Assembly: GCF_947500985.1 (NCBI RefSeq)
Contig: NZ_CANMTX010000008.1
Location: 59,669-123,668 of the forward strand
Direction of reading: 5' to 3'
From: an uncultured Maribacter sp.
GTDB taxonomy: Bacteria; Bacteroidota; Bacteroidia; Flavobacteriales; Flavobacteriaceae
DNA length: 64,000 nucleotides
Part shown: positions 1 to 64,000 of the stretch, one piece after another
How the letters are laid out: each line of letters opens with the position of its first letter
How positions within the stretch are numbered: the first letter of the stretch is position 1
Position numbers and translations under genes: made by a program
Notes under the pieces: generated by a model
Told to the model about the DNA's origin: nothing
Seen by the model: only the letters and a program-made list of their open reading frames with translations
Databases searched by the model: none

Positions 1-1
1 A

Positions 2-313
2 GGAGTAACGGAATCCTTTCCTTTTGATGAGACAACGTTGGTATTTAAAGTCATGGGTAAAATGTTTGCCCTTTGCGGGTTGGATAATGTTCCACTACGC
101 GTTAATTTAAAATGTGATCCAGATAGAGCCATAGAACTTCGCGAAACTCATGACGGTATTATTGAAGGCTGGCACATGAGTAAAAAACATTGGAACACTG
201 TTTACCTAGATCAAATATCTAAAGAACTTACGCTAGAGCTTATTGATCATTCTTATGATCTGGTCGTTTCTAAGTTTACCAAGAAGTTAAAAGCAGAACT
301 AGAAGCATTATAG
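2..313 (+). CDS. MmcQ/YjbR family DNA-binding protein (5' partial)
   Basis: Frame is open from position 2 (GVTESFPFDETTLVFKVMGKMFAL...NLKCDP...GWHMSKKHWNTV), the typical YjbR motif; the true start lies before the window. Confidence 0.85.
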   Translation, partial: GVTESFPFDETTLVFKVMGKMFALCGLDNVPLRVNLKCDPDRAIELRETHDGIIEGWHMSKKHWNTVYLDQISKELTLELIDHSYDLVVSKFTKKLKAELEAL

Positions 314-355
314 TATTAAGTTTACAAAACTTTGTTCAATTTGTAAAGTGGTCTG

Positions 356-384
356 TTCACTCACCCAAAAGGGTCATTCACTCA
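356..384 (+). promoter_or_regulatory. Direct repeat TTCACTCA x2 with 21-bp period, candidate LytTR-type operator
   Basis: TTCACTCA at 356-363 and 377-384, 60-90 bp upstream of the exbD-like ATG at 444. Confidence 0.4.
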
Positions 385-443
385 TTCCAACTTTTTTTCA
401 TTGGTTGATATGTGGTACTTAATAGTGTATAAAACCACTATTT

Positions 444-1061
444 ATGAAAAACCACAGAATACCTCAAGAAGTCAATGCCGGTTCTATGGCAGATATCGCT
501 TTTCTATTATTGATTTTTTTCTTGGTCACCACTTCTATAGAGAATGATGCTGGACTTAACCGTCTAATGCCTTCGAATGATAATGAAGCTATTGTTGATA
601 TCAGAGAGCGAAACCTTTTTGAAATTAGTATTAATAATAGTGATCAAATAATGGCAGAAGAGGAAATCATAAATTCAAAAATCCTTAGAAAGAAAGTAAT
701 CGCCTTTATAGATAACGGTGGTTATACATTGGGTATGGATGGATATTGTGATTATTGTAAAGGCGACCGTTTACTAGATTTATCTGAAAATCCTGATAAG
801 GCTATTATTTCTATAAAAACGCAACGAAATACAAGCTATCCGGTTTATGTAGCTGTACAAAATGAAGTGATTGCAGCTTATAACACCTTGCGTAATAGAG
901 AAAGCTTACGATTGTTCAATACCCCTTATGAAAGCATTTATTCTGATTATTACAATGAAGAGATCAGTGATGACCAAAAAGGGCAATTAAAAGAACGTCT
1001 TGAAATTATAAGAGCACTTTATCCGCAGAAAATTCTAGAACCAGAAACAGTAAATAACTAA
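444..1061 (+). CDS. exbD: ExbD/TolR family biopolymer transporter (paralog of 45021..45644)
   Basis: EVNAGSMADIAFLLLIFFLVTT TM motif with conserved Asp; CDYCKG and SENPDKAIIS motifs shared with the 45021 copy. Confidence 0.9.
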   Translation: MKNHRIPQEVNAGSMADIAFLLLIFFLVTTSIENDAGLNRLMPSNDNEAIVDIRERNLFEISINNSDQIMAEEEIINSKILRKKVIAFIDNGGYTLGMDGYCDYCKGDRLLDLSENPDKAIISIKTQRNTSYPVYVAVQNEVIAAYNTLRNRESLRLFNTPYESIYSDYYNEEISDDQKGQLKERLEIIRALYPQKILEPETVNN

Positions 1062-1065
1062 CACC

Positions 1066-1548
1066 ATGATAAAATTCAACAAGTATCGATCTAGTAAAAG
1101 CTTGCCGCCTGTATCAACAGCATCATTACCTGATATTGTTTTTATTCTTCTCTTTTTCTTTATGACGGTTACCGTTATGAAGAATCAAAATTTATTGGTG
1201 GAGAATACCTTACCAACCGCAACTGAAACTGAAAAATTGGACAAGAAAGACCGAGTTATAGAAATTTATGTGGGTAAGCCTACTGCAGAAGCCAAGGCCA
1301 ATTTGGGAGATGAGCCCAGAATTCAAATGGATAATAAGTATATTACTGTAGGTGAAGTTGGCGATTATGCATTACAAGCCTTGTCGTCAATGCCAGAGCA
1401 TTTAAAAAGTGTTGCAACGGTTTCTATTAAAGCAGATATTGGAGTGAAAATGGGTATTATAGAAGACCTTAAAAGTGAACTTCGTATGGTGAATTTGTTG
1501 AAAATAAACTATACCACTTATGAAGGTGCCGCTGTAGATAATTTATAA
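1066..1548 (+). CDS. exbD: ExbD/TolR family biopolymer transporter (paralog of 45667..46149)
   Basis: VSTASLPDIVFILLFFFMTVTVMK motif; C-terminal LKINYTTYEG nearly identical to the 45667 copy. Confidence 0.9.
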   Translation: MIKFNKYRSSKSLPPVSTASLPDIVFILLFFFMTVTVMKNQNLLVENTLPTATETEKLDKKDRVIEIYVGKPTAEAKANLGDEPRIQMDNKYITVGEVGDYALQALSSMPEHLKSVATVSIKADIGVKMGIIEDLKSELRMVNLLKINYTTYEGAAVDNL

Positions 1549-1604
1549 AATGAAATGAGTGTTTTTAAAACTGCTTTCCATTTATAGAAACCACTTTCTA
1601 AGGT

Positions 1605-1612
1605 TATCTTTG
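1605..1612 (+). promoter_or_regulatory. Bacteroidota sigma70 -7 element
   Basis: TATCTTTG matches TAnnTTTG, about 25 bp upstream of ATG 1638. Confidence 0.6.
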
Positions 1613-1637
1613 CCTTTTCTATAATAGGTTGATATTC

Positions 1638-3410
1638 ATGAATAATTTAGAGGAATTTTACACCCAACGCGTACAAAAGTTTGAAGAGGTTATTGAAGCC
1701 TTGAATAAGAAACTTTTTTTATTTAGCACGTTACGATTACTGATATTTTTGGGTACTATCGCTGCACTTTATTTCGCTTCGGTAAATGCAAAATATGTGG
1801 TTGACGTGTTATTTGTTGGTATACCATTGTTCTTGTTTTTAGTAAGTAAGTACACAAATCTAAAACTTCAAAAAGCTAAAATTGAGGAGCTAAGAAATCT
1901 TAATCAAGTAGAGTTACAAGTGCTAAAAAGAGACTTTTCTAAATTACCTAACGGAAAAGAATTTGCCGATGACATTCATTTTTTTAGCCAAGATATAGAC
2001 TTGTTTGGTGAAGGTTCTTTTTATCAAATTTCAAATAGGACAAAACTTGCCGAGGGTAGCCTTTTATTAGCCGATATTTATAAGGAGAATTCGATTAACG
2101 ACATCGCTGAAAAGCAAGAAGCAATTACTGAAATTGGTGAAAAAGTTGATTGGCGACAAGAGTTTTCTGCGATGGCAGCATTAACGAAAACGGAAACTTC
2201 TACACATACTATTGCCAAATGGTTAAAGAATTACGAGTCTTTTGTACCAAAGGCAATGAAATTTATTCCGCAAGTATTTTCAATTATTTCAGTGACTATT
2301 TTTATTGCATACTTTTTGGATTATCTACCGGAATCTGTTTTGATTATATGGTTGGTTCTAGGTATGATCATCGTTGGTCTATTTACAAAAAAGGTAACCA
2401 ATTTAGGACAGAGCGCTACCAAAATGAAATCTACTTTTGACCAGTACAATCAACTATTGGCAATGATAGAAAAGACTGATTTTACATCAGATCTTTTGAA
2501 AAAACAAAAAGAAAATATTTTAAGCAATGGTGAACATAATTCTAAAGTTCTAAAGAAATTCGCATCACTTTTAAGCAACCTGGATCGTAATAATAATCTA
2601 CTATATTTAATATTTGCAAACGGATTTTTCCTTCGCTCATTAACTGATTGTCTTGCTATTGAAAAATGGATCGAGGCTCATGGTAAAGATGTTGAGATTT
2701 GGTTCAATACCATTGCGTTTTTTGATGCCTATAGTAGTTTAGGGAACTTCGCTTTTAACCATCCGAATTCCACATATCCTACGATTACTAATGACGGAGT
2801 GGTATTAAAGTCTAAAAATGCAGGTCACCCGTTATTAGATCCAGCAAAAAGTATATTGAATGATTTTACTATTGATGGCGGACAGTTCTTTATCATTACC
2901 GGTGCAAATATGGCTGGTAAGAGTACATTCTTACGAACTGTTTCATTACAGATTATGATGGCTAATGTCGGGTTGCCAGTTTGTGCTGAATCTGTAAGTT
3001 ATTCCCCAATAAAACTAATTACCAGTATGCGTACCACAGATTCATTAACAGATGATGAATCTTACTTCTTTTCAGAATTAAAGCGCCTTAGATACATTGT
3101 AGATGAAATACAAACGGACCGTTATTTTATTGTTTTAGATGAAATTTTAAAGGGAACTAATAGTACTGATAAGGCATTGGGTTCACGAAAGTTTGTAGAG
3201 CGATTAGTAAAGAGTAAATCTACTGGTATTATTGCTACGCATGATCTTAGTCTTTGCGAAGTCGCTAATGAATATGATGCTGTAAAGAACCATTATTTTG
3301 ACGCGGAAATCATAGATAACGAACTACATTTTGATTACACGTTTAAAGACGGTATTTGTCAGAATATGAACGCTTCTTTTTTGTTAAAGAAGATGGGGAT
3401 TATAGAATAA
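1638..3410 (+). CDS. Membrane-anchored MutS-related ATPase (MutS domain V only)
   Basis: Walker A GANMAGKST, DEILKGTNS and IATHD motifs; hydrophobic segments near the N-terminus and middle; no mismatch-recognition domain; ATG 1638 preferred over TTG 1629. Confidence 0.85.
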   Translation: MNNLEEFYTQRVQKFEEVIEALNKKLFLFSTLRLLIFLGTIAALYFASVNAKYVVDVLFVGIPLFLFLVSKYTNLKLQKAKIEELRNLNQVELQVLKRDFSKLPNGKEFADDIHFFSQDIDLFGEGSFYQISNRTKLAEGSLLLADIYKENSINDIAEKQEAITEIGEKVDWRQEFSAMAALTKTETSTHTIAKWLKNYESFVPKAMKFIPQVFSIISVTIFIAYFLDYLPESVLIIWLVLGMIIVGLFTKKVTNLGQSATKMKSTFDQYNQLLAMIEKTDFTSDLLKKQKENILSNGEHNSKVLKKFASLLSNLDRNNNLLYLIFANGFFLRSLTDCLAIEKWIEAHGKDVEIWFNTIAFFDAYSSLGNFAFNHPNSTYPTITNDGVVLKSKNAGHPLLDPAKSILNDFTIDGGQFFIITGANMAGKSTFLRTVSLQIMMANVGLPVCAESVSYSPIKLITSMRTTDSLTDDESYFFSELKRLRYIVDEIQTDRYFIVLDEILKGTNSTDKALGSRKFVERLVKSKSTGIIATHDLSLCEVANEYDAVKNHYFDAEIIDNELHFDYTFKDGICQNMNASFLLKKMGIIE

Positions 3411-3460
3411 ATCTTTTTTATTCTTAGATTTAAAATTGTAATCATTTTCCGTCTTTTTTT

Positions 3461-5854
3461 ATGCATAGAATTTCGCTTTTATTCCTTTTTCAAATATTCT
3501 TCTAGCTCAAAATGAAATTGGTAACAATTTGGTCAAGGATAAATTCCTGAAATATTTTGAATTACCAAGAGAGTCTGTATTTCTACATACTAACAAAACA
3601 ACGTATATAGCCAATGAAGAAGTATGGTTAAAGGGTTATGTGTATGACAGGCATAACAATAAACCCTTTAGTCAGACTACAACGATTCATGTAGGCTTGT
3701 ATAATGCCGACGGCAAGAAATTTAACGACTATCATTTTAAAGCAGGTGATGGCTATTTTAAAGGTAGTATTGTCGTAGATTCAATGCTTGCTAGTGGTGA
3801 GTATTATCTTCGTACAAGTACAAATTGGATGAAGAATTTTAAAGAAGATGATTCTTTTGTTCAGAAAGTCACCATTTTAAATGAAAAGCCGATTGAAAAG
3901 GCTAAATCTATTAAAGATTATGATATCCAGTTTCTGCCTGAAGGCGGTAATTTCGTTGAAGACGCGCCTGGTGTTATGGGAGTTAAAGTTACTGATGCTA
4001 ACGGATATGGTGTTAGAATTGTAGAAGGGTCTGTATTCGATAGCGATAATACTCAGGTAGCCAGATTCTATACATCAATTTTTGGTTTGGGAAAATTTAA
4101 TTTTAATCCTAAGGCGGGTGTTGAGTACGTGGCTAAAATAGAGTTTGACGATGGTAGTGTGGAAACCACTACACTCCAAAAACCTTCTAAAGTAGGCATC
4201 TCTTTTAGTGTAAAGAATGTTGATGATGACCGGTTCATTATTAGTTTAACAACAAACGAGGCGACTAAGGAAATTATTAAAGAAAAACAGTTTTATTTGC
4301 TGGTACATAAAGATGGTCACGCAAATAGAATACCCATTACCTTCCCCAAGAATAAACTATTTGTATCAAAAGTTTTAATTAAAGAAGTGCTTAATAAAGG
4401 GATGAATATCTTGACGTTATTTAATCCAGATGGTAAGCCAATTGCAGAACGATTGATTTTTAATCATGCAAATCTTTTCAACACTAAATTGAAGGTAAGC
4501 AAAATAACTACAGAGGGCGATTCTTTAAATATTCAAATCAAACTTCTTGATATCGGTAATGTGCAACAAAATTTAAGTGTCTCTGTTTTACCTGGCAATA
4601 CAATTTCTTACAATCAAAAAAAACTCTATCTATAGTACCTTTTATTTAAAGCCTTACGTAAAAGGATTCATTGAAAATCCAAAATATTATTTTAAGGACA
4701 TTACTACTAAAAAAGTGAACGACCTTGATATTTTATTAATGACTCAAGGTTGGTCTAGATATGATTGGACCGATGTTTTTAAGGGACCTCCTGGTCAGTT
4801 TTATGAATTTGAAAACGGAATAGATTTAGAAGGAACTATCTACAGCAAAGGGGTTACATCAGAAGAAAAGCTATTGGTTAGTTTTCCTGATGGTCGTAGT
4901 AGATATTTAGACATTTTAGAAAATAGATTTTTGATTCAGAAAAATTTTCCTGTAAAAGGTGAAACCTTGGATTTTACGTTGATTGTAAAGAATGGAAAAT
5001 TGGCAAAACCAAATATAGGTTTGAATATGAAGTTAGGGGCAATCCCCGATGAAATTGATACTATTTGGAAAGAAAAAGTAGAATTTGAAGAAGAAAATAG
5101 TTCTAAAATAGGTAATGCGCCCGATTTAATTTCGTCTGATAATACCATAAGTCTAAATGAGGTTACGGTTGTTGAAAATAAGATTAAGACTACTGTAGAA
5201 AGTAACGTGTTTGTTCCTAAATATTTAAAAGGAAAAATGACAGAGGTTACTGAAGATATAGAATTTAGTTTTCCGCTAATAACCGACATTATAGCGTCAA
5301 GGGGTTATTACGTTAGAGAAGAGTTAAGTTTTGGTAGTATAGATCGGCTGATTATTAGAGCAAGAACTGTACAATCTTTTCTTTCAGGTAATGCATTGCC
5401 TGTTCCTGTTATTTATTTAAATGGTGCAAGATTAAGTACACTTGATATTTTATATAGAATGCCAACTAGTGAGGTGGAAAGCTTTTTAATAGATAAAACA
5501 GGCGCAGGTGAAGGAGCAAGAGGCTCCGGTGGTGTAATTCGTATTTATACCAGAAGATTACCAAGGGATTATAATGATCAGTATGGTAAAGATGAGAATG
5601 TTTTTAAATACGAACTTAAAGAAGGATTCGAACCTGTTAAGAAATTCTATACCCCCAAATACACTTCATACCTTTCTAATGAATTTGAGAATTTTGGTAC
5701 TATACATTGGGTTCCAGAATTAAAGACTGATGAAAATGGTGTAGCTACCTTCAAAATACTAAACACCTTACAGAATAATATCAATTTTTATATTGAAGGC
5801 ATGGGAACTGATGGTAGTTTGATTTCTGCTGAACAAAATCTTGTAATTGATTGA
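3461..5854 (+). pseudogene. Secreted protein (MG2-like N-terminus, TonB-plug-like C-terminus) broken by two homopolymer frameshifts
   Basis: ATG3461 plus one extra T in T5 (3486-3490) gives signal peptide MHRISLLFLFSNILLAQ in frame with ORF 3529; removing one A from A8 (4616-4623) joins it to ORF 4577 (YNQKNSIYSTFYLKPYVKGFIENP); C-terminal GVIRIYT and TIHWVP motifs. Confidence 0.7.
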
Positions 5855-5894
5855 TTTTTAAATTTTTAAAATAATATAACAATACTTATTAATT

Positions 5895-5916
5895 CCCCCT
5901 TTGGGGGTTAGGGGGC
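5895..5916. repeat. GC-rich REP-like element CCCCCTTTGGGGGTTAGGGGGC
   Basis: Isolated C5/G5/G5 runs in AT-rich intergenic DNA; resembles a recurrent Bacteroidota palindromic element (recognised from memory, not searched). Confidence 0.45.
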
Positions 5917-5921
5917 ATCAT

Positions 5922-6923
5922 ATGGATTCATTAACACAAATAGTACTTGGGGCAGCGGTCGGCGAGGCGGTTCTTGGAAAGAAAGTGGGTAATAAGGCTA
6001 TGCTTTATGGTGCTATTGCTGGTACAATTCCCGATTTAGACGTGATTACCCGTTATTTTCTAGATACGGTTACTGCTACCGAATGGCATAGGGGAGTTAG
6101 TCATTCTATATTCTTTTCAGTAGTATTTGCACCCATTTTTGGATGGCTGGTCTGGAAAATAAACAAGAAAGAATCGGCTACCTGGAAAGAGTGGTCTAAG
6201 TTAATGTTCTGGGGTCTCTTTACGCATCCGTTGTTAGATGCTTTTACCACTTGGGGCACACAATTATTCTGGCCGTTTAAAACGAGATTAGCGTTTCAGA
6301 GTGTTTTTGTGATAGACCCGTTGTATACTGTTCCGTTTATTATTTTCTTGATATTAGCTATGTTTCAAAAGCGTACTTCTTTGAAACGTAAAAAATATGT
6401 GAAACTCGGACTAGTCATTAGTACATCCTATTTAGTATTAACATTGGTCTTAAAAGGTATCGCTTTTCAGAAATTTGAAAATGCGCTTGGGGAACAAGGT
6501 GTTTCTTATAACGAAATGAATACCCGCCCTGCACCATTGAATACGGTACTGTGGATGGCAAATATAGATACTGATGATGCTTATTTAATGGGAGATTATT
6601 CTTTCTTTGATACGCAGTCTATCTCGTTTACATCGTATCCTAAAAATTATGAATTACTGGGTAAATGGTCTAGTAACGATAAAATAGAGCGACTTATAAA
6701 AATAACCGAAGGCTGGTATACGATTACCGAAAATGATGGGCAGCTGTATTTTAACGACTTAAGATTCGGACTCATTAGTTTAGACGAAAATGAAAACCAA
6801 TTTGCATTCAGTTATAAGTTAGTACCTGATGGTGATGATTTAATTGTAGAAGAAAGACCGAAGTTCAAAAGAGACGCCAAACGTTTAATGGTTGCGCTGT
6901 GGCAACGTATTTGGGAAAATTAG
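5922..6923 (+). CDS. Metal-dependent hydrolase, inner-membrane (YdjM/LexA-binding family)
   Basis: MDSLTQIVLGAAVGE, TIPDLD, WHRGVSHS and THPLLDAFTTWG motifs; ATG 5922 preferred. Confidence 0.85.
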   Translation: MDSLTQIVLGAAVGEAVLGKKVGNKAMLYGAIAGTIPDLDVITRYFLDTVTATEWHRGVSHSIFFSVVFAPIFGWLVWKINKKESATWKEWSKLMFWGLFTHPLLDAFTTWGTQLFWPFKTRLAFQSVFVIDPLYTVPFIIFLILAMFQKRTSLKRKKYVKLGLVISTSYLVLTLVLKGIAFQKFENALGEQGVSYNEMNTRPAPLNTVLWMANIDTDDAYLMGDYSFFDTQSISFTSYPKNYELLGKWSSNDKIERLIKITEGWYTITENDGQLYFNDLRFGLISLDENENQFAFSYKLVPDGDDLIVEERPKFKRDAKRLMVALWQRIWEN

Positions 6924-6927
6924 TTTC

Positions 6928-9252
6928 TTAAAACGGATAGCCTATCGCAAAATTCAAGGTCATGTTATTATCCGCATTTCCAAAGAAAGGTACATTCCAA
7001 CGTTCGTTTTCATCTAAATAGGGTATACGCAGTGGCGAGGCTAGATCTAACCGAATCACGAAACTTTGAATATCTAAACGAACACCAAAACCAACACCTG
7101 CCGCTACTTCGCTTAACCAGTCTTTTTCAAATTTACCATCAGTAAAAAGTGAAACAGATGAAGTACTGGTAGACTCATCTTCTATTAGACTAGAATAATC
7201 GCCCGTTAGCCATACATTTCCTGCATCCACAAAAAACGCACCTTTTAAATAGGAGAAAAGAGGAAAACGGTATTCTACATTGGCTTCTAACTTTAAATTA
7301 CCAGATTGGTCGTAATAATCGGTAGTATCATCATCGGTGTCCGGTAAAAAATTACCGGGACCTATGGATCTTATGTCAAATGCCCGCACGCTATATGGAC
7401 CGCCAGAGTAAAATTGTTTAACGAAAGGTAAAGTGGTGCTATTACCATAAGGTACACCCCAGCCGGCGTATAGTCGAGATACTAACGTTCGTTCTTTTTG
7501 CCAGCGTAAGTAGAGTCGTAGATCAGCATCCACTTTTGCATATTGTGCATATTCTGAGCCAAAAATTGTACTAGAGCCTCCGCTAAACAAACTCAATGCA
7601 TTTCCTGCTAAGTCAAAATTTGTAGAAAAGTAAATTGGCTTTTCTTTTTTAAGATTAGATACTTCGTCATACGTAAAACTATATAATAAACCGGCTATAA
7701 AACGCTGTTCAAAACTTTGGCTTAAATATTCATTATCATCAAGAATAGCCTGAAACTCATCGGTTACATTGGATAGTTTTGAATAGTTAATACTAATAGG
7801 GTCTAAGGTGTGATGTACGTACTGATTTTCTTTCCAGGTATACCCAAAACTACTGTTTACAGAACTTAACGTAAATAAATCACTACGTTGTAAAAAGTCT
7901 ACCCCAACAGATATTTTGGTTTTAGGTACTGCATATTTAAATCTACTTGGTGAAAAAGGTATGGATCTAGGTATAATTAGATCTGCACTTAAACCACCAG
8001 CAATACTGCTTAGGTTAGAATTGCTGCCGCTCGACAACTGTAGCTCATAAGAAAAATCAGCCGAGACACTAAATGTTTCACCGCCTTTAAATACATTTCT
8101 ATTGGTATGACTCAATAAAATACCAGGACCTGTGTATCCGTTAGATTTTGAAACTGCTTGTAACTCCGCCCTAATGGATCGTTTTGTTAAAGGTGCTAAA
8201 TAGATATTAGCAGCTAATGATCCGCCATTACCATCTGTCGCAGTGGTGTCAAGTTCAGTATATTGTATGTTTACATACTTGTAGCTGCCCAATGCAGATA
8301 ATCTGTTGCTTGTTTGTTTTGATGTGTTAGCATCATATAAATCACCTTTATTGAAAAGTAAGTATGACTCTAAGAGTTCAGGTTTGAAATACAATTCGTT
8401 CTGTATAAAATCTATATTATCTACTTGGGTGACGTTTTCTTTAGTTAGAGGCAATGTATCGCCTTCAATAGAATAATTAGGGTACACTGTTATAGAATCT
8501 ATAGTGTAGGGGATAGAAGCACGTATTGGCACATCTTTCTTCAGTCTTAGAAAAAGATCAAATTTTCTATTCTTATATTGATTAGTGTCTGCTTCAAAAA
8601 TTAAAAGATCTTCTTGGCTATTGTAAAACCCTTTTTGTTTCAAAGCATTATTCAAGCGTGCTCTTTCGGCTTTTAATAAATCAAGATCAAAACGGTCTCC
8701 TTTTTTTAGAGCGGTTTCGGGTAGTATTTTTTCTATTTCCTTATATATGGGTAAGGTGTCAGATTCTAGATTGTAATTCTCCAATACATAAGGAGCAGGT
8801 AACTTGGCGGAATAATTGACCGAGGCAAATTTCTTATCGATGACCGTTTCAGATTCAGACTGACTATAGAAAAATCCGTTATTATCTAGTCGGTTCAATA
8901 TCAATTCTTCTACACGTTCGGGGTTTACATCTGAAAAATAAACGGGTTCTTCTCCAAAAGATTTATTTAGAAATTTATATAAGAATCCTGGTTTTTCTCG
9001 CTGCGCCTTGTAATGAAAAAATAGGGCAGGTTTCATTCCTATAAATTTGGTATTAGGGTTTGGCTCAATTACATCAAGTAATTCTGACTTTACTTCTTTA
9101 CCGTCTTGGAGTTCACTTTCAGAATTTATTTTAAGTGTAGCTCCTGTATACAATTGTTCTCCTTCAGGTATATATTTTTCTATACCACATGAATAGGCAA
9201 ACAATAGTGCTAAACAGAGTAAAGTACGATATGTGAATTTTTTATTTTTCAA
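6928..9252 (-). CDS. tamL: BamA/TamA-family outer-membrane lipoprotein (TamL-like)
   Basis: Lipobox FAYSC; POTRA-like region; FYSGGPYSVRAF and GFGVRLD...FAIGYPF barrel motifs; TTG start overlaps the tamB stop. Confidence 0.85.
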   Translation of the reverse strand: MKNKKFTYRTLLCLALLFAYSCGIEKYIPEGEQLYTGATLKINSESELQDGKEVKSELLDVIEPNPNTKFIGMKPALFFHYKAQREKPGFLYKFLNKSFGEEPVYFSDVNPERVEELILNRLDNNGFFYSQSESETVIDKKFASVNYSAKLPAPYVLENYNLESDTLPIYKEIEKILPETALKKGDRFDLDLLKAERARLNNALKQKGFYNSQEDLLIFEADTNQYKNRKFDLFLRLKKDVPIRASIPYTIDSITVYPNYSIEGDTLPLTKENVTQVDNIDFIQNELYFKPELLESYLLFNKGDLYDANTSKQTSNRLSALGSYKYVNIQYTELDTTATDGNGGSLAANIYLAPLTKRSIRAELQAVSKSNGYTGPGILLSHTNRNVFKGGETFSVSADFSYELQLSSGSNSNLSSIAGGLSADLIIPRSIPFSPSRFKYAVPKTKISVGVDFLQRSDLFTLSSVNSSFGYTWKENQYVHHTLDPISINYSKLSNVTDEFQAILDDNEYLSQSFEQRFIAGLLYSFTYDEVSNLKKEKPIYFSTNFDLAGNALSLFSGGSSTIFGSEYAQYAKVDADLRLYLRWQKERTLVSRLYAGWGVPYGNSTTLPFVKQFYSGGPYSVRAFDIRSIGPGNFLPDTDDDTTDYYDQSGNLKLEANVEYRFPLFSYLKGAFFVDAGNVWLTGDYSSLIEDESTSTSSVSLFTDGKFEKDWLSEVAAGVGFGVRLDIQSFVIRLDLASPLRIPYLDENERWNVPFFGNADNNMTLNFAIGYPF

Positions 9253-12200
9253 TTGTATCTTCTTTCTTATCGTTCTTTTTTAAAGGCTTTTTATCGGAAT
9301 CTTCCTTTTTTATCGGACTAAATAATTGACTGAACTTATTGAACTCGCGATTAAATATAAAGGCAACTCCGGTAATTATCAATTGACCATCAATAATATT
9401 TTGATACTCTTGTTTTCTATACCCTTTAAGTCGGTACGTGCCTTCTTCACTCAACAAGTATTCTAACGTCACATTGCCTATTAATGGGGTTTCGGTATCA
9501 CTTGAATTGGCACTACCTTCAACATCCACAGCACTACCAGCGGTGACAATTAAACGATCATTAAATAATTTTTTACTTGCGCTTATATTTAACTGTGTTC
9601 TACTTTCTGCAGTACCACTTTCATAGTCTTCAAAACTATCTAAATCAAAACCTAGCTCAAAACCGGAATTACCCAATAGTTTACTTGAAATAGAGGAGAG
9701 CTCATTTGAAAGGACCTTGTTGACATTGTTTTTGGCAATGGAAATAGCACCGCCACTACTACCATCACTACCTGTGGTGGGGTAAAAACGATTTAATGCC
9801 AATAATGAAAAAACTTGCTTGTTCAACTCAGACTCTTGTTCATTAAGTTGTTGTACGCGACTATATACCGCACCACCAAAATTACCTTGTTCACTTTCAG
9901 GCATATCTAATGCAAATGATAATTCTGGTTGAGTTAACTGTCCGTCGATATTCAGATATACCAAAAAGTCTGCTGCTTGCCGATATGAACCAGATAAACT
10001 ACTGTCTGTACCGTAACTTATAGACGACATCAGAGAAGATGCCGAAGTTTCAATTTCGTAAATAGCGGTAACATCCATTTTAGTATCATAAGGGTCTCCG
10101 CTCCAAACAATACTACTTCCTTTTTGCAATGTAAACTCCCTACTTACCAAATTATAGAGACTAGTTTTGTAAAATCCTGAATTTAATTCTAACCTGCCCG
10201 ATAGACGAATATCTTGGTTGGGGTCAATATTAAGATTTAATGTTGCACTGCCAGATGCCTGTAGTTTGTCATCAGTTTTCTCATCAAGAACAACTGTAAA
10301 TTTTGCTTCATTAGCTACTTCTAAAATCGTATTGATATCCATACCTGCAAAAAAAGAATCTGATTTTTCGCCGTCGTTCCGCGTAAGTATCGCGTCTGGA
10401 TTTTCTCTGTTTACAAAAATGACCACTCCATCTCGTTCTTGAATATCTAACTGGTCCTGCGGCACTACATAGGTGATGTCCGTTACATCACGCACACGTA
10501 ATTTTCCATCTATAACAGGTAATTCTAGATTTCCTTTTACGGTTAAATCTGCCAAAATACTGGCAATACCATAAACAAGTTCGTCATCACCTTTTTTAGA
10601 ATCCAATACCCTAAATTGGTCAGTTTTAACCGAAAGATTAAAATCAGGATTTGCAAAACTCTTAGTAGTTATAGTACCATCTACGGTTAATATACCTTGG
10701 TTAATATCATTAATGGCAAAGGAGTTGAACGTTATTTCATCTTGATCAATATCTATATATTCGTCATCTATGGCAAAAGTAGATTTGTACGCTGCTAAGG
10801 TTAAACTAAAATCATTAAAATTAATTCTGCCAGAATATTTAGGCTCGGCAAGTGTGCCATTTACAAGAAGACTACCATCTAAATACCCCTTACCATCCGT
10901 TAATTGATTATTAGACAGACCTTGAATAACGCTGGCTTCTAATTTTTGAATATCGAGTTCCATATTTAGCTCGGCAGTGGTTTCTTTAGCTGCATAGTCT
11001 CCGGTTAAGGTAAGATTTGCTCCACCATCTTTTAATGCTAAATCAAAGTCATATTCAGATAATGATTTAGAAGACGCATCTAAGGTTAATGTACCTAGCG
11101 GATTTTCCATGACCTGAAAATCTTTAATATCAATATCTGCTACTATCCCAGAAGCGGCATACGGATTAAGGATTACAAAGTTTCCCTCGACTTTACCTTT
11201 TGCTAATGCTTCATCAGGATTAAAAAAGCTTAGGAATGTTTGTAATTGAAAATTTTCGAAAAGAATACCGATATGGTCCGATTCCATTTTTGGAACCTTA
11301 TTAGAAATTTCCATTTTTTGAGAATTTCTACTTAAAATCACGTTTTTAAAATCAGAAAATGATTCAGCTATTACAATGTTATTATCCTCTGGAATATTCC
11401 ATTGTTTAGTGTTTAAGATGAGATTTTCCGGATTAATATGAAGCTTTAAAGTGTCTTTTTGAAATACTAAGCCCGACGCTATATGCATAACGGCAACGGA
11501 ATCATTTTTAGAATTGAAGTTAAGTAGCAGTTCTTTGTTTTTAAGGCTGCCTTCTAAATAGGTTTGTTTTAGATGAATGGGATCATAAATTAAATCTGCC
11601 AAACCTGCCGAGAATTTAAGGTCTATGGAATCTCCCTTTACAAAAGCATTTAAACTATCAACAGAACTACCTGCATATGCAATGTGCGGTACTTTTACTT
11701 CGGCAGATATCTTTCGCTTTTTAGAATTGAAACTAGCATCTATATTTACGGAGTCTAAGTCTTCAACTCCATTAAAAAACACCTTCGATAAAACGGGAGT
11801 AGGTATAATGGCAAGTGACAGTTTTGCATCGATATCGTCCTCAGCTTTAAACGTAGTATCATCGGTAGAGAAATACTGTTCTATTTGTTTTTTAAGTGCA
11901 GTTGTAATACGATTTGGTGATGCATTTGATGCTAATTGCCCATTTAAGAAATTACTTTTAACTGATACATCAGTAATAGAATCTTCAATATGAGCTTTTA
12001 AGGCGATAGTAGCTACTTGGTATTGCTCATTATCCGCAATGGTAATACCGTCTTCTATAGTTGTGTTTATTGTAAAATTTGATGGTGTGCCGGTATAATT
12101 TCCTTTTATGTTTGCCGCTATTTTAATATTGTCTTTTGTGAGACCTAGTTGTTGTAAATCTGCGCCAATAATATTTGAAGTAAAAATAATGTCGTTTTCT

Positions 12201-14239
12201 TGAGATGAAAGTGCCATAGTTGAATTGACTTTCATATTCAAATTTGGGTCATCTATATTAGCGGTAATGGTGCCGTTCCCATTTTTTAGATTCCCGGTAA
12301 CTTCTATGTCATTATAATCGTATCCATCATATTGAAATTGTGTAATAGTGCCATCAATAGTACTGTCAAAATCACTAAGTTCAGAACCCGCACCTTTACC
12401 TTTAATTTTTAGTGATAATTTACCCAGTTGGTCGTTCTGTAATAGCTTTCCTAATTGTAGACTATCAACAGAAATTTGACCATCGAACTTCATGAGGTCA
12501 TCAAAATTTACGAGGGTATTTATAGTAGCAGACCCTTCTGGTATTTTGATTTTCATATCAGGATTTATCCATGTAATTCCGCCAGATAAACTTCCTTCTG
12601 CGAGGATAGTTTCTGGAATAGCTATTCCTAATTCTTTAGACGATATTATTTTATTGATTGCAGATTTGTCACTTGCAAAGATAATATTGTTCAAGTCGTA
12701 TGTAAGTGGATCTACAGCAGTGAGATTGCTGATACTACCCTTTGCAGTCAGTTTGGTGTCTTTTCCCCATTGTAGTTCTGTGTTAAAATCATCCACTTTT
12801 TCGAGACTACCTACGGCTTTTAGATTGCCGGTAATAGGTTGTGCGGACAAGGAATCTAAATACTGATTTTGGGCTAGTTTCGGTTGTAGTTTAAGTACAT
12901 CGTCAAGCTCTAAATTAAGGTCTGAAATAGTAGCGGACATGGCACTTTTCTCAGGATTTTTCAATGCTCCTTTCAAGGAGCTAAACTGTATATTAAAATC
13001 TGCCCTTGCTGAACTCTGATTCATTTGAAAAACAACATCTGAAAGTGATGCCTGAGTATTGGTCAGACCTGCATTAAATGTCAATTGATCTAACCTAATG
13101 CCGCTAGATTCTGAAAAGGAGAACTTAGAAACGTTCAGATTGAATTTCTTTGGTTGGTATTTTAAATTTTCAGCTAGCAGTTGTAACTTTTCAATTTTAA
13201 ACGCATCGGGATCGAAAGCATCTGCATTACTAACGTTGCCATTTAAAGAGTAACTAAATGTGTTTTTTGCAATGTTGATATCATTGGCTGCAATAATAAA
13301 ATCTGGCCATTGAAACTCTGTGTTATTGGATGTATTTTTTTGTTCAGATTCGTCACTTGTTATTTGTATGTCGATTTGCGAATCATGTAAGATGAAGTCG
13401 TCGGTCTCGTATCTATTTTTAGAAACATCTGCTAAAATATCTGTGAGTTCAATAGTTCCTAATTTTAATTCAGTTAGTAAACCATCGGGCTGACTATTGT
13501 AGCTAATAGCTATATTTTCTACTTTGAAATCTTCTACCTGTATAAATGGTAGCGTAGTATTGGTAGTATCTTCAGTAACAGAAAATGGGTGTGTTTGATT
13601 ATAGGTGAATTGGGTATCTCTTAGATTTAAATTATCTAAAGAAAACTTCATTTTTTCTAAATCAAACTCAGAAACTTCTATATCTAAGATGCCAAGTATT
13701 AGGTTGATGTCCGTTCCTAAATAGGCATCGTTGTAATTCAATTTCCAATCAGTTAAATCTAAACTTCCTATAGAAATCTCCATAGGTTCAGAAGTAGCTG
13801 CTGTTGTGTCTGTAGGGGTTGTTAGCGCGTCTATAAGAAAAGTGAAATTAAATTCATCAGGATTATCTTCTCGACTAATATTCGCAACCACACCATTAGA
13901 AATGACTCCATCTATAGCTAATGAATTTTTAAAAACAATAGGGTAAATAGGGATATCTGCTTGAAGCGATTTTGAATAGAATAAAGTATCACCTTTTTTA
14001 TCCTCCAGAAATATATTCTCCACTTGAATGTCTCCTGAGAAAGTAAGATACAATTTGCCGACTTCTACTTTAGTATTTGTTTTTTCTGATATATAATTAG
14101 TGACTTTAGATACAATGAAGTTCTGAGCCCAAGGAGTTTTAACTACTAAAACCAAAATAAAGAATAGCAATAATACACCAAGGATAATTTTCCCCAGGAG
14201 CTTTATATACTTTTTGAATTTTGAATTTGTGTCGGTCAT
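9242..14239 (-). CDS. tamB: Translocation/assembly module TamB-like protein
   Basis: About 1665 aa with N-terminal TM anchor, beta-taco-like repeats and DUF490-like C-terminus, directly upstream of tamL; ATG 14239 preferred. Confidence 0.85.
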   Translation of the reverse strand: MTDTNSKFKKYIKLLGKIILGVLLLFFILVLVVKTPWAQNFIVSKVTNYISEKTNTKVEVGKLYLTFSGDIQVENIFLEDKKGDTLFYSKSLQADIPIYPIVFKNSLAIDGVISNGVVANISREDNPDEFNFTFLIDALTTPTDTTAATSEPMEISIGSLDLTDWKLNYNDAYLGTDINLILGILDIEVSEFDLEKMKFSLDNLNLRDTQFTYNQTHPFSVTEDTTNTTLPFIQVEDFKVENIAISYNSQPDGLLTELKLGTIELTDILADVSKNRYETDDFILHDSQIDIQITSDESEQKNTSNNTEFQWPDFIIAANDINIAKNTFSYSLNGNVSNADAFDPDAFKIEKLQLLAENLKYQPKKFNLNVSKFSFSESSGIRLDQLTFNAGLTNTQASLSDVVFQMNQSSARADFNIQFSSLKGALKNPEKSAMSATISDLNLELDDVLKLQPKLAQNQYLDSLSAQPITGNLKAVGSLEKVDDFNTELQWGKDTKLTAKGSISNLTAVDPLTYDLNNIIFASDKSAINKIISSKELGIAIPETILAEGSLSGGITWINPDMKIKIPEGSATINTLVNFDDLMKFDGQISVDSLQLGKLLQNDQLGKLSLKIKGKGAGSELSDFDSTIDGTITQFQYDGYDYNDIEVTGNLKNGNGTITANIDDPNLNMKVNSTMALSSQENDIIFTSNIIGADLQQLGLTKDNIKIAANIKGNYTGTPSNFTINTTIEDGITIADNEQYQVATIALKAHIEDSITDVSVKSNFLNGQLASNASPNRITTALKKQIEQYFSTDDTTFKAEDDIDAKLSLAIIPTPVLSKVFFNGVEDLDSVNIDASFNSKKRKISAEVKVPHIAYAGSSVDSLNAFVKGDSIDLKFSAGLADLIYDPIHLKQTYLEGSLKNKELLLNFNSKNDSVAVMHIASGLVFQKDTLKLHINPENLILNTKQWNIPEDNNIVIAESFSDFKNVILSRNSQKMEISNKVPKMESDHIGILFENFQLQTFLSFFNPDEALAKGKVEGNFVILNPYAASGIVADIDIKDFQVMENPLGTLTLDASSKSLSEYDFDLALKDGGANLTLTGDYAAKETTAELNMELDIQKLEASVIQGLSNNQLTDGKGYLDGSLLVNGTLAEPKYSGRINFNDFSLTLAAYKSTFAIDDEYIDIDQDEITFNSFAINDINQGILTVDGTITTKSFANPDFNLSVKTDQFRVLDSKKGDDELVYGIASILADLTVKGNLELPVIDGKLRVRDVTDITYVVPQDQLDIQERDGVVIFVNRENPDAILTRNDGEKSDSFFAGMDINTILEVANEAKFTVVLDEKTDDKLQASGSATLNLNIDPNQDIRLSGRLELNSGFYKTSLYNLVSREFTLQKGSSIVWSGDPYDTKMDVTAIYEIETSASSLMSSISYGTDSSLSGSYRQAADFLVYLNIDGQLTQPELSFALDMPESEQGNFGGAVYSRVQQLNEQESELNKQVFSLLALNRFYPTTGSDGSSGGAISIAKNNVNKVLSNELSSISSKLLGNSGFELGFDLDSFEDYESGTAESRTQLNISASKKLFNDRLIVTAGSAVDVEGSANSSDTETPLIGNVTLEYLLSEEGTYRLKGYRKQEYQNIIDGQLIITGVAFIFNREFNKFSQLFSPIKKEDSDKKPLKKNDKKEDTIEK

Positions 14240-14296
14240 ATGGTAAACACTATAGGAATGAATACAAACATTCAATTTTCAACCGTAATGTTACCA

Positions 14297-14404
14297 TTAT
14301 AGTTGTGCCATAAAACCTGTAGCAATTATAATTAACAATACTATTATGATAACGAGGTTGTAAAACCTTCTTTTCTTTTTCTTGGTTTCTTTAAGTGATG
14401 CCAT
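14297..14404 (-). CDS. 35-aa single-pass membrane peptide MASLKETKKKKRRFYNLVIIIVLLIIIATGFMAQL (not in ORF track)
   Basis: Translated by hand; polybasic N-terminus plus one hydrophobic helix; TAACTTTG promoter element 7 nt upstream of the ATG. Confidence 0.65.
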   Translation of the reverse strand: MASLKETKKKKRRFYNLVIIIVLLIIIATGFMAQL

Positions 14405-14411
14405 AAAAATG

Positions 14412-14419
14412 CAAAGTTA
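14412..14419 (-). promoter_or_regulatory. -7 promoter element for the 35-aa ORF (and possibly tamB-tamL)
   Basis: Minus-strand TAACTTTG matches TAnnTTTG. Confidence 0.6.
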
Positions 14420-14529
14420 AACCTACCAATATATAAATTTAGCTTATTTGCTACGAAGATTATCGGTAAACAACATATTCTATGTATGTGTTTGGTTCTA
14501 AAACTAAAATTTAAAATATAAAAACAGTT

Positions 14530-14559
14530 GGTCGATACATTTTGTCAGTCGGTCTATAC
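14530..14559. promoter_or_regulatory. Imperfect direct repeat GGTCGATAC/GGTCTATAC, 21-bp period
   Basis: 14530-14538 and 14551-14559; core TCGATA-N15-TCTATA recurs exactly at 29701-29727. Confidence 0.55.
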
Positions 14560-14607
14560 TTATTCTCCCTTAGTCAATTGTGCGAGATTAGAGCGACCAT
14601 AACAATA

Positions 14608-14615
14608 TACCTTTG
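14608..14615 (+). promoter_or_regulatory. -7 promoter element for the 42-aa ORF
   Basis: TACCTTTG matches TAnnTTTG, 46 bp upstream of ATG 14662. Confidence 0.6.
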
Positions 14616-14661
14616 AAGTGTAATTAATGATTAGCAAACAATATCATTAACTCTGAATTTT

Positions 14662-14790
14662 ATGAAAACTGTTTCAAATTATAAAATGTGTTTAGGTTAT
14701 TTTGAATTAGCGAACCAAGACGAAATTTTTGAAATAAACAATTTTAATATTACAAATTCAGAATTGATACTAGAAGCTATGGCAAAATAA
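14662..14790 (+). CDS. 42-aa small protein MKTVSNYKMCLGYFELANQDEIFEINNFNITNSELILEAMAK (not in ORF track)
   Basis: Translated by hand; has its own promoter element upstream and a hairpin plus intrinsic terminator downstream. Confidence 0.55.
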   Translation: MKTVSNYKMCLGYFELANQDEIFEINNFNITNSELILEAMAK

Positions 14791-14820
14791 TAGTTGCTCA
14801 GGTAGTTCCCCCAAATTACC

Positions 14821-14850
14821 AAAGACCAATAGAAATATTGGTCTTTTTTT
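14821..14850 (+). terminator. Intrinsic terminator
   Basis: AAAGACCAAT-agaaat-ATTGGTCTTT followed by a T run. Confidence 0.8.
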
Positions 14851-15952
14851 ATTTTAAACCTTTCGTTTGAATTTTATGAAAACTGTCTGCTTGTAGACGA
14901 AGTAGTTCTTCTGCTTTTTTCTTTTTATAGCCGTACAATTCTTCTTCACCTTTTAAATCTTCATATATTTTCTGATTGATTTCACTATCAGTTGAAGCAA
15001 TGAGCTTTCGTTGCGCCAGTTTTTGCTCCACCCAAGTAGAAAGAACGCTTTCTTCCTCTTCTGATTTAATATCATATTCCCCTTTAGGAGCAAGTAGCTT
15101 AGCTATAATTGGTGAAGTCTCAATAGCCAAAAACAAAAGAAATATAAAAAATGATGGTAGCCATGGCAATTCGTCTAAAGCCGTAATTCTAGCCATTAAT
15201 CCGTCGAAACCGTCTATAATAGGTTGCGAATTTTTAACTACTTCAGCATATTCTGTATCTAATGCTGCTATTTGAGATTCTATCGCCGAAACTTTTTCAT
15301 TATTAGTAGTTTTTAGAGCCTGTAATTCTGCAAGAGCTGCATCATGCTTATCTCGTTTTTCGGCATAAACGGGACCTTTACCTAGCAGTTTGGTTCCGGC
15401 AGTACCTTCGGCTTCATTGATATAAATATCATATAGTGCATTTGTCTCCGTTTCTTTTATTGAAACTTCATTTTTTAATGCAGCAATATCTTGATTCAAT
15501 TGCTCAACCTTTGGGGTGTATTGCAACGCGAGTTGGTCTTTGTTGGCAAGTGTAAGTTCATTCTTTTGCTCCAACAACACCTGATTGATTTCTTTCTCGA
15601 AAATTTTCATTTCCAAGGGTTTCGAAATTACTATGGCAATTATGACTGCGAGAATGATACGCGGAGTAGCTTGTAAAAATTCTTGACCAAAATTGTTTCT
15701 CTTTTTAATGGTAGCAACTATAAAACGATCTAAATTGAATATTAATAATCCCCAAATGAAACCGAAGAATACTGCAGTATACACATTGTCGAAAACCGTG
15801 AATAGTGCATAACTACTAGCAATAAAAGCCATTACAGCTGTGAAAAATACAGTAGCGCCAATACCGGCATATTTGTTTTGCTCACCTTTAGAGCAGGTTT
15901 TTAAAAGATCGGCATCTGCCCCTGAGCAGAGAATAAAGAAGTCTTGTATCAT
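14849..15952 (-). CDS. DUF4407-like membrane/coiled-coil protein
   Basis: CSGAD...YAGIGATVFFTA and LIFNLDRFIV motifs, TM helices then long coiled coil; ATG 15952 preferred because the track start at 16024 lies in a terminator. Confidence 0.75.
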   Translation of the reverse strand: MIQDFFILCSGADADLLKTCSKGEQNKYAGIGATVFFTAVMAFIASSYALFTVFDNVYTAVFFGFIWGLLIFNLDRFIVATIKKRNNFGQEFLQATPRIILAVIIAIVISKPLEMKIFEKEINQVLLEQKNELTLANKDQLALQYTPKVEQLNQDIAALKNEVSIKETETNALYDIYINEAEGTAGTKLLGKGPVYAEKRDKHDAALAELQALKTTNNEKVSAIESQIAALDTEYAEVVKNSQPIIDGFDGLMARITALDELPWLPSFFIFLLFLAIETSPIIAKLLAPKGEYDIKSEEEESVLSTWVEQKLAQRKLIASTDSEINQKIYEDLKGEEELYGYKKKKAEELLRLQADSFHKIQTKGLK

Positions 15953-16022
15953 GATTAATGATTTGTTTTTGATTGATGATGATGTATACTGGGTGAACGT
16001 AACTATTTCATTTTTGGTACGC

Positions 16023-16047
16023 AAAAAGCCCTCGAAAAGAGGGCTTT
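16023..16047 (-). terminator. Intrinsic terminator of the blaI-blaR1-like operon
   Basis: AAAGCCCTC-gaaaa-GAGGGCTTT with an A run on the left (U tail on the minus strand). Confidence 0.75.
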
Positions 16048-16068
16048 AACATATGTTTGACGTTGTGG

Positions 16069-19000
16069 TTATCTTATTGTTACAGGTTCTTTGGTAATTC
16101 TTACTTCTGCTTTGCCATTTTTCTCTCTAGATTCTATATTTAACTCTTTCTTTTTCTTTAGTAGGTCAATGGCTTTATCAGACGAGACTTCTTTGCCTTC
16201 GTAGAAGAATGTTGCTCCTTTTTTTGCCATGTTAATAGCATAGTCTAATGGTGATGGTGGTGTAGGAGGAGATGGCGGAGGTGGAATAAGATCGGTATTA
16301 GTTTTCTTGTAAATTTTAATCTCTGGTGGTCTGTTGGCATAAGGTAGAGTTTGAATTTTAATGTCTTTTTCGTTCTTTATAATTACAAAACCTTCTTCTG
16401 AGGATATTTTTTCACCTTCAAAATAGAATTGGGCATTTTGTTTTTCTAGTGAGCGTAAATATTCCATTAGACTAGGGTTGTTTTTAGTTTTGGCGCTATT
16501 TGAGTTATAAATGTATACTCTAGTGTTTTCTGGTTTCTTCTCATCATATTTTAGCTCTTCATCAGTGTTGATATAGGCAGTGTTATTATGTGGTAAATTA
16601 TTCGCTTTGTGCTGTAATAATTCGCCATCGTATGTATCTTGGGTTGCTATAATCCTTTCAATTTCAGCATCTGCATAAGCAGCGGTATTCGGAGCTTTTG
16701 GCGCTTTTGGTACAGGTGGCGGTTCTGGAAAATCTGGGAATGGCTCTGCGGCTGTTTTTTGTTTAGCAGACATTAATCCGTAGATATAATTTAAATTATC
16801 AAGATCAGCTTTCATGATGCGAATATTACCACCTTTGGATATCATGGTGTTATAACTTTTTGCCAACTTATTGTAGGTGGAAATTTGCTCTTTTGTAGCA
16901 CCATCTTGATTTTGCTTAGGCAAAGACTTGGGGAAGGGTTGAGCCTCTTCTCTTTGAGCTGGACTCAAATTTCTATAAACAGACTCCAATATTTTTAAAT
17001 CATTAAGTGGAATCTCTCGTTTTTTAACGTGAATAGCGTTGTATTTTTTGGCAAGTTTATTATATGTGGAGAAAGCTCTTTTGCTGAGGTTGGCATTGAT
17101 GTCACCCGAAGTTGTATATACAGCGAACTGAGCAGTGTCGTAACTCTCTAATGGAGACATTGCTTTTATACTGTTTCTATTAATATAACCGTTCAATTTG
17201 TAAGCAGGTAAATTCTCTTTATCATTAATAGCTATTATATCGTTTGTAGAATTTAGTTTAATCCATGACGTAGCATCTACTAAATAAGGTGTTTCATTAA
17301 CCTCTACAATACAATTGGTATTACCATTTTTTGCATCCTCTAACTTTGAATTGAAAAACCGTTCGCTTTCAATTATAGATTTGTTTTTCGAAACTGATGT
17401 ATAATCTAAGTTGCCGTTGCTTGTGAAAAGTTTAGAGAACTCAGGTGTAGCTCCATAATTTTTTTGAAGACCGAAGAAGAAGGAGCTAGTAATTTTACTT
17501 TGAAAATTTCCCCAATGCTCTTTTTGTAATAATGATTTATAGCCATCCTTTTTGACTGTTAGGTTAAAATTTATTTCATCTGGTGAGCTATTATTTAATT
17601 CAAACGAATAATATCCTTTAATGTCTGTTTTGGTGAGAACGGTTCCGTTATGGTCCTTAATTTCTGCATTTACTAAAGGTTCTAAAGTTTCAGAATCTAT
17701 TACTAAACCTGCGAGTTCTATTATTCTGTTTGGGTTTTTGTTTGAAGTGTTGTCACTTCTCAATTTATTAGAAGAATCATCTTCGGGCATGGCATATCTA
17801 TCCGAGAATATGGTGATACTTTTTGTATTTAATTTTCTCAATTCTACTGTTATAGCATCTGTAAAATCTGAATCGATATGCTCAGTGGTATAAACTTGCG
17901 CTGATAGTTTATTGTTTTTAATCGCTAATGGAAATTCTGCCTTTACCTTTTCATTTAGTTTTGATAGAGGAACAAGTTGATCATTGAACCATATTTCATT
18001 TTCATTTTTAATTTCTATCCAAGCTATCTCTAACAGTGGTTCATTATTAGCGTCTGTTTTATGAGTGTTAAGTACATTATTTCTACGAATTTTTTTAGCT
18101 TCATCTATCGTTTTTCCATCATAATCACTTGAAGCAAATCCATTTTGATTAAAAATCCCAGTTGTCCTTTTACTAAAATGTTCAATATTAAAAATGCCCA
18201 CAGACTGAAGTTCTGATTGTACTTGATCTATAAGTTTATATTGATTTTCATCATATAAAATATTTGCTGTTATGTAATTCTTAAAGATATATGTGTCAAT
18301 ATTTTGATTTACGTTAAGTGCTTTTTCAGATAGTTTTTCTAAAGCTACGGGCTCATTATTCATTAATAAACTTCCACTTTTTGTGATTTCTATATTAATG
18401 TCTTTAATCGTGTTTTGAGCTATTACATTTTTTTGACTAAAACCATAAAGCATTAAGGCCAATACAGGTAGCAACAATAGGCTTCGTAATACAATTCCTT
18501 TTTTTGATGTTTGTTTTTTCATGATGATGAATCGTTTTTTGATTGATGAATAATTTATGGCATTGGCAATACCAACTGATTGATAGGTCTTAAAGCTGTC
18601 GTTTGATAAGTACGACAGTAACGTGTTTTGATAATTTAAATGGTCTTCTTGACCATTAAGTACAGCACTATCTGCTAAGAATTCATGGTTTAGTTTTATT
18701 GTTTTTTTGTAAACGTAAATCAACGGATTGAACCAGAATACCACTTGCAATACTTCAAGAAAAAGTACATCTAAACTATGCCTTTGTATAGCATGGGTTT
18801 CTTCATGTTTTATTACGGAATCTGGTATGCTGTTGACCTCAAATTTTCGTTTGTTTAGAAATATGTACTTTAAAAAAGTATGTGGCGGCAGTTGTTCTTT
18901 TAGTAATATTCTATAGATAGTACTATGTTTCGTTTTTGGGTTGTTATGAATACGTTTCCAGATTTTATAGAGGTTGATAAGAAAGCGCAATGAGAATCCT

Positions 19001-19305
19001 GCAACACCTAATCCGTAGATAGTCCATAAAATTAAATACCAATTCATGGGCGATGTTTCTACAGCCTTAACTACTGGTTGTATATCTTGAGGTTCATTTA
19101 TTGATATAATTTGAGTGACTGCCGTGGTGGGTTCTACTTCAATATATTCTGTAAAAACAATTTGGGGTATTATAAAAGAAGCGATAACGGCGGTTAATAG
19201 AAAGTATCTTTTAAAATGGTGCATGCTTTCTTTCTCCAAAAGGAGTTTATAGAAAAGCAAAAATATGCTCATACATGCGGCGGATTTTAAAAGATAGATT
19301 ACCAT
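16069..19305 (-). CDS. M56 (BlaR1/MecR1) family metallopeptidase with large mosaic C-terminal region
   Basis: N-terminal TMs, HEETH zinc motif, WFNPL...HEFLAD and IKKRFIIM motifs; 2 bp downstream of blaI. Confidence 0.9.
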   Translation of the reverse strand: MVIYLLKSAACMSIFLLFYKLLLEKESMHHFKRYFLLTAVIASFIIPQIVFTEYIEVEPTTAVTQIISINEPQDIQPVVKAVETSPMNWYLILWTIYGLGVAGFSLRFLINLYKIWKRIHNNPKTKHSTIYRILLKEQLPPHTFLKYIFLNKRKFEVNSIPDSVIKHEETHAIQRHSLDVLFLEVLQVVFWFNPLIYVYKKTIKLNHEFLADSAVLNGQEDHLNYQNTLLSYLSNDSFKTYQSVGIANAINYSSIKKRFIIMKKQTSKKGIVLRSLLLLPVLALMLYGFSQKNVIAQNTIKDINIEITKSGSLLMNNEPVALEKLSEKALNVNQNIDTYIFKNYITANILYDENQYKLIDQVQSELQSVGIFNIEHFSKRTTGIFNQNGFASSDYDGKTIDEAKKIRRNNVLNTHKTDANNEPLLEIAWIEIKNENEIWFNDQLVPLSKLNEKVKAEFPLAIKNNKLSAQVYTTEHIDSDFTDAITVELRKLNTKSITIFSDRYAMPEDDSSNKLRSDNTSNKNPNRIIELAGLVIDSETLEPLVNAEIKDHNGTVLTKTDIKGYYSFELNNSSPDEINFNLTVKKDGYKSLLQKEHWGNFQSKITSSFFFGLQKNYGATPEFSKLFTSNGNLDYTSVSKNKSIIESERFFNSKLEDAKNGNTNCIVEVNETPYLVDATSWIKLNSTNDIIAINDKENLPAYKLNGYINRNSIKAMSPLESYDTAQFAVYTTSGDINANLSKRAFSTYNKLAKKYNAIHVKKREIPLNDLKILESVYRNLSPAQREEAQPFPKSLPKQNQDGATKEQISTYNKLAKSYNTMISKGGNIRIMKADLDNLNYIYGLMSAKQKTAAEPFPDFPEPPPVPKAPKAPNTAAYADAEIERIIATQDTYDGELLQHKANNLPHNNTAYINTDEELKYDEKKPENTRVYIYNSNSAKTKNNPSLMEYLRSLEKQNAQFYFEGEKISSEEGFVIIKNEKDIKIQTLPYANRPPEIKIYKKTNTDLIPPPPSPPTPPSPLDYAINMAKKGATFFYEGKEVSSDKAIDLLKKKKELNIESREKNGKAEVRITKEPVTIR

Positions 19306-19307
19306 GA

Positions 19308-19673
19308 TTACTTCTTTTCGATTTCTACGTCTATTAGCTTTTTCAATTCTTCTAACTCAGCTTTACTTAAGTTAGTTTCTTGAGTAAAAAAAGATGCGAA
19401 CTGACTAGCGCTATCATTAAAAAAGTTTTTAATGAGCCCATTAACGTGCTTAGAGAAATAATCTTTCTTTTTTACCAACGGAAAGTATTCTCTACTTCTA
19501 CCAAAGTTTTTATAATCAATAAACTTTTTGTCGGCCATTCTTTTTAATAATGTGGCAACAGTGGTCGTAGCAGGTTTTGGCTCTGGGTAAGCATCGAGTA
19601 GATCTTTCATGAAAGCCTTTTTCTGCTTCCATAGAATATTCATTAATTCTTCTTCCGATTTTGACAATTGCAT
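19308..19673 (-). CDS. BlaI/MecI/CopY family repressor
   Basis: MQLSKSEEELMNILW, TTVATLLKRM..K and FFNDSASQFASFF motifs. Confidence 0.92.
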   Translation of the reverse strand: MQLSKSEEELMNILWKQKKAFMKDLLDAYPEPKPATTTVATLLKRMADKKFIDYKNFGRSREYFPLVKKKDYFSKHVNGLIKNFFNDSASQFASFFTQETNLSKAELEELKKLIDVEIEKK

Positions 19674-19677
19674 TTTC

Positions 19678-19735
19678 TACAAGTTTAGAAGGTGTTCTAC
19701 AAACATAGAGTAAATATTTTAATTCTACAAGTGTA
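19678..19735. promoter_or_regulatory. Three BlaI/CopY-type operators (TACAnnTGTA-like)
   Basis: TACAagTTTA 19678-87, TACAaaCATA 19698-707 and perfect TACAagTGTA 19726-35, each in a TTCTACA..AGA context upstream of blaI. Confidence 0.8.
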
Positions 19736-19753
19736 GAGTATTTTTGTTTTTTT

Positions 19754-19826
19754 GCCTTAGGGATAGTAATGAAAAGCCCGTATTCGCTTTTTAGCAAAGC
19801 GTACTTGTAATGTATAGCCCGACCCC
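19754..19826 (-). ncRNA. Probable Flavo-1-type structured RNA / Flavobacterial repeat element
   Basis: Minus strand GGTCGGGCTATACATTACAAGT-[CGCTTT-gctaa-AAAGCG]-..GGGCTTTTCATTACTATCCCTAAGGC, with an internal GGGCTwTwCATTACwA duplication; resembles the Flavo-1 family as I recall it, not verified. Confidence 0.55.
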
Positions 19827-19895
19827 AATTCTTTGGGGAAAGGTCCAATTGACCCACTTAAAAGATGTAAATTTGTATTATAAAAATAATGAATA

Positions 19896-20474
19896 ATGAG
19901 TGTATTAGCTGATTTGGAAGCACGTAGTAGCTCCACTTGCGAATTATGTACGGGAATCAATAATTTAGAAGTTTTTGGAGTAGAACCGGTTTCTATTAGC
20001 GGAGTCGATTCTAGTATTTTAGCATGCGAAACATGCCGAACTCAAATTGAAGACCCAGAACAAATGGATGCAAACCACTGGCGTTGTCTTAATGACAGTA
20101 TGTGGAGCGAGTATGATTCTGTTAAAGTTGTGGCTTGGAGAATGCTATCTAGACTAAAGTCTGAAGGTTGGCCTAAAGATTTATTGGACATGATTTATTT
20201 AGAGCCAGAAGCTCTAGACTGGGCAAAGGCAACAGGTGAAGGTTTAGCGGAAGCCGATAAGATTATTCATAGAGATGTGAACGGGGTAATTTTAGAAAAT
20301 GGGGATAGCGTTGTTTTAGTAAAAGATTTGAAGATAAAAGGATCTAGCCAAGTTGCTAAGCAAGGTACTGCAGTTCGAAAAATTTCATTAGATCGTGAAA
20401 ATGCAGAATATATAGAAGGTAAAGTAGGACCAACAATGACGGTTATAATTACCAAATACGTTAAGAAAATATAG
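19896..20474 (+). CDS. PhnA/YjdM domain protein with N-terminal zinc ribbon
   Basis: CELC..CETC, HWRCLNDSMWSE and GDSVVLVKDLKIKGS motifs; TAAATTTG promoter element at 19868-19875. Confidence 0.85.
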   Translation: MSVLADLEARSSSTCELCTGINNLEVFGVEPVSISGVDSSILACETCRTQIEDPEQMDANHWRCLNDSMWSEYDSVKVVAWRMLSRLKSEGWPKDLLDMIYLEPEALDWAKATGEGLAEADKIIHRDVNGVILENGDSVVLVKDLKIKGSSQVAKQGTAVRKISLDRENAEYIEGKVGPTMTVIITKYVKKI

Positions 20475-20514
20475 TTTTTAGTTCATGGAACTTTAATAGC
20501 ATCTAATTTGTCTG

Positions 20515-20556
20515 AAAAAATAAAACGTCTTTACTCCTAAAGACGTTTTATTTTTT
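20515..20556. terminator. Bidirectional intrinsic terminator
   Basis: A6-TAAAACGTCTTT-loop-AAAGACGTTTTA-T6 between convergent genes. Confidence 0.85.
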
Positions 20557-20565
20557 AATTTATTT

Positions 20566-20613
20566 TCAACTGTCAACTGTCAACTGTCAACTGTCAACTG
20601 TCAACTGTCAACT
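20566..20613. repeat. Perfect heptamer tandem repeat (TCAACTG) x6.9
   Basis: Six complete copies plus 6/7 of a seventh, overlapping the dipeptidase stop codon. Confidence 0.95.
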
Positions 20614-22003
20614 ATTTCTTGGTCATTTCTGTAAAATACTCATAGAAATAAGGGATGGTTTCAATTCCTTTAAAATAGTTCCATACTCCGAAATGTTCGT
20701 TAGGGGAGTGTATGGCATCACTATCTAGACCAAAGCCCATAAGTATAGTCTTGCTTTTTAGTTCTTGCTCAAATAAAGAAACAATAGGAATACTACCACC
20801 ACTACGTTGCGGAATTGGTTTTTTGCCAAATGTAGTTTCATAAGCTTTTGAAGCTGCTTGGTAAGCAATGGTATCAATGGGAGTAACATATCCTTGTCCG
20901 CCATGATGTGGTTTCACGACCACTTTTACACCTTTAGGTGCTATAGCTTCAAAATGAGTTTTGAATAAATCGGTAATTTCTTTCCAATCTTGATTAGGAA
21001 CCAATCGCATAGATATTTTTGCGAATGCTTTACTCGCAATAACAGTTTTTGCACCTTCGCCAGTATATCCGCCCCAAATACCATTAACATCTAATGTTGG
21101 TCTAATAGAATTACGTTCGTTAGTAGAATATCCTTTTTCTCCGTAAACAGATTCAATATCCAAAGCCTCTTGGTATTTTTCAATACTAAAAGGTGCTTTT
21201 GCCATTTCTGCACGTTCTTCAGTAGAAAGCTCTTCTACCTTATCATAAAAACCTGGTATAGTAATATGATTATTTTCATCATGTAGACTAGCAATCATTT
21301 TAGTTAGAATGTTGATAGGGTTGGCAACGGCACCGCCATATAATCCTGAATGTAAATCACGATTAGGACCAGTAACCTCTACTTCAACATAACTTAGACC
21401 GCGTAAACCTGTAGTTATAGACGGCACATCATTGGCAATCATACCTGTATCCGATATTAAAATAACATCGTTTGCCAGCTTCTCTCTATTTTCAGCGACG
21501 TAGATGGCAAGATTATTACTGCCAACTTCTTCTTCACCTTCAATCATGAATTTTACATTACATGGCAGTTGATTAGTTTTTACTATCAACTCCAATGCTT
21601 TTACATGCATATACATTTGACCCTTGTCATCACATGCTCCACGCGCAAATATGGCACCTTCTGGGTGTAATTTCGTTTTTTTAATTACCGGCTCATAAGG
21701 TGGCGAAGTCCATAATTCCAATGGTTCTGCCGGTTGTACATCATAATGGCCATATACTAGAACCGTTGGTAGATCTTTATTTATGAATTTTTCACCATAT
21801 ACTATTGGGTAACCAGCTGTTTCATGAATTTCAACAATATCACAACCTGCTTCTTCTAATCTGGTTTTAACTGTTTTGGCAGTATCTAACACATCTTGAG
21901 AAAAGGCAGGGTCTGCGCTAACAGACGGAATCTTAAGTAGTTCGATAAGCTCATTTAAAAATCGGTCCTTATTTTCCGATAGATAATTCTTTACGTTTTT
22001 CAT
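20612..22003 (-). CDS. M20/M25/M40 family dipeptidase
   Basis: YGHYDVQP, RGACDDKGQ, EGEEEVGS and IHSPNEH motifs. Confidence 0.92.
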   Translation of the reverse strand: MKNVKNYLSENKDRFLNELIELLKIPSVSADPAFSQDVLDTAKTVKTRLEEAGCDIVEIHETAGYPIVYGEKFINKDLPTVLVYGHYDVQPAEPLELWTSPPYEPVIKKTKLHPEGAIFARGACDDKGQMYMHVKALELIVKTNQLPCNVKFMIEGEEEVGSNNLAIYVAENREKLANDVILISDTGMIANDVPSITTGLRGLSYVEVEVTGPNRDLHSGLYGGAVANPINILTKMIASLHDENNHITIPGFYDKVEELSTEERAEMAKAPFSIEKYQEALDIESVYGEKGYSTNERNSIRPTLDVNGIWGGYTGEGAKTVIASKAFAKISMRLVPNQDWKEITDLFKTHFEAIAPKGVKVVVKPHHGGQGYVTPIDTIAYQAASKAYETTFGKKPIPQRSGGSIPIVSLFEQELKSKTILMGFGLDSDAIHSPNEHFGVWNYFKGIETIPYFYEYFTEMTKK

Positions 22004-22086
22004 GTGCTATTTTATATGACTTTCGATAAAAGTACAAAAAGCGTAATTTTTAAATAGCTAAAATTTAGAGAATTGATTTTTTGCGT

Positions 22087-22094
22087 TATATTTG
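22087..22094 (+). promoter_or_regulatory. -7 promoter element for tRNA-Leu
   Basis: TATATTTG matches TAnnTTTG. Confidence 0.65.
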
Positions 22095-22131
22095 CACCCC
22101 GATAATCACATATCGTGATTTAGGAAAGTAT

Positions 22132-22213
22132 GCAGGCGTGGTGGAATTGGTAGACACGCTAGACTTAGGATCTAGTGCCTTGCGGTGTGAGAGTTCGAGT
22201 CTCTCCGCCTGTA
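22132..22213 (+). tRNA. tRNA-Leu(TAG)
   Basis: Acceptor GCAGGCG/CGCCTGT, anticodon arm CTAGA-CT TAG GA-TCTAG, GTTCGAG T-loop, long variable arm; CCA not encoded. Confidence 0.97.
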
Positions 22214-22220
22214 CAATGAG

Positions 22221-22250
22221 AAGCCTCTTGAGAAATCAAGAGGTTTTTTT
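22221..22250 (+). terminator. Intrinsic terminator after tRNA-Leu
   Basis: AAGCCTCTTG-agaaat-CAAGAGGTTT plus T run. Confidence 0.8.
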
Positions 22251-22377
22251 ATGTGCTAGATTTAATCAACTCTCGACTTTACTAAATATCACGCCCATTA
22301 TTTCTTACCCTTGTAAGTTTTCATTATTATTTACTTCTAATGCAATGGTAATGCTAACAGTATAGAAATAATATAAT

Positions 22378-23586
22378 ATGGGCTTCGAAAAAGTAACTTT
22401 CACAAATTCTCAAGGAAAACAATTGGCTGCACGGTTAGAGTTGCCTACTAATCAAGATGCACACAGTTATGCAATTTTTGCGCATTGTTTTACATGTAAT
22501 AAAAACTTATCTGCAGTCCGTAATATTTCAAGAGCATTAGTAAATAAAGGTATAGCGGTACTTCGGTTCGATTTTACGGGTTTAGGAGATAGTGAAGGTG
22601 ATTTTGAAGAAACCAATTTTACATCTAATGTTTCTGATCTAATACAGGCAGCTAAATTTTTGGAAGATAATTATAAGGCTCCTTCTTTATTGGTAGGGCA
22701 TTCATTAGGTGGTGCCGCAGTAATTTTTGCCGCTTCGCAATTAGAATCAGTATTGGCTGTAGCAACTGTTGGGGCGCCATCTTCTCCTTCGCATGTGCAG
22801 CATTTGTTCAAATCAAGTGTAGCGGAGATTAATGCGACCGGTAAAGCAAAGGTGAATATAGGTGGTAGAGATTTTACCATTAATAAAGATTTTATAGATG
22901 ATATTGAGTCAAAACCTATGGAGTCTGTGCTTAAGAACATGAGAAAACCTTTTTTGGTTATTCATTCGCCACAAGATACCATAGTAGGTATTGAAAATGC
23001 GAAAGAATTATACAGCTATGCGCATCACCCAAAAAGTTTTGTGTCAATTGATAAGGCAGACCATTTATTAATGAATAGTGCAGATTCTACTTATGTTGGT
23101 AATGTAATATCTGGTTGGGCAGAACGTTATTTAGATATTCCGAAGAAAGAGATTTTAAAAACTTCTCATCAAGTGGCGGTAAGTATCGGTAATGAAGGGT
23201 TTACCTCTGAAATTGTTTCGGGTAATCATTTGTTAATAGCTGATGAGCCAATAGATTTTGGAGGCAATGATTTTGGACCATCACCCTATGACTATTTGGC
23301 TTCTGGTTTAGGTGCTTGTACGGCAATGACCTTAAGAATGTATGCGACCCGTAAAAAATGGGATTTACAAAAGGTAATTGTACATGTAGATCATGGTAAA
23401 GATCATGCGCCAGATTCAGAAAATGTTTCTTCTGACGGAAAAAAAATTGATACTTTCAAAAGAGAAATAGAAATATTCGGAAATTTAGATGAAAGGCAAC
23501 GACAAAGGTTGTTAGAAATAGCAGATAAATGTCCTGTACATAAAACGCTTTCTAAAGGCGCTATGATTAAGACAGAATTAAAATAA
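22378..23586 (+). CDS. Bifunctional alpha/beta hydrolase / OsmC family protein
   Basis: FAHCFTC, GHSLGG nucleophile elbow; C-terminal GPSPYDYLASGLGACT and ADKCPVHKTL. Confidence 0.92.
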   Translation: MGFEKVTFTNSQGKQLAARLELPTNQDAHSYAIFAHCFTCNKNLSAVRNISRALVNKGIAVLRFDFTGLGDSEGDFEETNFTSNVSDLIQAAKFLEDNYKAPSLLVGHSLGGAAVIFAASQLESVLAVATVGAPSSPSHVQHLFKSSVAEINATGKAKVNIGGRDFTINKDFIDDIESKPMESVLKNMRKPFLVIHSPQDTIVGIENAKELYSYAHHPKSFVSIDKADHLLMNSADSTYVGNVISGWAERYLDIPKKEILKTSHQVAVSIGNEGFTSEIVSGNHLLIADEPIDFGGNDFGPSPYDYLASGLGACTAMTLRMYATRKKWDLQKVIVHVDHGKDHAPDSENVSSDGKKIDTFKREIEIFGNLDERQRQRLLEIADKCPVHKTLSKGAMIKTELK

Positions 23587-23607
23587 TATGATTTAAGAAT
23601 TAAAACT

Positions 23608-23889
23608 ATGATACAAGCAATTTGGAATAATAAGGTGATTGCAGAAAGTGATGCAACTGTTGTAATTGAAGGAAATCATTATTTTCCGCCGAACGATATT
23701 AAAAAAGAGTTTTTTAAAAGTACAGAAACTCATAGTATGTGCCCTTGGAAAGGCATTGCATCTTATTACGATCTAGAAGTAGACGGTGAAGTAAATAAAG
23801 ATGCGGCATGGTATTATCCAGAAGTTTCTGAATTAGCAAATGGTATTAAAGGTTATGTTGCCTTTTGGAAAGGTGTTGAAGTGAAATAG
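23608..23889 (+). CDS. DUF427 family protein
   Basis: EGNHYFP, CPWKGIASYY and DAAWYYP motifs. Confidence 0.9.
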   Translation: MIQAIWNNKVIAESDATVVIEGNHYFPPNDIKKEFFKSTETHSMCPWKGIASYYDLEVDGEVNKDAAWYYPEVSELANGIKGYVAFWKGVEVK

Positions 23890-23909
23890 AGTATTAGTTA
23901 TAGATTATT

Positions 23910-23938
23910 AAAGGGTCAGCCAAAAGCTGACCCTTTTT
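23910..23938 (+). terminator. Intrinsic terminator
   Basis: AAAGGGTCAGC-caaaa-GCTGACCCTTT plus T run. Confidence 0.85.
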
Positions 23939-24008
23939 GTATTGATAAATTATCATTCCGTATTAAATACCTTATATTTAAATTTAATAAATTTTGATGT
24001 TCGCTTAA

Positions 24009-26813
24009 ATGATATTGAAATCTTTATATAGCTTAATTTTTCTTTTTGCCTTGTGCGTCTCGGGTCAAGAGCTCCCACCAATTCAAAATTACACTCCTAT
24101 TGAATATAATGCTGGTAACCAGAATTGGTCTATTGCCCAATCTAATGAACAGACAATGTATGTTGCAAACAATAATGGATTGTTAGAGTTTAATGGAAAT
24201 ACTTGGAACTTGTATCAAGTGCCTTATGGCACTCCCGTAAAATCTGTTATGGTTTTAAATGAAAGGGTGTTTACAGGCAGTTATATGCAATTTGGGTATT
24301 GGGTACGTAATGAATTTGGAGTTTTGATCTACACATCTATTTCTGACCAGTTGAAAACACCGCTTATTGAAGATGAAGATTTTTGGAATATATCGCATTT
24401 CAAAGACTGGGTTTTATTTCAATCATTAGATAGAATTTATATTTACAATATTAAAAAGGCAACATTTGAAATTTTGGATGCCAAAAGTAATAGCCCTAAA
24501 ATATTTGAATTAGGCAATAAAATATTTTTTCAAAAGCTGGGTGAAGGTTTATTTACATTAGAGAATGGAGAGCCTATTTTAGTGTCTGATGACTTAATCC
24601 TTAAGCAGACTAATGTAGTTGGTGCATTTCTTGCGGATAATAGAATACTAATCATTACAGAACAGGCAGAATTCTTTTATCTAGAAAATAATATTCTAGT
24701 TGAATGGAAATTGCCTGTAGAGACAGATTTATATCTGAGTAAGATTTATAGTGCTATACGTTTAAATGATGGGTCTTATGTCTTGGGTACAATCTCAAAA
24801 GGCATATTTCAATTAGATGTAAATGGTAATATCATAAGAAATATTAATCAAGAAAAAGGTCTTAACAACAATACAGTATTGTCGTTATTTCAAGATATAG
24901 ATAATAACCTGTGGCTTGGGTTGGATAATGGAGTTAGCGTTATCAATTTAGACTCGCCTTTTAAAGAATATATTGACCATGTAGGGGCTTTAGGTGTTGT
25001 TTATACTGCTAATAAAAAAGGTGATTTTTTATATTTAGGTACAAATCAAGGACTGTTTTATAAAAAATATCAAGAAGGAAATGCTTTTAAACTCATTAAA
25101 GGTACCCAAGGTCAAGTTTGGTTGTTAAAAGAAATTAACGGTACATTATTCTGTGGTCATCACAATGGAACTTTTGTTATATCGGATGATACTGCTACGA
25201 AAATTTCAGAAGTTTCAGGTACATGGGATATTCAAAGTATAGAAAATAAACAAGAATTGCTAATTCAAGGTAATTATAAGGGTTTAAGTGTACTTGAGCA
25301 AATCGGTGATAAATGGCAATACCGAAATAGTATTGATGGTTTTGATAGTTCAAGTAGATTTTTTGAGTTCGTCGGAGAAAATCATTTACTGGTCAATCAT
25401 GATTATAAGGGAATTTTTGACTTGCAAATTAACCCCGAATATAAGAGGGTTGTAAAACTAAACAGTAGGGAGTCTAAAGGTAATGGTTCTAGCTTGGTTA
25501 GATTTAAGGGTGATATTCTTTATAGTACTATTAACGGTGTTTTCAAATACAATATAAATCAACATGAATTTTTAATAGATTCAGTACTGACAAGCAAATT
25601 TTTTAATGCTGATGAGCGTATTATCGGCATACTTCAGGCGACTAACAATTTCGAAAGGTTATGGGGATTTACTAATGATAATATAATTACTGTTTCTAAT
25701 GGGTATTTAAGTAAAGAACCACAAACGGTTAAAATTTCAATTCCAAATTTTTTTAGGCGTAGTATGGGAATCTTAGGTTTTGAATCTATCGTGCATATAG
25801 ATAAAGATCTTTATTTGATAGGTATTTCTAACGGTTATGTCACTTTAGATTTAAGTGAAGTTAAACAGAGTGATTATCAAATAATGATAAATTCTGTTTC
25901 TGGAAAGTCTAATGAGGTCCCTAAAATTGATATTTCTCTTCAAGACAATCAAGAATTAGAGTATTCAGAAAATAACGTAAGTTTTAGTTATAATGTTACA
26001 GAGTATGATAGATATACAGAGGTGTATTATCAAAACAAATTAAAAGGTTTAAATGAAGAATGGAGCACTTGGTCACTTATTCCCAATACTTCCTTTGATA
26101 ATCTGCCGTATGGCTCTTATGAGTTTAAGGTGAGGTCCAAAGTGGGTAATAGTATGTCAATTAATACAGCTGTTTATAGCTTTAAAATTCTAAGACCTTG
26201 GTATGCGTCATATTGGGCTATTTTATGTTATGTCATACTAGCAGCTTTAATCTCTTTTCTAATTCACAGAAATTATAAGAACTATTACAAGAAACAGCAA
26301 AATCAACTTATAAAAGCTAATAACAAACGATTAAAACGTAAGAAACTAAAAAACCAGAAGAAGATAGTTCAAATAAAAAATGATCAATTACAAGAGCTTG
26401 TTGATAGTAAAAATAGAGAGTTGGCAATCTCTACAATGAGTATTATTAAGAAGAATGAGTTTTTAAGTGCTATTAAAGATCAATTGAAAAGTAGCACTGA
26501 TAACCCAAAGGTGAAATCTGTTATTAAAACTATTGATAGAAATATTAATAATGAAGACGATTGGAAATTTTTTGAAAGTGCATTTAATAATGCAGATAAA
26601 GATTTCTTGAAAAAGGTGAAAGAAAAGCACTCTGAGCTATCTGCTAATGATCTAAGGTTGTGCGCCTACTTAAGATTAAACCTGTCTTCTAAAGAAATTG
26701 CACCTCTTTTGAATATATCGGTCAGAAGTGTTGAGGTGAAACGATACCGCCTGCGTAAAAAAATGAAACTTCCACGTGAAACTGGTTTAACAGACTATAT
26801 CATCAGTTTATAA
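24009..26813 (+). CDS. One-component regulator: periplasmic beta-propeller + Y_Y_Y domain + TM + LuxR-type HTH
   Basis: Signal peptide, NQNW and LWLGLDNG propeller repeats, PYGSYEFKVRS...FKILRPWY, C-terminal LCAYLRLNLSSKEIAPLLNISVRSVEVKRYRLRKK. Confidence 0.9.
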   Translation: MILKSLYSLIFLFALCVSGQELPPIQNYTPIEYNAGNQNWSIAQSNEQTMYVANNNGLLEFNGNTWNLYQVPYGTPVKSVMVLNERVFTGSYMQFGYWVRNEFGVLIYTSISDQLKTPLIEDEDFWNISHFKDWVLFQSLDRIYIYNIKKATFEILDAKSNSPKIFELGNKIFFQKLGEGLFTLENGEPILVSDDLILKQTNVVGAFLADNRILIITEQAEFFYLENNILVEWKLPVETDLYLSKIYSAIRLNDGSYVLGTISKGIFQLDVNGNIIRNINQEKGLNNNTVLSLFQDIDNNLWLGLDNGVSVINLDSPFKEYIDHVGALGVVYTANKKGDFLYLGTNQGLFYKKYQEGNAFKLIKGTQGQVWLLKEINGTLFCGHHNGTFVISDDTATKISEVSGTWDIQSIENKQELLIQGNYKGLSVLEQIGDKWQYRNSIDGFDSSSRFFEFVGENHLLVNHDYKGIFDLQINPEYKRVVKLNSRESKGNGSSLVRFKGDILYSTINGVFKYNINQHEFLIDSVLTSKFFNADERIIGILQATNNFERLWGFTNDNIITVSNGYLSKEPQTVKISIPNFFRRSMGILGFESIVHIDKDLYLIGISNGYVTLDLSEVKQSDYQIMINSVSGKSNEVPKIDISLQDNQELEYSENNVSFSYNVTEYDRYTEVYYQNKLKGLNEEWSTWSLIPNTSFDNLPYGSYEFKVRSKVGNSMSINTAVYSFKILRPWYASYWAILCYVILAALISFLIHRNYKNYYKKQQNQLIKANNKRLKRKKLKNQKKIVQIKNDQLQELVDSKNRELAISTMSIIKKNEFLSAIKDQLKSSTDNPKVKSVIKTIDRNINNEDDWKFFESAFNNADKDFLKKVKEKHSELSANDLRLCAYLRLNLSSKEIAPLLNISVRSVEVKRYRLRKKMKLPRETGLTDYIISL

Positions 26814-26816
26814 TCT

Positions 26817-27067
26817 CCCCTACAAAACTTTAAACTACCACAACATTACCACAACATTGACTTATTTATTGTATTTATTATATGTATTTTATTCCCGCTT
26901 TTAAGTGGATGATTCACTGCTTTTTATTATCATAATCTCTATTTTTTACTATTAATTTTAAATTGTATGTTTTTTGTAGGGGTAAAAATTTACAATTTGA
27001 TAATTGCTTAATGTAAATTGCATAAGCGATTATCTGTATTCAAACACTACATAGTTAGTTGGTGGTA
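26817..27067. promoter_or_regulatory. Cluster of CCMCWACA-type motifs, candidate operators of the adjacent LuxR-type regulator
   Basis: CCCCTACA 26817, TACCACAACAT x2 at 26836-26857, inverted TTTTGTAGGGGTA 26972-26984, ACACTACAT 27044. Confidence 0.55.
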
Positions 27068-27112
27068 TGTTTAGATAAATCGTAAATCAAATAATTAACT
27101 AAAAAAATAACT

Positions 27113-29197
27113 ATGAAAAAATTAAAGTACATCATGGTATCGGTATTTGCAGTAATGATGAGCTGTGATGGTGATGACATTGATATTCCAGAATCGGTTA
27201 CGCCTTCTAATCTTACAGTTAGTGCTCAAAATATGGGCGAAGGTGTATTTGACTTTTCAGCATCTGCAACGAATGCTAATTATTATCATTATGATTTTGG
27301 TGATGGTACCACTGCTTTAGAAACTTCTGGGGCAACTTCTAAAACCTATGAAGAAATAGGTGATAATATGTATACCGTTACCGTTACCGCAGGTTCTACT
27401 GAAGGTAAAAAGATTTCTGAGACTATAGATGTTTCTGTTTCATTAGCATTTACCGACACTGAAACGGTGACTTTCTTAACGAATGACAGTTCAAAAACAT
27501 GGTTTTTGGCAGCATCTCAACAGGGTCATCTAGGACTAGGACCTGCAAGGGAAGGAATTGATGGAGATTGGTGGTACCCTAAATGGTTTTCTGCTTCTGC
27601 ATTTGAAAAATGTGGAACGGAAGATTCTGATTGTCTTTGTGATGATGAGCTTACTTTTTCAGTAAATGAAAATGGAGGTTTAGTTTACACTTTAGATAAT
27701 AAGGGTCAAACTTATTTTAACGTTGGTCATAAAGCCGTTGTAGGTGGTGGAGAAGATATTGATTTTTGTTATGATTTTGATACTTCGGGCGAAAAAGCAG
27801 TTCAACTTTCTGAAGTAGAGGGTAATGTTCCAGAGGGTGAGACAACCGGAATACAAATGACATTTTCTGATGGAGGTTTCATGGGATACTATGTAGGTTC
27901 TTCTGTTTATGAAATACTATCTATTAGTGATGATTTCTTATATGTAAGAACGTACGATACTGAGAATGCAGATTTAGCATGGTACCATAAATTTACTTCA
28001 GATGTTGCTGTTGATGGTGGTGAAGAAAGTCTTGAGACCATTTATACCAATTTAGTTTGGTCAGATGAGTTTGATGTTGATGGTGCACCAAACGCTGCTA
28101 ATTGGGGTTATGACCTTGGCGCAGGTGGCTGGGGTAATGGTGAGGCTCAAACTTATACAGATGCAGCTGAAAACGTAAAAGTTGAAGACGGTGTTTTAAA
28201 AATCACTGCTATAGCTGGTGAGGGCGAAGCAGCTGTTCACTATTTTGACGAAATGACTTTGAGTGATGGAAGTGGCGGTACGCAAACTTTAGAAGATTTT
28301 GAAGGTGCAGCTCCTGTTTTTACTGGATTTGGAGGTGTTGGAACTGCAGTAATTGCAAATCCGGATCCTACGGGAGAGAATACTAGTGCTAATGTGGCAG
28401 AATCTACTAAAACTTTAGGTGCTGAAACATGGGCAGGTTCTTTCTTTGATTTGTCTGCACCGGTTGATCTTGTTGCTTACCCTAATATTAGTTTAAAAAC
28501 ATGGTCGCCTGCTACTGGAGCCAATATAATTTTGAAACTTGAAAATCAAGCTAATGCTGATGAGAATGTTGAGGTAAGTGTTAATTCAACTGTTGCTAAT
28601 GCTTGGGAAACACTAAACTTTGATTTCACTGGTGTTCCAGTTGGTACTTATGACCGAGTTGTGTTGTTTTTTGATTTTGGTGTTTCTCCTTCTGGCGGAA
28701 TTACTTCAGGTCGTATTAAATCTGAAAACTTATACGAGTTTACTTATGGTAGAGTTGAGATAAGAGCTAAGCTTCCATCTGCCGGAGGTACTTGGCCTGC
28801 ATTATGGGCTTTAGGTGCTAATTTTGATGAAGTTGGTTGGCCTACAGCTGGAGAGATAGATATTATGGAACATGTTGGCAATAATAACAATACCATTAGT
28901 AGTGCATTACATTATCCTGGTAATTCTGCAGGTAATGCTATAGTGGGATCTACACCAGTTGAAAATGCAACTTCTGAGTTTCATAATTATACTGTAGAGT
29001 GGACACCTGATAGCATTAAGTTTGTTGTAGATGATCAGTTAGTTCATAACAGTTTTGTGAACAACGCTACAACACCATTTAACGCCGATTTCTTTTTGAT
29101 AATGAATGTCGCTATGGGTGGTACATTAGGTGGTAGTATCGATGCGGAATTTATAGAAGATACAATGGAGGTTGATTATGTGAGAGTGTATCAATAA
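27113..29197 (+). CDS. Lipoprotein GH16 (laminarinase-like) with PKD domain and an inserted module
   Basis: Lipoprotein signal ending MMSC; YDFGDG PKD motif; LVWSDEFD, WPALWALG and catalytic GEIDIMEH (E-x-D-x-x-E) motifs. Confidence 0.88.
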   Translation: MKKLKYIMVSVFAVMMSCDGDDIDIPESVTPSNLTVSAQNMGEGVFDFSASATNANYYHYDFGDGTTALETSGATSKTYEEIGDNMYTVTVTAGSTEGKKISETIDVSVSLAFTDTETVTFLTNDSSKTWFLAASQQGHLGLGPAREGIDGDWWYPKWFSASAFEKCGTEDSDCLCDDELTFSVNENGGLVYTLDNKGQTYFNVGHKAVVGGGEDIDFCYDFDTSGEKAVQLSEVEGNVPEGETTGIQMTFSDGGFMGYYVGSSVYEILSISDDFLYVRTYDTENADLAWYHKFTSDVAVDGGEESLETIYTNLVWSDEFDVDGAPNAANWGYDLGAGGWGNGEAQTYTDAAENVKVEDGVLKITAIAGEGEAAVHYFDEMTLSDGSGGTQTLEDFEGAAPVFTGFGGVGTAVIANPDPTGENTSANVAESTKTLGAETWAGSFFDLSAPVDLVAYPNISLKTWSPATGANIILKLENQANADENVEVSVNSTVANAWETLNFDFTGVPVGTYDRVVLFFDFGVSPSGGITSGRIKSENLYEFTYGRVEIRAKLPSAGGTWPALWALGANFDEVGWPTAGEIDIMEHVGNNNNTISSALHYPGNSAGNAIVGSTPVENATSEFHNYTVEWTPDSIKFVVDDQLVHNSFVNNATTPFNADFFLIMNVAMGGTLGGSIDAEFIEDTMEVDYVRVYQ

Positions 29198-29219
29198 TAG
29201 AAGTTTATTTTAAATTTTT

Positions 29220-29255
29220 AAAAGGCTATCGAAAATATTTTCGATAGCCTTTTTT
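29220..29255 (+). terminator. Intrinsic terminator after GH16
   Basis: Perfect palindrome AAAAGGCTATCGAAAATATTTTCGATAGCCTTTT plus T run. Confidence 0.85.
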
Positions 29256-29348
29256 ATTTTATGTTTTAAAATTAATGAGTGTTATTGCTTCATATTATTT
29301 TACTCTGACACATATGAAATGATCTTGTGTTAGTAAAATGCTGAAATG

Positions 29349-29378
29349 AAAAAAGCCCCTTTTGCAAGAGGCTTTTTT
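29349..29378 (-). terminator. Intrinsic terminator for the minus-strand small-ORF transcript
   Basis: AAAAAAGCCCCTT/AAGAGGCTTTTTT; the single mismatch is a U-G wobble only on the minus strand. Confidence 0.75.
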
Positions 29379-29418
29379 ATAAAGTAATTTTTTTCAATAA
29401 GGGTTTGGTTTTAAAAGA

Positions 29419-29541
29419 TTAGACAATCCCTAGAAGGGCTAAAAAAGCTCCTACTACGACTACAGCTAAAAATGCATGCATTGCAATTACGAGCACGGAT
29501 AGATAAGTTTCTACTCCGGTTTTAAATGATAAATTGTTCAT
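29419..29541 (-). CDS. 40-aa membrane peptide MNNLSFKTGVETYLSVLVIAMHAFLAVVVVGAFLALLGIV (not in ORF track)
   Basis: Translated by hand; long hydrophobic helix; terminator 40 bp downstream. Confidence 0.65.
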   Translation of the reverse strand: MNNLSFKTGVETYLSVLVIAMHAFLAVVVVGAFLALLGIV

Positions 29542-29768
29542 AACATTACCTACTTTAAAGTTACATTACTAAAGTTAGCTGAATTAAGCAACAATTCCAT
29601 ATAAAATGTTGTAAAACTCTCATAATTAGCTGTATAATCCTACTTTTTAGTGGTTTAAGGTTTTTGAAATGTGCATTTCAACCTTGAAAAAGGTATCTTG
29701 TCGATATCTGAAATACAACACTCTATAAACTTTCACTACATATTGTAGCATTTGTCGGTAATGTTATG
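29539..29768. repeat. Perfect 12-bp inverted repeat CATAACATTACC (29539-29550) / GGTAATGTTATG (29757-29768)
   Basis: Read directly; arms 206 bp apart; one arm covers the 40-aa ORF start codon. Confidence 0.8.
29701..29727. promoter_or_regulatory. Bipartite motif TCGATA-N15-TCTATA (second exact copy)
   Basis: TCGATA 29701-06 and TCTATA 29722-27; same hexamers and spacing as 14532-14558. Confidence 0.55.
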
Positions 29769-29775
29769 GTAACAT

Positions 29776-29913
29776 CTATTTAATTAGATTCAACCAATCT
29801 GCTACACCTGCCAAGGGTACTGATAATAGTATTATTACTAAGCAGGTAATCATTAATTTAAGAAATCCGTTGAGTATTTTAACTCCTGAAGTTAGTTCTT
29901 GTTCCATAATCAT
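29776..29913 (-). CDS. 45-aa membrane peptide MIMEQELTSGVKILNGFLKLMITCLVIILLSVPLAGVADWLNLIK (not in ORF track; alternative start 29907)
   Basis: Translated by hand; one hydrophobic helix; same orientation and similar layout as the 40-aa ORF. Confidence 0.6.
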   Translation of the reverse strand: MIMEQELTSGVKILNGFLKLMITCLVIILLSVPLAGVADWLNLIK

Positions 29914-30088
29914 TGTTCTATTGTTCTGCTTTCAATATGGTAGATCTAACCTAAAGTGCTGTTAAATAGGAGGGTAAAATCGATTAACGTATAGAAAGTA
30001 TCTGTATAAAGTATGTTTTCTATACAATAACTAGTAGTTATGAAAATGGTTTACTAAATAATATAGGGGGTAGTTAATTGAATATAAT

Positions 30089-31336
30089 TTAATTATTCGA
30101 TGTTAAAACTGCATTTAATTTAGAAACAATACGTTCGGTGGCACCAGCTTTTTCTTTGATGTAGCCTGTGTTTATACGACTGGTTTTTGACCTGTAGTTA
30201 TTATCTTCAAAGCACTTATCTGCATGCTCTTGAAATTCATTATCGTTCTTTATAGAAATGACACCTCCTAGTTGTACCAATTCTTCTGCCTCGGCAAATC
30301 CATCATACTGTGGACCTATAATAACCGGGATACCGAAGACAGCTGGTTCTAATGTATTGTGTAATCCTGTAGCAAAACCGCCACCTACATATGCGATGTT
30401 GGCATAGTTATATACTTTGGTCAAAATACCTATGGTGTCAATAACGATTACATCATATTCAGCTAAAGGTGCATTCTCCATTTCTGTATAGCGTATTACT
30501 TTTTTGTCAATAGCTGCTATAATCTCTTCAATATGATTGTCTTTAATGGTGTGCGGAGCTATAACAAACTTGATTGGGTGTATGTTGTTATTAATGTAAT
30601 TTATGATGATTTTTTCGTCTTCTGCCCATGTGCTTCCCGCTACAAAGCAGTACTTATCATTTTTAAAGTGGATCATGAAATCTAATTCGTTGTCACGTTC
30701 TACTATTTCACTTACTCTATCAAAACGAGTATCCCCGGCAATGGTTACATTAGTGTATCCAACGGAATTTAATAATGATTTCGATTTTTCGTTTTGCACA
30801 AAAAAGTGCGAGAAGTTATTTAATGCGTTACGCATAAAACCACCATACCACTTAAAATAAATTTGATTGTCTTTAAATAATGCTGAAATTAAATAGGTTG
30901 GAGTATCAGCTTTTTTTAAGGCATTTAAGTAATTAGGCCATATTTCATACTTTATAAAGATGGCAATATCTGGGTGTGCGGCTGTCAAAAAGGACTTTAC
31001 TTTCTGCTTTGTATCCATTGGTAGGTAGCAAATAACATCAGCTATTTTGCTATTCTTTTTTACTTCGTATCCTGAAGGAGAAAAAAAAGTAATTACTATT
31101 TTATGTTTAGGATGATGAATTTTTAATTGTTCAATAACAGGTAGTCCTTGTTCGTACTCGCCTAAAGATGCTGCATGAATCCAAATAACGCTGTCGTCTT
31201 TTGAGATAGACTGCTTAATTAACGAAATAGTTTCTTTTCTGCCCTTTACAAATAGCGATAGTTTTGAATTCACCAATGCCAATACCTTTAAAATGGCAGA
31301 TGCGCTTATGACAAGAAGATTATAGAGAAAGTTCAA
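30089..31336 (-). CDS. waaA: 3-deoxy-D-manno-octulosonic acid (Kdo) transferase
   Basis: WIHAASLGE, ITFFSPSG, GDTRFDRV, VAGSTW and GLHNTLEPA motifs. Confidence 0.93.
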   Translation of the reverse strand: MNFLYNLLVISASAILKVLALVNSKLSLFVKGRKETISLIKQSISKDDSVIWIHAASLGEYEQGLPVIEQLKIHHPKHKIVITFFSPSGYEVKKNSKIADVICYLPMDTKQKVKSFLTAAHPDIAIFIKYEIWPNYLNALKKADTPTYLISALFKDNQIYFKWYGGFMRNALNNFSHFFVQNEKSKSLLNSVGYTNVTIAGDTRFDRVSEIVERDNELDFMIHFKNDKYCFVAGSTWAEDEKIIINYINNNIHPIKFVIAPHTIKDNHIEEIIAAIDKKVIRYTEMENAPLAEYDVIVIDTIGILTKVYNYANIAYVGGGFATGLHNTLEPAVFGIPVIIGPQYDGFAEAEELVQLGGVISIKNDNEFQEHADKCFEDNNYRSKTSRINTGYIKEKAGATERIVSKLNAVLTSNN

Positions 31337-31425
31337 ACAGATGCTTTTAAGCTAAATTACGTTTCTTCCATAAAATTAGTGTCGTCTGTTTCGTATTTTT
31401 GTACGACTTCATGTAATTACAACAG

Positions 31426-32580
31426 ATGAAAAAGATACAAATGGTAGACCTAGGTGGTCAATACCAAGAAATTAAAGATCAAGTAAATACTTCTATAACT
31501 CAAATTTTAGAAACGTCGGCATTTATAAACGGACCGGAGGTTCATGCTTTTCAGAAGGAGCTAGAAGATTACCTTCAGGTCAAGCATGTTATACCATGTG
31601 CCAATGGCACCGATGCTTTGCAAATAGCAATGATGGGTTTAGGTTTGAAACCTGGTGATGAGGTTATTACAGCAGATTTTACTTTTGCTGCAACAGTTGA
31701 GGTCATTGCATTGTTACAGCTGACTCCGGTTTTGGTAGATGTTTATCCAGATACGTTCAATATCAATATAGAAGCTATAGAAAAAGCAATAACGCCAAAA
31801 ACGAAAGCTATTGTTCCCGTTCATCTTTTTGGTCAATGTGCTAATATGGATGCTATACTTGAGTTGGCAAAAAAACATGATTTATTCGTTATTGAAGATA
31901 ATGCTCAGGCAATTGGAGCTAAATATCTTTCAAAAGATGGTGCAAAGCACATGGCAGGTAGTATGGGTAATGTAGGTGCAACATCTTTTTTTCCTTCTAA
32001 AAATTTAGGTTGTTATGGTGATGGTGGAGCAATTTTCACCAATGATGATGAATTAGCTCATACCTTACGTGGCATTGTTAATCATGGTATGTACGAACGT
32101 TACCATCATGATGTAGTTGGTGTTAATTCAAGATTAGATTCTATACAGGCCGCAGTGTTGAGAGCTAAATTACCTAAGCTAGATGGTTATTGCGATGCAA
32201 GAAGAAATGCCGCTCGTGCGTATTCAAAAGCATTTGAGGGTCAAGAACATATTATTACGCCAGTAACGGTAAATAATTGTGAGGGAATTTGCGATGTGTG
32301 TGATTGTCATGTTTTTCATCAATATACTTTGAGAATTACAAATGGTAAAAGAGATGAATTAGGGCAATTTTTAGCTAAAAATGAAGTTCCTTTTGGTGTC
32401 TACTACCCAATTCCGTTACATAAGCAGAAAGCTTATCTAGATGATCGATATAAGGAAGAAGATTTTCCTGTGACGAACCAGTTGGTAACAGAAGTAATGT
32501 CTTTGCCTATGCATACAGAATTAGATGAAGAACAGATTAACTACATAACTGAGTTAATTATCGGATTTGTAAACGGGTAG
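31426..32580 (+). CDS. DegT/DnrJ/EryC1/StrS family aminotransferase
   Basis: CANGTDALQIA, IEDNAQAIG, SFFPSKNLGCYGDGG; TATTTTTG promoter element at 31394-31401. Confidence 0.93.
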   Translation: MKKIQMVDLGGQYQEIKDQVNTSITQILETSAFINGPEVHAFQKELEDYLQVKHVIPCANGTDALQIAMMGLGLKPGDEVITADFTFAATVEVIALLQLTPVLVDVYPDTFNINIEAIEKAITPKTKAIVPVHLFGQCANMDAILELAKKHDLFVIEDNAQAIGAKYLSKDGAKHMAGSMGNVGATSFFPSKNLGCYGDGGAIFTNDDELAHTLRGIVNHGMYERYHHDVVGVNSRLDSIQAAVLRAKLPKLDGYCDARRNAARAYSKAFEGQEHIITPVTVNNCEGICDVCDCHVFHQYTLRITNGKRDELGQFLAKNEVPFGVYYPIPLHKQKAYLDDRYKEEDFPVTNQLVTEVMSLPMHTELDEEQINYITELIIGFVNG

Positions 32581-32624
32581 TGGTGTAGTTTTTTAAATTT
32601 GATAACGTTCAAACAGCATTATAA

Positions 32625-33641
32625 ATGAAAGTATTAGTAACAGGCGGATTAGGTTTTATTGGTTCTCACACAGTAGTGGAGCTTCAAAACAAAGGGTTCG
32701 AAGTGGTCATTATAGATGATTGCTCTAACTCTGATGAAAATGTACTTTATGGTATTAAAGCTATCACAGGTAAAAAGCCGCTTTTTGAAAAGCTAGATTT
32801 AAAAGAAAAACATAAGGTTGAAGACTTTTTTCAACGTTATCAAGATGTTGCTGGCGTTATACATTTTGCTGCCTCTAAAGCAGTAGGCGAAAGTGTTGAG
32901 AAACCATTGTTGTATTATGAAAACAATATTGGTACGTTAGTTTACATATTAAAAGAACTTTGTAGAAAGAACAAGGCTAGTTTTATTTTTAGCTCTTCTT
33001 GTACTGTTTATGGTCAGGCAGATAAAATGCCAATTACAGAAGACGCTCCTGTTAAGGTTGCAGAATCGCCATATGGTAATACCAAGCAAATGGGCGAAGA
33101 GATTATTGCAGATACTTGCAAAGTAACGCCAAGCTTAAATGCGATTGCATTGCGTTATTTTAACCCTATGGGTGCACACCCAAGTGGAGAGATTGGTGAA
33201 TTACCAATAGGTGTTCCTCAAAACTTAGTACCTTTTATTACGCAAACTGGTATTGGATTAAGGGATCAGTTATCCGTTTTTGGAGATGATTACCCTACTC
33301 CAGATGGTACATGTATTAGAGATTATATTTATGTGGTAGATTTGGCTAAAGCCCATGTTGTTGCATTAGAACGTTTGATGAACGGAAAAAACGAATCTAA
33401 TTTTGAAGTTTTTAATGTTGGTACCGGAACTGGTAGTTCGGTATTAGAGGCGATAAAAAGTTTTGAAAAAGTTTCTGGACGAAAATTGAACTATAAAATA
33501 GTTGATAGAAGACCAGGTGATATTACCAGTGCTTATGCAGATACCACTAAAGCAAATAAAGTTTTAGGATGGAAAGCAGAATATACTTTAGAGGAAGCTA
33601 TGAATTATGCGTGGATCTGGGAACAGAAAATACGTGACTGA
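32625..33641 (+). CDS. galE: UDP-glucose 4-epimerase
   Basis: GGLGFIGSH, HFAASKAVGES, YGNTK, LRYFNPMG and DGTCIRDYI motifs. Confidence 0.95.
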   Translation: MKVLVTGGLGFIGSHTVVELQNKGFEVVIIDDCSNSDENVLYGIKAITGKKPLFEKLDLKEKHKVEDFFQRYQDVAGVIHFAASKAVGESVEKPLLYYENNIGTLVYILKELCRKNKASFIFSSSCTVYGQADKMPITEDAPVKVAESPYGNTKQMGEEIIADTCKVTPSLNAIALRYFNPMGAHPSGEIGELPIGVPQNLVPFITQTGIGLRDQLSVFGDDYPTPDGTCIRDYIYVVDLAKAHVVALERLMNGKNESNFEVFNVGTGTGSSVLEAIKSFEKVSGRKLNYKIVDRRPGDITSAYADTTKANKVLGWKAEYTLEEAMNYAWIWEQKIRD

Positions 33642-33662
33642 TTTTTTCAGGTTTAACAATAT

Positions 33663-33698
33663 AAATAAGGGGAAATATGGCTATATTTCCCCTTATTT
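33663..33698. terminator. Perfect 16-bp-stem hairpin, probable terminator
   Basis: AAATAAGGGGAAATAT-ggct-ATATTTCCCCTTATTT. Confidence 0.7.
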
Positions 33699-33717
33699 AA
33701 TTTAAAGACCACCTCTT

Positions 33718-34989
33718 ATGAAAAAAACATTATTTCTTTTAGTTTTACTGGTATTTACAGGCGTAACTGCACAAGACTCATATCTTCAATGCGGTAAAAT
33801 TGTAGATGTTGAATCGGGTAAAATCTTGTCTGAGAAAACAATTGTTATTTCAGGTAACAAGATTATAGAAATTAAAAATGGTTATGTAGCTGGCGGTGAT
33901 CAAGATCAGGTGGTAGATTTAAAGTCTAAGACTATTTTACCAGGTTTTATAGATATGCATGTGCACATTGAAAGTGAGTCTAGTCCGTCAAGATATTTAG
34001 AGGCTTTTACCATGAATGAAGCTGATGTCGCATTTGAATCTACCGTATATGCCAAAAGAACATTAATGGCCGGTTTTACAACCGTACGTGATTTAGGTGG
34101 GTCAGGAGTAAATATTGCCTTGAAGAATGCAATTAACAAAGGTACTGTTGTTGGTCCACGTATTTTTACAGCAGGTAAAGCACTTGCTACCACGGGTGGT
34201 CATGCAGATCCTACTAACGGTAGAAGTAATGAATTAATGGGTGATCCGGGACCAAAAGAAGGTGTAGTCAATTCACCCGCAGATGGCAGAAAAGCGGTTC
34301 GCCAACGTTATAAAGATGGTGCAGATGTAATTAAGATAACTGCAACTGGTGGTGTTTTAAGTGTTGCTAAAAACGGTCAGAACCCTCAGTTTACTATTGA
34401 AGAAATAAAAGCAATTACAGAAACAGCTAAAGATTACGGTATGCTTACAGCTGCTCATGCACATGGTGATGAAGGTATGCAAAGAGCAATTTTAGGAGGA
34501 ATTAAAACTATTGAGCATGGTACATTGATGTCAGAGGAAACGATGGAATTAATGATTAAGCATAATACCTATATGGTACCTACGATATCTGCAGGTCAAG
34601 AAGCGGCTAGGTTGGCAAAAATACCAAACTACTTACCACCTGTTGTAGCTAAGAAAGCTTTGGAGATTGGTCCTAAATTGAATGCAACTTTTGCAAAGGC
34701 GTATAAAAAAGGGGTGAGCATCGCTTTTGGTACCGATTCTGGTGTGTCGCCTCATGGAGATAATGCTAAAGAATTTCTCTACATGAACAAAGCAGGTATG
34801 CCTATCATAGAAGCGTTACGTTCAGCTACAATTACAAATGCAATGCTTTTAGGCGAAAAAGAATTAGGTCAAATCAAAGAAGGTTATTTAGCCGATATAG
34901 TTGCTGTAAATGAAAACCCGTTAGATAATGTAGAAACATTAACGGATGTAGTTTTTGTTATGAAAGAGGGTGTTGTGTATAAGCAATAA
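33718..34989 (+). CDS. Secreted amidohydrolase family protein
   Basis: Signal peptide ending TAQ; PGFIDMHVH, GFTTVRDLG, AAHAHG, IEHG and AFGTDSG motifs. Confidence 0.9.
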   Translation: MKKTLFLLVLLVFTGVTAQDSYLQCGKIVDVESGKILSEKTIVISGNKIIEIKNGYVAGGDQDQVVDLKSKTILPGFIDMHVHIESESSPSRYLEAFTMNEADVAFESTVYAKRTLMAGFTTVRDLGGSGVNIALKNAINKGTVVGPRIFTAGKALATTGGHADPTNGRSNELMGDPGPKEGVVNSPADGRKAVRQRYKDGADVIKITATGGVLSVAKNGQNPQFTIEEIKAITETAKDYGMLTAAHAHGDEGMQRAILGGIKTIEHGTLMSEETMELMIKHNTYMVPTISAGQEAARLAKIPNYLPPVVAKKALEIGPKLNATFAKAYKKGVSIAFGTDSGVSPHGDNAKEFLYMNKAGMPIIEALRSATITNAMLLGEKELGQIKEGYLADIVAVNENPLDNVETLTDVVFVMKEGVVYKQ

Positions 34990-35037
34990 TCTTTTAGATT
35001 ACTTTCTGTTTGATGGAGTAAAGAATGTAGGTGTGAC

Positions 35038-35391
35038 ATGAAGTTAAATGTTGATAATAGTGAGCAATTAATGCAGGTTGCTATTGGTGATTCTCTTTTT
35101 GATAAATTGAAGCATCAGGTGGAGAAGGATTTTGTTCTTGCCAACATACCCCTGCAAATAACTGAACCATTAGGTCAATCTGAGTTTATAGCGCTTATTC
35201 GTGAGAAGGTGTATTACTTAATGATGGAGCATTTTGCTGAATATCTAAACTTAATGTACATCATAGATATTCCAGAAAGTGCATTTCATAATATTGAAAT
35301 TACCGATACTGTAGATGTGGCAGATCAGGTCACATTATTGATTTTAAAGCGGGAGTATAAAAAGGTGTGGTATCGTAATCGATATCAATAA
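35038..35391 (+). CDS. Conserved hypothetical protein
   Basis: 117-aa ORF; YLNLMYIIDIPE and LILKREYKKV resemble a conserved Flavobacterial protein. Confidence 0.7.
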   Translation: MKLNVDNSEQLMQVAIGDSLFDKLKHQVEKDFVLANIPLQITEPLGQSEFIALIREKVYYLMMEHFAEYLNLMYIIDIPESAFHNIEITDTVDVADQVTLLILKREYKKVWYRNRYQ

Positions 35392-35398
35392 TGTTACT

Positions 35399-36502
35399 TT
35401 ATACTTTTATGTATACTCCTTTCTTATCCATAATATAACCAACAAGCCAGCAAGTAAACATAATCCATAAGGCAAATAACAGCGAGCCGAAATAATCACC
35501 AGCTGTGGCGATGAAAATATTATCTGCTATCCAGTTATAAGCGTTTGTGCCATTTATGGATGTCTCTGCTAAGCTGATAATGAATAATTCTGATAATAGG
35601 TAGATGAATAGGGTGTTTCTACCAAAGACCTCGAAGAAGTAGGTCCATTTGCCGGGTTTGGACATATCTAATAGATAGATTAAAACGGCTATGATAAATA
35701 TGTCAATTCCACTAGTTAATAATACAAACGAGCTAGACCATAATTTTTTATTGAACGGGAATATTAAATCCCATGCAAATCCTGCTACAACAAGAAGACC
35801 TGCAATCATTATAAGTTTTGCAATGGTTTCAAAATTCTGACCGCTCTTTTGAATGAATTTTCCGGTAAAATATCCTGCAATAACATTTACTATAGCAGGT
35901 AAGGTGCTTAATAATCCCTCGGGGTCAAAAGCTACGCCGCCATTACCATGATACATATGGTCTGCACCAATTAAGAATTTGTCAAGTTTTAATACGGCAT
36001 TCCCTGTCAATGATAAGTCGCCGAATACCAACAGTATAATATGATACCCTACTAAAGCCAAAGCGCTAAAGATCAAAACAAATTTTGTTTTAAAATAATA
36101 TAGTAGAATTGATGCAAATAAGTAGCATAGTGCAATTCGCTGTAATACTCCGAAAATTCTGGTTTCGGCAATCGGTTTTAAACCACCATCTTCAAAAAAT
36201 GGAAACCAATACATTAAAAAACCTAGTATAAAAATGATAGAAAAGCGTTTAAATACCTTTTTCAAAAATGCACCACTACCTTCTGCTTCGTATTTTTTCA
36301 TACTAAAACTCATGGCATTACCAACAACGAACAAAAAAGTAGGAAAGACTAAATCCGTAAGTGTAAATCCGTTCCAAACGGCATGTTTTAAAATTCCGAA
36401 ACTAGTGTCTCCATTTCCGGGGGAGTTCACTATAATCATAAGCGCAACATCCATCCCCCTAAAAACATCCAATGAAAGATATCGGTTTTTTAATTTATTC
36501 AT
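35399..36502 (-). CDS. HGSNAT/DUF5009-like membrane acyltransferase
   Basis: SLDVFRG, DLVFPTFLFVVG, GVLQRIAL, DPEGLLSTLP and NKKLWSSSFVL motifs. Confidence 0.85.
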   Translation of the reverse strand: MNKLKNRYLSLDVFRGMDVALMIIVNSPGNGDTSFGILKHAVWNGFTLTDLVFPTFLFVVGNAMSFSMKKYEAEGSGAFLKKVFKRFSIIFILGFLMYWFPFFEDGGLKPIAETRIFGVLQRIALCYLFASILLYYFKTKFVLIFSALALVGYHIILLVFGDLSLTGNAVLKLDKFLIGADHMYHGNGGVAFDPEGLLSTLPAIVNVIAGYFTGKFIQKSGQNFETIAKLIMIAGLLVVAGFAWDLIFPFNKKLWSSSFVLLTSGIDIFIIAVLIYLLDMSKPGKWTYFFEVFGRNTLFIYLLSELFIISLAETSINGTNAYNWIADNIFIATAGDYFGSLLFALWIMFTCWLVGYIMDKKGVYIKV

Positions 36503-36538
36503 ATTGGTTGGTTTGGTCTTATGAAAGATAACGATTAA

Positions 36539-37054
36539 TTAAAAATAAACACGTACAAATGGCATTAGTGCATTACCGTAAATGCTTTTGTTATCGTCAT
36601 ATAGTAAATCGTAGCGTATACCAAATGTTACATTTCTGTTGCTGTAACCTGCGCCAATAAAAAAAGCTGGTAGCCAATAGTTGTCTTCTATATCTATGGT
36701 CGTTGTAGCTATAGTTCTATTTATACGTAATTGTTCAAACTCTGCAGAAAGCTGTATTTGTGGAATTGGATTATATAGTGAGAGAACACTGCCGCCATAA
36801 GCCAGTAATTTATCTTCATCGAACTTTGCATAATTGAAGCTTAAGCTTGCACCAGATGCAAATTGATCGTTAAATTGATAAATAGCACTTGGTGCAATTG
36901 ATCCATTAAATCCATTATTTGTAAAACCTAAGCCAATACTTCCACCAAATCTTACGTTATTCCAGAAATCAGCATTGGTTTTTGAAGATTGAGCAAGAGA
37001 GAAAGTGATATTTAATGTTGCTAGCCCTATAAAAATTAATTTTTTTAAGCTCAT
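36539..37054 (-). CDS. Outer-membrane beta-barrel protein adjacent to sucA
   Basis: Signal peptide ending SLAQ, alternating beta strands, C-terminal VRVYF; ATG 37054 preferred. Confidence 0.75.
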   Translation of the reverse strand: MSLKKLIFIGLATLNITFSLAQSSKTNADFWNNVRFGGSIGLGFTNNGFNGSIAPSAIYQFNDQFASGASLSFNYAKFDEDKLLAYGGSVLSLYNPIPQIQLSAEFEQLRINRTIATTTIDIEDNYWLPAFFIGAGYSNRNVTFGIRYDLLYDDNKSIYGNALMPFVRVYF

Positions 37055-37171
37055 ATGATGATTTTGTTTTAAAGTTTCGTTTTTTTCAATAATACAGGCC
37101 ATTCTATCGTTAGATATTGTAAATGTTGTATTTTTGTTAGAAATTTATTCTAAAGATACAGAAAGTAATTC

Positions 37172-39967
37172 ATGGATAAATATTCCTTTTTAAATACCGT
37201 TCATACCTCTTTTTTTTCAGAGTTATACGATAAGTACTTAGTAAATCCAGATAGTGTAGAGCCAAGTTGGAGAGCCTTTTTTCAAGGATTCGATTTTGGA
37301 ATGGAGAGCTCTTTAGATGAGCTGGAAATCGATGAAAATCGCACTACAGTTGTAGTAAATGGCCACTCGAGTGAAATGCCAGAATCTCTTCAAAAAGAGT
37401 TTCAGGTAATTCGATTAATCGATGGTTATAGAAGCAGAGGTCATCTGTTTACTAAAACAAATCCCGTACGTGAGCGAAGACATTACGAACCAACTTTAGA
37501 AATTGAAAACTTCGGATTAGCTTCGTCTGATCTCGATACTATTTTTAATGCAGGTGACGTAATTGGTATAGGTCCAAATTCTTTAAAAGAGATTGTTAGA
37601 CATTTACAAAGTATCTATTGCGATGCTATTGGTGTAGAGTATATGTATATACGAAAGCCAGAGCGCGTTAAATGGATTCAAGATTGGATAAATGTAAATG
37701 ACAATCATCCGAATTTCGAGCCAGATCGTAAAAAGCACATTCTTAAGAAGCTTAATCATGCTATTTCTTTCGAAACTTTTTTGCATACTAAATATGTAGG
37801 GCAAAAAAGATTTTCTTTAGAGGGAAATGAATCGTTGATCCCTGCCTTAGATGTAATTGTAGAGCGCGCCGCTGAAATGGGTGTGAAGCAATTTGTTATG
37901 GGTATGGCACACCGTGGTAGATTAAATGTGCTTACCAATATATTTGGCAAATCGGCTAAAGATATCTTTAGTGAGTTTGACGGTAAAGATTACGAACAAG
38001 AGATTTTTGATGGAGACGTTAAGTATCACTTAGGTTGGACCTCTGATAGAAAATCTGATAACGGAAATAAAATTAAGATGAGTATTGCTCCTAATCCATC
38101 TCACTTAGAGACGGTAGGTGCAGTTGTTGAAGGTATTGCTAGAGCAAAACAAGATGCTGATTATCAAGATGATATTTCTAAGGTTTTACCTATTGTAGTT
38201 CATGGTGATGCTGCAATAGCAGGTCAAGGTTTGGTCTATGAAGTAGTTCAAATGGCTGGTCTTGATGGGTATAAGACTGGTGGCACCATACATATAGTTG
38301 TAAACAACCAAATTGGGTTTACTACGAATTACTTAGATGCTAGAACGTCTACTTATTGTACCGATGTTGCTAAGGTAACATTGAGTCCGGTATTACATGT
38401 TAATGCAGATGATGCAGAGGCGGTAGTACACGCATCTCTTTTTGCGTTAGAATATAGAATGCGCTTTAAGGGTGATGTATTTATAGATTTGTTAGGATAT
38501 AGAAAATACGGGCATAATGAAGGTGATGAGCCAAGATTTACACAGCCTAAATTATATAAAGCAATATCAAAGCATAAGAATCCAAGAGATATCTATGCGG
38601 AAAGACTGATTCAAGAAGGTGTTATTGATGGCACTTATGTAAAGCAGTTAGAAAAACAGTATAAAGATTCTCTAGAAGAAAAATTAGAAGATTCACGTAA
38701 AGAAGATAAAACTGTAATTACACCGTTCATGGCAGATGAATGGAAAGGTTTTGAAAATGTACGTGAGTGGGAAATGATGGATGCGGTGAATACTAAATTC
38801 ACTAAAACTAAATTGAATAAAATTGCCAAAGTAATTACGGCTTTACCAGAAGGTAAAAAGTTTTTACGTAAAGTTGAGAAATTGGTTAAAGACAGATACA
38901 ATATGTATTTTGAAGCCGATAATCTTGACTGGGCAATGGGAGAACTTTTGGCATACGGGTCTTTATTAGAAGAAGGTTATGCGGTTCGTATGTCTGGACA
39001 GGATGTAGAGCGTGGTACCTTTTCTCACCGTCATGCGGTAATGAAAGTTGAAGAAAGTGAAGAAGAGGTTATTTTATTAAATCACCTTTCTGAAAAGCAA
39101 GCTAAATTTCAAATATACAATTCACTATTGTCAGAATATGGTGTGGTAGGTTTTGACTATGGTTACGCCATGGCTAGCCCTAATACATTAACTATTTGGG
39201 AAGCACAATTTGGAGATTTCAGTAATGGAGCTCAAATTATGATTGACCAGTATATTTCTGCGGCAGAAGATAAGTGGAAGCTTCAAAACGGTTTGGTAAT
39301 GTTATTGCCACACGGTTATGAGGGGCAAGGTGCTGAACACTCTTCTGCGAGAATGGAGCGTTACTTACAATTGTGTGCTAAGGATAATATGTATATAGCA
39401 GATGTGACTACACCAGCACAAATGTTCCATATTCTTCGTAGACAAATGAAGTCTAATTTTAGAAAGCCATTGATCATATTTACTCCTAAGAGTTTGTTGA
39501 GACATCCAAGGGCGGTATCTAAAATTGCTGATTTAACCGGTGGTGGTTTCCAAGAAGTAATAGATGATGAAACTGCAGATGCTAAAAAGGTAAAAAGTTT
39601 AGTATTCTGTACAGGTAAGTTCTATTATGATTTGCTAGCTGCTAAAGAAGAGAACAATAGAGGTGATGTTGCTTTGGTAAGGGTGGAGCAGTTGTTTCCT
39701 ATACCGGAAAAACAAATGAATGCGGCTATTGCAAAGTATAAAAATGCAGATGACGTGGTGTGGGCTCAAGAAGAACCTAGAAACATGGGTGCATGGAGCC
39801 ATTTATTAACGCATTTTGATGAGGCTCGAAATTTTAGAGTAGTGTCTAGACGTTTTTATGCGGCACCTGCAGCAGGTAGTTCTGTACGTTCAAAAGCACG
39901 TCACCAACAAGTTATAGATTACGTCTTTGACAAGACAAAGGACAATATGTCCAAACCTAAAAAATAA
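37172..39967 (+). CDS. sucA: 2-oxoglutarate dehydrogenase E1
   Basis: [31 protein letters not shown] and [16 protein letters not shown] promoter element at 37129-37136. Confidence 0.97.
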
Positions 39968-39992
39968 TATAACATATCAAATTATAGAAAGA

Positions 39993-41213
39993 ATGATTCT
40001 AGAAATGAAAGTCCCTTCGCCGGGAGAGTCTATCACAGAAGTAGAGATAGCGGAATGGTTAGTTGAAGATGGGGATTATGTAGAAAAAGATCAAGCAATT
40101 GCAGAAGTAGATTCAGATAAGGCTACTTTAGAATTGCCTGCAGAAGTAAGTGGTATAATTACATTGAAAGCAGAAGAAGGTGATGCTGTTGCCGTTGGTG
40201 CTGTTGTTTGTTTGATAGACACAAGTGCAGCGAAACCAGAAGGTGCGGCAGACGCATCTAGTGCTCCGAAAGAAGAGAAAATAGAAGCGCCTAAGGCTGA
40301 GAAAGCTCCTCAGCCAGCTAAAGCTAAGGAAACTTATGCTTCGGGTGTGCCTTCACCGGCAGCAAAGAAAATACTTGACGAAAAAGGAGTGGATAGTAAA
40401 TCTGTTTCTGGTTCAGGTCGTGATGGAAGAATTACTAAAGAAGATGCTGTAAGTGCAGTGCCTTCTATGGGATCGCCTACTGGCGGTAACCGTGGTGAGA
40501 CTCGTTCAAAACTTTCCATGTTAAGAAGAAAAGTCGCTGAAAGATTGGTGTCTGCAAAGAATGAAACAGCTATGTTAACCACTTTCAACGAAGTGGATAT
40601 GAGTGCTGTTTTTGAACTTAGAAGTAAGTACAAGGAAGCTTTTAAAAGTAAACATGGTGTTGGATTAGGATTTATGTCCTTCTTCACAAAAGCTGTGGTT
40701 AGAGCTTTAGAAATGTATCCTGCCGTTAATTCTATGATTGATGGTAAAGAAATGGTGTCTTATGATTTCTGTGATATTAGTATTGCAGTGTCTGGACCAA
40801 AAGGATTAATGGTTCCTGTAATCAGAAATGCTGAAAACTTAACATTTAGAGGTGTTGAGGCAGAAGTTAAAAGGTTGGCCTTAAGAGCTCGTGATGGCGA
40901 AATTACGGTTGATGAAATGACAGGTGGTACATTTACTATTACTAATGGTGGTGTATTCGGTTCTATGTTGTCTACGCCAATTATCAACCCGCCACAAAGT
41001 GCTATTTTAGGTATGCATAATATTGTGGAAAGACCAATTGCTCGTGATGGAGCTATTGCAATTGCACCTATAATGTATGTTGCAGTTTCTTATGATCACC
41101 GTATTATTGATGGTAAAGAATCTGTTGGTTTCTTGGTAGCTATAAAAGAAGCTTTGGAGAATCCTGAAGAGTTATTGATGGATAATAATGTAAAGAAAGC
41201 TTTAGAAATGTAA
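39993..41213 (+). CDS. sucB: 2-oxoglutarate dehydrogenase E2 (dihydrolipoamide succinyltransferase)
   Basis: Lipoyl domain [19 protein letters not shown] and [11 protein letters not shown] 39993 (MILEMK) preferred. Confidence 0.97.
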
Positions 41214-41236
41214 ATTTTCTAAAATTTGATATATGT

Positions 41237-41266
41237 AAAAAGCGTTGGGTAGTCTCAACGCTTTTT
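41237..41266. terminator. Bidirectional intrinsic terminator
   Basis: AAAAAGCGTTGGG-tagt-CTCAACGCTTTTT. Confidence 0.8.
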
Positions 41267-41704
41267 CTTTTTTAAATAGATACACTTTTTATTGTAATCT
41301 ATAATTGCCTTCGATTTTTTTAGAATATCAGCTCCTATAATCCCGTCTACTGGTTCTGCATTGTGGGCAGTTAAAGCTTCATTAACATGTTTAAGGTCGA
41401 AAAGTACTATCTCTAGTTTTTTATACTTCCAAGAATTGATGTCAATCGTATTCTTTTTAGAAACTAAGGTTTCCATATTAGTTGCACCTGCTCCCGCAGC
41501 TTTAATGATAGATTCTTCAGAAATTAATTTGAAATGATTAATACGGTCCATTCCGATACATGTATTAGATGCTCCGGTATCTAAAATAAATCGTCCAGGC
41601 ACAGAATTTATTTCTGCACAAATTTCAAAATGGTCGGTAGCAGTCAAAACTAAAGGTATGCGCACGTAATCTTTATCCTTCAAAAACTTTTTGAGGGTAC
41701 TCAT
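41255..41704 (-). CDS. Retropepsin-like aspartic protease
   Basis: FILDTGASNT catalytic motif and DGIIGADIL. Confidence 0.88.
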   Translation of the reverse strand: MSTLKKFLKDKDYVRIPLVLTATDHFEICAEINSVPGRFILDTGASNTCIGMDRINHFKLISEESIIKAAGAGATNMETLVSKKNTIDINSWKYKKLEIVLFDLKHVNEALTAHNAEPVDGIIGADILKKSKAIIDYNKKCIYLKKKKR

Positions 41705-41717
41705 AATTCATTTTTTT

Positions 41718-41737
41718 CAAAGATAAGCCTATTTTTG
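41718..41737. promoter_or_regulatory. Back-to-back divergent -7 promoter elements
   Basis: Minus-strand TATCTTTG (41718-25) and plus-strand TATTTTTG (41730-37) in a 37-bp gap. Confidence 0.6.
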
Positions 41738-41741
41738 CGGC

Positions 41742-42509
41742 ATGATAATAACCGATACGCATACCCATTTATATAGTGAGGCTTTTGATGATGACCGAAA
41801 AGAAGCAATACAGAAAGCCATTGATTTAGGAGTAGAGCGATTTTTTATTCCTGCTATAGATTCTACCTATACAGAAAGCATGTTGGCTTTAGAAAAAGAA
41901 TTTCCGGGTCATATGTTCTTGATGACGGGCTTGCATCCCACGCATGTGAAAGAAAATTTTGAGGAAGAGCTAGCGCATGTTGAAGAAATGTTGGGTAAGC
42001 ATACCTATTATGCGATTGGGGAGATAGGAATTGATCTGTATTGGGAAAACAAGTACTTAAAAGAGCAGCAAATTGCTTTTAGAAAGCAAATACAAATAGC
42101 GAAGAAGCATAAATTGCCTATCGTTATTCATTGTCGAGACGCTTTTGAAGAGGTTTTTGAAATACTAGAGGAGGAGAAAGGAGATGATTTAAGAGGAATT
42201 TTTCATTGCTTTACCGGTACATATGAGCAGGCAAAAAAAGCAATATCATATAATATGAAGTTGGGTATAGGTGGTGTAGTGACTTTTAAAAACGGTAAAA
42301 TAGATACTTTTTTAAAAGAAATTGATTTAAAACATATTGTGCTAGAAACCGATTCTCCTTATTTAGCGCCTACACCTTATAGAGGTAAGAGAAACGAAAG
42401 TGCTTATATAGTTAATGTGCTTGAGAAGCTGGCAGACATTCATAGTGTACCTAATGAACAAATAGCTTTAGAGACTACGAATAACTCTAAAGAAGTTTTC
42501 GGAATTTAA
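41742..42509 (+). CDS. tatD: TatD family hydrolase
   Basis: DTHTH, GLHP, IGEIGID, IHCR, HCF and LETDSPYLAP motifs. Confidence 0.93.
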   Translation: MIITDTHTHLYSEAFDDDRKEAIQKAIDLGVERFFIPAIDSTYTESMLALEKEFPGHMFLMTGLHPTHVKENFEEELAHVEEMLGKHTYYAIGEIGIDLYWENKYLKEQQIAFRKQIQIAKKHKLPIVIHCRDAFEEVFEILEEEKGDDLRGIFHCFTGTYEQAKKAISYNMKLGIGGVVTFKNGKIDTFLKEIDLKHIVLETDSPYLAPTPYRGKRNESAYIVNVLEKLADIHSVPNEQIALETTNNSKEVFGI

Positions 42510-42531
42510 TAATCAACTAAAAGGCAGAGTT

Positions 42532-43563
42532 TTGGGTATAGAGAAAAGAAATATTTTATTGATTTATACGGGTGGTACTATAGGTATGATGAAAGATTAT
42601 ACCTCAGGGGCACTTAAGGCTTTTGATTTTTCGCAATTGTTGAAGAATATACCAGAGCTAAATCAATTAGATTGTACGATATCTAGTTTTTCTTTCGAAC
42701 ACCCTATCGATTCATCTAATATGAATCCGACGCATTGGGTCACAATAGCTGATATTATTGCAGGGAAATATAACGAGTATGATGGTTTTGTAGTATTACA
42801 TGGTAGTGATACTATGAGTTACACAGCTTCTGCTTTAAGCTTTTTGCTTGAAAATTTGACAAAACCGGTGATATTGACAGGTTCGCAATTACCAATTGGA
42901 GATTTAAGAACCGATGCCAAAGAAAATTTAATAACTGCCATACAAATTGCTGCTTTGTATAAAAAAGGTAAGCCAGTTATACAAGAAGTCGGTCTCTATT
43001 TTGAATATAAATTGTATCGTGGTAATAGAACTACGAAGATAAATGCAGAGCAATTTCAAGCTTTTGCATCATTAAATTACCCTCATTTAATTGAATCGGG
43101 AGTGCATTTGACCGTTTTTAATGAATATTTATTGCCTCAAAAAAGAAAATTAACGTTAAAATCTCATAGAAATATGGACGATAATGTGGCTATTTTGAAA
43201 ATATTTCCGGGAATTAACAAAAATGTTATTGATGCAATTTTGCAAGCTGAAAATTTAAAAGCGTTGGTTTTGGAGACGTATGGTTCTGGAAATGCGCCGA
43301 TGGAAGAATGGTTTTTAGAGAAATTGAATAATGCAATAAATAAAGGTATACATATTATTAATGTTACACAGTGTTCTGGTGGCGCCGTTATGATGGGGCA
43401 TTATGAAACGAGCTCTAGGCTTAAGAAAATGCAAGTAATTAATGGTAAGGATATTACAACTGAGGCTGCTATTACAAAGGCAATGTACTTGCTCGGTAGT
43501 GGTGTGTCTCATGAGTTGTTTAAAACTGTTTTCGAGACTTCTTTACGAGGAGAGATGGTATAA
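42532..43563 (+). CDS. ansA: Type I L-asparaginase
   Basis: YTGGTIGM, HGSDTMSYTAS, LTGSQLP and YGSGN motifs. Confidence 0.92.
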   Translation: MGIEKRNILLIYTGGTIGMMKDYTSGALKAFDFSQLLKNIPELNQLDCTISSFSFEHPIDSSNMNPTHWVTIADIIAGKYNEYDGFVVLHGSDTMSYTASALSFLLENLTKPVILTGSQLPIGDLRTDAKENLITAIQIAALYKKGKPVIQEVGLYFEYKLYRGNRTTKINAEQFQAFASLNYPHLIESGVHLTVFNEYLLPQKRKLTLKSHRNMDDNVAILKIFPGINKNVIDAILQAENLKALVLETYGSGNAPMEEWFLEKLNNAINKGIHIINVTQCSGGAVMMGHYETSSRLKKMQVINGKDITTEAAITKAMYLLGSGVSHELFKTVFETSLRGEMV

Positions 43564-43634
43564 ATTTAACAGTGGTTTAATTTTTTAAACTAATATTTTT
43601 TTTGTTATTTGCCCACCCTTAAAAAAGGTATCTT

Positions 43635-43722
43635 AGAGAGGTGGCCGAGTGGTCGAAGGCGCACGCCTGGAAAGTGTGTATACCCCAAAAGGGTATCGAG
43701 GGTTCGAATCCCTTCCTCTCTG
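43635..43722 (+). tRNA. tRNA-Ser(GGA)
   Basis: Acceptor AGAGAGG/CCTCTCT, anticodon arm CACGC-CT GGA AA-GTGTG, long variable arm, GTTCGAA T-loop. Confidence 0.97.
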
Positions 43723-43799
43723 CAAGTAAGTTTTACTTTTTTTATATTGTTTTTTTTTTATCTTTAACCCTATTAACTAACTAATTTAAGTTCAGAAAA

Positions 43800-44549
43800 A
43801 TGAAAAAATTATTCCCAAGCCTAGCAGTCGCTGGGGCATTTGTAGCAGGTACAAATATTGTAAGTGCAAAAGTAGCAGCAGTAGCGTTGCTAGTTCAAGA
43901 AGGAGCTCCTGAAGCGGAAAGAGGATTTACTCAACTATTAAAAGAGATGTTCATTACTGGTGGTGCCGGTTTCATGGGTATCGTACTTTTATGTTTGATC
44001 CTTGGTTTGGCAGTTGCTATTGAAAGAATTATTTATTTGAACATGGCTAGCACAAATTCTGCCAAGTTGAAACAACAAGTTGAAGACGCATTGGCATCTG
44101 GTGGTGTTGAAGCTGCAAAAGAAGTTTGTAGAAATACAAAAGGTCCTGTTGCTTCTATATACTACCAAGGTTTAGATAGAGCTGGTGAGAGCATCGAGTC
44201 TGCTGAAAAAGCGGTTGTTGCTTATGGTGGTGTTCAAATGGGTCAATTAGAGAAAAACGTTTCTTGGTTGTCTTTATTTATCGCTATTGCTCCAATGCTT
44301 GGTTTCATGGGTACGGTAATTGGTATGATCGCAGCCTTCCAAAAGATTGCAGCTGTTGGTAACTTAAGTGCATCTCTTATTGCAGGTGATATTCAGGTTG
44401 CATTATTAACAACTGTATTTGGTCTTATTACGGCTATTATCCTTCAAATTTTCTATAATTACATTATCGCTAAAATTGATAGCATCGTTAATGATATGGA
44501 AGACTCTTCGATTACTTTAATCGATATGTTGGTAGATCACAAAAAATAA
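43800..44549 (+). CDS. exbB: MotA/TolQ/ExbB proton channel protein
   Basis: APMLGFMGTVIGMI and ALLTTVFGL motifs. Confidence 0.92.
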   Translation: MKKLFPSLAVAGAFVAGTNIVSAKVAAVALLVQEGAPEAERGFTQLLKEMFITGGAGFMGIVLLCLILGLAVAIERIIYLNMASTNSAKLKQQVEDALASGGVEAAKEVCRNTKGPVASIYYQGLDRAGESIESAEKAVVAYGGVQMGQLEKNVSWLSLFIAIAPMLGFMGTVIGMIAAFQKIAAVGNLSASLIAGDIQVALLTTVFGLITAIILQIFYNYIIAKIDSIVNDMEDSSITLIDMLVDHKK

Positions 44550-44574
44550 GTATCACTTTTAATACCTAAAAATT

Positions 44575-45006
44575 ATGCAAAAAATTATTAAAATAGCATT
44601 AATTGCTATAGGTGTATTAAGTGCTATACTATGGTATTTATTACCAAGTTCAGATATGCCGGCAGCTGAGGCTGCTTCAAGTGGAGCTTTGAACACAATG
44701 TTTATTATTACTTATCTTTTATTAGGTATAGCGGTTGTAGTAAGTTTAGTGTTTACTCTAAAAAACTTATTTGCAAACCCACAAGGTCTTAAAAAGACAT
44801 TGTTCGTAGTAGGTGGTTTTTTATTAGTAGTTGGAATTTCTTATGTTTTAGCAAGTGGAACGGATGTTGATCCAGAATTCGCAGCTATGACAGATGAAGG
44901 TACAGTGAAGAATATTGGAATGGGATTGAATGTATTTTTTATCCTTACAATAATCGCAATACTTTCTTTAGTAGTACCAGCTGTTAAAAACATGTTTAGT
45001 AAATAA
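44575..45006 (+). CDS. Multi-pass membrane protein within the exbB-exbD operon
   Basis: 143 aa with about four hydrophobic helices, co-oriented between exbB and exbD. Confidence 0.8.
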   Translation: MQKIIKIALIAIGVLSAILWYLLPSSDMPAAEAASSGALNTMFIITYLLLGIAVVVSLVFTLKNLFANPQGLKKTLFVVGGFLLVVGISYVLASGTDVDPEFAAMTDEGTVKNIGMGLNVFFILTIIAILSLVVPAVKNMFSK

Positions 45007-45020
45007 TAAAATAAAGAACT

Positions 45021-45644
45021 ATGGCTAGAAGAGCAGGAGCACCAGAAGTTAGTGCGGGTTCAATGGCGGACATAGCTTTCCTTTTACTTATCTTTTTCTT
45101 AGTAACAACTACTATTGAAACAGATGCAGGTTTGGATCGTATGTTACCACCAATGGAGCCACCTACGGAAGCACCACCAATTATTAAGCAAAAGAACATT
45201 TTTACGGTTAATATTAACCGAAATGGTCAATTGTTGGTGGAAGATGAGATTCTTTCAATAGATAAATTGCGTGAAAAAGCAATGGCGTTTTTAGATAACG
45301 GTGGAGCACCATCAGGAAGTCCTGATTATTGTAGCTACTGTAAAGGAAAGCGTAATGCTGAATCTTCGGATAATCCGATGAAAGCAATTATCTCTTTAAA
45401 GAATGATCGTGAAACAAAGTATAGTACTTACATAACAGTTCAAAACGAATTGGTAGGTGCATACAACGATCTTAGAAATAGAGAAGCTAAGCGTTTATTT
45501 GGTAAAGATTATGTTGCTATGGAAGCTGAGTATTTGAACCCTGAAACTGATGATTCTGTTAAAGAAGAATTGAAAGAAAAGGTACAAAGAATACAAGGTT
45601 TGTTTCCGCAGAAATTATCTGAAGCTGAAACTTCAAGCGAATAA
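45021..45644 (+). CDS. exbD: ExbD/TolR family protein
   Basis: EVSAGSMADIAFLLLIFFLVTT motif. Confidence 0.92.
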   Translation: MARRAGAPEVSAGSMADIAFLLLIFFLVTTTIETDAGLDRMLPPMEPPTEAPPIIKQKNIFTVNINRNGQLLVEDEILSIDKLREKAMAFLDNGGAPSGSPDYCSYCKGKRNAESSDNPMKAIISLKNDRETKYSTYITVQNELVGAYNDLRNREAKRLFGKDYVAMEAEYLNPETDDSVKEELKEKVQRIQGLFPQKLSEAETSSE

Positions 45645-45666
45645 TTAATAAATTAAAAGTAACACT

Positions 45667-46149
45667 ATGTCAAAATTTGCAAAGAAAAAAGATGGAGAGG
45701 TACCAGCGGTATCAACAGCTTCCCTTCCTGACATTGTATTTATGCTTTTGTTTTTCTTTATGACGGTAACCGTTATGAAGGATAGTTCCTTGAAAGTTGA
45801 AAACGTACTTCCGAATGCTAGTGAAGTAAAGAAATTGGAAAAGAAAGATCGTGTAATCTATATTTATGTTGGTAAACCAACTAGAGAATATGAGAAGACT
45901 TTTGGTACTGAGCCAAAAATTCAATTAAACGACAAATTCGCTAGTCCTTCTGAAGTTGGTGATTATATTTTGATGGAAAGAGCTAAAAAGCCTCAAGAAA
46001 TTCAGAATGTATTGACTACAGCACTTAAGGTTGATAAGAACGCTAGTATGGGATTGATATCCGATATTAAACAAGAGTTAAGAAAGGTAAACGCTTTAAA
46101 GGTAAATTATACTACCTATGAAGGTGATGCTTTCAATAATCTACAATAG
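45667..46149 (+). CDS. exbD: ExbD/TolR family protein
   Basis: VSTASLPDIVFMLLFFFM motif. Confidence 0.92.
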   Translation: MSKFAKKKDGEVPAVSTASLPDIVFMLLFFFMTVTVMKDSSLKVENVLPNASEVKKLEKKDRVIYIYVGKPTREYEKTFGTEPKIQLNDKFASPSEVGDYILMERAKKPQEIQNVLTTALKVDKNASMGLISDIKQELRKVNALKVNYTTYEGDAFNNLQ

Positions 46150-46175
46150 TTAGTTAAGTAGAATATTACATTTTC

Positions 46176-46207
46176 AAAACGCTTCAAATTTATTTGAAGC
46201 GTTTTTT
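46176..46207 (+). terminator. Intrinsic terminator of the exb operon
   Basis: AAAACGCTTCAAAT-tt-ATTTGAAGCGTTTT plus T run. Confidence 0.85.
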
Positions 46208-46226
46208 ATTTCATTAACTTTACTTT

Positions 46227-46895
46227 ATGCGTTTTGCCATTTTATTTTTATTAGTAGTTCTGCATTCTAATGCTCAGGTAGTATCAGATAGTATTTCAAA
46301 TACACGGTATTTTGAAGATCAGTTTTATGTTGGTTTATCGTATAACTTTATATTGAACCATCCGGAGGGTTCTAATCAACGTAACCTTTCTTATGGTCTG
46401 CAAGCCGGTGTAATAAAAGATATTCCTTTAAACAAGACAGGAACAAAGGCTATAGGCATTGGGGCTGGTTTGGCTTTGAATAGTTATTATTCAAACTTAG
46501 TTGTCGATATAACTGGTGATGATATTACGTATAGTATAAATGATGATATTACTAGAAGTAAGCTAGAGACACATTTAGTTGAGTTTCCTTTAGAGTTTAG
46601 ATGGCGAAATTCTACTGCTGAAGATTATAAATTTTGGCGTGTTTATGGTGGTATTAAGGCTGCTTATGTTTTAGGAGCTCGTTCAAAGTATGACTTAGGT
46701 GATATCAGTGAAGGGTTTAAGAATACAGACTTAACTAAATTTCAATACGGACTAACTTTAAGTTTTGGCTATAATACCTTCAATCTTCATGCGTATTATG
46801 CCTTAACTGAACTCTTCGATGGTAATGCTTCGGTCAATGGTGAGGTCTTGCAATATAGACCGTTACGTATAGGTCTTATTTTCTATATTCTATAA
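46227..46895 (+). CDS. Outer-membrane beta-barrel (porin family) protein
   Basis: Signal peptide ending NAQ; YFEDQFY, EFPLEFRWR and GLTLSFGYNTFN motifs. Confidence 0.8.
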   Translation: MRFAILFLLVVLHSNAQVVSDSISNTRYFEDQFYVGLSYNFILNHPEGSNQRNLSYGLQAGVIKDIPLNKTGTKAIGIGAGLALNSYYSNLVVDITGDDITYSINDDITRSKLETHLVEFPLEFRWRNSTAEDYKFWRVYGGIKAAYVLGARSKYDLGDISEGFKNTDLTKFQYGLTLSFGYNTFNLHAYYALTELFDGNASVNGEVLQYRPLRIGLIFYIL

Positions 46896-47495
46896 CCAGA
46901 ATCTTACGGTTAATAACTGAGATAATAGTCCTATAAAAAGACCGATTACAACTTCTATACTGGTATGTGCCTTAAGATATAGTCTGGCAGTTATTATACC
47001 CCCCGTACAAGCGATAAGCAAACTGATTGCTATTATAAGGTTGATCTCAAAATGGATGCTCAAATTAATGAGATACATTAAAAGACCACTTATGCCAACA
47101 GTATGTAGGCTAGTTTTAAAATTAAATAATAGTAATAGTATACAGGCTATTGTAGCGCCTAACAACCCCGTAAAGTAAAAATAAAGCTCACTTACGTAAT
47201 TGTTTGGAATGACTTTATAAAGTATTAAAAGGAGAATAGACGCGTGAATATAAAGCGGGTATTTTCTTTCTTGAATAGAGTTTAAAGTAATGGAATGTAC
47301 TAAACCCAAATTCTTCAATATTAAAAAAGTTATTATCGGAATAACAACGGTTAATATAAAAATGGGTAATATGCTCGCACTTTGAATTTCTAATGGGGTA
47401 AATTTTGGAGTGATTAGAAAATAGGCGACAGTACCTCCGATAGGAATAAACAGCGGGTGAAATAAGTAGGAAATAAGATTGGAAAAAACCTTCAT
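46890..47495 (-). CDS. Multi-pass membrane protein (PAP2-like)
   Basis: SYLFHPLF, ERKYP, SLHTVG and RLYLKAHT motifs; about 6 TM helices. Confidence 0.75.
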   Translation of the reverse strand: MKVFSNLISYLFHPLFIPIGGTVAYFLITPKFTPLEIQSASILPIFILTVVIPIITFLILKNLGLVHSITLNSIQERKYPLYIHASILLLILYKVIPNNYVSELYFYFTGLLGATIACILLLLFNFKTSLHTVGISGLLMYLINLSIHFEINLIIAISLLIACTGGIITARLYLKAHTSIEVVIGLFIGLLSQLLTVRFWL

Positions 47496-48952
47496 TAAAT
47501 TTCTTTTCTCATACGTGCAACAGGTATGCTTAACTGCTCTCTGTATTTAGCTACTGTTCTTCTAGCAATGGGATATCCTTTTTCCTTTAAAATAGCAGCA
47601 AGTTTGTCATCTGTCAATGGCTTTTTCTTTGTCTCATTTTGAATAACTGTTTCTAAAATCTTCTTTATTTCTTTTGTAGAAACATCTTCTCCTTGTTCAT
47701 TTTTCATTGACTCAGAGAAATATTCTTTTATCAACTTGGTACCATAAGGAGTGTCAACATATTTGCTGTTTGCAACCCTAGATACAGTTGAAACATCCAT
47801 TCCTATTTTATCTGCAATATCTTTTAGAATCATAGGTCTCAAGTTACGCTCATCACCAGTAAGAAAATATTCTTTTTGATATTGCATAATTGAGTTCATT
47901 GTAATAAACAGCGTCTGTTGGCGCTGTCTAATAGCATCAATAAACCATTTTGCAGCGTCTAACTTCTGCTTAATAAACATAACAGTGTCTTTTTGAGACT
48001 TAGACTTGTCTTTGGCTTCTTTGTAGCCCTTAAGCATATTGCTATACTCTCTAGATACGTGTAGCTCTGGTGCATTTCTACCATTTAGTGTTAGCTCTAA
48101 TTCACCTTCAGTAATTCTAATGGCAAAATCAGGTACTACATGCTCTACAATTCTATTGTTTCCAGAATATGAACCACCTGGTTTTGGATTCAGTTTTTCA
48201 ATTTCTCCAATTGCAGCTTTTAGCTCGTCTTCGGTAATATTATGTTTCTGAATTAATTTTTGGTAGTGCTTCTTGGTAAAGTGTTCAAAAGACTTTTTAA
48301 GAATCGCAGTGGCAAGCTCAATGCTAGGGGTAATTTCTTTACGCTCTAGTTGTATTATTAAACACTCTTCTAATGATCTAGCGCCAACTCCGGGCGGATC
48401 TAACTCTTGTACTATAGAAAGTATTTTTGTAATGGTTTCTTCATCTGTGTAAATGTTTTGGGTAAAGGCCAAATCATCCATGATATCGGCGATAGGTCTA
48501 CGAATGTATCCGCTTTCATCTACACTGCCTACTAGAAACTCGGCAATATTCCACTCGTCATCGGTAAGATAAACGGTATTCAGTTGATTTATTAAATGCT
48601 GATTAAATGAAATACCGGCTGCGTAAGGCACACTTTTCTCTTCATCATCTGAGCTATAGTTGTTCGCTTTGGTACGATAATCAGGAATTTCATCATCACT
48701 TAGGTAATCATCTATATTGATATCTTCGGTGTTGATGGTTTCGTTGTCTGATGTGTCATCGTAAACATCATCATACTCATCATTCGTATTTTCTACATCT
48801 TCTTTACCGGTTTCTAAAGCCGGATTCTCTTCTAATTCTTGCTTGAGACGTTGTTCAAATGCCTGCGTAGGCAATTGAATCAACTTCATCAATTGAATTT
48901 GCTGTGGAGATAACTTTTGAGATAATTTAAATGATAGGTGTTGTTTCAGCAT
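47495..48952 (-). CDS. rpoN: RNA polymerase sigma-54 factor
   Basis: QKLSPQQIQ, STVSRVANSKY and RpoN box ARRTVAKYRE. Confidence 0.97.
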   Translation of the reverse strand: MLKQHLSFKLSQKLSPQQIQLMKLIQLPTQAFEQRLKQELEENPALETGKEDVENTNDEYDDVYDDTSDNETINTEDINIDDYLSDDEIPDYRTKANNYSSDDEEKSVPYAAGISFNQHLINQLNTVYLTDDEWNIAEFLVGSVDESGYIRRPIADIMDDLAFTQNIYTDEETITKILSIVQELDPPGVGARSLEECLIIQLERKEITPSIELATAILKKSFEHFTKKHYQKLIQKHNITEDELKAAIGEIEKLNPKPGGSYSGNNRIVEHVVPDFAIRITEGELELTLNGRNAPELHVSREYSNMLKGYKEAKDKSKSQKDTVMFIKQKLDAAKWFIDAIRQRQQTLFITMNSIMQYQKEYFLTGDERNLRPMILKDIADKIGMDVSTVSRVANSKYVDTPYGTKLIKEYFSESMKNEQGEDVSTKEIKKILETVIQNETKKKPLTDDKLAAILKEKGYPIARRTVAKYREQLSIPVARMRKEI

Positions 48953-48990
48953 TACTTTATTCTAGTACTGGTAAAAGTAACTAAATCCGC

Positions 48991-50424
48991 TTAAAATTCG
49001 GCATTCTGTGGCGTTCTTGGAAACGGAATTACATCTCTAATATTACCCATACCTGTTGCGAAAAGAACTAAACGTTCAAAACCAAGACCAAATCCACTAT
49101 GTTCTGCAGTTCCGAATTTTCTTAAATCAAGATACCACCATAATTCTTTCTCGTCGATACCCAATTCTTTAATTTTCTCTTTTAAAACATCTAAGCGCTC
49201 TTCTCTTTGCGATCCACCAACGATTTCACCAATACCAGGAAATAAAATATCCATAGCTCTTACGGTTTTTCCGTCTTCATTTAAACGCATGTAGAAAGCT
49301 TTAATTTTGGCTGGATAATCAAATAATATTACCGGACATTTAAAATGCTTTTCTACTAAGTAACGCTCATGCTCGCTTTGTAGATCTGTACCCCACTCTT
49401 CAATAGGATAAGTAAATTTTTTCTTTTTGTTAGGCTTACAGTTTTTAAGGATATCTATAGCCTCGGTATAACTAACTCTTTTGAAGTTGTTATCGGCAAC
49501 GAACTTTAATTTTTCGATTAAAGGCATATCGCTACGTTGCGCTTGTGGTTTGCTTTTTTCCTCGTCTATTAATCTCTTCTCTAAAAACTCTAAATCTTCT
49601 TGACAATGCGTCAAGGTGTAAGAAATAACGTTTTTAATAAAGTCTTCTGCTAGGTCCATATTAGCATCTAAATCGAAAAATGCCATTTCCGGTTCAATCA
49701 TCCAAAACTCAGCTAAATGCCTGGAAGTATTTGAGTTTTCGGCTCTAAATGTAGGTCCAAATGTATAAACTTTACCTAATGCCATGGCATAAGCCTCGGC
49801 TTCTAATTGACCAGATACGGTTAAGTTGGTTTCTTTTCCGAAAAAGTCTTCTTTATAATTAACATCTCCATCTTCCGTAAGTGGAGGATTTTTCTCATCT
49901 AAAGTAGTGACACGAAACATTTCTCCTGCACCTTCAGCATCAGATCCCGTGATAATAGGCGCGTGGAAGTAGTTGAAACCGTTTTCTCTAAAATAGCTGT
50001 GAATGGCAAAAGATAAGGTAGACCTAACACGCATAATTGCAGCGAAAGTGTTAGTTCTAATTCTTAAATGTGCCTTTTCTCTTAAGAATTCTAAAGAGTG
50101 CTTTTTTGGTTGAATAGGATATTCTTCGGGATCAGCAATACCCAATACTTCTAAAGCACTTACTTGAATCTCTACAGATTGTCCGCGTCCTTGACTTTCA
50201 ACAAGTGTACCTGTAATTTTTAATGCAGCACCAGTATTTACTTTCTTTAATAATTCTTCATCAAAATTTTCAAAATCAACTACACATTGAATAGTGCCTA
50301 AAGTAGATCCATCATTTAATGCGATAAATCTATTGCTTCTAAAGGTTCGTACCCAACCTTTAATAGTTACTTCTTGTAATAAGTTTTTACTTGCTAGTAA
50401 TTCTTTTATTGTTGCTAAACGCAT
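48991..50424 (-). CDS. asnS: Asparagine-tRNA ligase
   Basis: [26 protein letters not shown] and [17 protein letters not shown] promoter element (minus) at 50450-50457. Confidence 0.97.
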
Positions 50425-50514
50425 GATATTGAATTGAAAATTAAAGTCCCAAAGATAGGATTTTGTTAAAAAATAAAGAGTTTAAAATGCGATATAAACG
50501 AAGCTGAAATAATT

Positions 50515-52905
50515 TTATTGGTTATTATTTTCATCTTGGGGTAAAATATCTATTTGCGGCTTTTTAAGTGTTTGCTTGTTTGCGATACTTTTTTCTAAGG
50601 ATAATAGTAAAGAAGGTAACAAAATTAAGTTTGCCAACATCGCAAGTAATAGTGTTGCAGAAACCAGTGAACCCAGTGCTACGGTACCACCGAAATTAGA
50701 TATTACAAATACAGAGAAGCCAAAGAACAAAACAATAGAGGTGTAGAACATACTAACTCCAGTTTCTCTTAATGCATTATAAACCGATTTTTCTATTCGC
50801 CAATTATTTGCGGTGAGTTCTTGCCTATACTTTGCGAGAAAGTGTATGGTGTCATCGACCGAAATACCAAATGCAATACTAAATACTAATATGGTAGATG
50901 GTTTTATAGGTACACCCACAAAGCCCATTATTCCGGCAGTTATGACTAAGGGCAATAAATTAGGTATCAATGAAATTACAATCATTCTGAACGATCGAAA
51001 CAAATAGGCCATGAATAATGCAATTAGTCCAATTGCCAAAGCAAGAGACATAATTAGATTTTTAACAAGATACTTTGTTCCTTTTAAGAATAACAACGCA
51101 CTACCAGTCATGTAAACGTTGTAACGTTCTGCAGGGAATATTTTCGTGATATTCTCTTGCAACCGTTGTTCAATTTCTTCCATGCGGCTGGTGTTGACAT
51201 CTCGCATGAACGTGGTCATTCTAGCTGTTTGACCAGTGCTGTCAACAAAAGATTTTAGTAAATCTCCGTTATCACCAGATTTACGGGCAACATCCATGAT
51301 GAAGGTATTTTCTTGACTGGTGGGTAATTGATAATATTTAGGAATGCCATTATAAAAAGCCTGCTTAGAATACTTTACCAAATTCACTACGGAAACTGGA
51401 GTTGAAAGTTCTGGTATTTCTTCTATAACCTCTCCAAGCTGATTCATACGTTTAAGAGTAGTTGATTTTAAAACACCTTTAGGGGCTTTCGTATCTACAA
51501 CGATTTCAACAGGCATAATACCTTTGAACTCTTTTTCAAAAAAACGTATGTCATGAAAGAATTCTGCATTCTTCGGCATATCTTCAATTGGGCTACCTGA
51601 TATTCTTATCTGATAAATACCAATAATACTTATTACAAGTAAAGAGATAGAAACAATATATACTGTAATTCTTCTATGTCTTACTATACGTTCCATCCAT
51701 TGAACAAAGGCATCTATCCATTTTTTGTTTAAGTGTTTTAAATGCTTTGTTTTTGGTAGCGGCATAAAACTATAAACAATAGGGATAATAAGTAGCGATA
51801 AAATAAATATGCCTAATATGTTAATGGAAGCTACAATACCAAATTCTTTTAGCAATGTACTGTCTGTTACAATGAAAGTAGCAAAACCAGATGCTGTGGT
51901 AATATTTGTCATCAAGGTTGCATTTCCAATTTTAGAAATAACGCGTTGTAATGAAAGTGCCTGATTACCGTGTTTTTTTACTTCTTGTTGGTATTTATTA
52001 ATTAAGAAAATACAGTTAGGGATACCGATAACAATGATTAGTGGTGGTATAAGTGCTGTAAGAACTGTAATTTCATATTGTAGCAAGCCAAGTAAACCAA
52101 AAGCCCACATTACACCTATTATAACTACACACATAGAAATTATCGTAGCTCGAATACTTCTAAAGAAAAAGAAGAAAATTAATGAAGTAACACCAAGAGC
52201 TGCCAGAATAAATTTACCAATTTCATCAATAATATTCTGAGAATTCATTGTCCTCACATACGGCATACCAGATATATGAACATCTAAATTTGTTTCTTCT
52301 TCAAACTTTTTAACTAGTGTATTTATATCTTGTAAAATAAAGTCTTTTCTGACCGAGGTATTGACAATGTCCTTATCTAGATTAACAATAGTTCTTATTG
52401 TTTTACTTTCTTTATTGTATAGAAGGTTGTCGTAGAAAGGGAGGTCATTGAATAGATGATTGGTAATACTATCTATTTCCTTTTTAGTCTTTAGTTCGCC
52501 ATTTATTAAAGGGCGCATTACAAATTCTTGCTTTTCGTTATCCTTTATTAGCTCTTTTAAATTATCTGTTGAGATAACAAATTCTACCTCTGGGAAAGCA
52601 GCAAGTTGTTTGCTTAATTTATTCCATCGGTTAAAATTATCAGGTGTAAATAGAGCGCTGTCACGTACGGCAAAAACGACTGCATTTCCTTCTTCACCAA
52701 ATTTGCTAAGAAAATCTTGGTATTGAATATTTACCGGGTGGTCATCTGGTAGTAGATTTGTCTGCGAACTTGAAAAACGCATATATTGCCATTGCCACCC
52801 CATGAAAATGGTAAAAGCGGCAATTAAGAGTAAAATTAGGATTCTATTTCGTAGAATTATGTTTGCCGTTTTAGGCCAAAATCCCTTCGTTAGTTTAGCT
52901 ACCAT
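50515..52905 (-). CDS. MMPL/RND family transporter
   Basis: Two repeated TM blocks, IGIPNCIFL and GISVDDTIHF motifs; ATG 52905 preferred; TACCTTTG element at 52924-52931. Confidence 0.88.
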   Translation of the reverse strand: MVAKLTKGFWPKTANIILRNRILILLLIAAFTIFMGWQWQYMRFSSSQTNLLPDDHPVNIQYQDFLSKFGEEGNAVVFAVRDSALFTPDNFNRWNKLSKQLAAFPEVEFVISTDNLKELIKDNEKQEFVMRPLINGELKTKKEIDSITNHLFNDLPFYDNLLYNKESKTIRTIVNLDKDIVNTSVRKDFILQDINTLVKKFEEETNLDVHISGMPYVRTMNSQNIIDEIGKFILAALGVTSLIFFFFFRSIRATIISMCVVIIGVMWAFGLLGLLQYEITVLTALIPPLIIVIGIPNCIFLINKYQQEVKKHGNQALSLQRVISKIGNATLMTNITTASGFATFIVTDSTLLKEFGIVASINILGIFILSLLIIPIVYSFMPLPKTKHLKHLNKKWIDAFVQWMERIVRHRRITVYIVSISLLVISIIGIYQIRISGSPIEDMPKNAEFFHDIRFFEKEFKGIMPVEIVVDTKAPKGVLKSTTLKRMNQLGEVIEEIPELSTPVSVVNLVKYSKQAFYNGIPKYYQLPTSQENTFIMDVARKSGDNGDLLKSFVDSTGQTARMTTFMRDVNTSRMEEIEQRLQENITKIFPAERYNVYMTGSALLFLKGTKYLVKNLIMSLALAIGLIALFMAYLFRSFRMIVISLIPNLLPLVITAGIMGFVGVPIKPSTILVFSIAFGISVDDTIHFLAKYRQELTANNWRIEKSVYNALRETGVSMFYTSIVLFFGFSVFVISNFGGTVALGSLVSATLLLAMLANLILLPSLLLSLEKSIANKQTLKKPQIDILPQDENNNQ

Positions 52906-52986
52906 AACTGTTTTTGCAGGTCGCAAAGGTAACTATTAGCTACATCTGTTCCTAAATTGAAAAGTTTAAATTTTTTACAAAAAAAT

Positions 52987-53011
52987 AAAGCTACCTATTT
53001 GGGGTAGCTTT
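52987..53011 (-). terminator. Terminator after frr
   Basis: AAAGCTACCT-attt-GGGGTAGCTTT with upstream A run. Confidence 0.7.
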
Positions 53012-53035
53012 AAATGAATATTATTGATTCCTAGA

Positions 53036-53590
53036 TTATACTTTCATGATTTCCGCCTCTTTTTTATCCAAGAAATCTTCAATTTTCTTTGTGAAGACAT
53101 CAGTTAAATCTTGTACATCGGCAGTGGCATTTTTTTGTAAATCTTCAGAAATATCTAAATCCTTAATTTCTTTATTTGCATCCTGTCTTGCACTTCGTAC
53201 ACCAACTTTTGCATGTTCCGCTTCTGCCTTAGCTTGTTTTGTAAGCTGTATCCTGCGCTCTTCTGTCAATGGTGGAACGTTGATAATAATCATATCGCCA
53301 TTGTTCATAGGGTTAAAACCTAGGTTGGCGTTCATTATCGCTTTTTCAATTTCTTGGAGCATGTTTTTTTCCCATGGTTGAACAGAAATTGTTCTACCAT
53401 CTGGGGTGTTCACATTGGCTACTTGAGATAGCGGAGTTTGTGATCCATAATAATCAACCATTACAGCTGATAACATGGCAGGGCTGGCTTTACCAGCTCT
53501 AATCTTTAAAAATGCGCGTTCTAAATGAGCTATAGCGGCGTTCATGCCTTCTTTTGTAGCGTCTAAAACAAATTCTACTTCTTCGTTCAT
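53036..53590 (-). CDS. frr: Ribosome recycling factor
   Basis: IRAGKASP, VDYYG and PPLTEERR motifs. Confidence 0.97.
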   Translation of the reverse strand: MNEEVEFVLDATKEGMNAAIAHLERAFLKIRAGKASPAMLSAVMVDYYGSQTPLSQVANVNTPDGRTISVQPWEKNMLQEIEKAIMNANLGFNPMNNGDMIIINVPPLTEERRIQLTKQAKAEAEHAKVGVRSARQDANKEIKDLDISEDLQKNATADVQDLTDVFTKKIEDFLDKKEAEIMKV

Positions 53591-53635
53591 ATAATAAGAA
53601 TATTACTATCGCAATAACATAAACTATACCGAGAA

Positions 53636-54343
53636 TTATAGGTTGACCGTTGTACCAATAGTTTGGCCGTCAACAATTTTCAGTAAGTTTCCTTTTTTGT
53701 TCATATCAAAAACTACGATAGGTAGTTCATTTTCTTGACTAAGGGTGAAAGCTGTGGTATCCATAACCTTTAGTCCTTTTGTAAGTACTTCCGAAAAAGA
53801 GATAGTATCAAATTTCGTAGCGCTTTTATCTTTTTCTGGATCAGCTGTGTAAATACCATCTACACGTGTACCTTTAAGTATTACATCAGCTTCTATTTCA
53901 ATAGCACGTAAAACGGCTGCAGAATCTGTTGTGAAATATGGATTACCAGTTCCTCCACCAAAGATAACAACTCTTCCTTTCTCTAGATGCCTCATGGCTC
54001 TTCTTCTAATGAAAGGCTCGGCAACTTCGTTGATTTTTATAGCAGATTGTAATCTGGTTTGTACACCGTTCATTTCTAAAGCACTCTGTAGTGCCAAGCC
54101 GTTAATAACGGTTGCTAGCATGCCCATGTGGTCGCCTTGAACTCTGTCCATACCAGTTGCAGCACCTGCTAAACCACGAAAGATATTTCCTCCGCCAATA
54201 ACAATAGCTACTTCTATACCTTTTTCAACTACTTCTTTAATTTCTTCTGCATACTCGTTTAGACGATTAGAGTCTATTCCGTATTGCTTTTCGCCCATTA
54301 AGGCTTCACCGCTTAGTTTTAGAAGAATTCTTTTGTAGTGCAT
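53636..54343 (-). CDS. pyrH: UMP kinase
   Basis: [28 protein letters not shown] and [15 protein letters not shown] element (minus) at 54364-54371. Confidence 0.97.
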
Positions 54344-54498
54344 CTTAATTTTTTATTTGCCGTCAAAAATAATGAAAATATTTGATGGGTACGGTCTATA
54401 TTTAATCGAAGCATTACTTAATTCGCTAAGTTAGGGTCGTAACATATTATCTATCTTTGATATCATTGATGTTTAAATATTCACTTATGAAGTTTTTT

Positions 54499-56370
54499 AT
54501 GAAGAAAAATGTTTTAATTATTGCTTTTGCCCTAATATTAAATGCCTGTGGGGCAAGTAAGGCGCTTTTGTCTGTAGAAAATAGCCCAGTTGTCACTTCA
54601 ATAGATTTGGTAAATGTTGTTGACGATAAAGTTCAGGTAAGTATAAACCCTGGTGCATTTACTAGTTCTACAGTAGTATTCAGAATACCTAAAACAGTTC
54701 CGGGTACATATAGTTCAGATAATTACGGACAGTATATTGAAGATTTTGAGGCTCTTGATTATAAGGGTAATTTATTAAATAGCACGAAACTCGATGATAA
54801 TACTTGGAGTATCACTAGCGCCGTTCAATTAGATAAAGTACAGTATTGGGTTAATGATACCTATGATACCGAGAATGATGTTGCAGATGCGGTCTTTTCG
54901 CCTGCAGGTACCAACATTGCAAAGGGAAGTAATTTTATGCTTAACCTTCACGGATTTGTTGGTTATTTTGACGGATTTAAAGAAGTGTCGTATACAATAC
55001 AAATTAAAAAGCCCGCTGATTTAATTGCTACTACAACACTTTCAAGTGAGGTGGGTGAAAAGATTGATCCACTTTTAGATGCTTTTACTGCTAAGCGTTA
55101 TTTTGAAGTGATTGACAACCCTATAATGTATGCTAAACCGAATACAGAAACTTTTGAGATTAATGGTATTATAGTAACACTTAGTCTGTATTCTCCAAAT
55201 GACGTTTATAAAGCGGCAGATTTAAAAGATAGAATGGTTGCTATGATGGGTGCTCAAAAGAAGTTTTTGGGTGATGTCGATAGTACTAAAGAATATAATA
55301 TTTTATTATACATGTCTGATGTAAATATACCAGATGCTCATGGTTATGGGGCTTTAGAGCATCATACTTCTACAGTTGTTGTATTGCCAGAGGCAATGGA
55401 TATTGGTCGTTTAGAACAAGCAATGGTAGATGTGGTTTCTCATGAGTTTTTCCATATTGTTACTCCGCTATCGGTTCATTCTAAAGAGATTCAGTATTTC
55501 GATTTTAACGATCCAAAAATGTCAGAGCATTTATGGATGTATGAGGGAACTACAGAATATTTCGCCAACCTATTTCAGATTCAGCAGGGTCTAATTTCTG
55601 AGGAAGATTTTTATGAGCGTATGCTAGGTAAAATCACTAATTCTAAATTTTATGATGATAGTATGTCTTTTACTGTAATGAGTAAAAATATACTAGAACA
55701 ACCTTATGAGCCTAATTATGCCAATGTATATGAGAAAGGTGCCTTAATTAATATGTGTCTTGATATCATTTTAAGAGAAAAAAGTAATGGCGAAAAAGGG
55801 ATGCTTTGGTTAATGAAAGAATTATCGAAAAAATACGGTACCGATATTCCTTTTGAAGATGAAGCTTTGTTTCCTGAAATTGTTTCTATAACATATCCAG
55901 AAGTTGATGTGTTCTTTAAAGAGCATGTGATTGGTACTACACCTATTGATTATGATGCCTTTTTTGCTAAGGTTGGTTTAGCTACTAAAGATGTTGAAGA
56001 GACTACTGGTTACTTCTTTGATGGTCAAGTGCCATATATGGATGTAGATGTTCAAAATGATAGTGTCGTTTTTATTCGTGAGAATATTGAATTAAATTCT
56101 TTCTTCAATGATTTAAAGTTGAAAGGTGGTGATATTTTTAGAACTATAAATGAGCAAGAAATTAATTTAGAAACACTTCGTCCTATAATAGGGGAAAGTT
56201 TTGGGTGGACTCCAGAAACTGTTGTTAGTATGACTGTTGAAAGAGATGGTGAAATGATTTCTGTTTCTGGACCTGTTGGTCAACCGGTAAAGAAGGTTAA
56301 GAAGATAGTTGCTTTAGAGGGTGTTTCTGAAGAAACGGTAGCCTTGCGAAATGCCTGGTTGAAGAATTAG
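54499..56370 (+). CDS. M61 family (glycyl aminopeptidase-like) lipoprotein
   Basis: Lipobox LNAC from ATG 54499; GALEH, HEFFH and WMYEGTTEY motifs; TATCTTTG element at 54452-54459. Confidence 0.88.
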   Translation: MKKNVLIIAFALILNACGASKALLSVENSPVVTSIDLVNVVDDKVQVSINPGAFTSSTVVFRIPKTVPGTYSSDNYGQYIEDFEALDYKGNLLNSTKLDDNTWSITSAVQLDKVQYWVNDTYDTENDVADAVFSPAGTNIAKGSNFMLNLHGFVGYFDGFKEVSYTIQIKKPADLIATTTLSSEVGEKIDPLLDAFTAKRYFEVIDNPIMYAKPNTETFEINGIIVTLSLYSPNDVYKAADLKDRMVAMMGAQKKFLGDVDSTKEYNILLYMSDVNIPDAHGYGALEHHTSTVVVLPEAMDIGRLEQAMVDVVSHEFFHIVTPLSVHSKEIQYFDFNDPKMSEHLWMYEGTTEYFANLFQIQQGLISEEDFYERMLGKITNSKFYDDSMSFTVMSKNILEQPYEPNYANVYEKGALINMCLDIILREKSNGEKGMLWLMKELSKKYGTDIPFEDEALFPEIVSITYPEVDVFFKEHVIGTTPIDYDAFFAKVGLATKDVEETTGYFFDGQVPYMDVDVQNDSVVFIRENIELNSFFNDLKLKGGDIFRTINEQEINLETLRPIIGESFGWTPETVVSMTVERDGEMISVSGPVGQPVKKVKKIVALEGVSEETVALRNAWLKN

Positions 56371-56392
56371 GTAATAGTTAAAATATAATTAA

Positions 56393-56434
56393 ATAAAAAA
56401 ACCGTCTACTTTTTACAGTAAGACGGTTTTTTAT
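56393..56434. terminator. Bidirectional terminator between the M61 gene and tsf
   Basis: ATAAAAAAACCGTCT...AGACGGTTTTTTAT. Confidence 0.85.
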
Positions 56435-56453
56435 TGAGTTAGTTGTATTGTAA

Positions 56454-57419
56454 TTAACCTACAGTTACACGTTTAAAATCTAAAACAGAAACATCACCAT
56501 GAGATTCAACATATTTAGCTACGTTGATTTTCTCATCTTTAATGAAGTTTTGGTCTAATAAACATTGTTCTTGGTCCAAAGTTGTATTGTCAGATATGAA
56601 TCTTTCTAATTTACCAGGAAGAATCTTATCCCAGATTTGCTCTGGTTTACCTTCTGCTTTTAACTGCGCCTTAGCATCTTCTTCAGCTTGTGCAATAACT
56701 TCTGGAGTTAATTGCGCCATAGAAATGTACTGAGGTACGTTTTTAAGCGTCTTGCCCAAACGACCTAGTTCTTCGTTATCTTTTTCAATAACAGCAATTC
56801 TAGCTTCTGTTTCAGCTGCAACAAATTCAGGATCAAAATCTTTATAAGACAATGTAGTTGCGCCCATTGATGCAACTTGCATAGAAACGTCTTTTGCCAA
56901 TACATCAGCAGTTTCAACTTTTGCAGAAAGACCAACTAAAGCAGCAATCTTATTAATGTGAACGTAAGAACCAACATATGGTGCTTCTAATTTTTCAAAA
57001 GCTGTGATTTCTAATTTTTCACCAATAACACCAGTTTGTTCAACTAATTTTTCAGCAACGGTCATACCTCCAAAATCAGCAGCTAAAAGCTCTTCTTTAG
57101 AGTTACAGTTAAGTGCTATTTCAGCTAATTGGTTAGCAAGAGTAATAAAGTTCTCATTTTTACCAACGAAATCGGTTTCACAACCAAGTACTATAGCAAC
57201 ACCAACAGTTTCGTCAGAATTTAACTTAGCAATAGCGGCACCTTCAGAAGAATCTCTGTCTGCTCTTTTTGCTGCTACTTTCTGTCCTTTTTTACGAAGC
57301 ACTTCAATAGCTTTGTCGAAATCACCTTCGGCCTCAACCAAAGCGTTTTTACAATCCATCATTCCAGCGCCAGTCGCCTTTCTTAATTTATTTACTTCTG
57401 CGGCTGTAATTTTTGCCAT
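56454..57419 (-). CDS. tsf: Elongation factor Ts
   Basis: LRKATGAGMMDCK and CETDFV motifs. Confidence 0.98.
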   Translation of the reverse strand: MAKITAAEVNKLRKATGAGMMDCKNALVEAEGDFDKAIEVLRKKGQKVAAKRADRDSSEGAAIAKLNSDETVGVAIVLGCETDFVGKNENFITLANQLAEIALNCNSKEELLAADFGGMTVAEKLVEQTGVIGEKLEITAFEKLEAPYVGSYVHINKIAALVGLSAKVETADVLAKDVSMQVASMGATTLSYKDFDPEFVAAETEARIAVIEKDNEELGRLGKTLKNVPQYISMAQLTPEVIAQAEEDAKAQLKAEGKPEQIWDKILPGKLERFISDNTTLDQEQCLLDQNFIKDEKINVAKYVESHGDVSVLDFKRVTVG

Positions 57420-57489
57420 TTTATTTTCTTTTAGTATACCCGTTTTAATGGGTTGTTCTTAGATTTATTTATATCAAAAAAAGAATAAC

Positions 57490-58599
57490 TTATTCTACAC
57501 CACCTTTAGTGTTGTCTTGCCACTCTTTAAGTTCGTCCCATTTACCATCAGCAGCCATTTTAGCTTGCTTTGGCCAAGAGGTAGGATCTAAATGAGCCAT
57601 TCTTGAACTTGCTTCTGTTAAGATTTCTTTGATTTTTTCAGCTTCTCCTTTAGAAAGATCTGCGAAAGTAGTAATACCTGCAGCAACTAATGCTTCAGCA
57701 GCTTTAGGTCCAATACCTTCAACTTTAGTTAAATCGTCAGCTTCAGCTTTAGTAGCTTTAGCAACTACTGGTTCAGCCTTAACTTCTGGCTCAGCTTTTA
57801 CTTCTGGTTCAGCTTTTGCTGGAGTAGGTTCTGGCTTTTCAGCAGTAACCTTTTTCTTTGGAGCTTTATCTTTTTTCTCAGATTTACCTTCAGATGCATC
57901 GCCTTTTTCAGCCTTACGTTCAGCAAGACCTTCAGCAACTGCATTTGTAACTTCTGTCATAATGATGTCAATTGACTTAGAAGCATCATCATTAGAAGGT
58001 ATAAGGTAATCTACATCTCTAGGATCACAGTTGGTATCAACCATTGCAAAAATAGGAATGTTTAATTTTTGAGCTTCTTTTACTGCAATGTGCTCTCTCA
58101 TTGTATCAACGATGAACAATGCACCTGGTAAACGAGTCATTTCAGAAATAGAACCTAAGTTTTTTTCTAATTTTGCACGTAAACGGTCAACTTGTAATCT
58201 TTCTTTTTTAGATAGAGTAAGGAAAGTACCATCTTTCTTCATACGATCAATAGAAGCCATTTTCTTAACAGCTTTACGAATTGTAACGAAGTTTGTTAAC
58301 ATGCCACCTGGCCATCTTTCTGTGATGTAAGGCATGTTTACTGCTGCTGCTTTTTCAGCAACGATATCTTTTGCTTGTTTTTTGGTAGCTACGAAAAGTA
58401 TTTTTCTACCTGATGCTGCAATCTTGCTAAGAGCCTCATTGGTCTCGTCTAATTTTGCAACTGTTTTGTAAAGGTTGATTACATGAATACCATTACGCTC
58501 CATGTAGATGTAAGGAGCCATGTTCGGATTCCACTTTCTTGTTAGGTGACCAAAATGTACACCTGCTTCTAATAATTGTTTTACTTCGACTCTCGCCAT
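57490..58599 (-). CDS. rpsB: 30S ribosomal protein S2 with C-terminal HhH (DUF4332-like) extension
   Basis: AGVHFGH, WPGGMLTN and PSNDDA; extension DDLTKVEGIGPK...HLDPTSWPKQA. Confidence 0.97.
   Translation of the reverse strand: MARVEVKQLLEAGVHFGHLTRKWNPNMAPYIYMERNGIHVINLYKTVAKLDETNEALSKIAASGRKILFVATKKQAKDIVAEKAAAVNMPYITERWPGGMLTNFVTIRKAVKKMASIDRMKKDGTFLTLSKKERLQVDRLRAKLEKNLGSISEMTRLPGALFIVDTMREHIAVKEAQKLNIPIFAMVDTNCDPRDVDYLIPSNDDASKSIDIIMTEVTNAVAEGLAERKAEKGDASEGKSEKKDKAPKKKVTAEKPEPTPAKAEPEVKAEPEVKAEPVVAKATKAEADDLTKVEGIGPKAAEALVAAGITTFADLSKGEAEKIKEILTEASSRMAHLDPTSWPKQAKMAADGKWDELKEWQDNTKGGVE
57769..57817 (-). repeat. 18-bp degenerate coding repeat (AEPEVK) x2.7 in the S2 linker
   Basis: KAEPEVKAEPEVKAEP in the translation. 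Confidence 0.8.
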
Positions 58600-58605
58600 T
58601 TTAAT

Positions 58606-58687
58606 TTAGTTTACGTTCTTATGAATTAGCAATGATAAAGTGGTATTTGCATGAGCAAAAGCCTTCACCATTTAGATGCTAAACTAA
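58606..58687 (-). promoter_or_regulatory. Structured rpsB leader, probable S2 autoregulatory element
   Basis: Minus-strand TTAGTTTA (58687-80) pairs with TAAACTAA (58613-06), ending 6 nt before the ATG; additional internal AGCA/TGCT and TGGT/ACCA complementarity. Confidence 0.55.
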
Positions 58688-58793
58688 TCTTACCTTTAAT
58701 TTTAAAGTGATTAAAGGATTTTTAATTGTCCCCAAAAGGACTTTCAATGAACTTGTTAATACTCTGGATTTTCCAGTATGATAAAATATAAAA

Positions 58794-58815
58794 ATAGGCA
58801 CCCAAAAGGGTGCCT
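58794..58815 (-). terminator. Terminator after rpsI
   Basis: AGGCACCC-aaaa-GGGTGCCT with adjacent A run (U tail on the minus strand). Confidence 0.7.
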
Positions 58816-58834
58816 GGTAATCTTGTAACTCGAA

Positions 58835-59221
58835 TTAACGTTTCGAGAATTGGAATTTTTTACGTGCTTTCTTCTGACCGAATTTCTTACGTTCAACCAT
58901 TCTTGGATCTCTAGTTAATAGACCTTCTGGTTTCAAGACAATTCTGTTTTCAGCATCAATCTCACACATTGCTCTTGATAAAGCAAGACGAATAGCTTCT
59001 GCTTGACCAGTGATACCACCACCGTAAACATTTACTTTTACGTCATAAGTATCTAAGCTTTCAGTTAAAGTGAAAGGTTGTTTTACTTTGTATTGAAGTG
59101 TTGCAGTTGGAAAGTATACACTTAAATCTTTGTTGTTAATAGTGATATCACCATTACCATCAGAAAGATAAACTCTCGCTACAGCGGTCTTTCTACGACC
59201 AATTTTATGAATTACTTCCAT
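58835..59221 (-). CDS. rpsI: 30S ribosomal protein S9
   Basis: GRRKTAVARV, GGGITGQAEAIR and QFSKR. Confidence 0.98.
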   Translation of the reverse strand: MEVIHKIGRRKTAVARVYLSDGNGDITINNKDLSVYFPTATLQYKVKQPFTLTESLDTYDVKVNVYGGGITGQAEAIRLALSRAMCEIDAENRIVLKPEGLLTRDPRMVERKKFGQKKARKKFQFSKR

Positions 59222-59222
59222 C

Positions 59223-59678
59223 TTATTTAATGTCTTTTAAATTAACAACAGTTGGCTTTTGAGCTTCCTGACCGTGCTCTGTACCTGCGTAAACTTTTAG
59301 GTTTCTGAAAAGCTCAGCACCTAGTCTGTTCTTAGGTAACATACCTTTGATCGCTTTTTCAAGAATACCTTCTGGATTTTTATCCAATAATTGTTTTACG
59401 GTAGTAGAACGTTGACCACCTGGGTAGCCAGTATATCTCAAGTAGGTTTTATCAGACCACTTGTTTCCTGAAAGAACAATCTTCTCTGCGTTGATAATAA
59501 CAACATTATCACCACAATCTACGTGAGGGGTGAAACTTGGTTTGTGCTTTCCTCTTAACAAATAGGCGACTTTAGAAGCCATGCGTCCTAATGTTTCTCC
59601 TTCGGCATCTACCAATAACCACTCTTTGTTGACAGTTGTTCTGTTGGCCGAAACGGTCTTATAACTTAATGTATCCAC
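59223..59678 (-). CDS. rplM: 50S ribosomal protein L13
   Basis: [25 protein letters not shown] and GMLPKN; GTG start. Confidence 0.98.
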
Positions 59679-59726
59679 TACTGCTATTTTTAACTATTAT
59701 TTTAATCAATCCCTAGAAAGGGGCTG

Positions 59727-59757
59727 CAAATCTACAATTATTAAGTTGAATTGCAAA
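59727..59757 (-). promoter_or_regulatory. Complete Bacteroidota sigma70 promoter of rplM-rpsI
   Basis: Minus-strand TTTG (59757-54)-N19-TAGATTTG (59734-27). Confidence 0.85.
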
Positions 59758-59925
59758 TACTTGTTTCTTATTTTTTCACATTTTTTCAATAAATGCGAAA
59801 TCTTACTACTTTGCTACTATTGAGATACTGTTAAACTTATTGATTTTATTACTATTTCTGTAACATTTACAATTCTTTAATGTCTCTTCTAATATTAAAA
59901 CAATCAACCAAAAGAACTTGCAATT

Positions 59926-62556
59926 ATGAGTAGACGCTTATTCAAGAGTATCTTATTTATTTTATTAACGACTATAGTAGTTGCTCAAAAAGATTCTGTA
60001 AAGGTACAACGGGAATATAATACCGTGCAACTTCCTATAGGTGAAGAAATCACTATTGATGGCAAATTGTCTGATAAAGCATGGAAAAATGTTATTTGGG
60101 ATGATGATTTTACTGTTTTTGAGCCAAATAACGGTAAAAAAGCAAGTCAACGAACAAAATTTAAGATTGCATATGATGCTAAGTTTATTTATGTAGGTAT
60201 TCGCTGTTATGATAGTATACCTAATAAAATAGAAAAACGTCTAGCTCGTAGAGATAATTTTTCTGGAGATTGGATAGAGGTGAATATTGATAGTTATAAT
60301 GATAAAAGAACGGCTTTTTCATTTAACGTCTCGGCTGCGGGAGTAAAGGGTGATGAGTTTATTTCTAGAAATGGTGATTTTTGGGATGCCAGCTGGAACC
60401 CAATTTGGTATACAGCGGCAAATATTGATGGAGAAGGATGGAGCGCAGAAATGAAAATTCCGTTTAGTCAATTGAAGTTTGGTGTTGCGGAAGAACAAGT
60501 GTGGGGACTTCAAATACACAGAAGATATTTTAGGGGAGAAGAACGCTCTATTTGGCAACCAATTTCTTTAGAAGCACCTGGTTGGGTTAGTGAATTTGGT
60601 AGGTTGAACGGTTTAAAGAATATTGAACCGCAAAAACAATTGGAGATTCAACCGTTTTTAGTGAATCAGTTCGATAAGTATCCATCCGAAGATGGTAACC
60701 CTTTTAGAGATGGCAAAGATTATATTCTCAATGCAGGGTTAGATGCTAAAATAGGATTAACGAATGACTTGACCCTAGATTTAACGGTCAACCCAGATTT
60801 CGGTCAGGTAGATGCTGATCCAGGTGCGATTGCATTGGACGGATTTCAAATATTCTTTGAAGAACGAAGACCTTTTTTTATTGAGAACAAAAATATATTC
60901 GACTATGAGTTTGCCGATGGTAACGACAATGTTTTTTATAGTAGAAGAATAGGCAGAAGCCCGCAAGGGTATGCAGATGTTACAGATAATGAATTTGTTG
61001 ATCAACCAATAAATTCTACAATACTTGGCGCGGCAAAATTTTCTGGTAAGACAAAAAACGGGTGGTCTTTAGGTTTGTTAGAAAGTGTTACCGGTAAAAT
61101 GTACGCAGATATTGAAGATGTCACTGGTAATAAAAGATCAGAACTGGTTGAGCCTTTAACCAACTATATTGTGGGTAGAGTTCAAAAAGATTTCAATGAA
61201 AGAAATTCTTATTTGGGCGGAATATTCACCGCCACTAATAGAAATTTGCCCGATCATCTTGAGTTTTTAAGAAGTGGGGCATATACCGGCGGTTTAGATT
61301 TTAAACATAATTGGAAGAATAGAAATTATTATGTTGAAGGTAATATAGTAGGTAGTCATGTTACGGGTAGTGAAGAAGCAATAACACGAACACAAAATAG
61401 TATTACGCACCTTTTTCAAAGAGTAGATGCGGGTCATGTTTCTGTTGATGAGAGTAGAACATCACTTACGGGTACAGGCGGAAAGTTAGAAGTAGGTAAA
61501 GCTGGTGGTGGAAATTGGAGGTATGATGGCGGGGTCATTTGGCGCTCACCCGAATTGGAACTGAACGATATCGGATTTTTAAGGCAGGCAGATGAAATAA
61601 AACAAACAGCATCTGTAAGTAGATTGTTTATAAAGCCCACTAATTTTTATCGTAAAGCCAATATAGAATTAAGTCAATATTCAACCTACGACTTTGAGGG
61701 TAATTATAATCGAATTCAATATCAATTTGAAGGTTTTATAAATTATAAAAATAATTGGTGGACAGAAGTGGGTGCAGCGCATAAACCACGTATATTTTCA
61801 AATACGGTACTTCGTGGCGGACCACGGTGGCGCTGGTCAGACGAAAATTTCGCGTATTTATTCTTCGGTTCTGATAGTAGAAAGAAATTGAGTTTTACCC
61901 TAGGTTATGTAAATAGTCAAGCAGCAGAAAAGAATTTTTCGCTAGCGCGATATGTTTTTAGATTATATTACCAACCTTTTGATGCTTTTAATCTATCTAT
62001 TTCTTCTGAATTTGAAGAGAATCCGAATAAGACGCAGTATGTTACCGAAACCAATTTTAATGGCGATGCAAGATATATTACCGGTAATATTGATCAAAAA
62101 ACGTTTAGTACTTCCATCCGTTTTAATTATAGTCTAAATCCGAATCTTTCTATTCAGTATTATGGCGAACCATTTATATCTAGAGGTACATATACCGATT
62201 TTAATTACGTGAATAATCCAATTGCAGAAAGTCTTAATGAGCGAGTAACTCTATTCTCTGCAAATCAAATTTCGCAACCTACTAGTACTATTGATTATTT
62301 AATTGATGAAAATTTTGATGGTACTGTAGATTATCAAATAGAGAATCCAGATTTTTCATATGTTCAATTTAGATCCAACTTAGTGCTTAGATGGGAATAT
62401 GTGCCTGGTTCAGAAATCTTTTTGGTCTGGTCACAAGGTGTTGTAGGGGCAGGGAATCCTGATGAAACTTTGGGTAGGAATTTAGATCGTCAAATACTAG
62501 GGCAGAAAAAAGATAATACCATTTTGTTGAAAGCAACGTATAGATTTATACTCTAA
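59926..62556 (+). CDS. DUF5916 / CBM9-like domain outer-membrane protein
   Basis: Signal peptide ending VAQ; IDGKLSDKAW, WSAEMKIPF, TVNPDFGQVDAD and FFEERRPFF motifs. Confidence 0.85.
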   Translation: MSRRLFKSILFILLTTIVVAQKDSVKVQREYNTVQLPIGEEITIDGKLSDKAWKNVIWDDDFTVFEPNNGKKASQRTKFKIAYDAKFIYVGIRCYDSIPNKIEKRLARRDNFSGDWIEVNIDSYNDKRTAFSFNVSAAGVKGDEFISRNGDFWDASWNPIWYTAANIDGEGWSAEMKIPFSQLKFGVAEEQVWGLQIHRRYFRGEERSIWQPISLEAPGWVSEFGRLNGLKNIEPQKQLEIQPFLVNQFDKYPSEDGNPFRDGKDYILNAGLDAKIGLTNDLTLDLTVNPDFGQVDADPGAIALDGFQIFFEERRPFFIENKNIFDYEFADGNDNVFYSRRIGRSPQGYADVTDNEFVDQPINSTILGAAKFSGKTKNGWSLGLLESVTGKMYADIEDVTGNKRSELVEPLTNYIVGRVQKDFNERNSYLGGIFTATNRNLPDHLEFLRSGAYTGGLDFKHNWKNRNYYVEGNIVGSHVTGSEEAITRTQNSITHLFQRVDAGHVSVDESRTSLTGTGGKLEVGKAGGGNWRYDGGVIWRSPELELNDIGFLRQADEIKQTASVSRLFIKPTNFYRKANIELSQYSTYDFEGNYNRIQYQFEGFINYKNNWWTEVGAAHKPRIFSNTVLRGGPRWRWSDENFAYLFFGSDSRKKLSFTLGYVNSQAAEKNFSLARYVFRLYYQPFDAFNLSISSEFEENPNKTQYVTETNFNGDARYITGNIDQKTFSTSIRFNYSLNPNLSIQYYGEPFISRGTYTDFNYVNNPIAESLNERVTLFSANQISQPTSTIDYLIDENFDGTVDYQIENPDFSYVQFRSNLVLRWEYVPGSEIFLVWSQGVVGAGNPDETLGRNLDRQILGQKKDNTILLKATYRFIL

Positions 62557-62650
62557 GTACCTGTTTTTGTTAGGTAGCTGTTTGTATGGATATGAAATAA
62601 TAAGTTGATTTTTTCGTTTTTATGCTTGTACAACCAAAAAAACTAAAAAG

Positions 62651-63157
62651 ATGTATAAGCATATTTTACTAATTGCAGGAGTAGTATTAACACTAGTATC
62701 CTGTAGTTCTGACAAAGATGAGACCCAAAATGAAGCAGAACTCAATAGTGCGGCTATTGTTGGCACTTGGGATGCTACAGAACTTGAAATTGACAATGAA
62801 ACAGCAAGTGACGATGTTAAATTTGGAAAACAGATTCTAGATTTTCTTACAGAGAAAAATTGTTTTATTATTACACTCCAGTTTAATGAAGACTTAACGG
62901 CCAGCGCTTCTAACTCCGCAAATTATATTGAAGTTAACGCAACTGCTACGGGTTTAGATATTCCTTGTCCTACAGAGTCAGATGAAAGTGCAAGTACGTA
63001 TACTTTTGACGGAGAAACTGTAACTACAATAGATGAAAATGGTGAGGAAGTGGCAATAGGTGTTATTATTGATGGTAATGTAATGACATTAGATGCCAGC
63101 GATCTTGATATTCCTAATTTCTCAGAAGACGGACAATTGATTTTTGTGAAGCGATAA
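62651..63157 (+). CDS. Lipocalin-like lipoprotein
   Basis: Lipobox LVSC; IVGTWD motif. Confidence 0.75.
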   Translation: MYKHILLIAGVVLTLVSCSSDKDETQNEAELNSAAIVGTWDATELEIDNETASDDVKFGKQILDFLTEKNCFIITLQFNEDLTASASNSANYIEVNATATGLDIPCPTESDESASTYTFDGETVTTIDENGEEVAIGVIIDGNVMTLDASDLDIPNFSEDGQLIFVKR

Positions 63158-63184
63158 ACAAGCTTAAATTATATTCAAAGAATT

Positions 63185-63213
63185 GACCCTTACATTTATT
63201 GTGAGGGTTTTTT
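63185..63213. terminator. Terminator between convergent genes
   Basis: GACCCTTAC-loop-GTGAGGGTT plus T run. Confidence 0.65.
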
Positions 63214-63523
63214 ATTGCTTATAAAATTTAGCTTTTACATTTTGATGTTCTGATTGTATGGTAATCATGTACAAGCCTTTCTCAAGATTAAAAACGGGTA
63301 TGTTAAGCGAGTTTCTTTTAATATCCCATTGGTGGTAGATAATTTGGGTCCCGTAGCTATCTCTAATGCTTATAGCCGCATTCGAATCATTTTTAAGTCC
63401 TAAGACATTAATAACATTCGTTGCAGGGTTAGGAAACACTTTGATAGTACTTTCCGCATCTTGGGCAAACAACTGCGTTGCGCTAAAGATGATAAAAAGT
63501 GATATGATAAAAAGACGTTTCAT
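63212..63523 (-). CDS. Signal peptide + T9SS type A sorting domain only
   Basis: Sec signal ending LFAQ, then KVFPNPA...NLEKGLYMI...KFYKQ; no cargo domain. Confidence 0.85.
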   Translation of the reverse strand: MKRLFIISLFIIFSATQLFAQDAESTIKVFPNPATNVINVLGLKNDSNAAISIRDSYGTQIIYHQWDIKRNSLNIPVFNLEKGLYMITIQSEHQNVKAKFYKQ

Positions 63524-63612
63524 AAAATATAGCGTACCTCATAGTAGAAGTACGCTATATGCTAACGTTTGTAAAATACCTTTTCGTCTTTCTTTAAATA
63601 AACTTTAACTTT

Positions 63613-63999
63613 CTAGAATGTGAAATAGGTACGGCTAGTAGATGTATTGTCATTACTATCTTTAGATACTATTTGAACAATATATTGCTCCCCAGCTGTA
63701 ATATTATAAGAGGTGTTTTCATTAGTAGTATTCTCAAGAATTAATTCTAAATTATCTGAGGTACCGATATACACATCATAATTAATCAAATCATCATCTA
63801 AATCTTCACCTACCCAAGAAACGTTGACTGTACCATCACCATTATCTGAAACACTGATTTCTGCTGGGAATGGGGCAAAGTTTCCTGTACTGGTTCCTTC
63901 AGAATAGAAATTCCAAGAATCACTAGCTAAAGTTTTTGCGCCTAAAATTGCAGTTACAGTCCATGAAAATTGGGTGCCTTTTGGCAGACCTGCAGCAAG
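63613..63999 (-). CDS. FN3-like domain protein (5' partial, not in ORF track)
   Basis: Open frame from 63999: FSWTVTA...NFAPFPAE...VNVSWVGEDLDDDLINYDVYIG...YIVQIVSKDSNDNTSTS; stop TAG at 63613-15. Confidence 0.8.
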   Translation of the reverse strand, partial: LAAGLPKGTQFSWTVTAILGAKTLASDSWNFYSEGTSTGNFAPFPAEISVSDNGDGTVNVSWVGEDLDDDLINYDVYIGTSDNLELILENTTNENTSYNITAGEQYIVQIVSKDSNDNTSTSRTYFTF

Positions 64000-64000
64000 T

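Follow-up and report, generated by a model that had tools for sequence, protein, structure and literature searches.

In a stretch of 64,000 nucleotides of DNA from an uncultured Maribacter sp., referred to here as the window, four small open reading frames at two loci are real conserved genes, probably independent and each with its own promoter, and the bipartite motif that recurs at both loci is most probably a chance match. We put the probability of this reading, which includes one local control element at locus 1 and no common regulon, at roughly 0.7. A preliminary description had proposed that one regulator co-controls three of these genes (s35, s40 and s45) through the motif. The locus-1 consensus, the varying half-sites of locus 2 and the lack of a LytTR gene in the window speak against this proposal, and the new regulatory circuit that it would have represented is not supported by the evidence. 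What is gained is that four small-protein families of Maribacter and close relatives are established as genes. The relevant features of locus 1 and its surroundings are as follows.

6928..9252, minus strand: Omp85/POTRA gene, downstream of tamB
9242..14239, minus strand: tamB, TamB/AsmA-like (Pfam PF04357, E = 1e-66)
14297..14404, minus strand: s35, conserved 35-aa small membrane protein, KKKKRR followed by one transmembrane helix
14412..14419, minus strand: s35 -7 box TAACTTTG, 7 nt before the ATG
14531..14561, plus strand: direct repeat RTCTAYACWT-N11-RTCTAYACWT with a 21-bp period (alignment of 10 Maribacter genomes)
14608..14615, plus strand: s42 -7 box TACCTTTG, which fits TAnnTTTG
14662..14790, plus strand: s42, 42-aa acidic non-membrane protein, conserved in 10 genomes
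14849..19673: blaI-blaR1-DUF4407 operon, with blaI at 19308..19673 (minus strand)
19676..19737, plus strand: three operators of the BlaI type, reading TCTACA-NN-TGTAGA or a variant of it, ahead of blaI

Those of locus 2 are:

29419..29541, minus strand: s40, 40-aa small membrane protein, identical protein in 43 blocks of public assemblies
29701..29727, plus strand: motif copy 2, invariant in its TCGA core only (29701-29704), with a varying TCTATA half
29776..29913, minus strand: s45, 45-aa small membrane protein, mostly called publicly from 29907 (43 aa)
29915..30035, minus strand: strongly conserved block preceding s45, hardly changed across 11 Maribacter sequences and partly kept in contig L100
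29980..30006, plus strand: motif copy 3, its TCGATT half within an invariant block and its TCTGTA half found only in the window
30089..31336, minus strand: kdtA (Kdo transferase, Pfam PF04413), upstream of s45-s40 on the same strand

The three hydrophobic minus-strand ORFs of 35, 40 and 45 aa that had been proposed, and the plus-strand ORF of 42 aa, are all present. That ORFs of this size are genes is borne out by conserved frames and purifying selection in independently sampled genomes. Variable columns are distributed over the codon positions as 12/2/17 in s35, 8/3/12 in s45 and 17/17/29 in s42, and the s35 protein retains 90-100% amino acid identity in 10 genomes that were fetched independently of it, via s42. 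For s40, 11 of 16 changes in organism F fall at third codon positions, and in M. huludaoensis all seven nucleotide changes are synonymous and the protein is 100% identical; the genomes compared belong to one genus, and those fetched via the exact s40 sequence are biased for the s40 ORF. Judged by these patterns of substitution, all four ORFs are real conserved genes. That they are unannotated, as the preliminary description had it, is not true in general: the 40-, 42- and 43/45-aa products are entered as 'hypothetical protein' in NCBI Maribacter genomes, and the 35/37-aa ORF is already a called gene in a public gene collection.

The families are essentially limited to Maribacter and a few related Flavobacteriaceae. 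We found 15 Maribacter homologue clusters for s45 (labelled 'hypothetical protein'), 10 for s42 ('hypothetical protein' in M. aquivivus, M. forsetii, M. dokdonensis and M. hydrothermalis), 8 for s40 and, in an exhaustive search of representatives, 4 related clusters for s35. Searches of Pfam and NCBIfam gave no significant match for any of the four peptides, no paralogues of the small genes were found elsewhere in the window, and known RNA families matched the two intergenic regions only below threshold, at places driven by the terminators. A paralogous relationship between s40 and s45 was considered and not demonstrated (hhalign probability 7.8%, BLASTP E = 0.1).

The -7 consensus of Bacteroidota is TAnnTTTG, with transcription starting 4-5 nt after the G (PMC6847099). 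In agreement with such sigma-A promoters, s35, s42 and s40 carry the boxes TAACTTTG, TACCTTTG and TAACTTTA at conserved positions, and the -7-like elements described earlier at about 113 and 123 nt from the motif correspond to the s35 box (14419..14412) and to two copies of the s40 box (29577..29570 and 29563..29556), all on the minus strand. We infer separate sigma-A-type promoters for the four small genes, with transcription starts placed accordingly; no clear TAnnTTTG box is seen for s45.

The s35 box and its 7-nt spacing from the ATG are invariant in 10 Maribacter genomes, though those 7 nt vary in sequence, and the spacing is 7 nt and 9 nt, respectively, in two more distant metagenomic contigs, L104 and L105. 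Because the box lies only 7 nt from the ATG and transcription is expected to start 4-5 nt after its G, the s35 mRNA is predicted to be nearly leaderless, with a leader of 2-3 nt; in F. johnsoniae, by comparison, leaders exceed 10 nt in 87% of predicted transcripts (PMC6847099). The position of s35 upstream of tamB, which is also kept in L104 and L105, suggests that s35 is the first cistron of an s35-tamB-Omp85 operon. We considered whether s35 could be a split or frameshifted TamB N-terminus. The two share a reading frame, yet three stops separate them, and TamB carries an N-terminal transmembrane anchor of its own (MTDTNSKFKKYIKLLGKIILGVLLLFFILVLVV) in both genomes considered; because of this anchor, s35 is no detached piece of TamB. 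No small protein upstream of tamB in Bacteroidetes was found in the literature. To our knowledge, little is known about TAM/AsmA-like lipid transport in Bacteroidota, and s35 can be named as a specific candidate for an accessory role in this machinery.

On the other strand, s42 would be transcribed divergently from s35, from the TACCTTTG box, whose form TAYCTTTG is near-invariant in 10 genomes. Its protein has the conserved pattern CLGYFE...EIFEI...NITNSELILEAM in the same number of genomes, and downstream of the gene come a 3' block that is invariant (14798-14815) and then a terminator hairpin (14821-14846). The locus-1 direct repeat encloses motif copy 1 (14532-14558), and its first unit in the window is the variant GTCGATACAT. 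In the 10-genome alignment TCGATA is confined to the window and near-identical relatives, and the consensus in both units is TCTAYAC. Mean pairwise identity over the repeat is 0.82, compared with 0.585 for the intergenic background. The distance from the start of the repeat to the s42 -7 box is exactly 76 nt in all 10 genomes, whereas that to the s35 promoter box varies between 116 and 124 nt; the earlier caveat that copy 1 may serve the 42-aa ORF thus proved well founded, as the repeat is phased with the s42 promoter and not with that of s35.

From a predicted s42 start at about 14620, the two units span approximately -89 to -80 and -68 to -59. A transcription factor bound there as a dimer or in tandem on one face of the helix (centres at about -85 and -64) could control the s42 promoter, which has no recognisable -33 element. 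With up to two mismatches allowed, the consensus has six matches in the window where 1.4 are expected; four lie inside coding ORFs, and the others are the locus-1 site itself and the region upstream of blaI. Across related loci only the orthologous sites and a few scattered matches were seen. A direct repeat of 21-bp period had been described at both loci. It is conserved at locus 1 and does not hold at locus 2, where the second half-site varies, and locus 1 is, from what the alignments indicate, the only place with a selected element of this period. This conserved, promoter-phased repeat gives the search for a regulator of s42 a definite place to start.

The gene order kdtA-s45(-s40) at locus 2 is common to all Maribacter loci, whereas different genes lie beyond s40, and s45 homologues of 43-45% identity occupy the same interval between kdtA and tRNA-Leu in Maribacter sp. 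L002 and Cellulophaga L024. In the window s45 comes after kdtA on the same strand, behind its own conserved upstream block, and s40 comes after s45, again on the same strand, behind a conserved promoter block of its own (29542-29618, with the two TAACTTTA boxes) and with a terminator (29349-29378). Logan transcriptome contigs of a related species cover both s45 and s40; these are long, multi-gene contigs, which cannot define transcription starts. In organism F no alignment at 80% identity is obtained for 29597-29810, which takes in motif copy 2, while both ORFs and their proximal upstream blocks do align. The block at 29915..30035 contains an inverted repeat (GTATAGAAA/TTTCTATAC) and TACGTTAAT (29993..29985), and it probably holds the promoter and a regulatory region of s45.

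Also within this block, the heptamer TCTATAC occurs as an inverted pair, an observation that counts against the reading preferred here.

Among 10-12 related Maribacter genomes, compared in alignments of 11 and 8, locus 2 does not retain the bipartite motif. The TCTATA half of copy 2 reads TTTAGA, TTTATA or GCTATA in orthologues, and position 29722 is changed from T to G even in strains of 98-99% identity. Likewise, the TCTGTA half of copy 3 reads TCTGTG or TCCTTA elsewhere, with A replaced by G at 30006 in all four runs examined from strains of 98-99% identity. What is invariant in copies 2 and 3 is the TCGA core, which counts against pure chance; these two copies may share short contacts through it. 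The two loci therefore lack a common conserved motif, since locus 1 keeps the TCTAYAC repeat and locus 2 only the TCGA core.

The motif itself was readily reproduced: TCGATA-N15-TCTATA occurs exactly at 14532-14558 and 29701-29727, and the degenerate copy TCGATT-N15-TCTGTA at 29980-30006, all on the plus strand. That the match between the loci exceeds chance was not borne out, as shuffles of the same intergenic regions often share gapped 12-mers. We dropped the expectation of zero occurrences for this single pattern, which had been picked post hoc, and used counts over all patterns in its place. The number of distinct 6-N15-6 patterns that recur at least twice in the window is 2,111, compared with about 1,400 in shuffles. 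In dinucleotide shuffles of these intergenic regions, at least one exact 6-Nx-6 pattern (x = 0-30, same strand) is common to the two in 48% of cases, and the probability of reaching the observed four common patterns or more is 0.11. A scan that the preliminary description had put forward, of relatives for TCGATW-N15-TCTRTA, returned no match in 80 related Flavobacteriaceae loci (1.4 Mb); the orthologous sites in the nearest species were among those scanned. A regulon motif should be commoner than chance and be kept at orthologous positions of every member promoter; TCGATA-N15-TCTATA is no commoner than chance, and what is kept differs between locus 1 and locus 2. Because shuffles reach the match and orthologous sites fail to keep it, it provides no evidence for a regulon, and the identity across the two loci is best read as a chance match of AT-rich intergenic regions with no common operator. 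More generally, when two AT-rich intergenic regions have an exact gapped 12-mer in common, this says next to nothing unless it is conserved.

A broader scheme, which we regard as rather unlikely, would join the loci by function. Here s35 would be a hitherto unrecognised small inner-membrane partner or regulator of the flavobacterial TAM system, encoded as a nearly leaderless first cistron, s45 and s40 would be its analogues beside KdtA, and the locus-1 repeat would be the site at which the adjacent BlaI/BlaR1-like envelope sensor controls the divergent s42 / s35-tamB region. If this were true, s35, s45 and s40 would be mini-proteins linked as a set to the biogenesis of outer-membrane lipids and proteins.

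The last element of that scheme can be weighed separately, as the hypothesis that the two repeat units serve as half-operators of the BlaI-like repressor encoded nearby, which would tie s42 or s35-tamB to that signalling system. The palindrome TACAnnTGTA is the operator of the BlaI/MecI/CopY family (PMC7253601). In 55 of 99 loci an exact BlaI-type palindrome precedes blaI; in the window the blaI operators include the natural half-site variants TCTAAA and TCTATG, and their half-site, TCTAnA, is the same as the unit of the locus-1 repeat, which reads TCTACA, TCTATA or TCTAAA across Maribacter genomes. Locus 1 also lies directly downstream of the blaI operon in all Maribacter genomes examined. 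However, dimers of this family bind palindromes: TACAnnTGTA is present at 19676-19737, whereas 14531-14561 has only direct half-sites, 21 bp apart, without a TGTA partner or a TGTAGA-like sequence in the right-hand halves. Their placement at about -60 to -90 resembles that of an activator site more than that of a repressor site, and the resemblance, noticed post hoc, rests on six bases. We therefore hold control by BlaI at locus 1 to be improbable.

Distinctly improbable, in our estimate, is a LytTR-type site TACTTTAYA-N13-TACGTTAAT in the s45 upstream block, through which a LytTR system encoded elsewhere would control s45 and possibly s40. TACGTTAAT exactly matches the repeat consensus of PlnC/PlnD (PMC2714321), which is that of a Firmicute regulator; it is invariant in 11 Maribacter sequences, has a partner matching at 6 of 9 positions 22 nt upstream and lies about 20 nt upstream of the likely s45 -7 region. 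In M. ulvicola-like genomes (L100-L102), moreover, a LytTR response regulator and a LytS-type kinase adjoin s40. Against this, TACGTTAAT is a lone 9-mer match, with an estimated chance probability of about 0.01-0.1 given several recallable consensus sequences; the left unit TACTTTAYA is weak, and weaker still in L100; the s45 upstream block is largely missing in L103; s45 has no clear TAnnTTTG box; and nothing in such a site ties locus 2 to locus 1.

The single regulator, of LytTR or other type, that was originally proposed to bind all three sites and co-regulate s35, s40 and s45 is very improbable: it could claim the exact match of 12 positions at two loci with a degenerate third, the location of all three upstream of small hydrophobic ORFs that proved to be real genes, and the LytTR-LytS pair beside s40, but that pair and s40 are in convergent orientation and it is missing at the corresponding position in the window, in L103 and in L081-L090, the match can be put down to chance, locus 2 does not preserve the motif as a bipartite unit, the locus-1 consensus is TCTAYAC and not TCGATA, its repeat is phased with s42 and not s35, the distances to the three start codons are unequal (128, 160 and 67 nt), and a search of the 64-kb window for a LytTR regulator (tblastn with a Maribacter LytTR regulator, E > 1, and Pfam assignment of candidate ORFs) found none.

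Returning to the reading of four independent genes with one local element, its features can be compared with known systems. RTCTAYACWT resembles no LytTR consensus that we know of. The sites of LytTR regulators (PlnC/PlnD, AgrA, ComE) consist of two 9-bp direct repeats with a spacer of 12-13 bp. The locus-1 element is likewise a direct repeat; its period is 21 bp, its units look to the same side of the helix and it precedes a promoter, and this geometry (repeats of about 9 bp, period of 21-22 bp) is found at locus 1 only; its units are 10 bp with an 11-bp spacer, and the element is not common to locus 2. Placement differs as well: PlnC/PlnD repeats abut the -35 box (PMC2714321), whereas the right unit at locus 1 ends at 14561, about 46 nt before the -7 box that begins at 14608, and so not directly upstream of a -35/-33 element.

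AcrZ, MgtS and KdpF are examples of bacterial small membrane proteins whose genes lie next to those of the envelope machinery that they modulate. While s35, s40 and s45 have no sequence relationship to any family described in Pfam or NCBIfam, they are likewise single-helix proteins of 35-45 aa whose genes adjoin envelope-biogenesis genes, namely tamB-Omp85 and kdtA.

The preliminary description had proposed that one regulator co-controls small membrane-protein genes through a motif common to two loci, and its elements were found in place. On the plus strand, TCGATA-N15-TCTATA occurs at 14532-14558 and 29701-29727 (copies 1 and 2) and the degenerate TCGATT-N15-TCTGTA at 29980-30006 (copy 3); the TAACTTTG and TAACTTTA boxes lie where described, as do three minus-strand ORFs, s35, s40 and s45, and a plus-strand ORF, s42. 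The window has a G+C content of 34%, and its closest relative is Maribacter huludaoensis (94% amino acid identity in the M20 peptidase). Locus 1 surrounds s35 and s42 and locus 2 surrounds s40 and s45:

6928..9252, minus: Omp85/POTRA gene, coming after tamB
9242..14239, minus: tamB (PF04357), flanking locus 1
14404..14297, minus: s35, 35 aa, MASLKETKKKKRRFYNLVIIIVLLIIIATGFMAQL
14662..14790, plus: s42, 42 aa, ORF confirmed
14849..16024, minus: DUF4407 gene, blaI operon
16069..19305, minus: blaR1-like M56 gene, blaI operon
19308..19673, minus: blaI, whose operon forms the other flank of locus 1
19676-19737: three BlaI-type operators of the form TCTACA-NN-TGTAGA upstream of blaI, TCTACAAGTTTAGA, TCTACAAACATAGA and TCTACAAGTGTAGA
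27113..29197, plus: GH16 gene, one flank of locus 2
29541..29419, minus: s40, 40 aa, MNNLSFKTGVETYLSVLVIAMHAFLAVVVVGAFLALLGIV
29913..29776, minus: s45, 45 aa, MIMEQELTSGVKILNGFLKLMITCLVIILLSVPLAGVADWLNLIK
30089..31336, minus: kdtA, other flank of locus 2

Aligning locus 1 across ten genomes (loci picked via s42 homologues, plus the related loci L001 and L091), we observed at 14531-14561 a direct repeat, RTCTAYACWT-N11-RTCTAYACWT, that is conserved amid otherwise poorly conserved DNA. It has a mean pairwise identity of 0.82, compared with 0.585 for background placements, of which 2% score as high. The repeat starts exactly 76 nt from the -7 box of s42 (TAYCTTTG, 14608-14615, plus strand) in 10/10 genomes; its distance to the s35 -7 box varies from 116 to 124 nt. 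Under the promoter rule of F. johnsoniae (TAnnTTTG, with transcription starting 4-5 nt past the G; PMC6847099), the repeat units are predicted at about -89 to -80 and -68 to -59 relative to the s42 promoter, in which no -33 element is recognisable. We infer that a factor controlling s42 would bind at this upstream site, and the conserved, promoter-phased repeat most likely serves that gene, as a caveat to the original proposal had allowed for copy 1. Repeat unit 1 reads TCTATA, TCTACA or TCTAAA in other species, with TCGATA confined to the window and near-identical relatives; in this alignment TCGATA is a lineage-specific variant, which removes the cross-locus identity with locus 2.

That identity is also at chance level as judged by shuffling. 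A pattern search gave 0 expected matches for TCGATA-N15-TCTATA itself, a pattern picked post hoc, and 2,111 different 6-N15-6 patterns are present in two or more copies in the window, versus about 1,400 in mononucleotide shuffles. When exact 6-Nx-6 patterns (x = 0-30) were counted in dinucleotide shuffles of intergenic DNA only (14405-14661 versus 29542-29775 plus 29914-30088), at least one common pattern appeared in 48% of shuffles on the same strand and in 65% on either strand; the actual regions have four, from two independent events (P = 0.11). Scanning 80 related loci (about 1.4 Mb in total) for TCGATW-N15-TCTRTA returned zero matches. Because the match is at chance level and not conserved, a shared regulon is not supported.

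Locus 2 was aligned across ten Maribacter loci picked by exact s40 protein and two more distant ones found via homologues. TCGA alone is invariant in copy 2, the TCTATA half becoming TTTAGA, TTTATA or GCTATA in other loci. s45 is preceded by 120 nt of near-invariant sequence, a block that includes the TCGATT of copy 3; the TCTGTA of that copy is limited to the window, reading TCTGTG or TCCTTA in other genomes. Even among strains that are 98-99% identical, contigs show the changes 29722 T>G and 30006 A>G, and in organism F, a more distant species, segment 29597-29810 is unalignable at 80% identity, the s40 and s45 ORFs and their proximal upstream blocks being alignable. This variation, with the unalignable segment, argues that the bipartite motif is not under selection at locus 2. 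Within the invariant block, at 29985-30015 on the minus strand, TACGTTAAT is the exact Lactobacillus PlnC/PlnD LytTR repeat consensus, and TACTTTATA, 22 nt upstream, is a partner matching 6/9; a LytTR-type site upstream of s45 is a lead only, not an established element.

No LytTR gene lies in the 64-kb window. In M. ulvicola-like genomes (L100-L102), a LytTR regulator and a LytS-type kinase adjoin s40, convergent with it. This position belongs to a variable insertion slot (22132-29400) that separates the kdtA-s45(-s40) module from tRNA-Leu/M20 peptidase. The window fills it with an OsmC-hydrolase, DUF427, a Y_Y_Y/LuxR hybrid regulator and GH16; L100 has the LytTR two-component system there, together with a TonB receptor, and a further strain, L103, has DUF1501/DUF1800. 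In Cellulophaga L024 the interval has a small lipoprotein-like ORF and the s45 homologue, nothing else, to which Maribacter sp. L002 adds a 443-aa transporter-like ORF.

By their conservation, the small ORFs are real, uncharacterised genes; Pfam and NCBIfam gave no match for any of the four, several NCBI genomes list s40, s42 and s45 as 'hypothetical protein', and s35 is a called gene in a public gene collection. In genomes chosen independently of it, s35 is 90-100% identical (neighbouring DNA, about 50-60%), its variable columns falling 12/2/17 by codon position. An exhaustive HMMER search found only four clusters of relatives; in the two whose context was examined, the more distant metagenomic contigs L104 (40% G+C) and L105, DUF4407 and tamB again flank the homologue, whose -7 box stands 7 nt (2555-2580) and 9 nt, respectively, from the ATG. 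This spacing is a constant 7 nt in all Maribacter genomes (in the window, 14404-14419, minus strand) though those bases vary, so a leader of 2-3 nt is predicted. s35 would then open an s35-tamB-Omp85 operon as a nearly leaderless cistron, uncommon for Flavobacteria, in which leaders are mostly longer than 10 nt. A broken TamB N-terminus was ruled out, since TamB carries its own transmembrane anchor.

Homologues of s42 form 10 clusters. Past this ORF, a 3' untranslated stretch (14793-14816, GTTGYTCAGGTAGTTCCCCCAAA), without an Rfam match, is almost invariant in 10 genomes, conserved beyond the ORF itself, and is followed by a conserved bidirectional terminator (14821-14846). An exact 19-nt direct repeat, TGAATTTTATGAAAACTGT, covers the s42 start codon (14654-14672) and recurs within the DUF4407 3' end on the opposite strand (14868-14886), the second copy apparently not being conserved in other genomes.

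An identical s40 protein occurs in 43 blocks of public assemblies, and M. huludaoensis encodes it without an amino acid change in spite of seven nucleotide changes; in organism F, third codon positions take 11/16 changes. s45 has 15 clusters of homologues within Maribacter, and those of Maribacter sp. 2308TA10-17 and Cellulophaga sp. F20128 (43-45% identical) both occupy the same kdtA...tRNA-Leu interval. Paralogy of s40 and s45 was not demonstrable. Right past the s45 stop, 15 nt (29768..29754, minus strand, CAUAACAUUACCGAC) are complementary to the s40 start region (29553..29539, GUAGGUAAUGUUAUG), pairing in 87% of cells in 9 genomes versus 28-56% in slid controls, with changes in the upstream arm mostly preserving G.U pairs; the structure may mask the start codon in an s45-s40 read-through transcript. 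Over 29350-29938, second, more diverged contigs from sequencing runs X2 and X5 match only the s45/s40 ORFs and proximal promoters, at different spacing, and represent either paralogous s45-s40 cassettes or another Maribacter in the sample.

Orthologous blaI is preceded by the exact palindrome TCTACANNTGTAGA in 55/99 Flavobacteriaceae loci, and on that count this is a very widely conserved operator; the window's blaI palindrome fits the BlaI-family operator TACAnnTGTA. The blaI operator half-site equals the locus-1 repeat unit; unlike the blaI operators, however, the locus-1 units form a direct repeat and lack palindromic partners, and a tie between the two is a lead rather than an established relationship. 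We consider the novelty modest, as small membrane proteins are a known kind and so are upstream direct-repeat sites.

Follow-up and report, generated by a model that had tools for sequence, protein, structure and literature searches.

The intergenic gap between a GH16 gene and waaA was analysed in a 64,000-nt stretch of DNA from an uncultured Maribacter sp. (the whole of this stretch is referred to as the window). It harbours two small open reading frames (ORFs), here called pep1 and pep2, together with the putative signals of a short transcription unit (Table 1). The initial annotation had described two co-oriented ORFs of 40 and 45 aa, and the positions, the strand and the 40 aa of pep1 were reproduced, while the conserved start of pep2 gives 43 aa instead of 45. 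The layout that it had proposed, a short polar N-terminus followed by a long hydrophobic helix, was also borne out: both peptides contain a single strongly hydrophobic stretch, with the best 19-aa Kyte-Doolittle window scoring 2.75 in pep1 (residues 16-34) and 2.61 in pep2 (residues 18-36). Further, AlphaFold2 modelled pep2 as a single helix (residues 7-38, pLDDT 84). Since ORFs of 20-50 aa are common within the AT-rich GH16-waaA gap, the presence of such ORFs means little by itself, and the decisive evidence was their conservation.

Table 1. Features of the GH16-waaA gap and its flanking genes, in coordinates of the window.
Feature	Position	Strand	Description
GH16 gene	27113..29197	+	PF00722; convergent with pep1 and pep2
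Terminator of the GH16 gene	29220-29253		
Intrinsic terminator of the pep2-pep1 unit	29349..29378	-	GCCUCUU-GCAA-AAGGGGC core between an A-run and a U-run
pep1 ORF	29419..29541	-	40 aa (MNNLSFKTGVETYLSVLVIAMHAFLAVVVVGAFLALLGIV) and stop; from the ORF list of the window
Last 40 nt of the pep1 leader	29542-29581	-	two TAACTTTA boxes, at 29570-29577 and 29556-29563
pep2-pep1 spacer (pep1 leader)	29542..29775	-	distal third unconserved; proximal part with conserved blocks
pep2 CDS from the conserved start	29776..29907	-	43 aa (MEQELTSGVKILNGFLKLMITCLVIILLSVPLAGVADWLNLIK) and stop
pep2 ORF as first listed	29776..29913	-	45 aa
Predicted pep2 -7 promoter box	29932..29939	-	CATATTGA; TATATTGA or TATCTTGA in most relatives; conserved alignment block
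Best-conserved non-coding block 5' of pep2	29974..29990	-	ACGTTAATCGATTTTAC, containing the palindrome AATCGATT
waaA	30089..31336	-	PF04413; same orientation as pep1 and pep2

Both reading frames were maintained throughout the relatives. pep2 was intact in 36/36 of the relatives' genomes examined, with a length of 42-43 aa, and pep1 was intact in all 34 genomes carrying it, where its length was always 40 aa. No stop codon interrupted the proposed frame in any of the 34 distinct pep1 or 36 distinct pep2 sequences, while every other frame of pep1 contained stops in 28-34 of the 34 distinct sequences. The pN/pS ratio in the proposed frames was 0.22 for pep1 and 0.28 for pep2, compared to 0.32-4.4 in the other five frames, and variable sites at the first, second and third codon positions amounted to 22/5/37 in pep1 and to 32/15/38 in pep2 (3>1>2 in both cases). 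Moreover, the ORFs were free of indels, in contrast to the intervening spacer, which was full of them and came in 21 different lengths between 207 and 279 nt, as against the fixed lengths of the ORFs. pep1 and pep2 are real, conserved genes under purifying selection, and these patterns suggest that both are translated. A lack of reading-frame conservation in relatives, named at the outset as an observation that would speak against both genes, was clearly not what we found, given that purifying selection extends over Maribacter and, for pep2, across genera.

The start of pep2 had to be revised. In the window, an additional in-frame ATG is present at 29913, two codons 5' of the conserved start. 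The ATG at codon 3 of this longer frame (29907) is invariant, while the first ATG is replaced by AAG, AGG, AAT or ATT at seven loci (L012, L013, L016, L029, L031, L032 and L035) and is missing from all other genera; pep2 is therefore taken to be 43 aa long. The context of the conserved start is A-rich with an A at -3, which fits the Bacteroidetes initiation rules as outlined in PMC6847099. By contrast, several annotated pep2 records carry a wrong, longer start, resulting in versions of 56-89 aa.

The pep2 family comprises at least 459 clusters at 90% identity and 21 representatives at 50% identity, and occurs in at least seven genera of the Flavobacteriaceae (Maribacter, Zobellia, Muriicola, Costertonia, Pelagihabitans, Pricia and Pareuzebyella). 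Its consensus, ME[QE][EQ][IL]T.G.K.LNGFL[KR].M, is followed by one transmembrane helix, and conservation was strongest in this polar/amphipathic N-terminus, not merely in hydrophobicity; the V of the GV motif was not conserved in the wider family. The nearest cluster (P0009, 93% identical) is annotated as 'hypothetical protein' (NCBI/JGI/ENA), and further matches included, among others, entries from M. ulvicola, M. spongiicola and Z. roscoffensis. The 'hypothetical protein' entries annotated in Maribacter, Zobellia, Muriicola, Costertonia and Pelagihabitans correspond to the same genes, and their records hold no family, domain or function. A scan of the 36 genomes revealed one locus per genome. 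A weak match to the pep2 HMM elsewhere in the window (E=0.0013, 39364-39621, minus strand) was judged spurious because it lies antisense within a 931-aa gene.

With regard to the genomic neighbourhood, the order DegT aminotransferase gene (opposite strand), waaA, sometimes an MFS gene, pep2 and then a variable flank was observed wherever the upstream flank was recovered, i.e., at 35/36 genome loci and 9/9 further loci, and at all of them pep2 was co-oriented with and downstream of waaA. The MFS transporter gene lies between waaA and pep2 in at least five genera. pep2 is inherited vertically and forms the end of the co-oriented series, behind waaA alone or behind waaA and the MFS gene. The distribution of pep1 is narrower: it was carried by 34/36 genome loci, all 34 of them from Maribacter, and was also recovered in 32 metagenome loci, and the pep1 of the window is 98% identical to an entry from M. 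zhoushanensis SA7. It followed pep2 at 34/34 Maribacter genome loci and at 31/31 metagenome loci with upstream sequence (65/65), and an HMM search of six-frame translations detected no pep1 in the loci of Pareuzebyella, Pricia, Zobellia, Costertonia, Muriicola, Pelagihabitans and 'M. vaceletii'. As a companion gene, pep1 is confined to Maribacter and always accompanied by pep2.

The non-coding sequences around both genes were also inspected. The -7 box predicted upstream of pep2 resembles the flavobacterial element TAnnTTTG or TAnnTTGY, with one mismatch in the window copy, an assignment made from approximate motif matches; exact TAnnTT[TG]N at about -32 was found at 17/45 loci, compared to 4.1 in shuffles. 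The definition of the flavobacterial -7 box, its position at -12 to -5 and a median 5'UTR of 24 nt were taken from PMC9723704. If used, the predicted box would place the transcription start near 29927 and leave a 5'UTR of ~20 nt. The most conserved block further upstream was near-invariant across Maribacter, and TCGA-containing boxes recurred at similar positions 5' of pep2 in the loci from other genera (L037-L045), including those of Zobellia, Costertonia, Muriicola and Pelagihabitans; the block in the window represents a candidate regulator-binding site.

Within the spacer, mean pairwise identity rose from 0.32 (distal part) through 0.57 (proximal part) to 0.81 over the last 40 nt. The proximal blocks comprise ATCGAC, a CGATGAAATGC-like element, ACCACAAAAA and TTTTACAAC, and a nearly invariant stretch, AAAGTAGGTAATGTT, directly precedes the pep1 ATG. 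When 29 leader sequences were folded on the sense strand with RNAalifold, an invariant 5-bp hairpin was the only structure obtained, with no covariation, and nothing credible was found in Rfam, for which all matches at the locus were far below the gathering scores; the idea that the pep1 leader acts as a riboswitch or other structured RNA was therefore discarded. A third small ORF in the spacer (20 aa at 29561-29623, or 34 aa at 29647-29751) was likewise rejected on account of non-triplet indels and poor conservation.

Downstream of pep1, a conserved 3'UTR of ~40 nt (29381-29418) leads to the terminator, the folding energy of which was -15.8 kcal/mol (z -4.1) on the minus strand versus -12.0 kcal/mol (z -1.9) on the plus strand, in agreement with the earlier claim that it is the better terminator on the strand of the ORFs. 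A hairpin with a T-run was found ~40 nt 3' of the pep1 stop in nearly all 35 sequences folded, and the stem sequences differed between species, which indicates that pairing has been kept through compensatory changes. In two independent marine metatranscriptomes, RNA contigs covered pep1 with its leader as well as pep2, and contigs extended from pep1 into the spacer; these are unstranded assembled contigs of low depth (2.7-4.3). Little weight was given to expression from four other 'transcriptomic' runs (X25-X28), which may be largely DNA because their contigs are 5-89 kb long and break at inconsistent points.

In the clade of the window, pep2 and pep1 appear to share one short transcript of ~0.55 kb, which would start from a dedicated promoter immediately 5' of pep2 and end at the 29349-29378 hairpin. 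At all coupled loci, pep2 lies ~210-400 nt upstream of pep1. More distant Maribacter species possess an additional terminator after pep2, so that pep1 would there also have to start alone from the conserved leader.

The initial annotation had proposed that the two peptides may be diverged paralogs, and in its most explicit form this means that pep1 is a highly diverged tandem copy that arose from a pep2 duplication in the Maribacter ancestor. The shared orientation, the similar length and layout, the G-V pair at a nearly equal position, the TCGA-containing boxes upstream of both genes and the fact that the lineage-restricted pep1 always adjoins pep2 are all in line with such an origin. However, BLASTP of pep1 against pep2 yielded no alignment at E<=100, hhalign gave a probability of 17% with 14% identity, which is the level of any two hydrophobic helices, and an alignment anchored at G-V contained 3 identities in 39 positions. 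Further, when the region upstream of pep2 was made into an nhmmer profile, it had no match in the pep1 leader, so that a duplication of the promoter region was rejected as well, and the phyletic ranges differ (pep2 in at least seven genera, pep1 in Maribacter only). The [T/S]GV tripeptide is present in both peptides, as had been described, and loses its value as a sign of relatedness; we consider common descent unlikely.

Another possibility hinted at earlier was that pep1 and/or pep2 are type I toxins, that is, small hydrophobic peptides that harm the membrane unless restrained by a small RNA, either antisense to them or overlapping. TisB, Hok, Ldr, Ibs, ShoB and Fst are toxins of type I toxin-antitoxin systems, in which the toxin mRNA usually has a structured leader and which are usually patchy and multi-copy and often located on mobile elements. 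pep1 and pep2 have in common with them a small size (40-43 aa) with a single hydrophobic helix, an intergenic position, a long leader conserved in sequence (that of pep1, in which the 25 nt before the start are nearly invariant) and a short unit ending at its own terminator; a sigma-70-like TTGTAA-18-TATAAT match is also present on the opposite strand at 29609-29638. Unlike these toxins, however, they were single-copy at the loci found and strictly syntenic over genera, with one locus per genome in the same place and pep2 in at least seven genera, a pattern that denotes vertical, housekeeping-like inheritance rather than a patchy, multi-copy one. Neither peptide had relatives in viral contigs, RNAalifold on the pep1 leader, run in the sense direction, showed no conserved or covarying RNA structure, no Rfam match came near threshold, and selection on pep2 acts most strongly on its polar/amphipathic N-terminus. 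On the opposite strand, where no antisense RNA was detected, the sigma-70-like match stands alone, and flavobacterial promoters are not of this consensus type (PMC9723704). Overall, a toxin function appears quite improbable for either peptide.

It could also be argued that conservation at the locus stems from the RNA itself, which would be non-coding or dual-function and act as a small RNA or cis-regulatory element, the ORFs being incidental. The identity of positions -40 to -1 of pep1 (0.81) equals that of the CDS (0.81), and the metatranscriptomes carry RNA across the locus, but three-base periodicity was strong, low pN/pS was restricted to the proposed frames, neither indels nor stops occurred in the ORFs as opposed to a spacer full of indels, and no conserved secondary structure and no Rfam family near its gathering score were detected, which leaves very little room for this explanation. 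Finally, we give next to no credence to a real gene on the opposite (+) strand at the position of pep2, where one antisense frame was stop-free in 33/36 sequences with a pN/pS of 0.46, since this value is worse than the 0.28 of the sense frame, the antisense frame has no conserved start or end and runs variably into the promoter region, in the sense frame the ATG is invariant, the stop position is conserved and the transmembrane helix is coherent, and a sense frame with biased codon usage would probably leave an antisense frame open in any case.

Our preferred reading, to which we assign a probability of roughly 60%, is that pep1 and pep2 encode two separate, translated single-pass small proteins of the inner membrane with an accessory or regulatory role. 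Both proteins would insert into the membrane with the N-terminus on the cytoplasmic side, as suggested by the lysines that precede the helix, and each of them would act by binding to a larger protein of the inner membrane, either as its regulator or as a small subunit. In pep2, the contact surface might be formed by the amphipathic juxtamembrane segment GVKxLNGFLKxM at the cytoplasmic face, which is the best-conserved part of the peptide, and in pep1 by a helix face of small residues (AMxAFLAVVxVG).

Among known systems, PmrR, MgrB, AcrZ and MgtS are small inner-membrane regulators of enterobacteria, and CydX and KdpF are small subunits of membrane complexes; all of them are shorter than 50 aa and act by binding a larger membrane protein. 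It is plausible that pep1 and pep2 serve a larger membrane protein in a regulatory role or as one of its subunits. They share with the known proteins the length below 50 aa, the one transmembrane helix, the short polar ends and a short gene conserved within its clade. They differ from the enterobacterial proteins in lacking sequence similarity to them (Pfam, NCBIfam, PDB), in belonging to another phylum and in occurring as two unrelated peptides per unit, and binding is in their case only proposed. The nearest analogy in theme is PmrR, because it targets a lipid A-modifying enzyme. Searches of Pfam, NCBIfam, PDB, PADLOC and PHROGs provided no known family or structure in support of a regulator: neither peptide matched Pfam, NCBIfam, PADLOC or PDB sequences at E<=10, and the best PHROG match (E=0.013) was of unknown function.

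Within the preferred reading, the one pointer to a partner is the unbroken linkage of pep2 to the Kdo transferase gene waaA, and this synteny points weakly to envelope or LPS assembly. The linkage may also be mere synteny inertia, considering that pep2 has a conserved upstream region of its own and that the MFS gene is inserted between waaA and pep2. A narrower proposal would make pep2 a dedicated partner of WaaA, or of LPS-core assembly on the cytoplasmic side of the inner membrane, throughout a marine Flavobacteriaceae clade, with pep1 as a young, Maribacter-specific gene recruited as second component. A search of the literature on WaaA-linked small membrane proteins or Maribacter small proteins returned nothing relevant. 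We regard this proposal as rather unlikely; if it were true, the pep2/pep1 module would constitute a previously unrecognised small-protein control layer in Bacteroidota outer-membrane biogenesis. With its fixed address by waaA, the pep2 family offers a concrete starting point for testing whether a small protein regulates LPS or envelope assembly in ecologically important marine polysaccharide degraders.

Small membrane proteins of Bacteroidota are under-annotated and almost unstudied, and pep1 and pep2 add two cleanly supported examples. With the start codon of pep2 corrected, both families merit names instead of sporadic entries as 'hypothetical proteins'.

Being genus-restricted and fully coupled to an older neighbour, pep1 is also a useful case for the origin and fixation of new small genes. 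An insertion of pep1 into an ancestral pep2 3'UTR was considered because, by eye, a CCCTTATTG-like motif seemed common to the pep1 3'UTR of Maribacter and the pep2 3'UTR of other genera. It was dropped, as the nhmmer score of 2.7 bits did not exceed that obtained with shuffled targets.

Two ORFs, both on the minus strand, lie in the 890-nt gap between the GH16 glycoside hydrolase gene and waaA, the Kdo transferase gene (LPS): pep1, of 40 aa, and pep2, of 45 aa as first called. The initial annotation had described them as small co-oriented peptides with one hydrophobic stretch each. This was confirmed, as both have a short, polar N-terminus followed by a single strongly hydrophobic stretch, and AlphaFold2 with the family alignment modelled pep2 as one helix (residues 7–38, pLDDT 84). 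Since short ORFs are plentiful in this AT-rich gap, conservation was needed as a test of both.

Features of the GH16–waaA region (window coordinates)
Feature	Position	Strand	Basis or remark
GH16 gene	27113–29197	+	PF00722
GH16's own strong terminator	29220–29253		follows the GH16 gene
Hairpin with U-run	29349–29378	-	folding
pep1, 40-aa ORF	29419–29541	-	ORF listing of the GH16–waaA gap
pep2, 45-aa ORF as first called	29776–29913	-	ORF listing of the GH16–waaA gap
[C/T]ATATTGA box	29932–29939		about 25 nt before the pep2 start codon; Maribacter-wide conservation
Conserved block ACGTTAATCGATTTTAC, containing palindrome AATCGATT	29974–29990		upstream of pep2; Maribacter-wide conservation
waaA, Kdo transferase gene	30089–31336	-	PF04413

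Protein searches gave 8 clusters for pep1 and 15 for pep2; all named matches were from Maribacter and every one was annotated as 'hypothetical protein'. A locus scan with one genome per species provided 36 loci, one per genome, from Maribacter, Pareuzebyella and Pricia. An intact pep2 was present in all 36, and pep1 followed it on the same strand in 34 of 34 Maribacter loci. Counted from its conserved Met, pep2 had 42–43 codons, and pep1 had 40 throughout; the intervening spacer showed 21 distinct lengths (207–279 nt). Variable sites at codon positions 1/2/3 numbered 22/5/37 in pep1 and 32/15/38 in pep2, and pooled pN/pS was 0.22 and 0.28, respectively, in the proposed frames vs. 0.32–4.4 in the other five. 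No stops were found in the proposed frames of 34 (pep1) and 36 (pep2) distinct sequences, and most alternative frames were interrupted by stops in nearly all sequences. The frames are thus clearly kept at the 36 pep2 and 34 pep1 loci, the opposite of the frame loss that the initial annotation had named as evidence against the peptides. Both ORFs are selectively maintained, each encoding a single-helix hydrophobic peptide, and are almost certainly real genes.

In seven loci, AAG, AGG, AAT or ATT takes the place of the first ATG of the 45-aa pep2 ORF, and other genera lack this ATG altogether. Given that the third codon is an invariant ATG, translation most likely starts at 29907, yielding a protein of 43 aa. 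The A at -3 and the A-rich leader of this start match the Bacteroidetes initiation rules given in PMC6847099. At pep1, a two-codon mini-ORF, AUG UUA UGA (window 29539–29547, minus strand), overlaps the start codon in another frame. Most Maribacter species have it, and it is missing in six distant ones (loci L022, L025, L027, L028, L030 and L035); it is unusual because AUG is depleted near Bacteroidetes start codons, according to the same source.

Searching 1.84 billion representative proteins with a pep2 profile returned 21 representatives. When 5.8 billion proteins were searched with a profile of distant members, 459 clusters reached E ≤ 0.01; their sources were Maribacter, Zobellia, Muriicola, Costertonia, Pelagihabitans and metagenomes with no organism named, and none carries a Pfam domain or a name. 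The family consensus is ME[QE][EQ][IL]T.G.K.LNGFL[KR].M, followed by the hydrophobic helix. Neither peptide matched Pfam, NCBIfam, PADLOC or PDB sequences, and the sole PHROG match was weak (E = 0.013, function unknown); pep1 and pep2 fit no curated family.

In every context with a recovered upstream flank, the gene order was epimerase and DegT-type aminotransferase (opposite strand), waaA and pep2, with an MFS sugar-transporter gene between waaA and pep2 in Costertonia, Muriicola, Pelagihabitans, Pricia, Pareuzebyella and two metagenomic lineages. The flank beyond pep2 varied between contexts, GH16 adjoining only in some Maribacter species. Pep1 was absent from all non-Maribacter loci, and in a pep1-seeded metagenome scan pep2 lay 230–400 nt upstream in 31 of the 31 loci with upstream sequence. 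Of the two genes, pep2 is the old one, with a fixed place downstream of waaA; pep1 is young and fully tied to pep2. The pep1 terminator (window 29349–29290; downstream of pep1 in L001–L036) is also a synteny breakpoint: the epimerase/DegT/waaA/pep2/pep1 block upstream is conserved throughout, and the downstream neighbour depends on the species, the GH16 block occurring in some only.

The [C/T]ATATTGA box upstream of pep2 is similar to the -7 box of flavobacterial sigma-A promoters, TAnnTTTG, and to a variant shorter by one base, TAnnTTGY. In Flavobacterium psychrophilum, whose 5'UTRs have a median length of 24 nt, these boxes lie at -12 to -5 (PMC9723704). Exact -7 box matches at -32 upstream of pep2 were present in 17 of 45 loci vs. 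4.1 in shuffles, and the window's own copy has one mismatch. From this box, a transcription start near 29927 is predicted rather than mapped. After pep2, the window's clade has weak hairpins only. In six distant Maribacter loci (L025, L026, L029, L030, L035 and L036), a clear hairpin with a T-run terminator directly follows the pep2 stop; because it separates pep2 from pep1, the two are probably distinct transcription units in those species.

The pep1 leader contains several sequence-conserved blocks, and its last 40 nt, with two TAACTTTA boxes and a near-invariant AAAGTAGGTAATGTT stretch, equal the coding sequence in conservation (identity 0.81). Since RNAalifold detected no covarying structure in 29 pep1 leaders and Rfam gave no match near threshold, this conservation is one of primary sequence, as in a promoter, an operator or an initiation region. 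After the pep1 stop, some 40 nt of conserved 3'UTR precede a hairpin and T-run in nearly all of 35 folded sequences, the stem changing in sequence between species with its pairing retained. In line with the initial annotation, this terminator is better on the peptide strand (-15.8 kcal/mol, z -4.1, minus vs. -12.0 kcal/mol, z -1.9, plus), and pep1 and pep2 form a short unit ending at it. TCGA-centred boxes (window 29978–29985 and 29700–29705) (AATCGATT, ATCGAC, CGATGAAAT-like) occur upstream of pep1 as well as of pep2, in the latter case in all genera read, L037–L045 included; a common regulator might bind them, the profile comparison of the two upstream regions being non-significant.

RNA was detected at the locus in two marine datasets. 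Two short contigs of the metatranscriptome X29 jointly span approximately 29403–29898, i.e. pep1, leader and pep2, and abut near 29665, diverged ends allowed for; depth was similar to that at other window genes, and X29 contigs did not cover waaA or GH16. A contig of X33, a second seawater metatranscriptome, runs from 29519 to about 100 nt past 29615, covering the pep1 start and long leader. As unstranded, assembled contigs, both establish RNA presence, not transcript ends, strand or translation. Four runs labelled 'TRANSCRIPTOMIC WGS cDNA' (X25–X28), compared with window 29200–31500, also cover the locus. They were given little weight because their contigs reach 5–89 kb with inconsistent breakpoints there; resembling genomic DNA in this, they may be largely DNA and are unsuitable as expression evidence.

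The suggestion that pep1 and pep2 are diverged paralogs was not upheld and appears improbable: BLASTP gave no alignment at E ≤ 100, profile–profile comparison only 17% probability (14% identity), and a profile built from the nucleotides upstream of pep2 did not match the pep1 leader. The proposed shared [T/S]GV motif is too short to count, and its V is unconserved across the wider pep2 family. As far as such short sequences allow, the two appear to be without detectable relatedness. Slightly less probable still is a type I toxin, which the peptide size and conserved leader would fit, but against which stand the single-copy, strictly vertical synteny across several genera, the failure to find relatives of either peptide among 2.9 million viral contigs, the lack of covarying structure in the pep1 leader and selection on the polar N-terminus. 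An RNA-only function is contradicted by the codon-level evidence and is very improbable. The same evidence speaks against an antisense gene at pep2, the least credible option: one plus-strand frame over 29776–29907 lacks stops in 33 of the 36 relatives, but neither its start nor its end is conserved, its pN/pS is worse than that of the sense frame, and it is probably a by-product of sense-frame codon usage.

Overall, we favour accessory or regulatory membrane proteins (probability roughly 0.6). Both peptides would insert with the N-terminus in the cytoplasm, given that the lysines precede the helix, and they may then serve a larger inner-membrane protein as small subunits or regulators. Conservation of pep2 peaks in the amphipathic juxtamembrane segment rather than in the helix core, which suggests that pep2 makes a specific contact at the cytoplasmic face of the membrane, where WaaA works. 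In pep1, conservation is high in the helix itself, which has a small-residue face, pointing to helix-to-helix packing. A connection to LPS or WaaA, for which synteny is the pointer, is rather unlikely. PmrR, MgrB, AcrZ, MgtS, CydX and KdpF, small membrane regulators and subunits of enterobacteria, are alike in kind but have no sequence in common with pep1 or pep2. The existence of the ORFs is not new, since database entries already call them here and there as 'hypothetical protein', in part from wrong starts. What is new is the view of the family as a whole, the correction of the pep2 start, the constant position of pep2 after waaA and the finding that pep1 depends on pep2 but not the reverse. 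Two real small-protein genes are solidly supported and a testable lead is at hand, without a strong surprise for the specialist.

In Costertonia, Pelagihabitans and 'Maribacter vaceletii' (L039, L041 and L042), the pep2 3'UTR carries the conserved, shared motifs TTCCCCAAA..., CCTATTTATTGTT and ATTTTGACAA, about 10–90 nt past the stop and ahead of the terminator, and might be a 3'UTR-derived RNA element. Just upstream of GH16, a 934-aa ORF (window 24009–26813, plus strand) gave no Pfam match at E ≤ 1e-5 and is kept together with GH16 in several Maribacter loci (64–95% identity); it encodes an uncharacterised large protein in what is probably a glucan-utilisation cluster.
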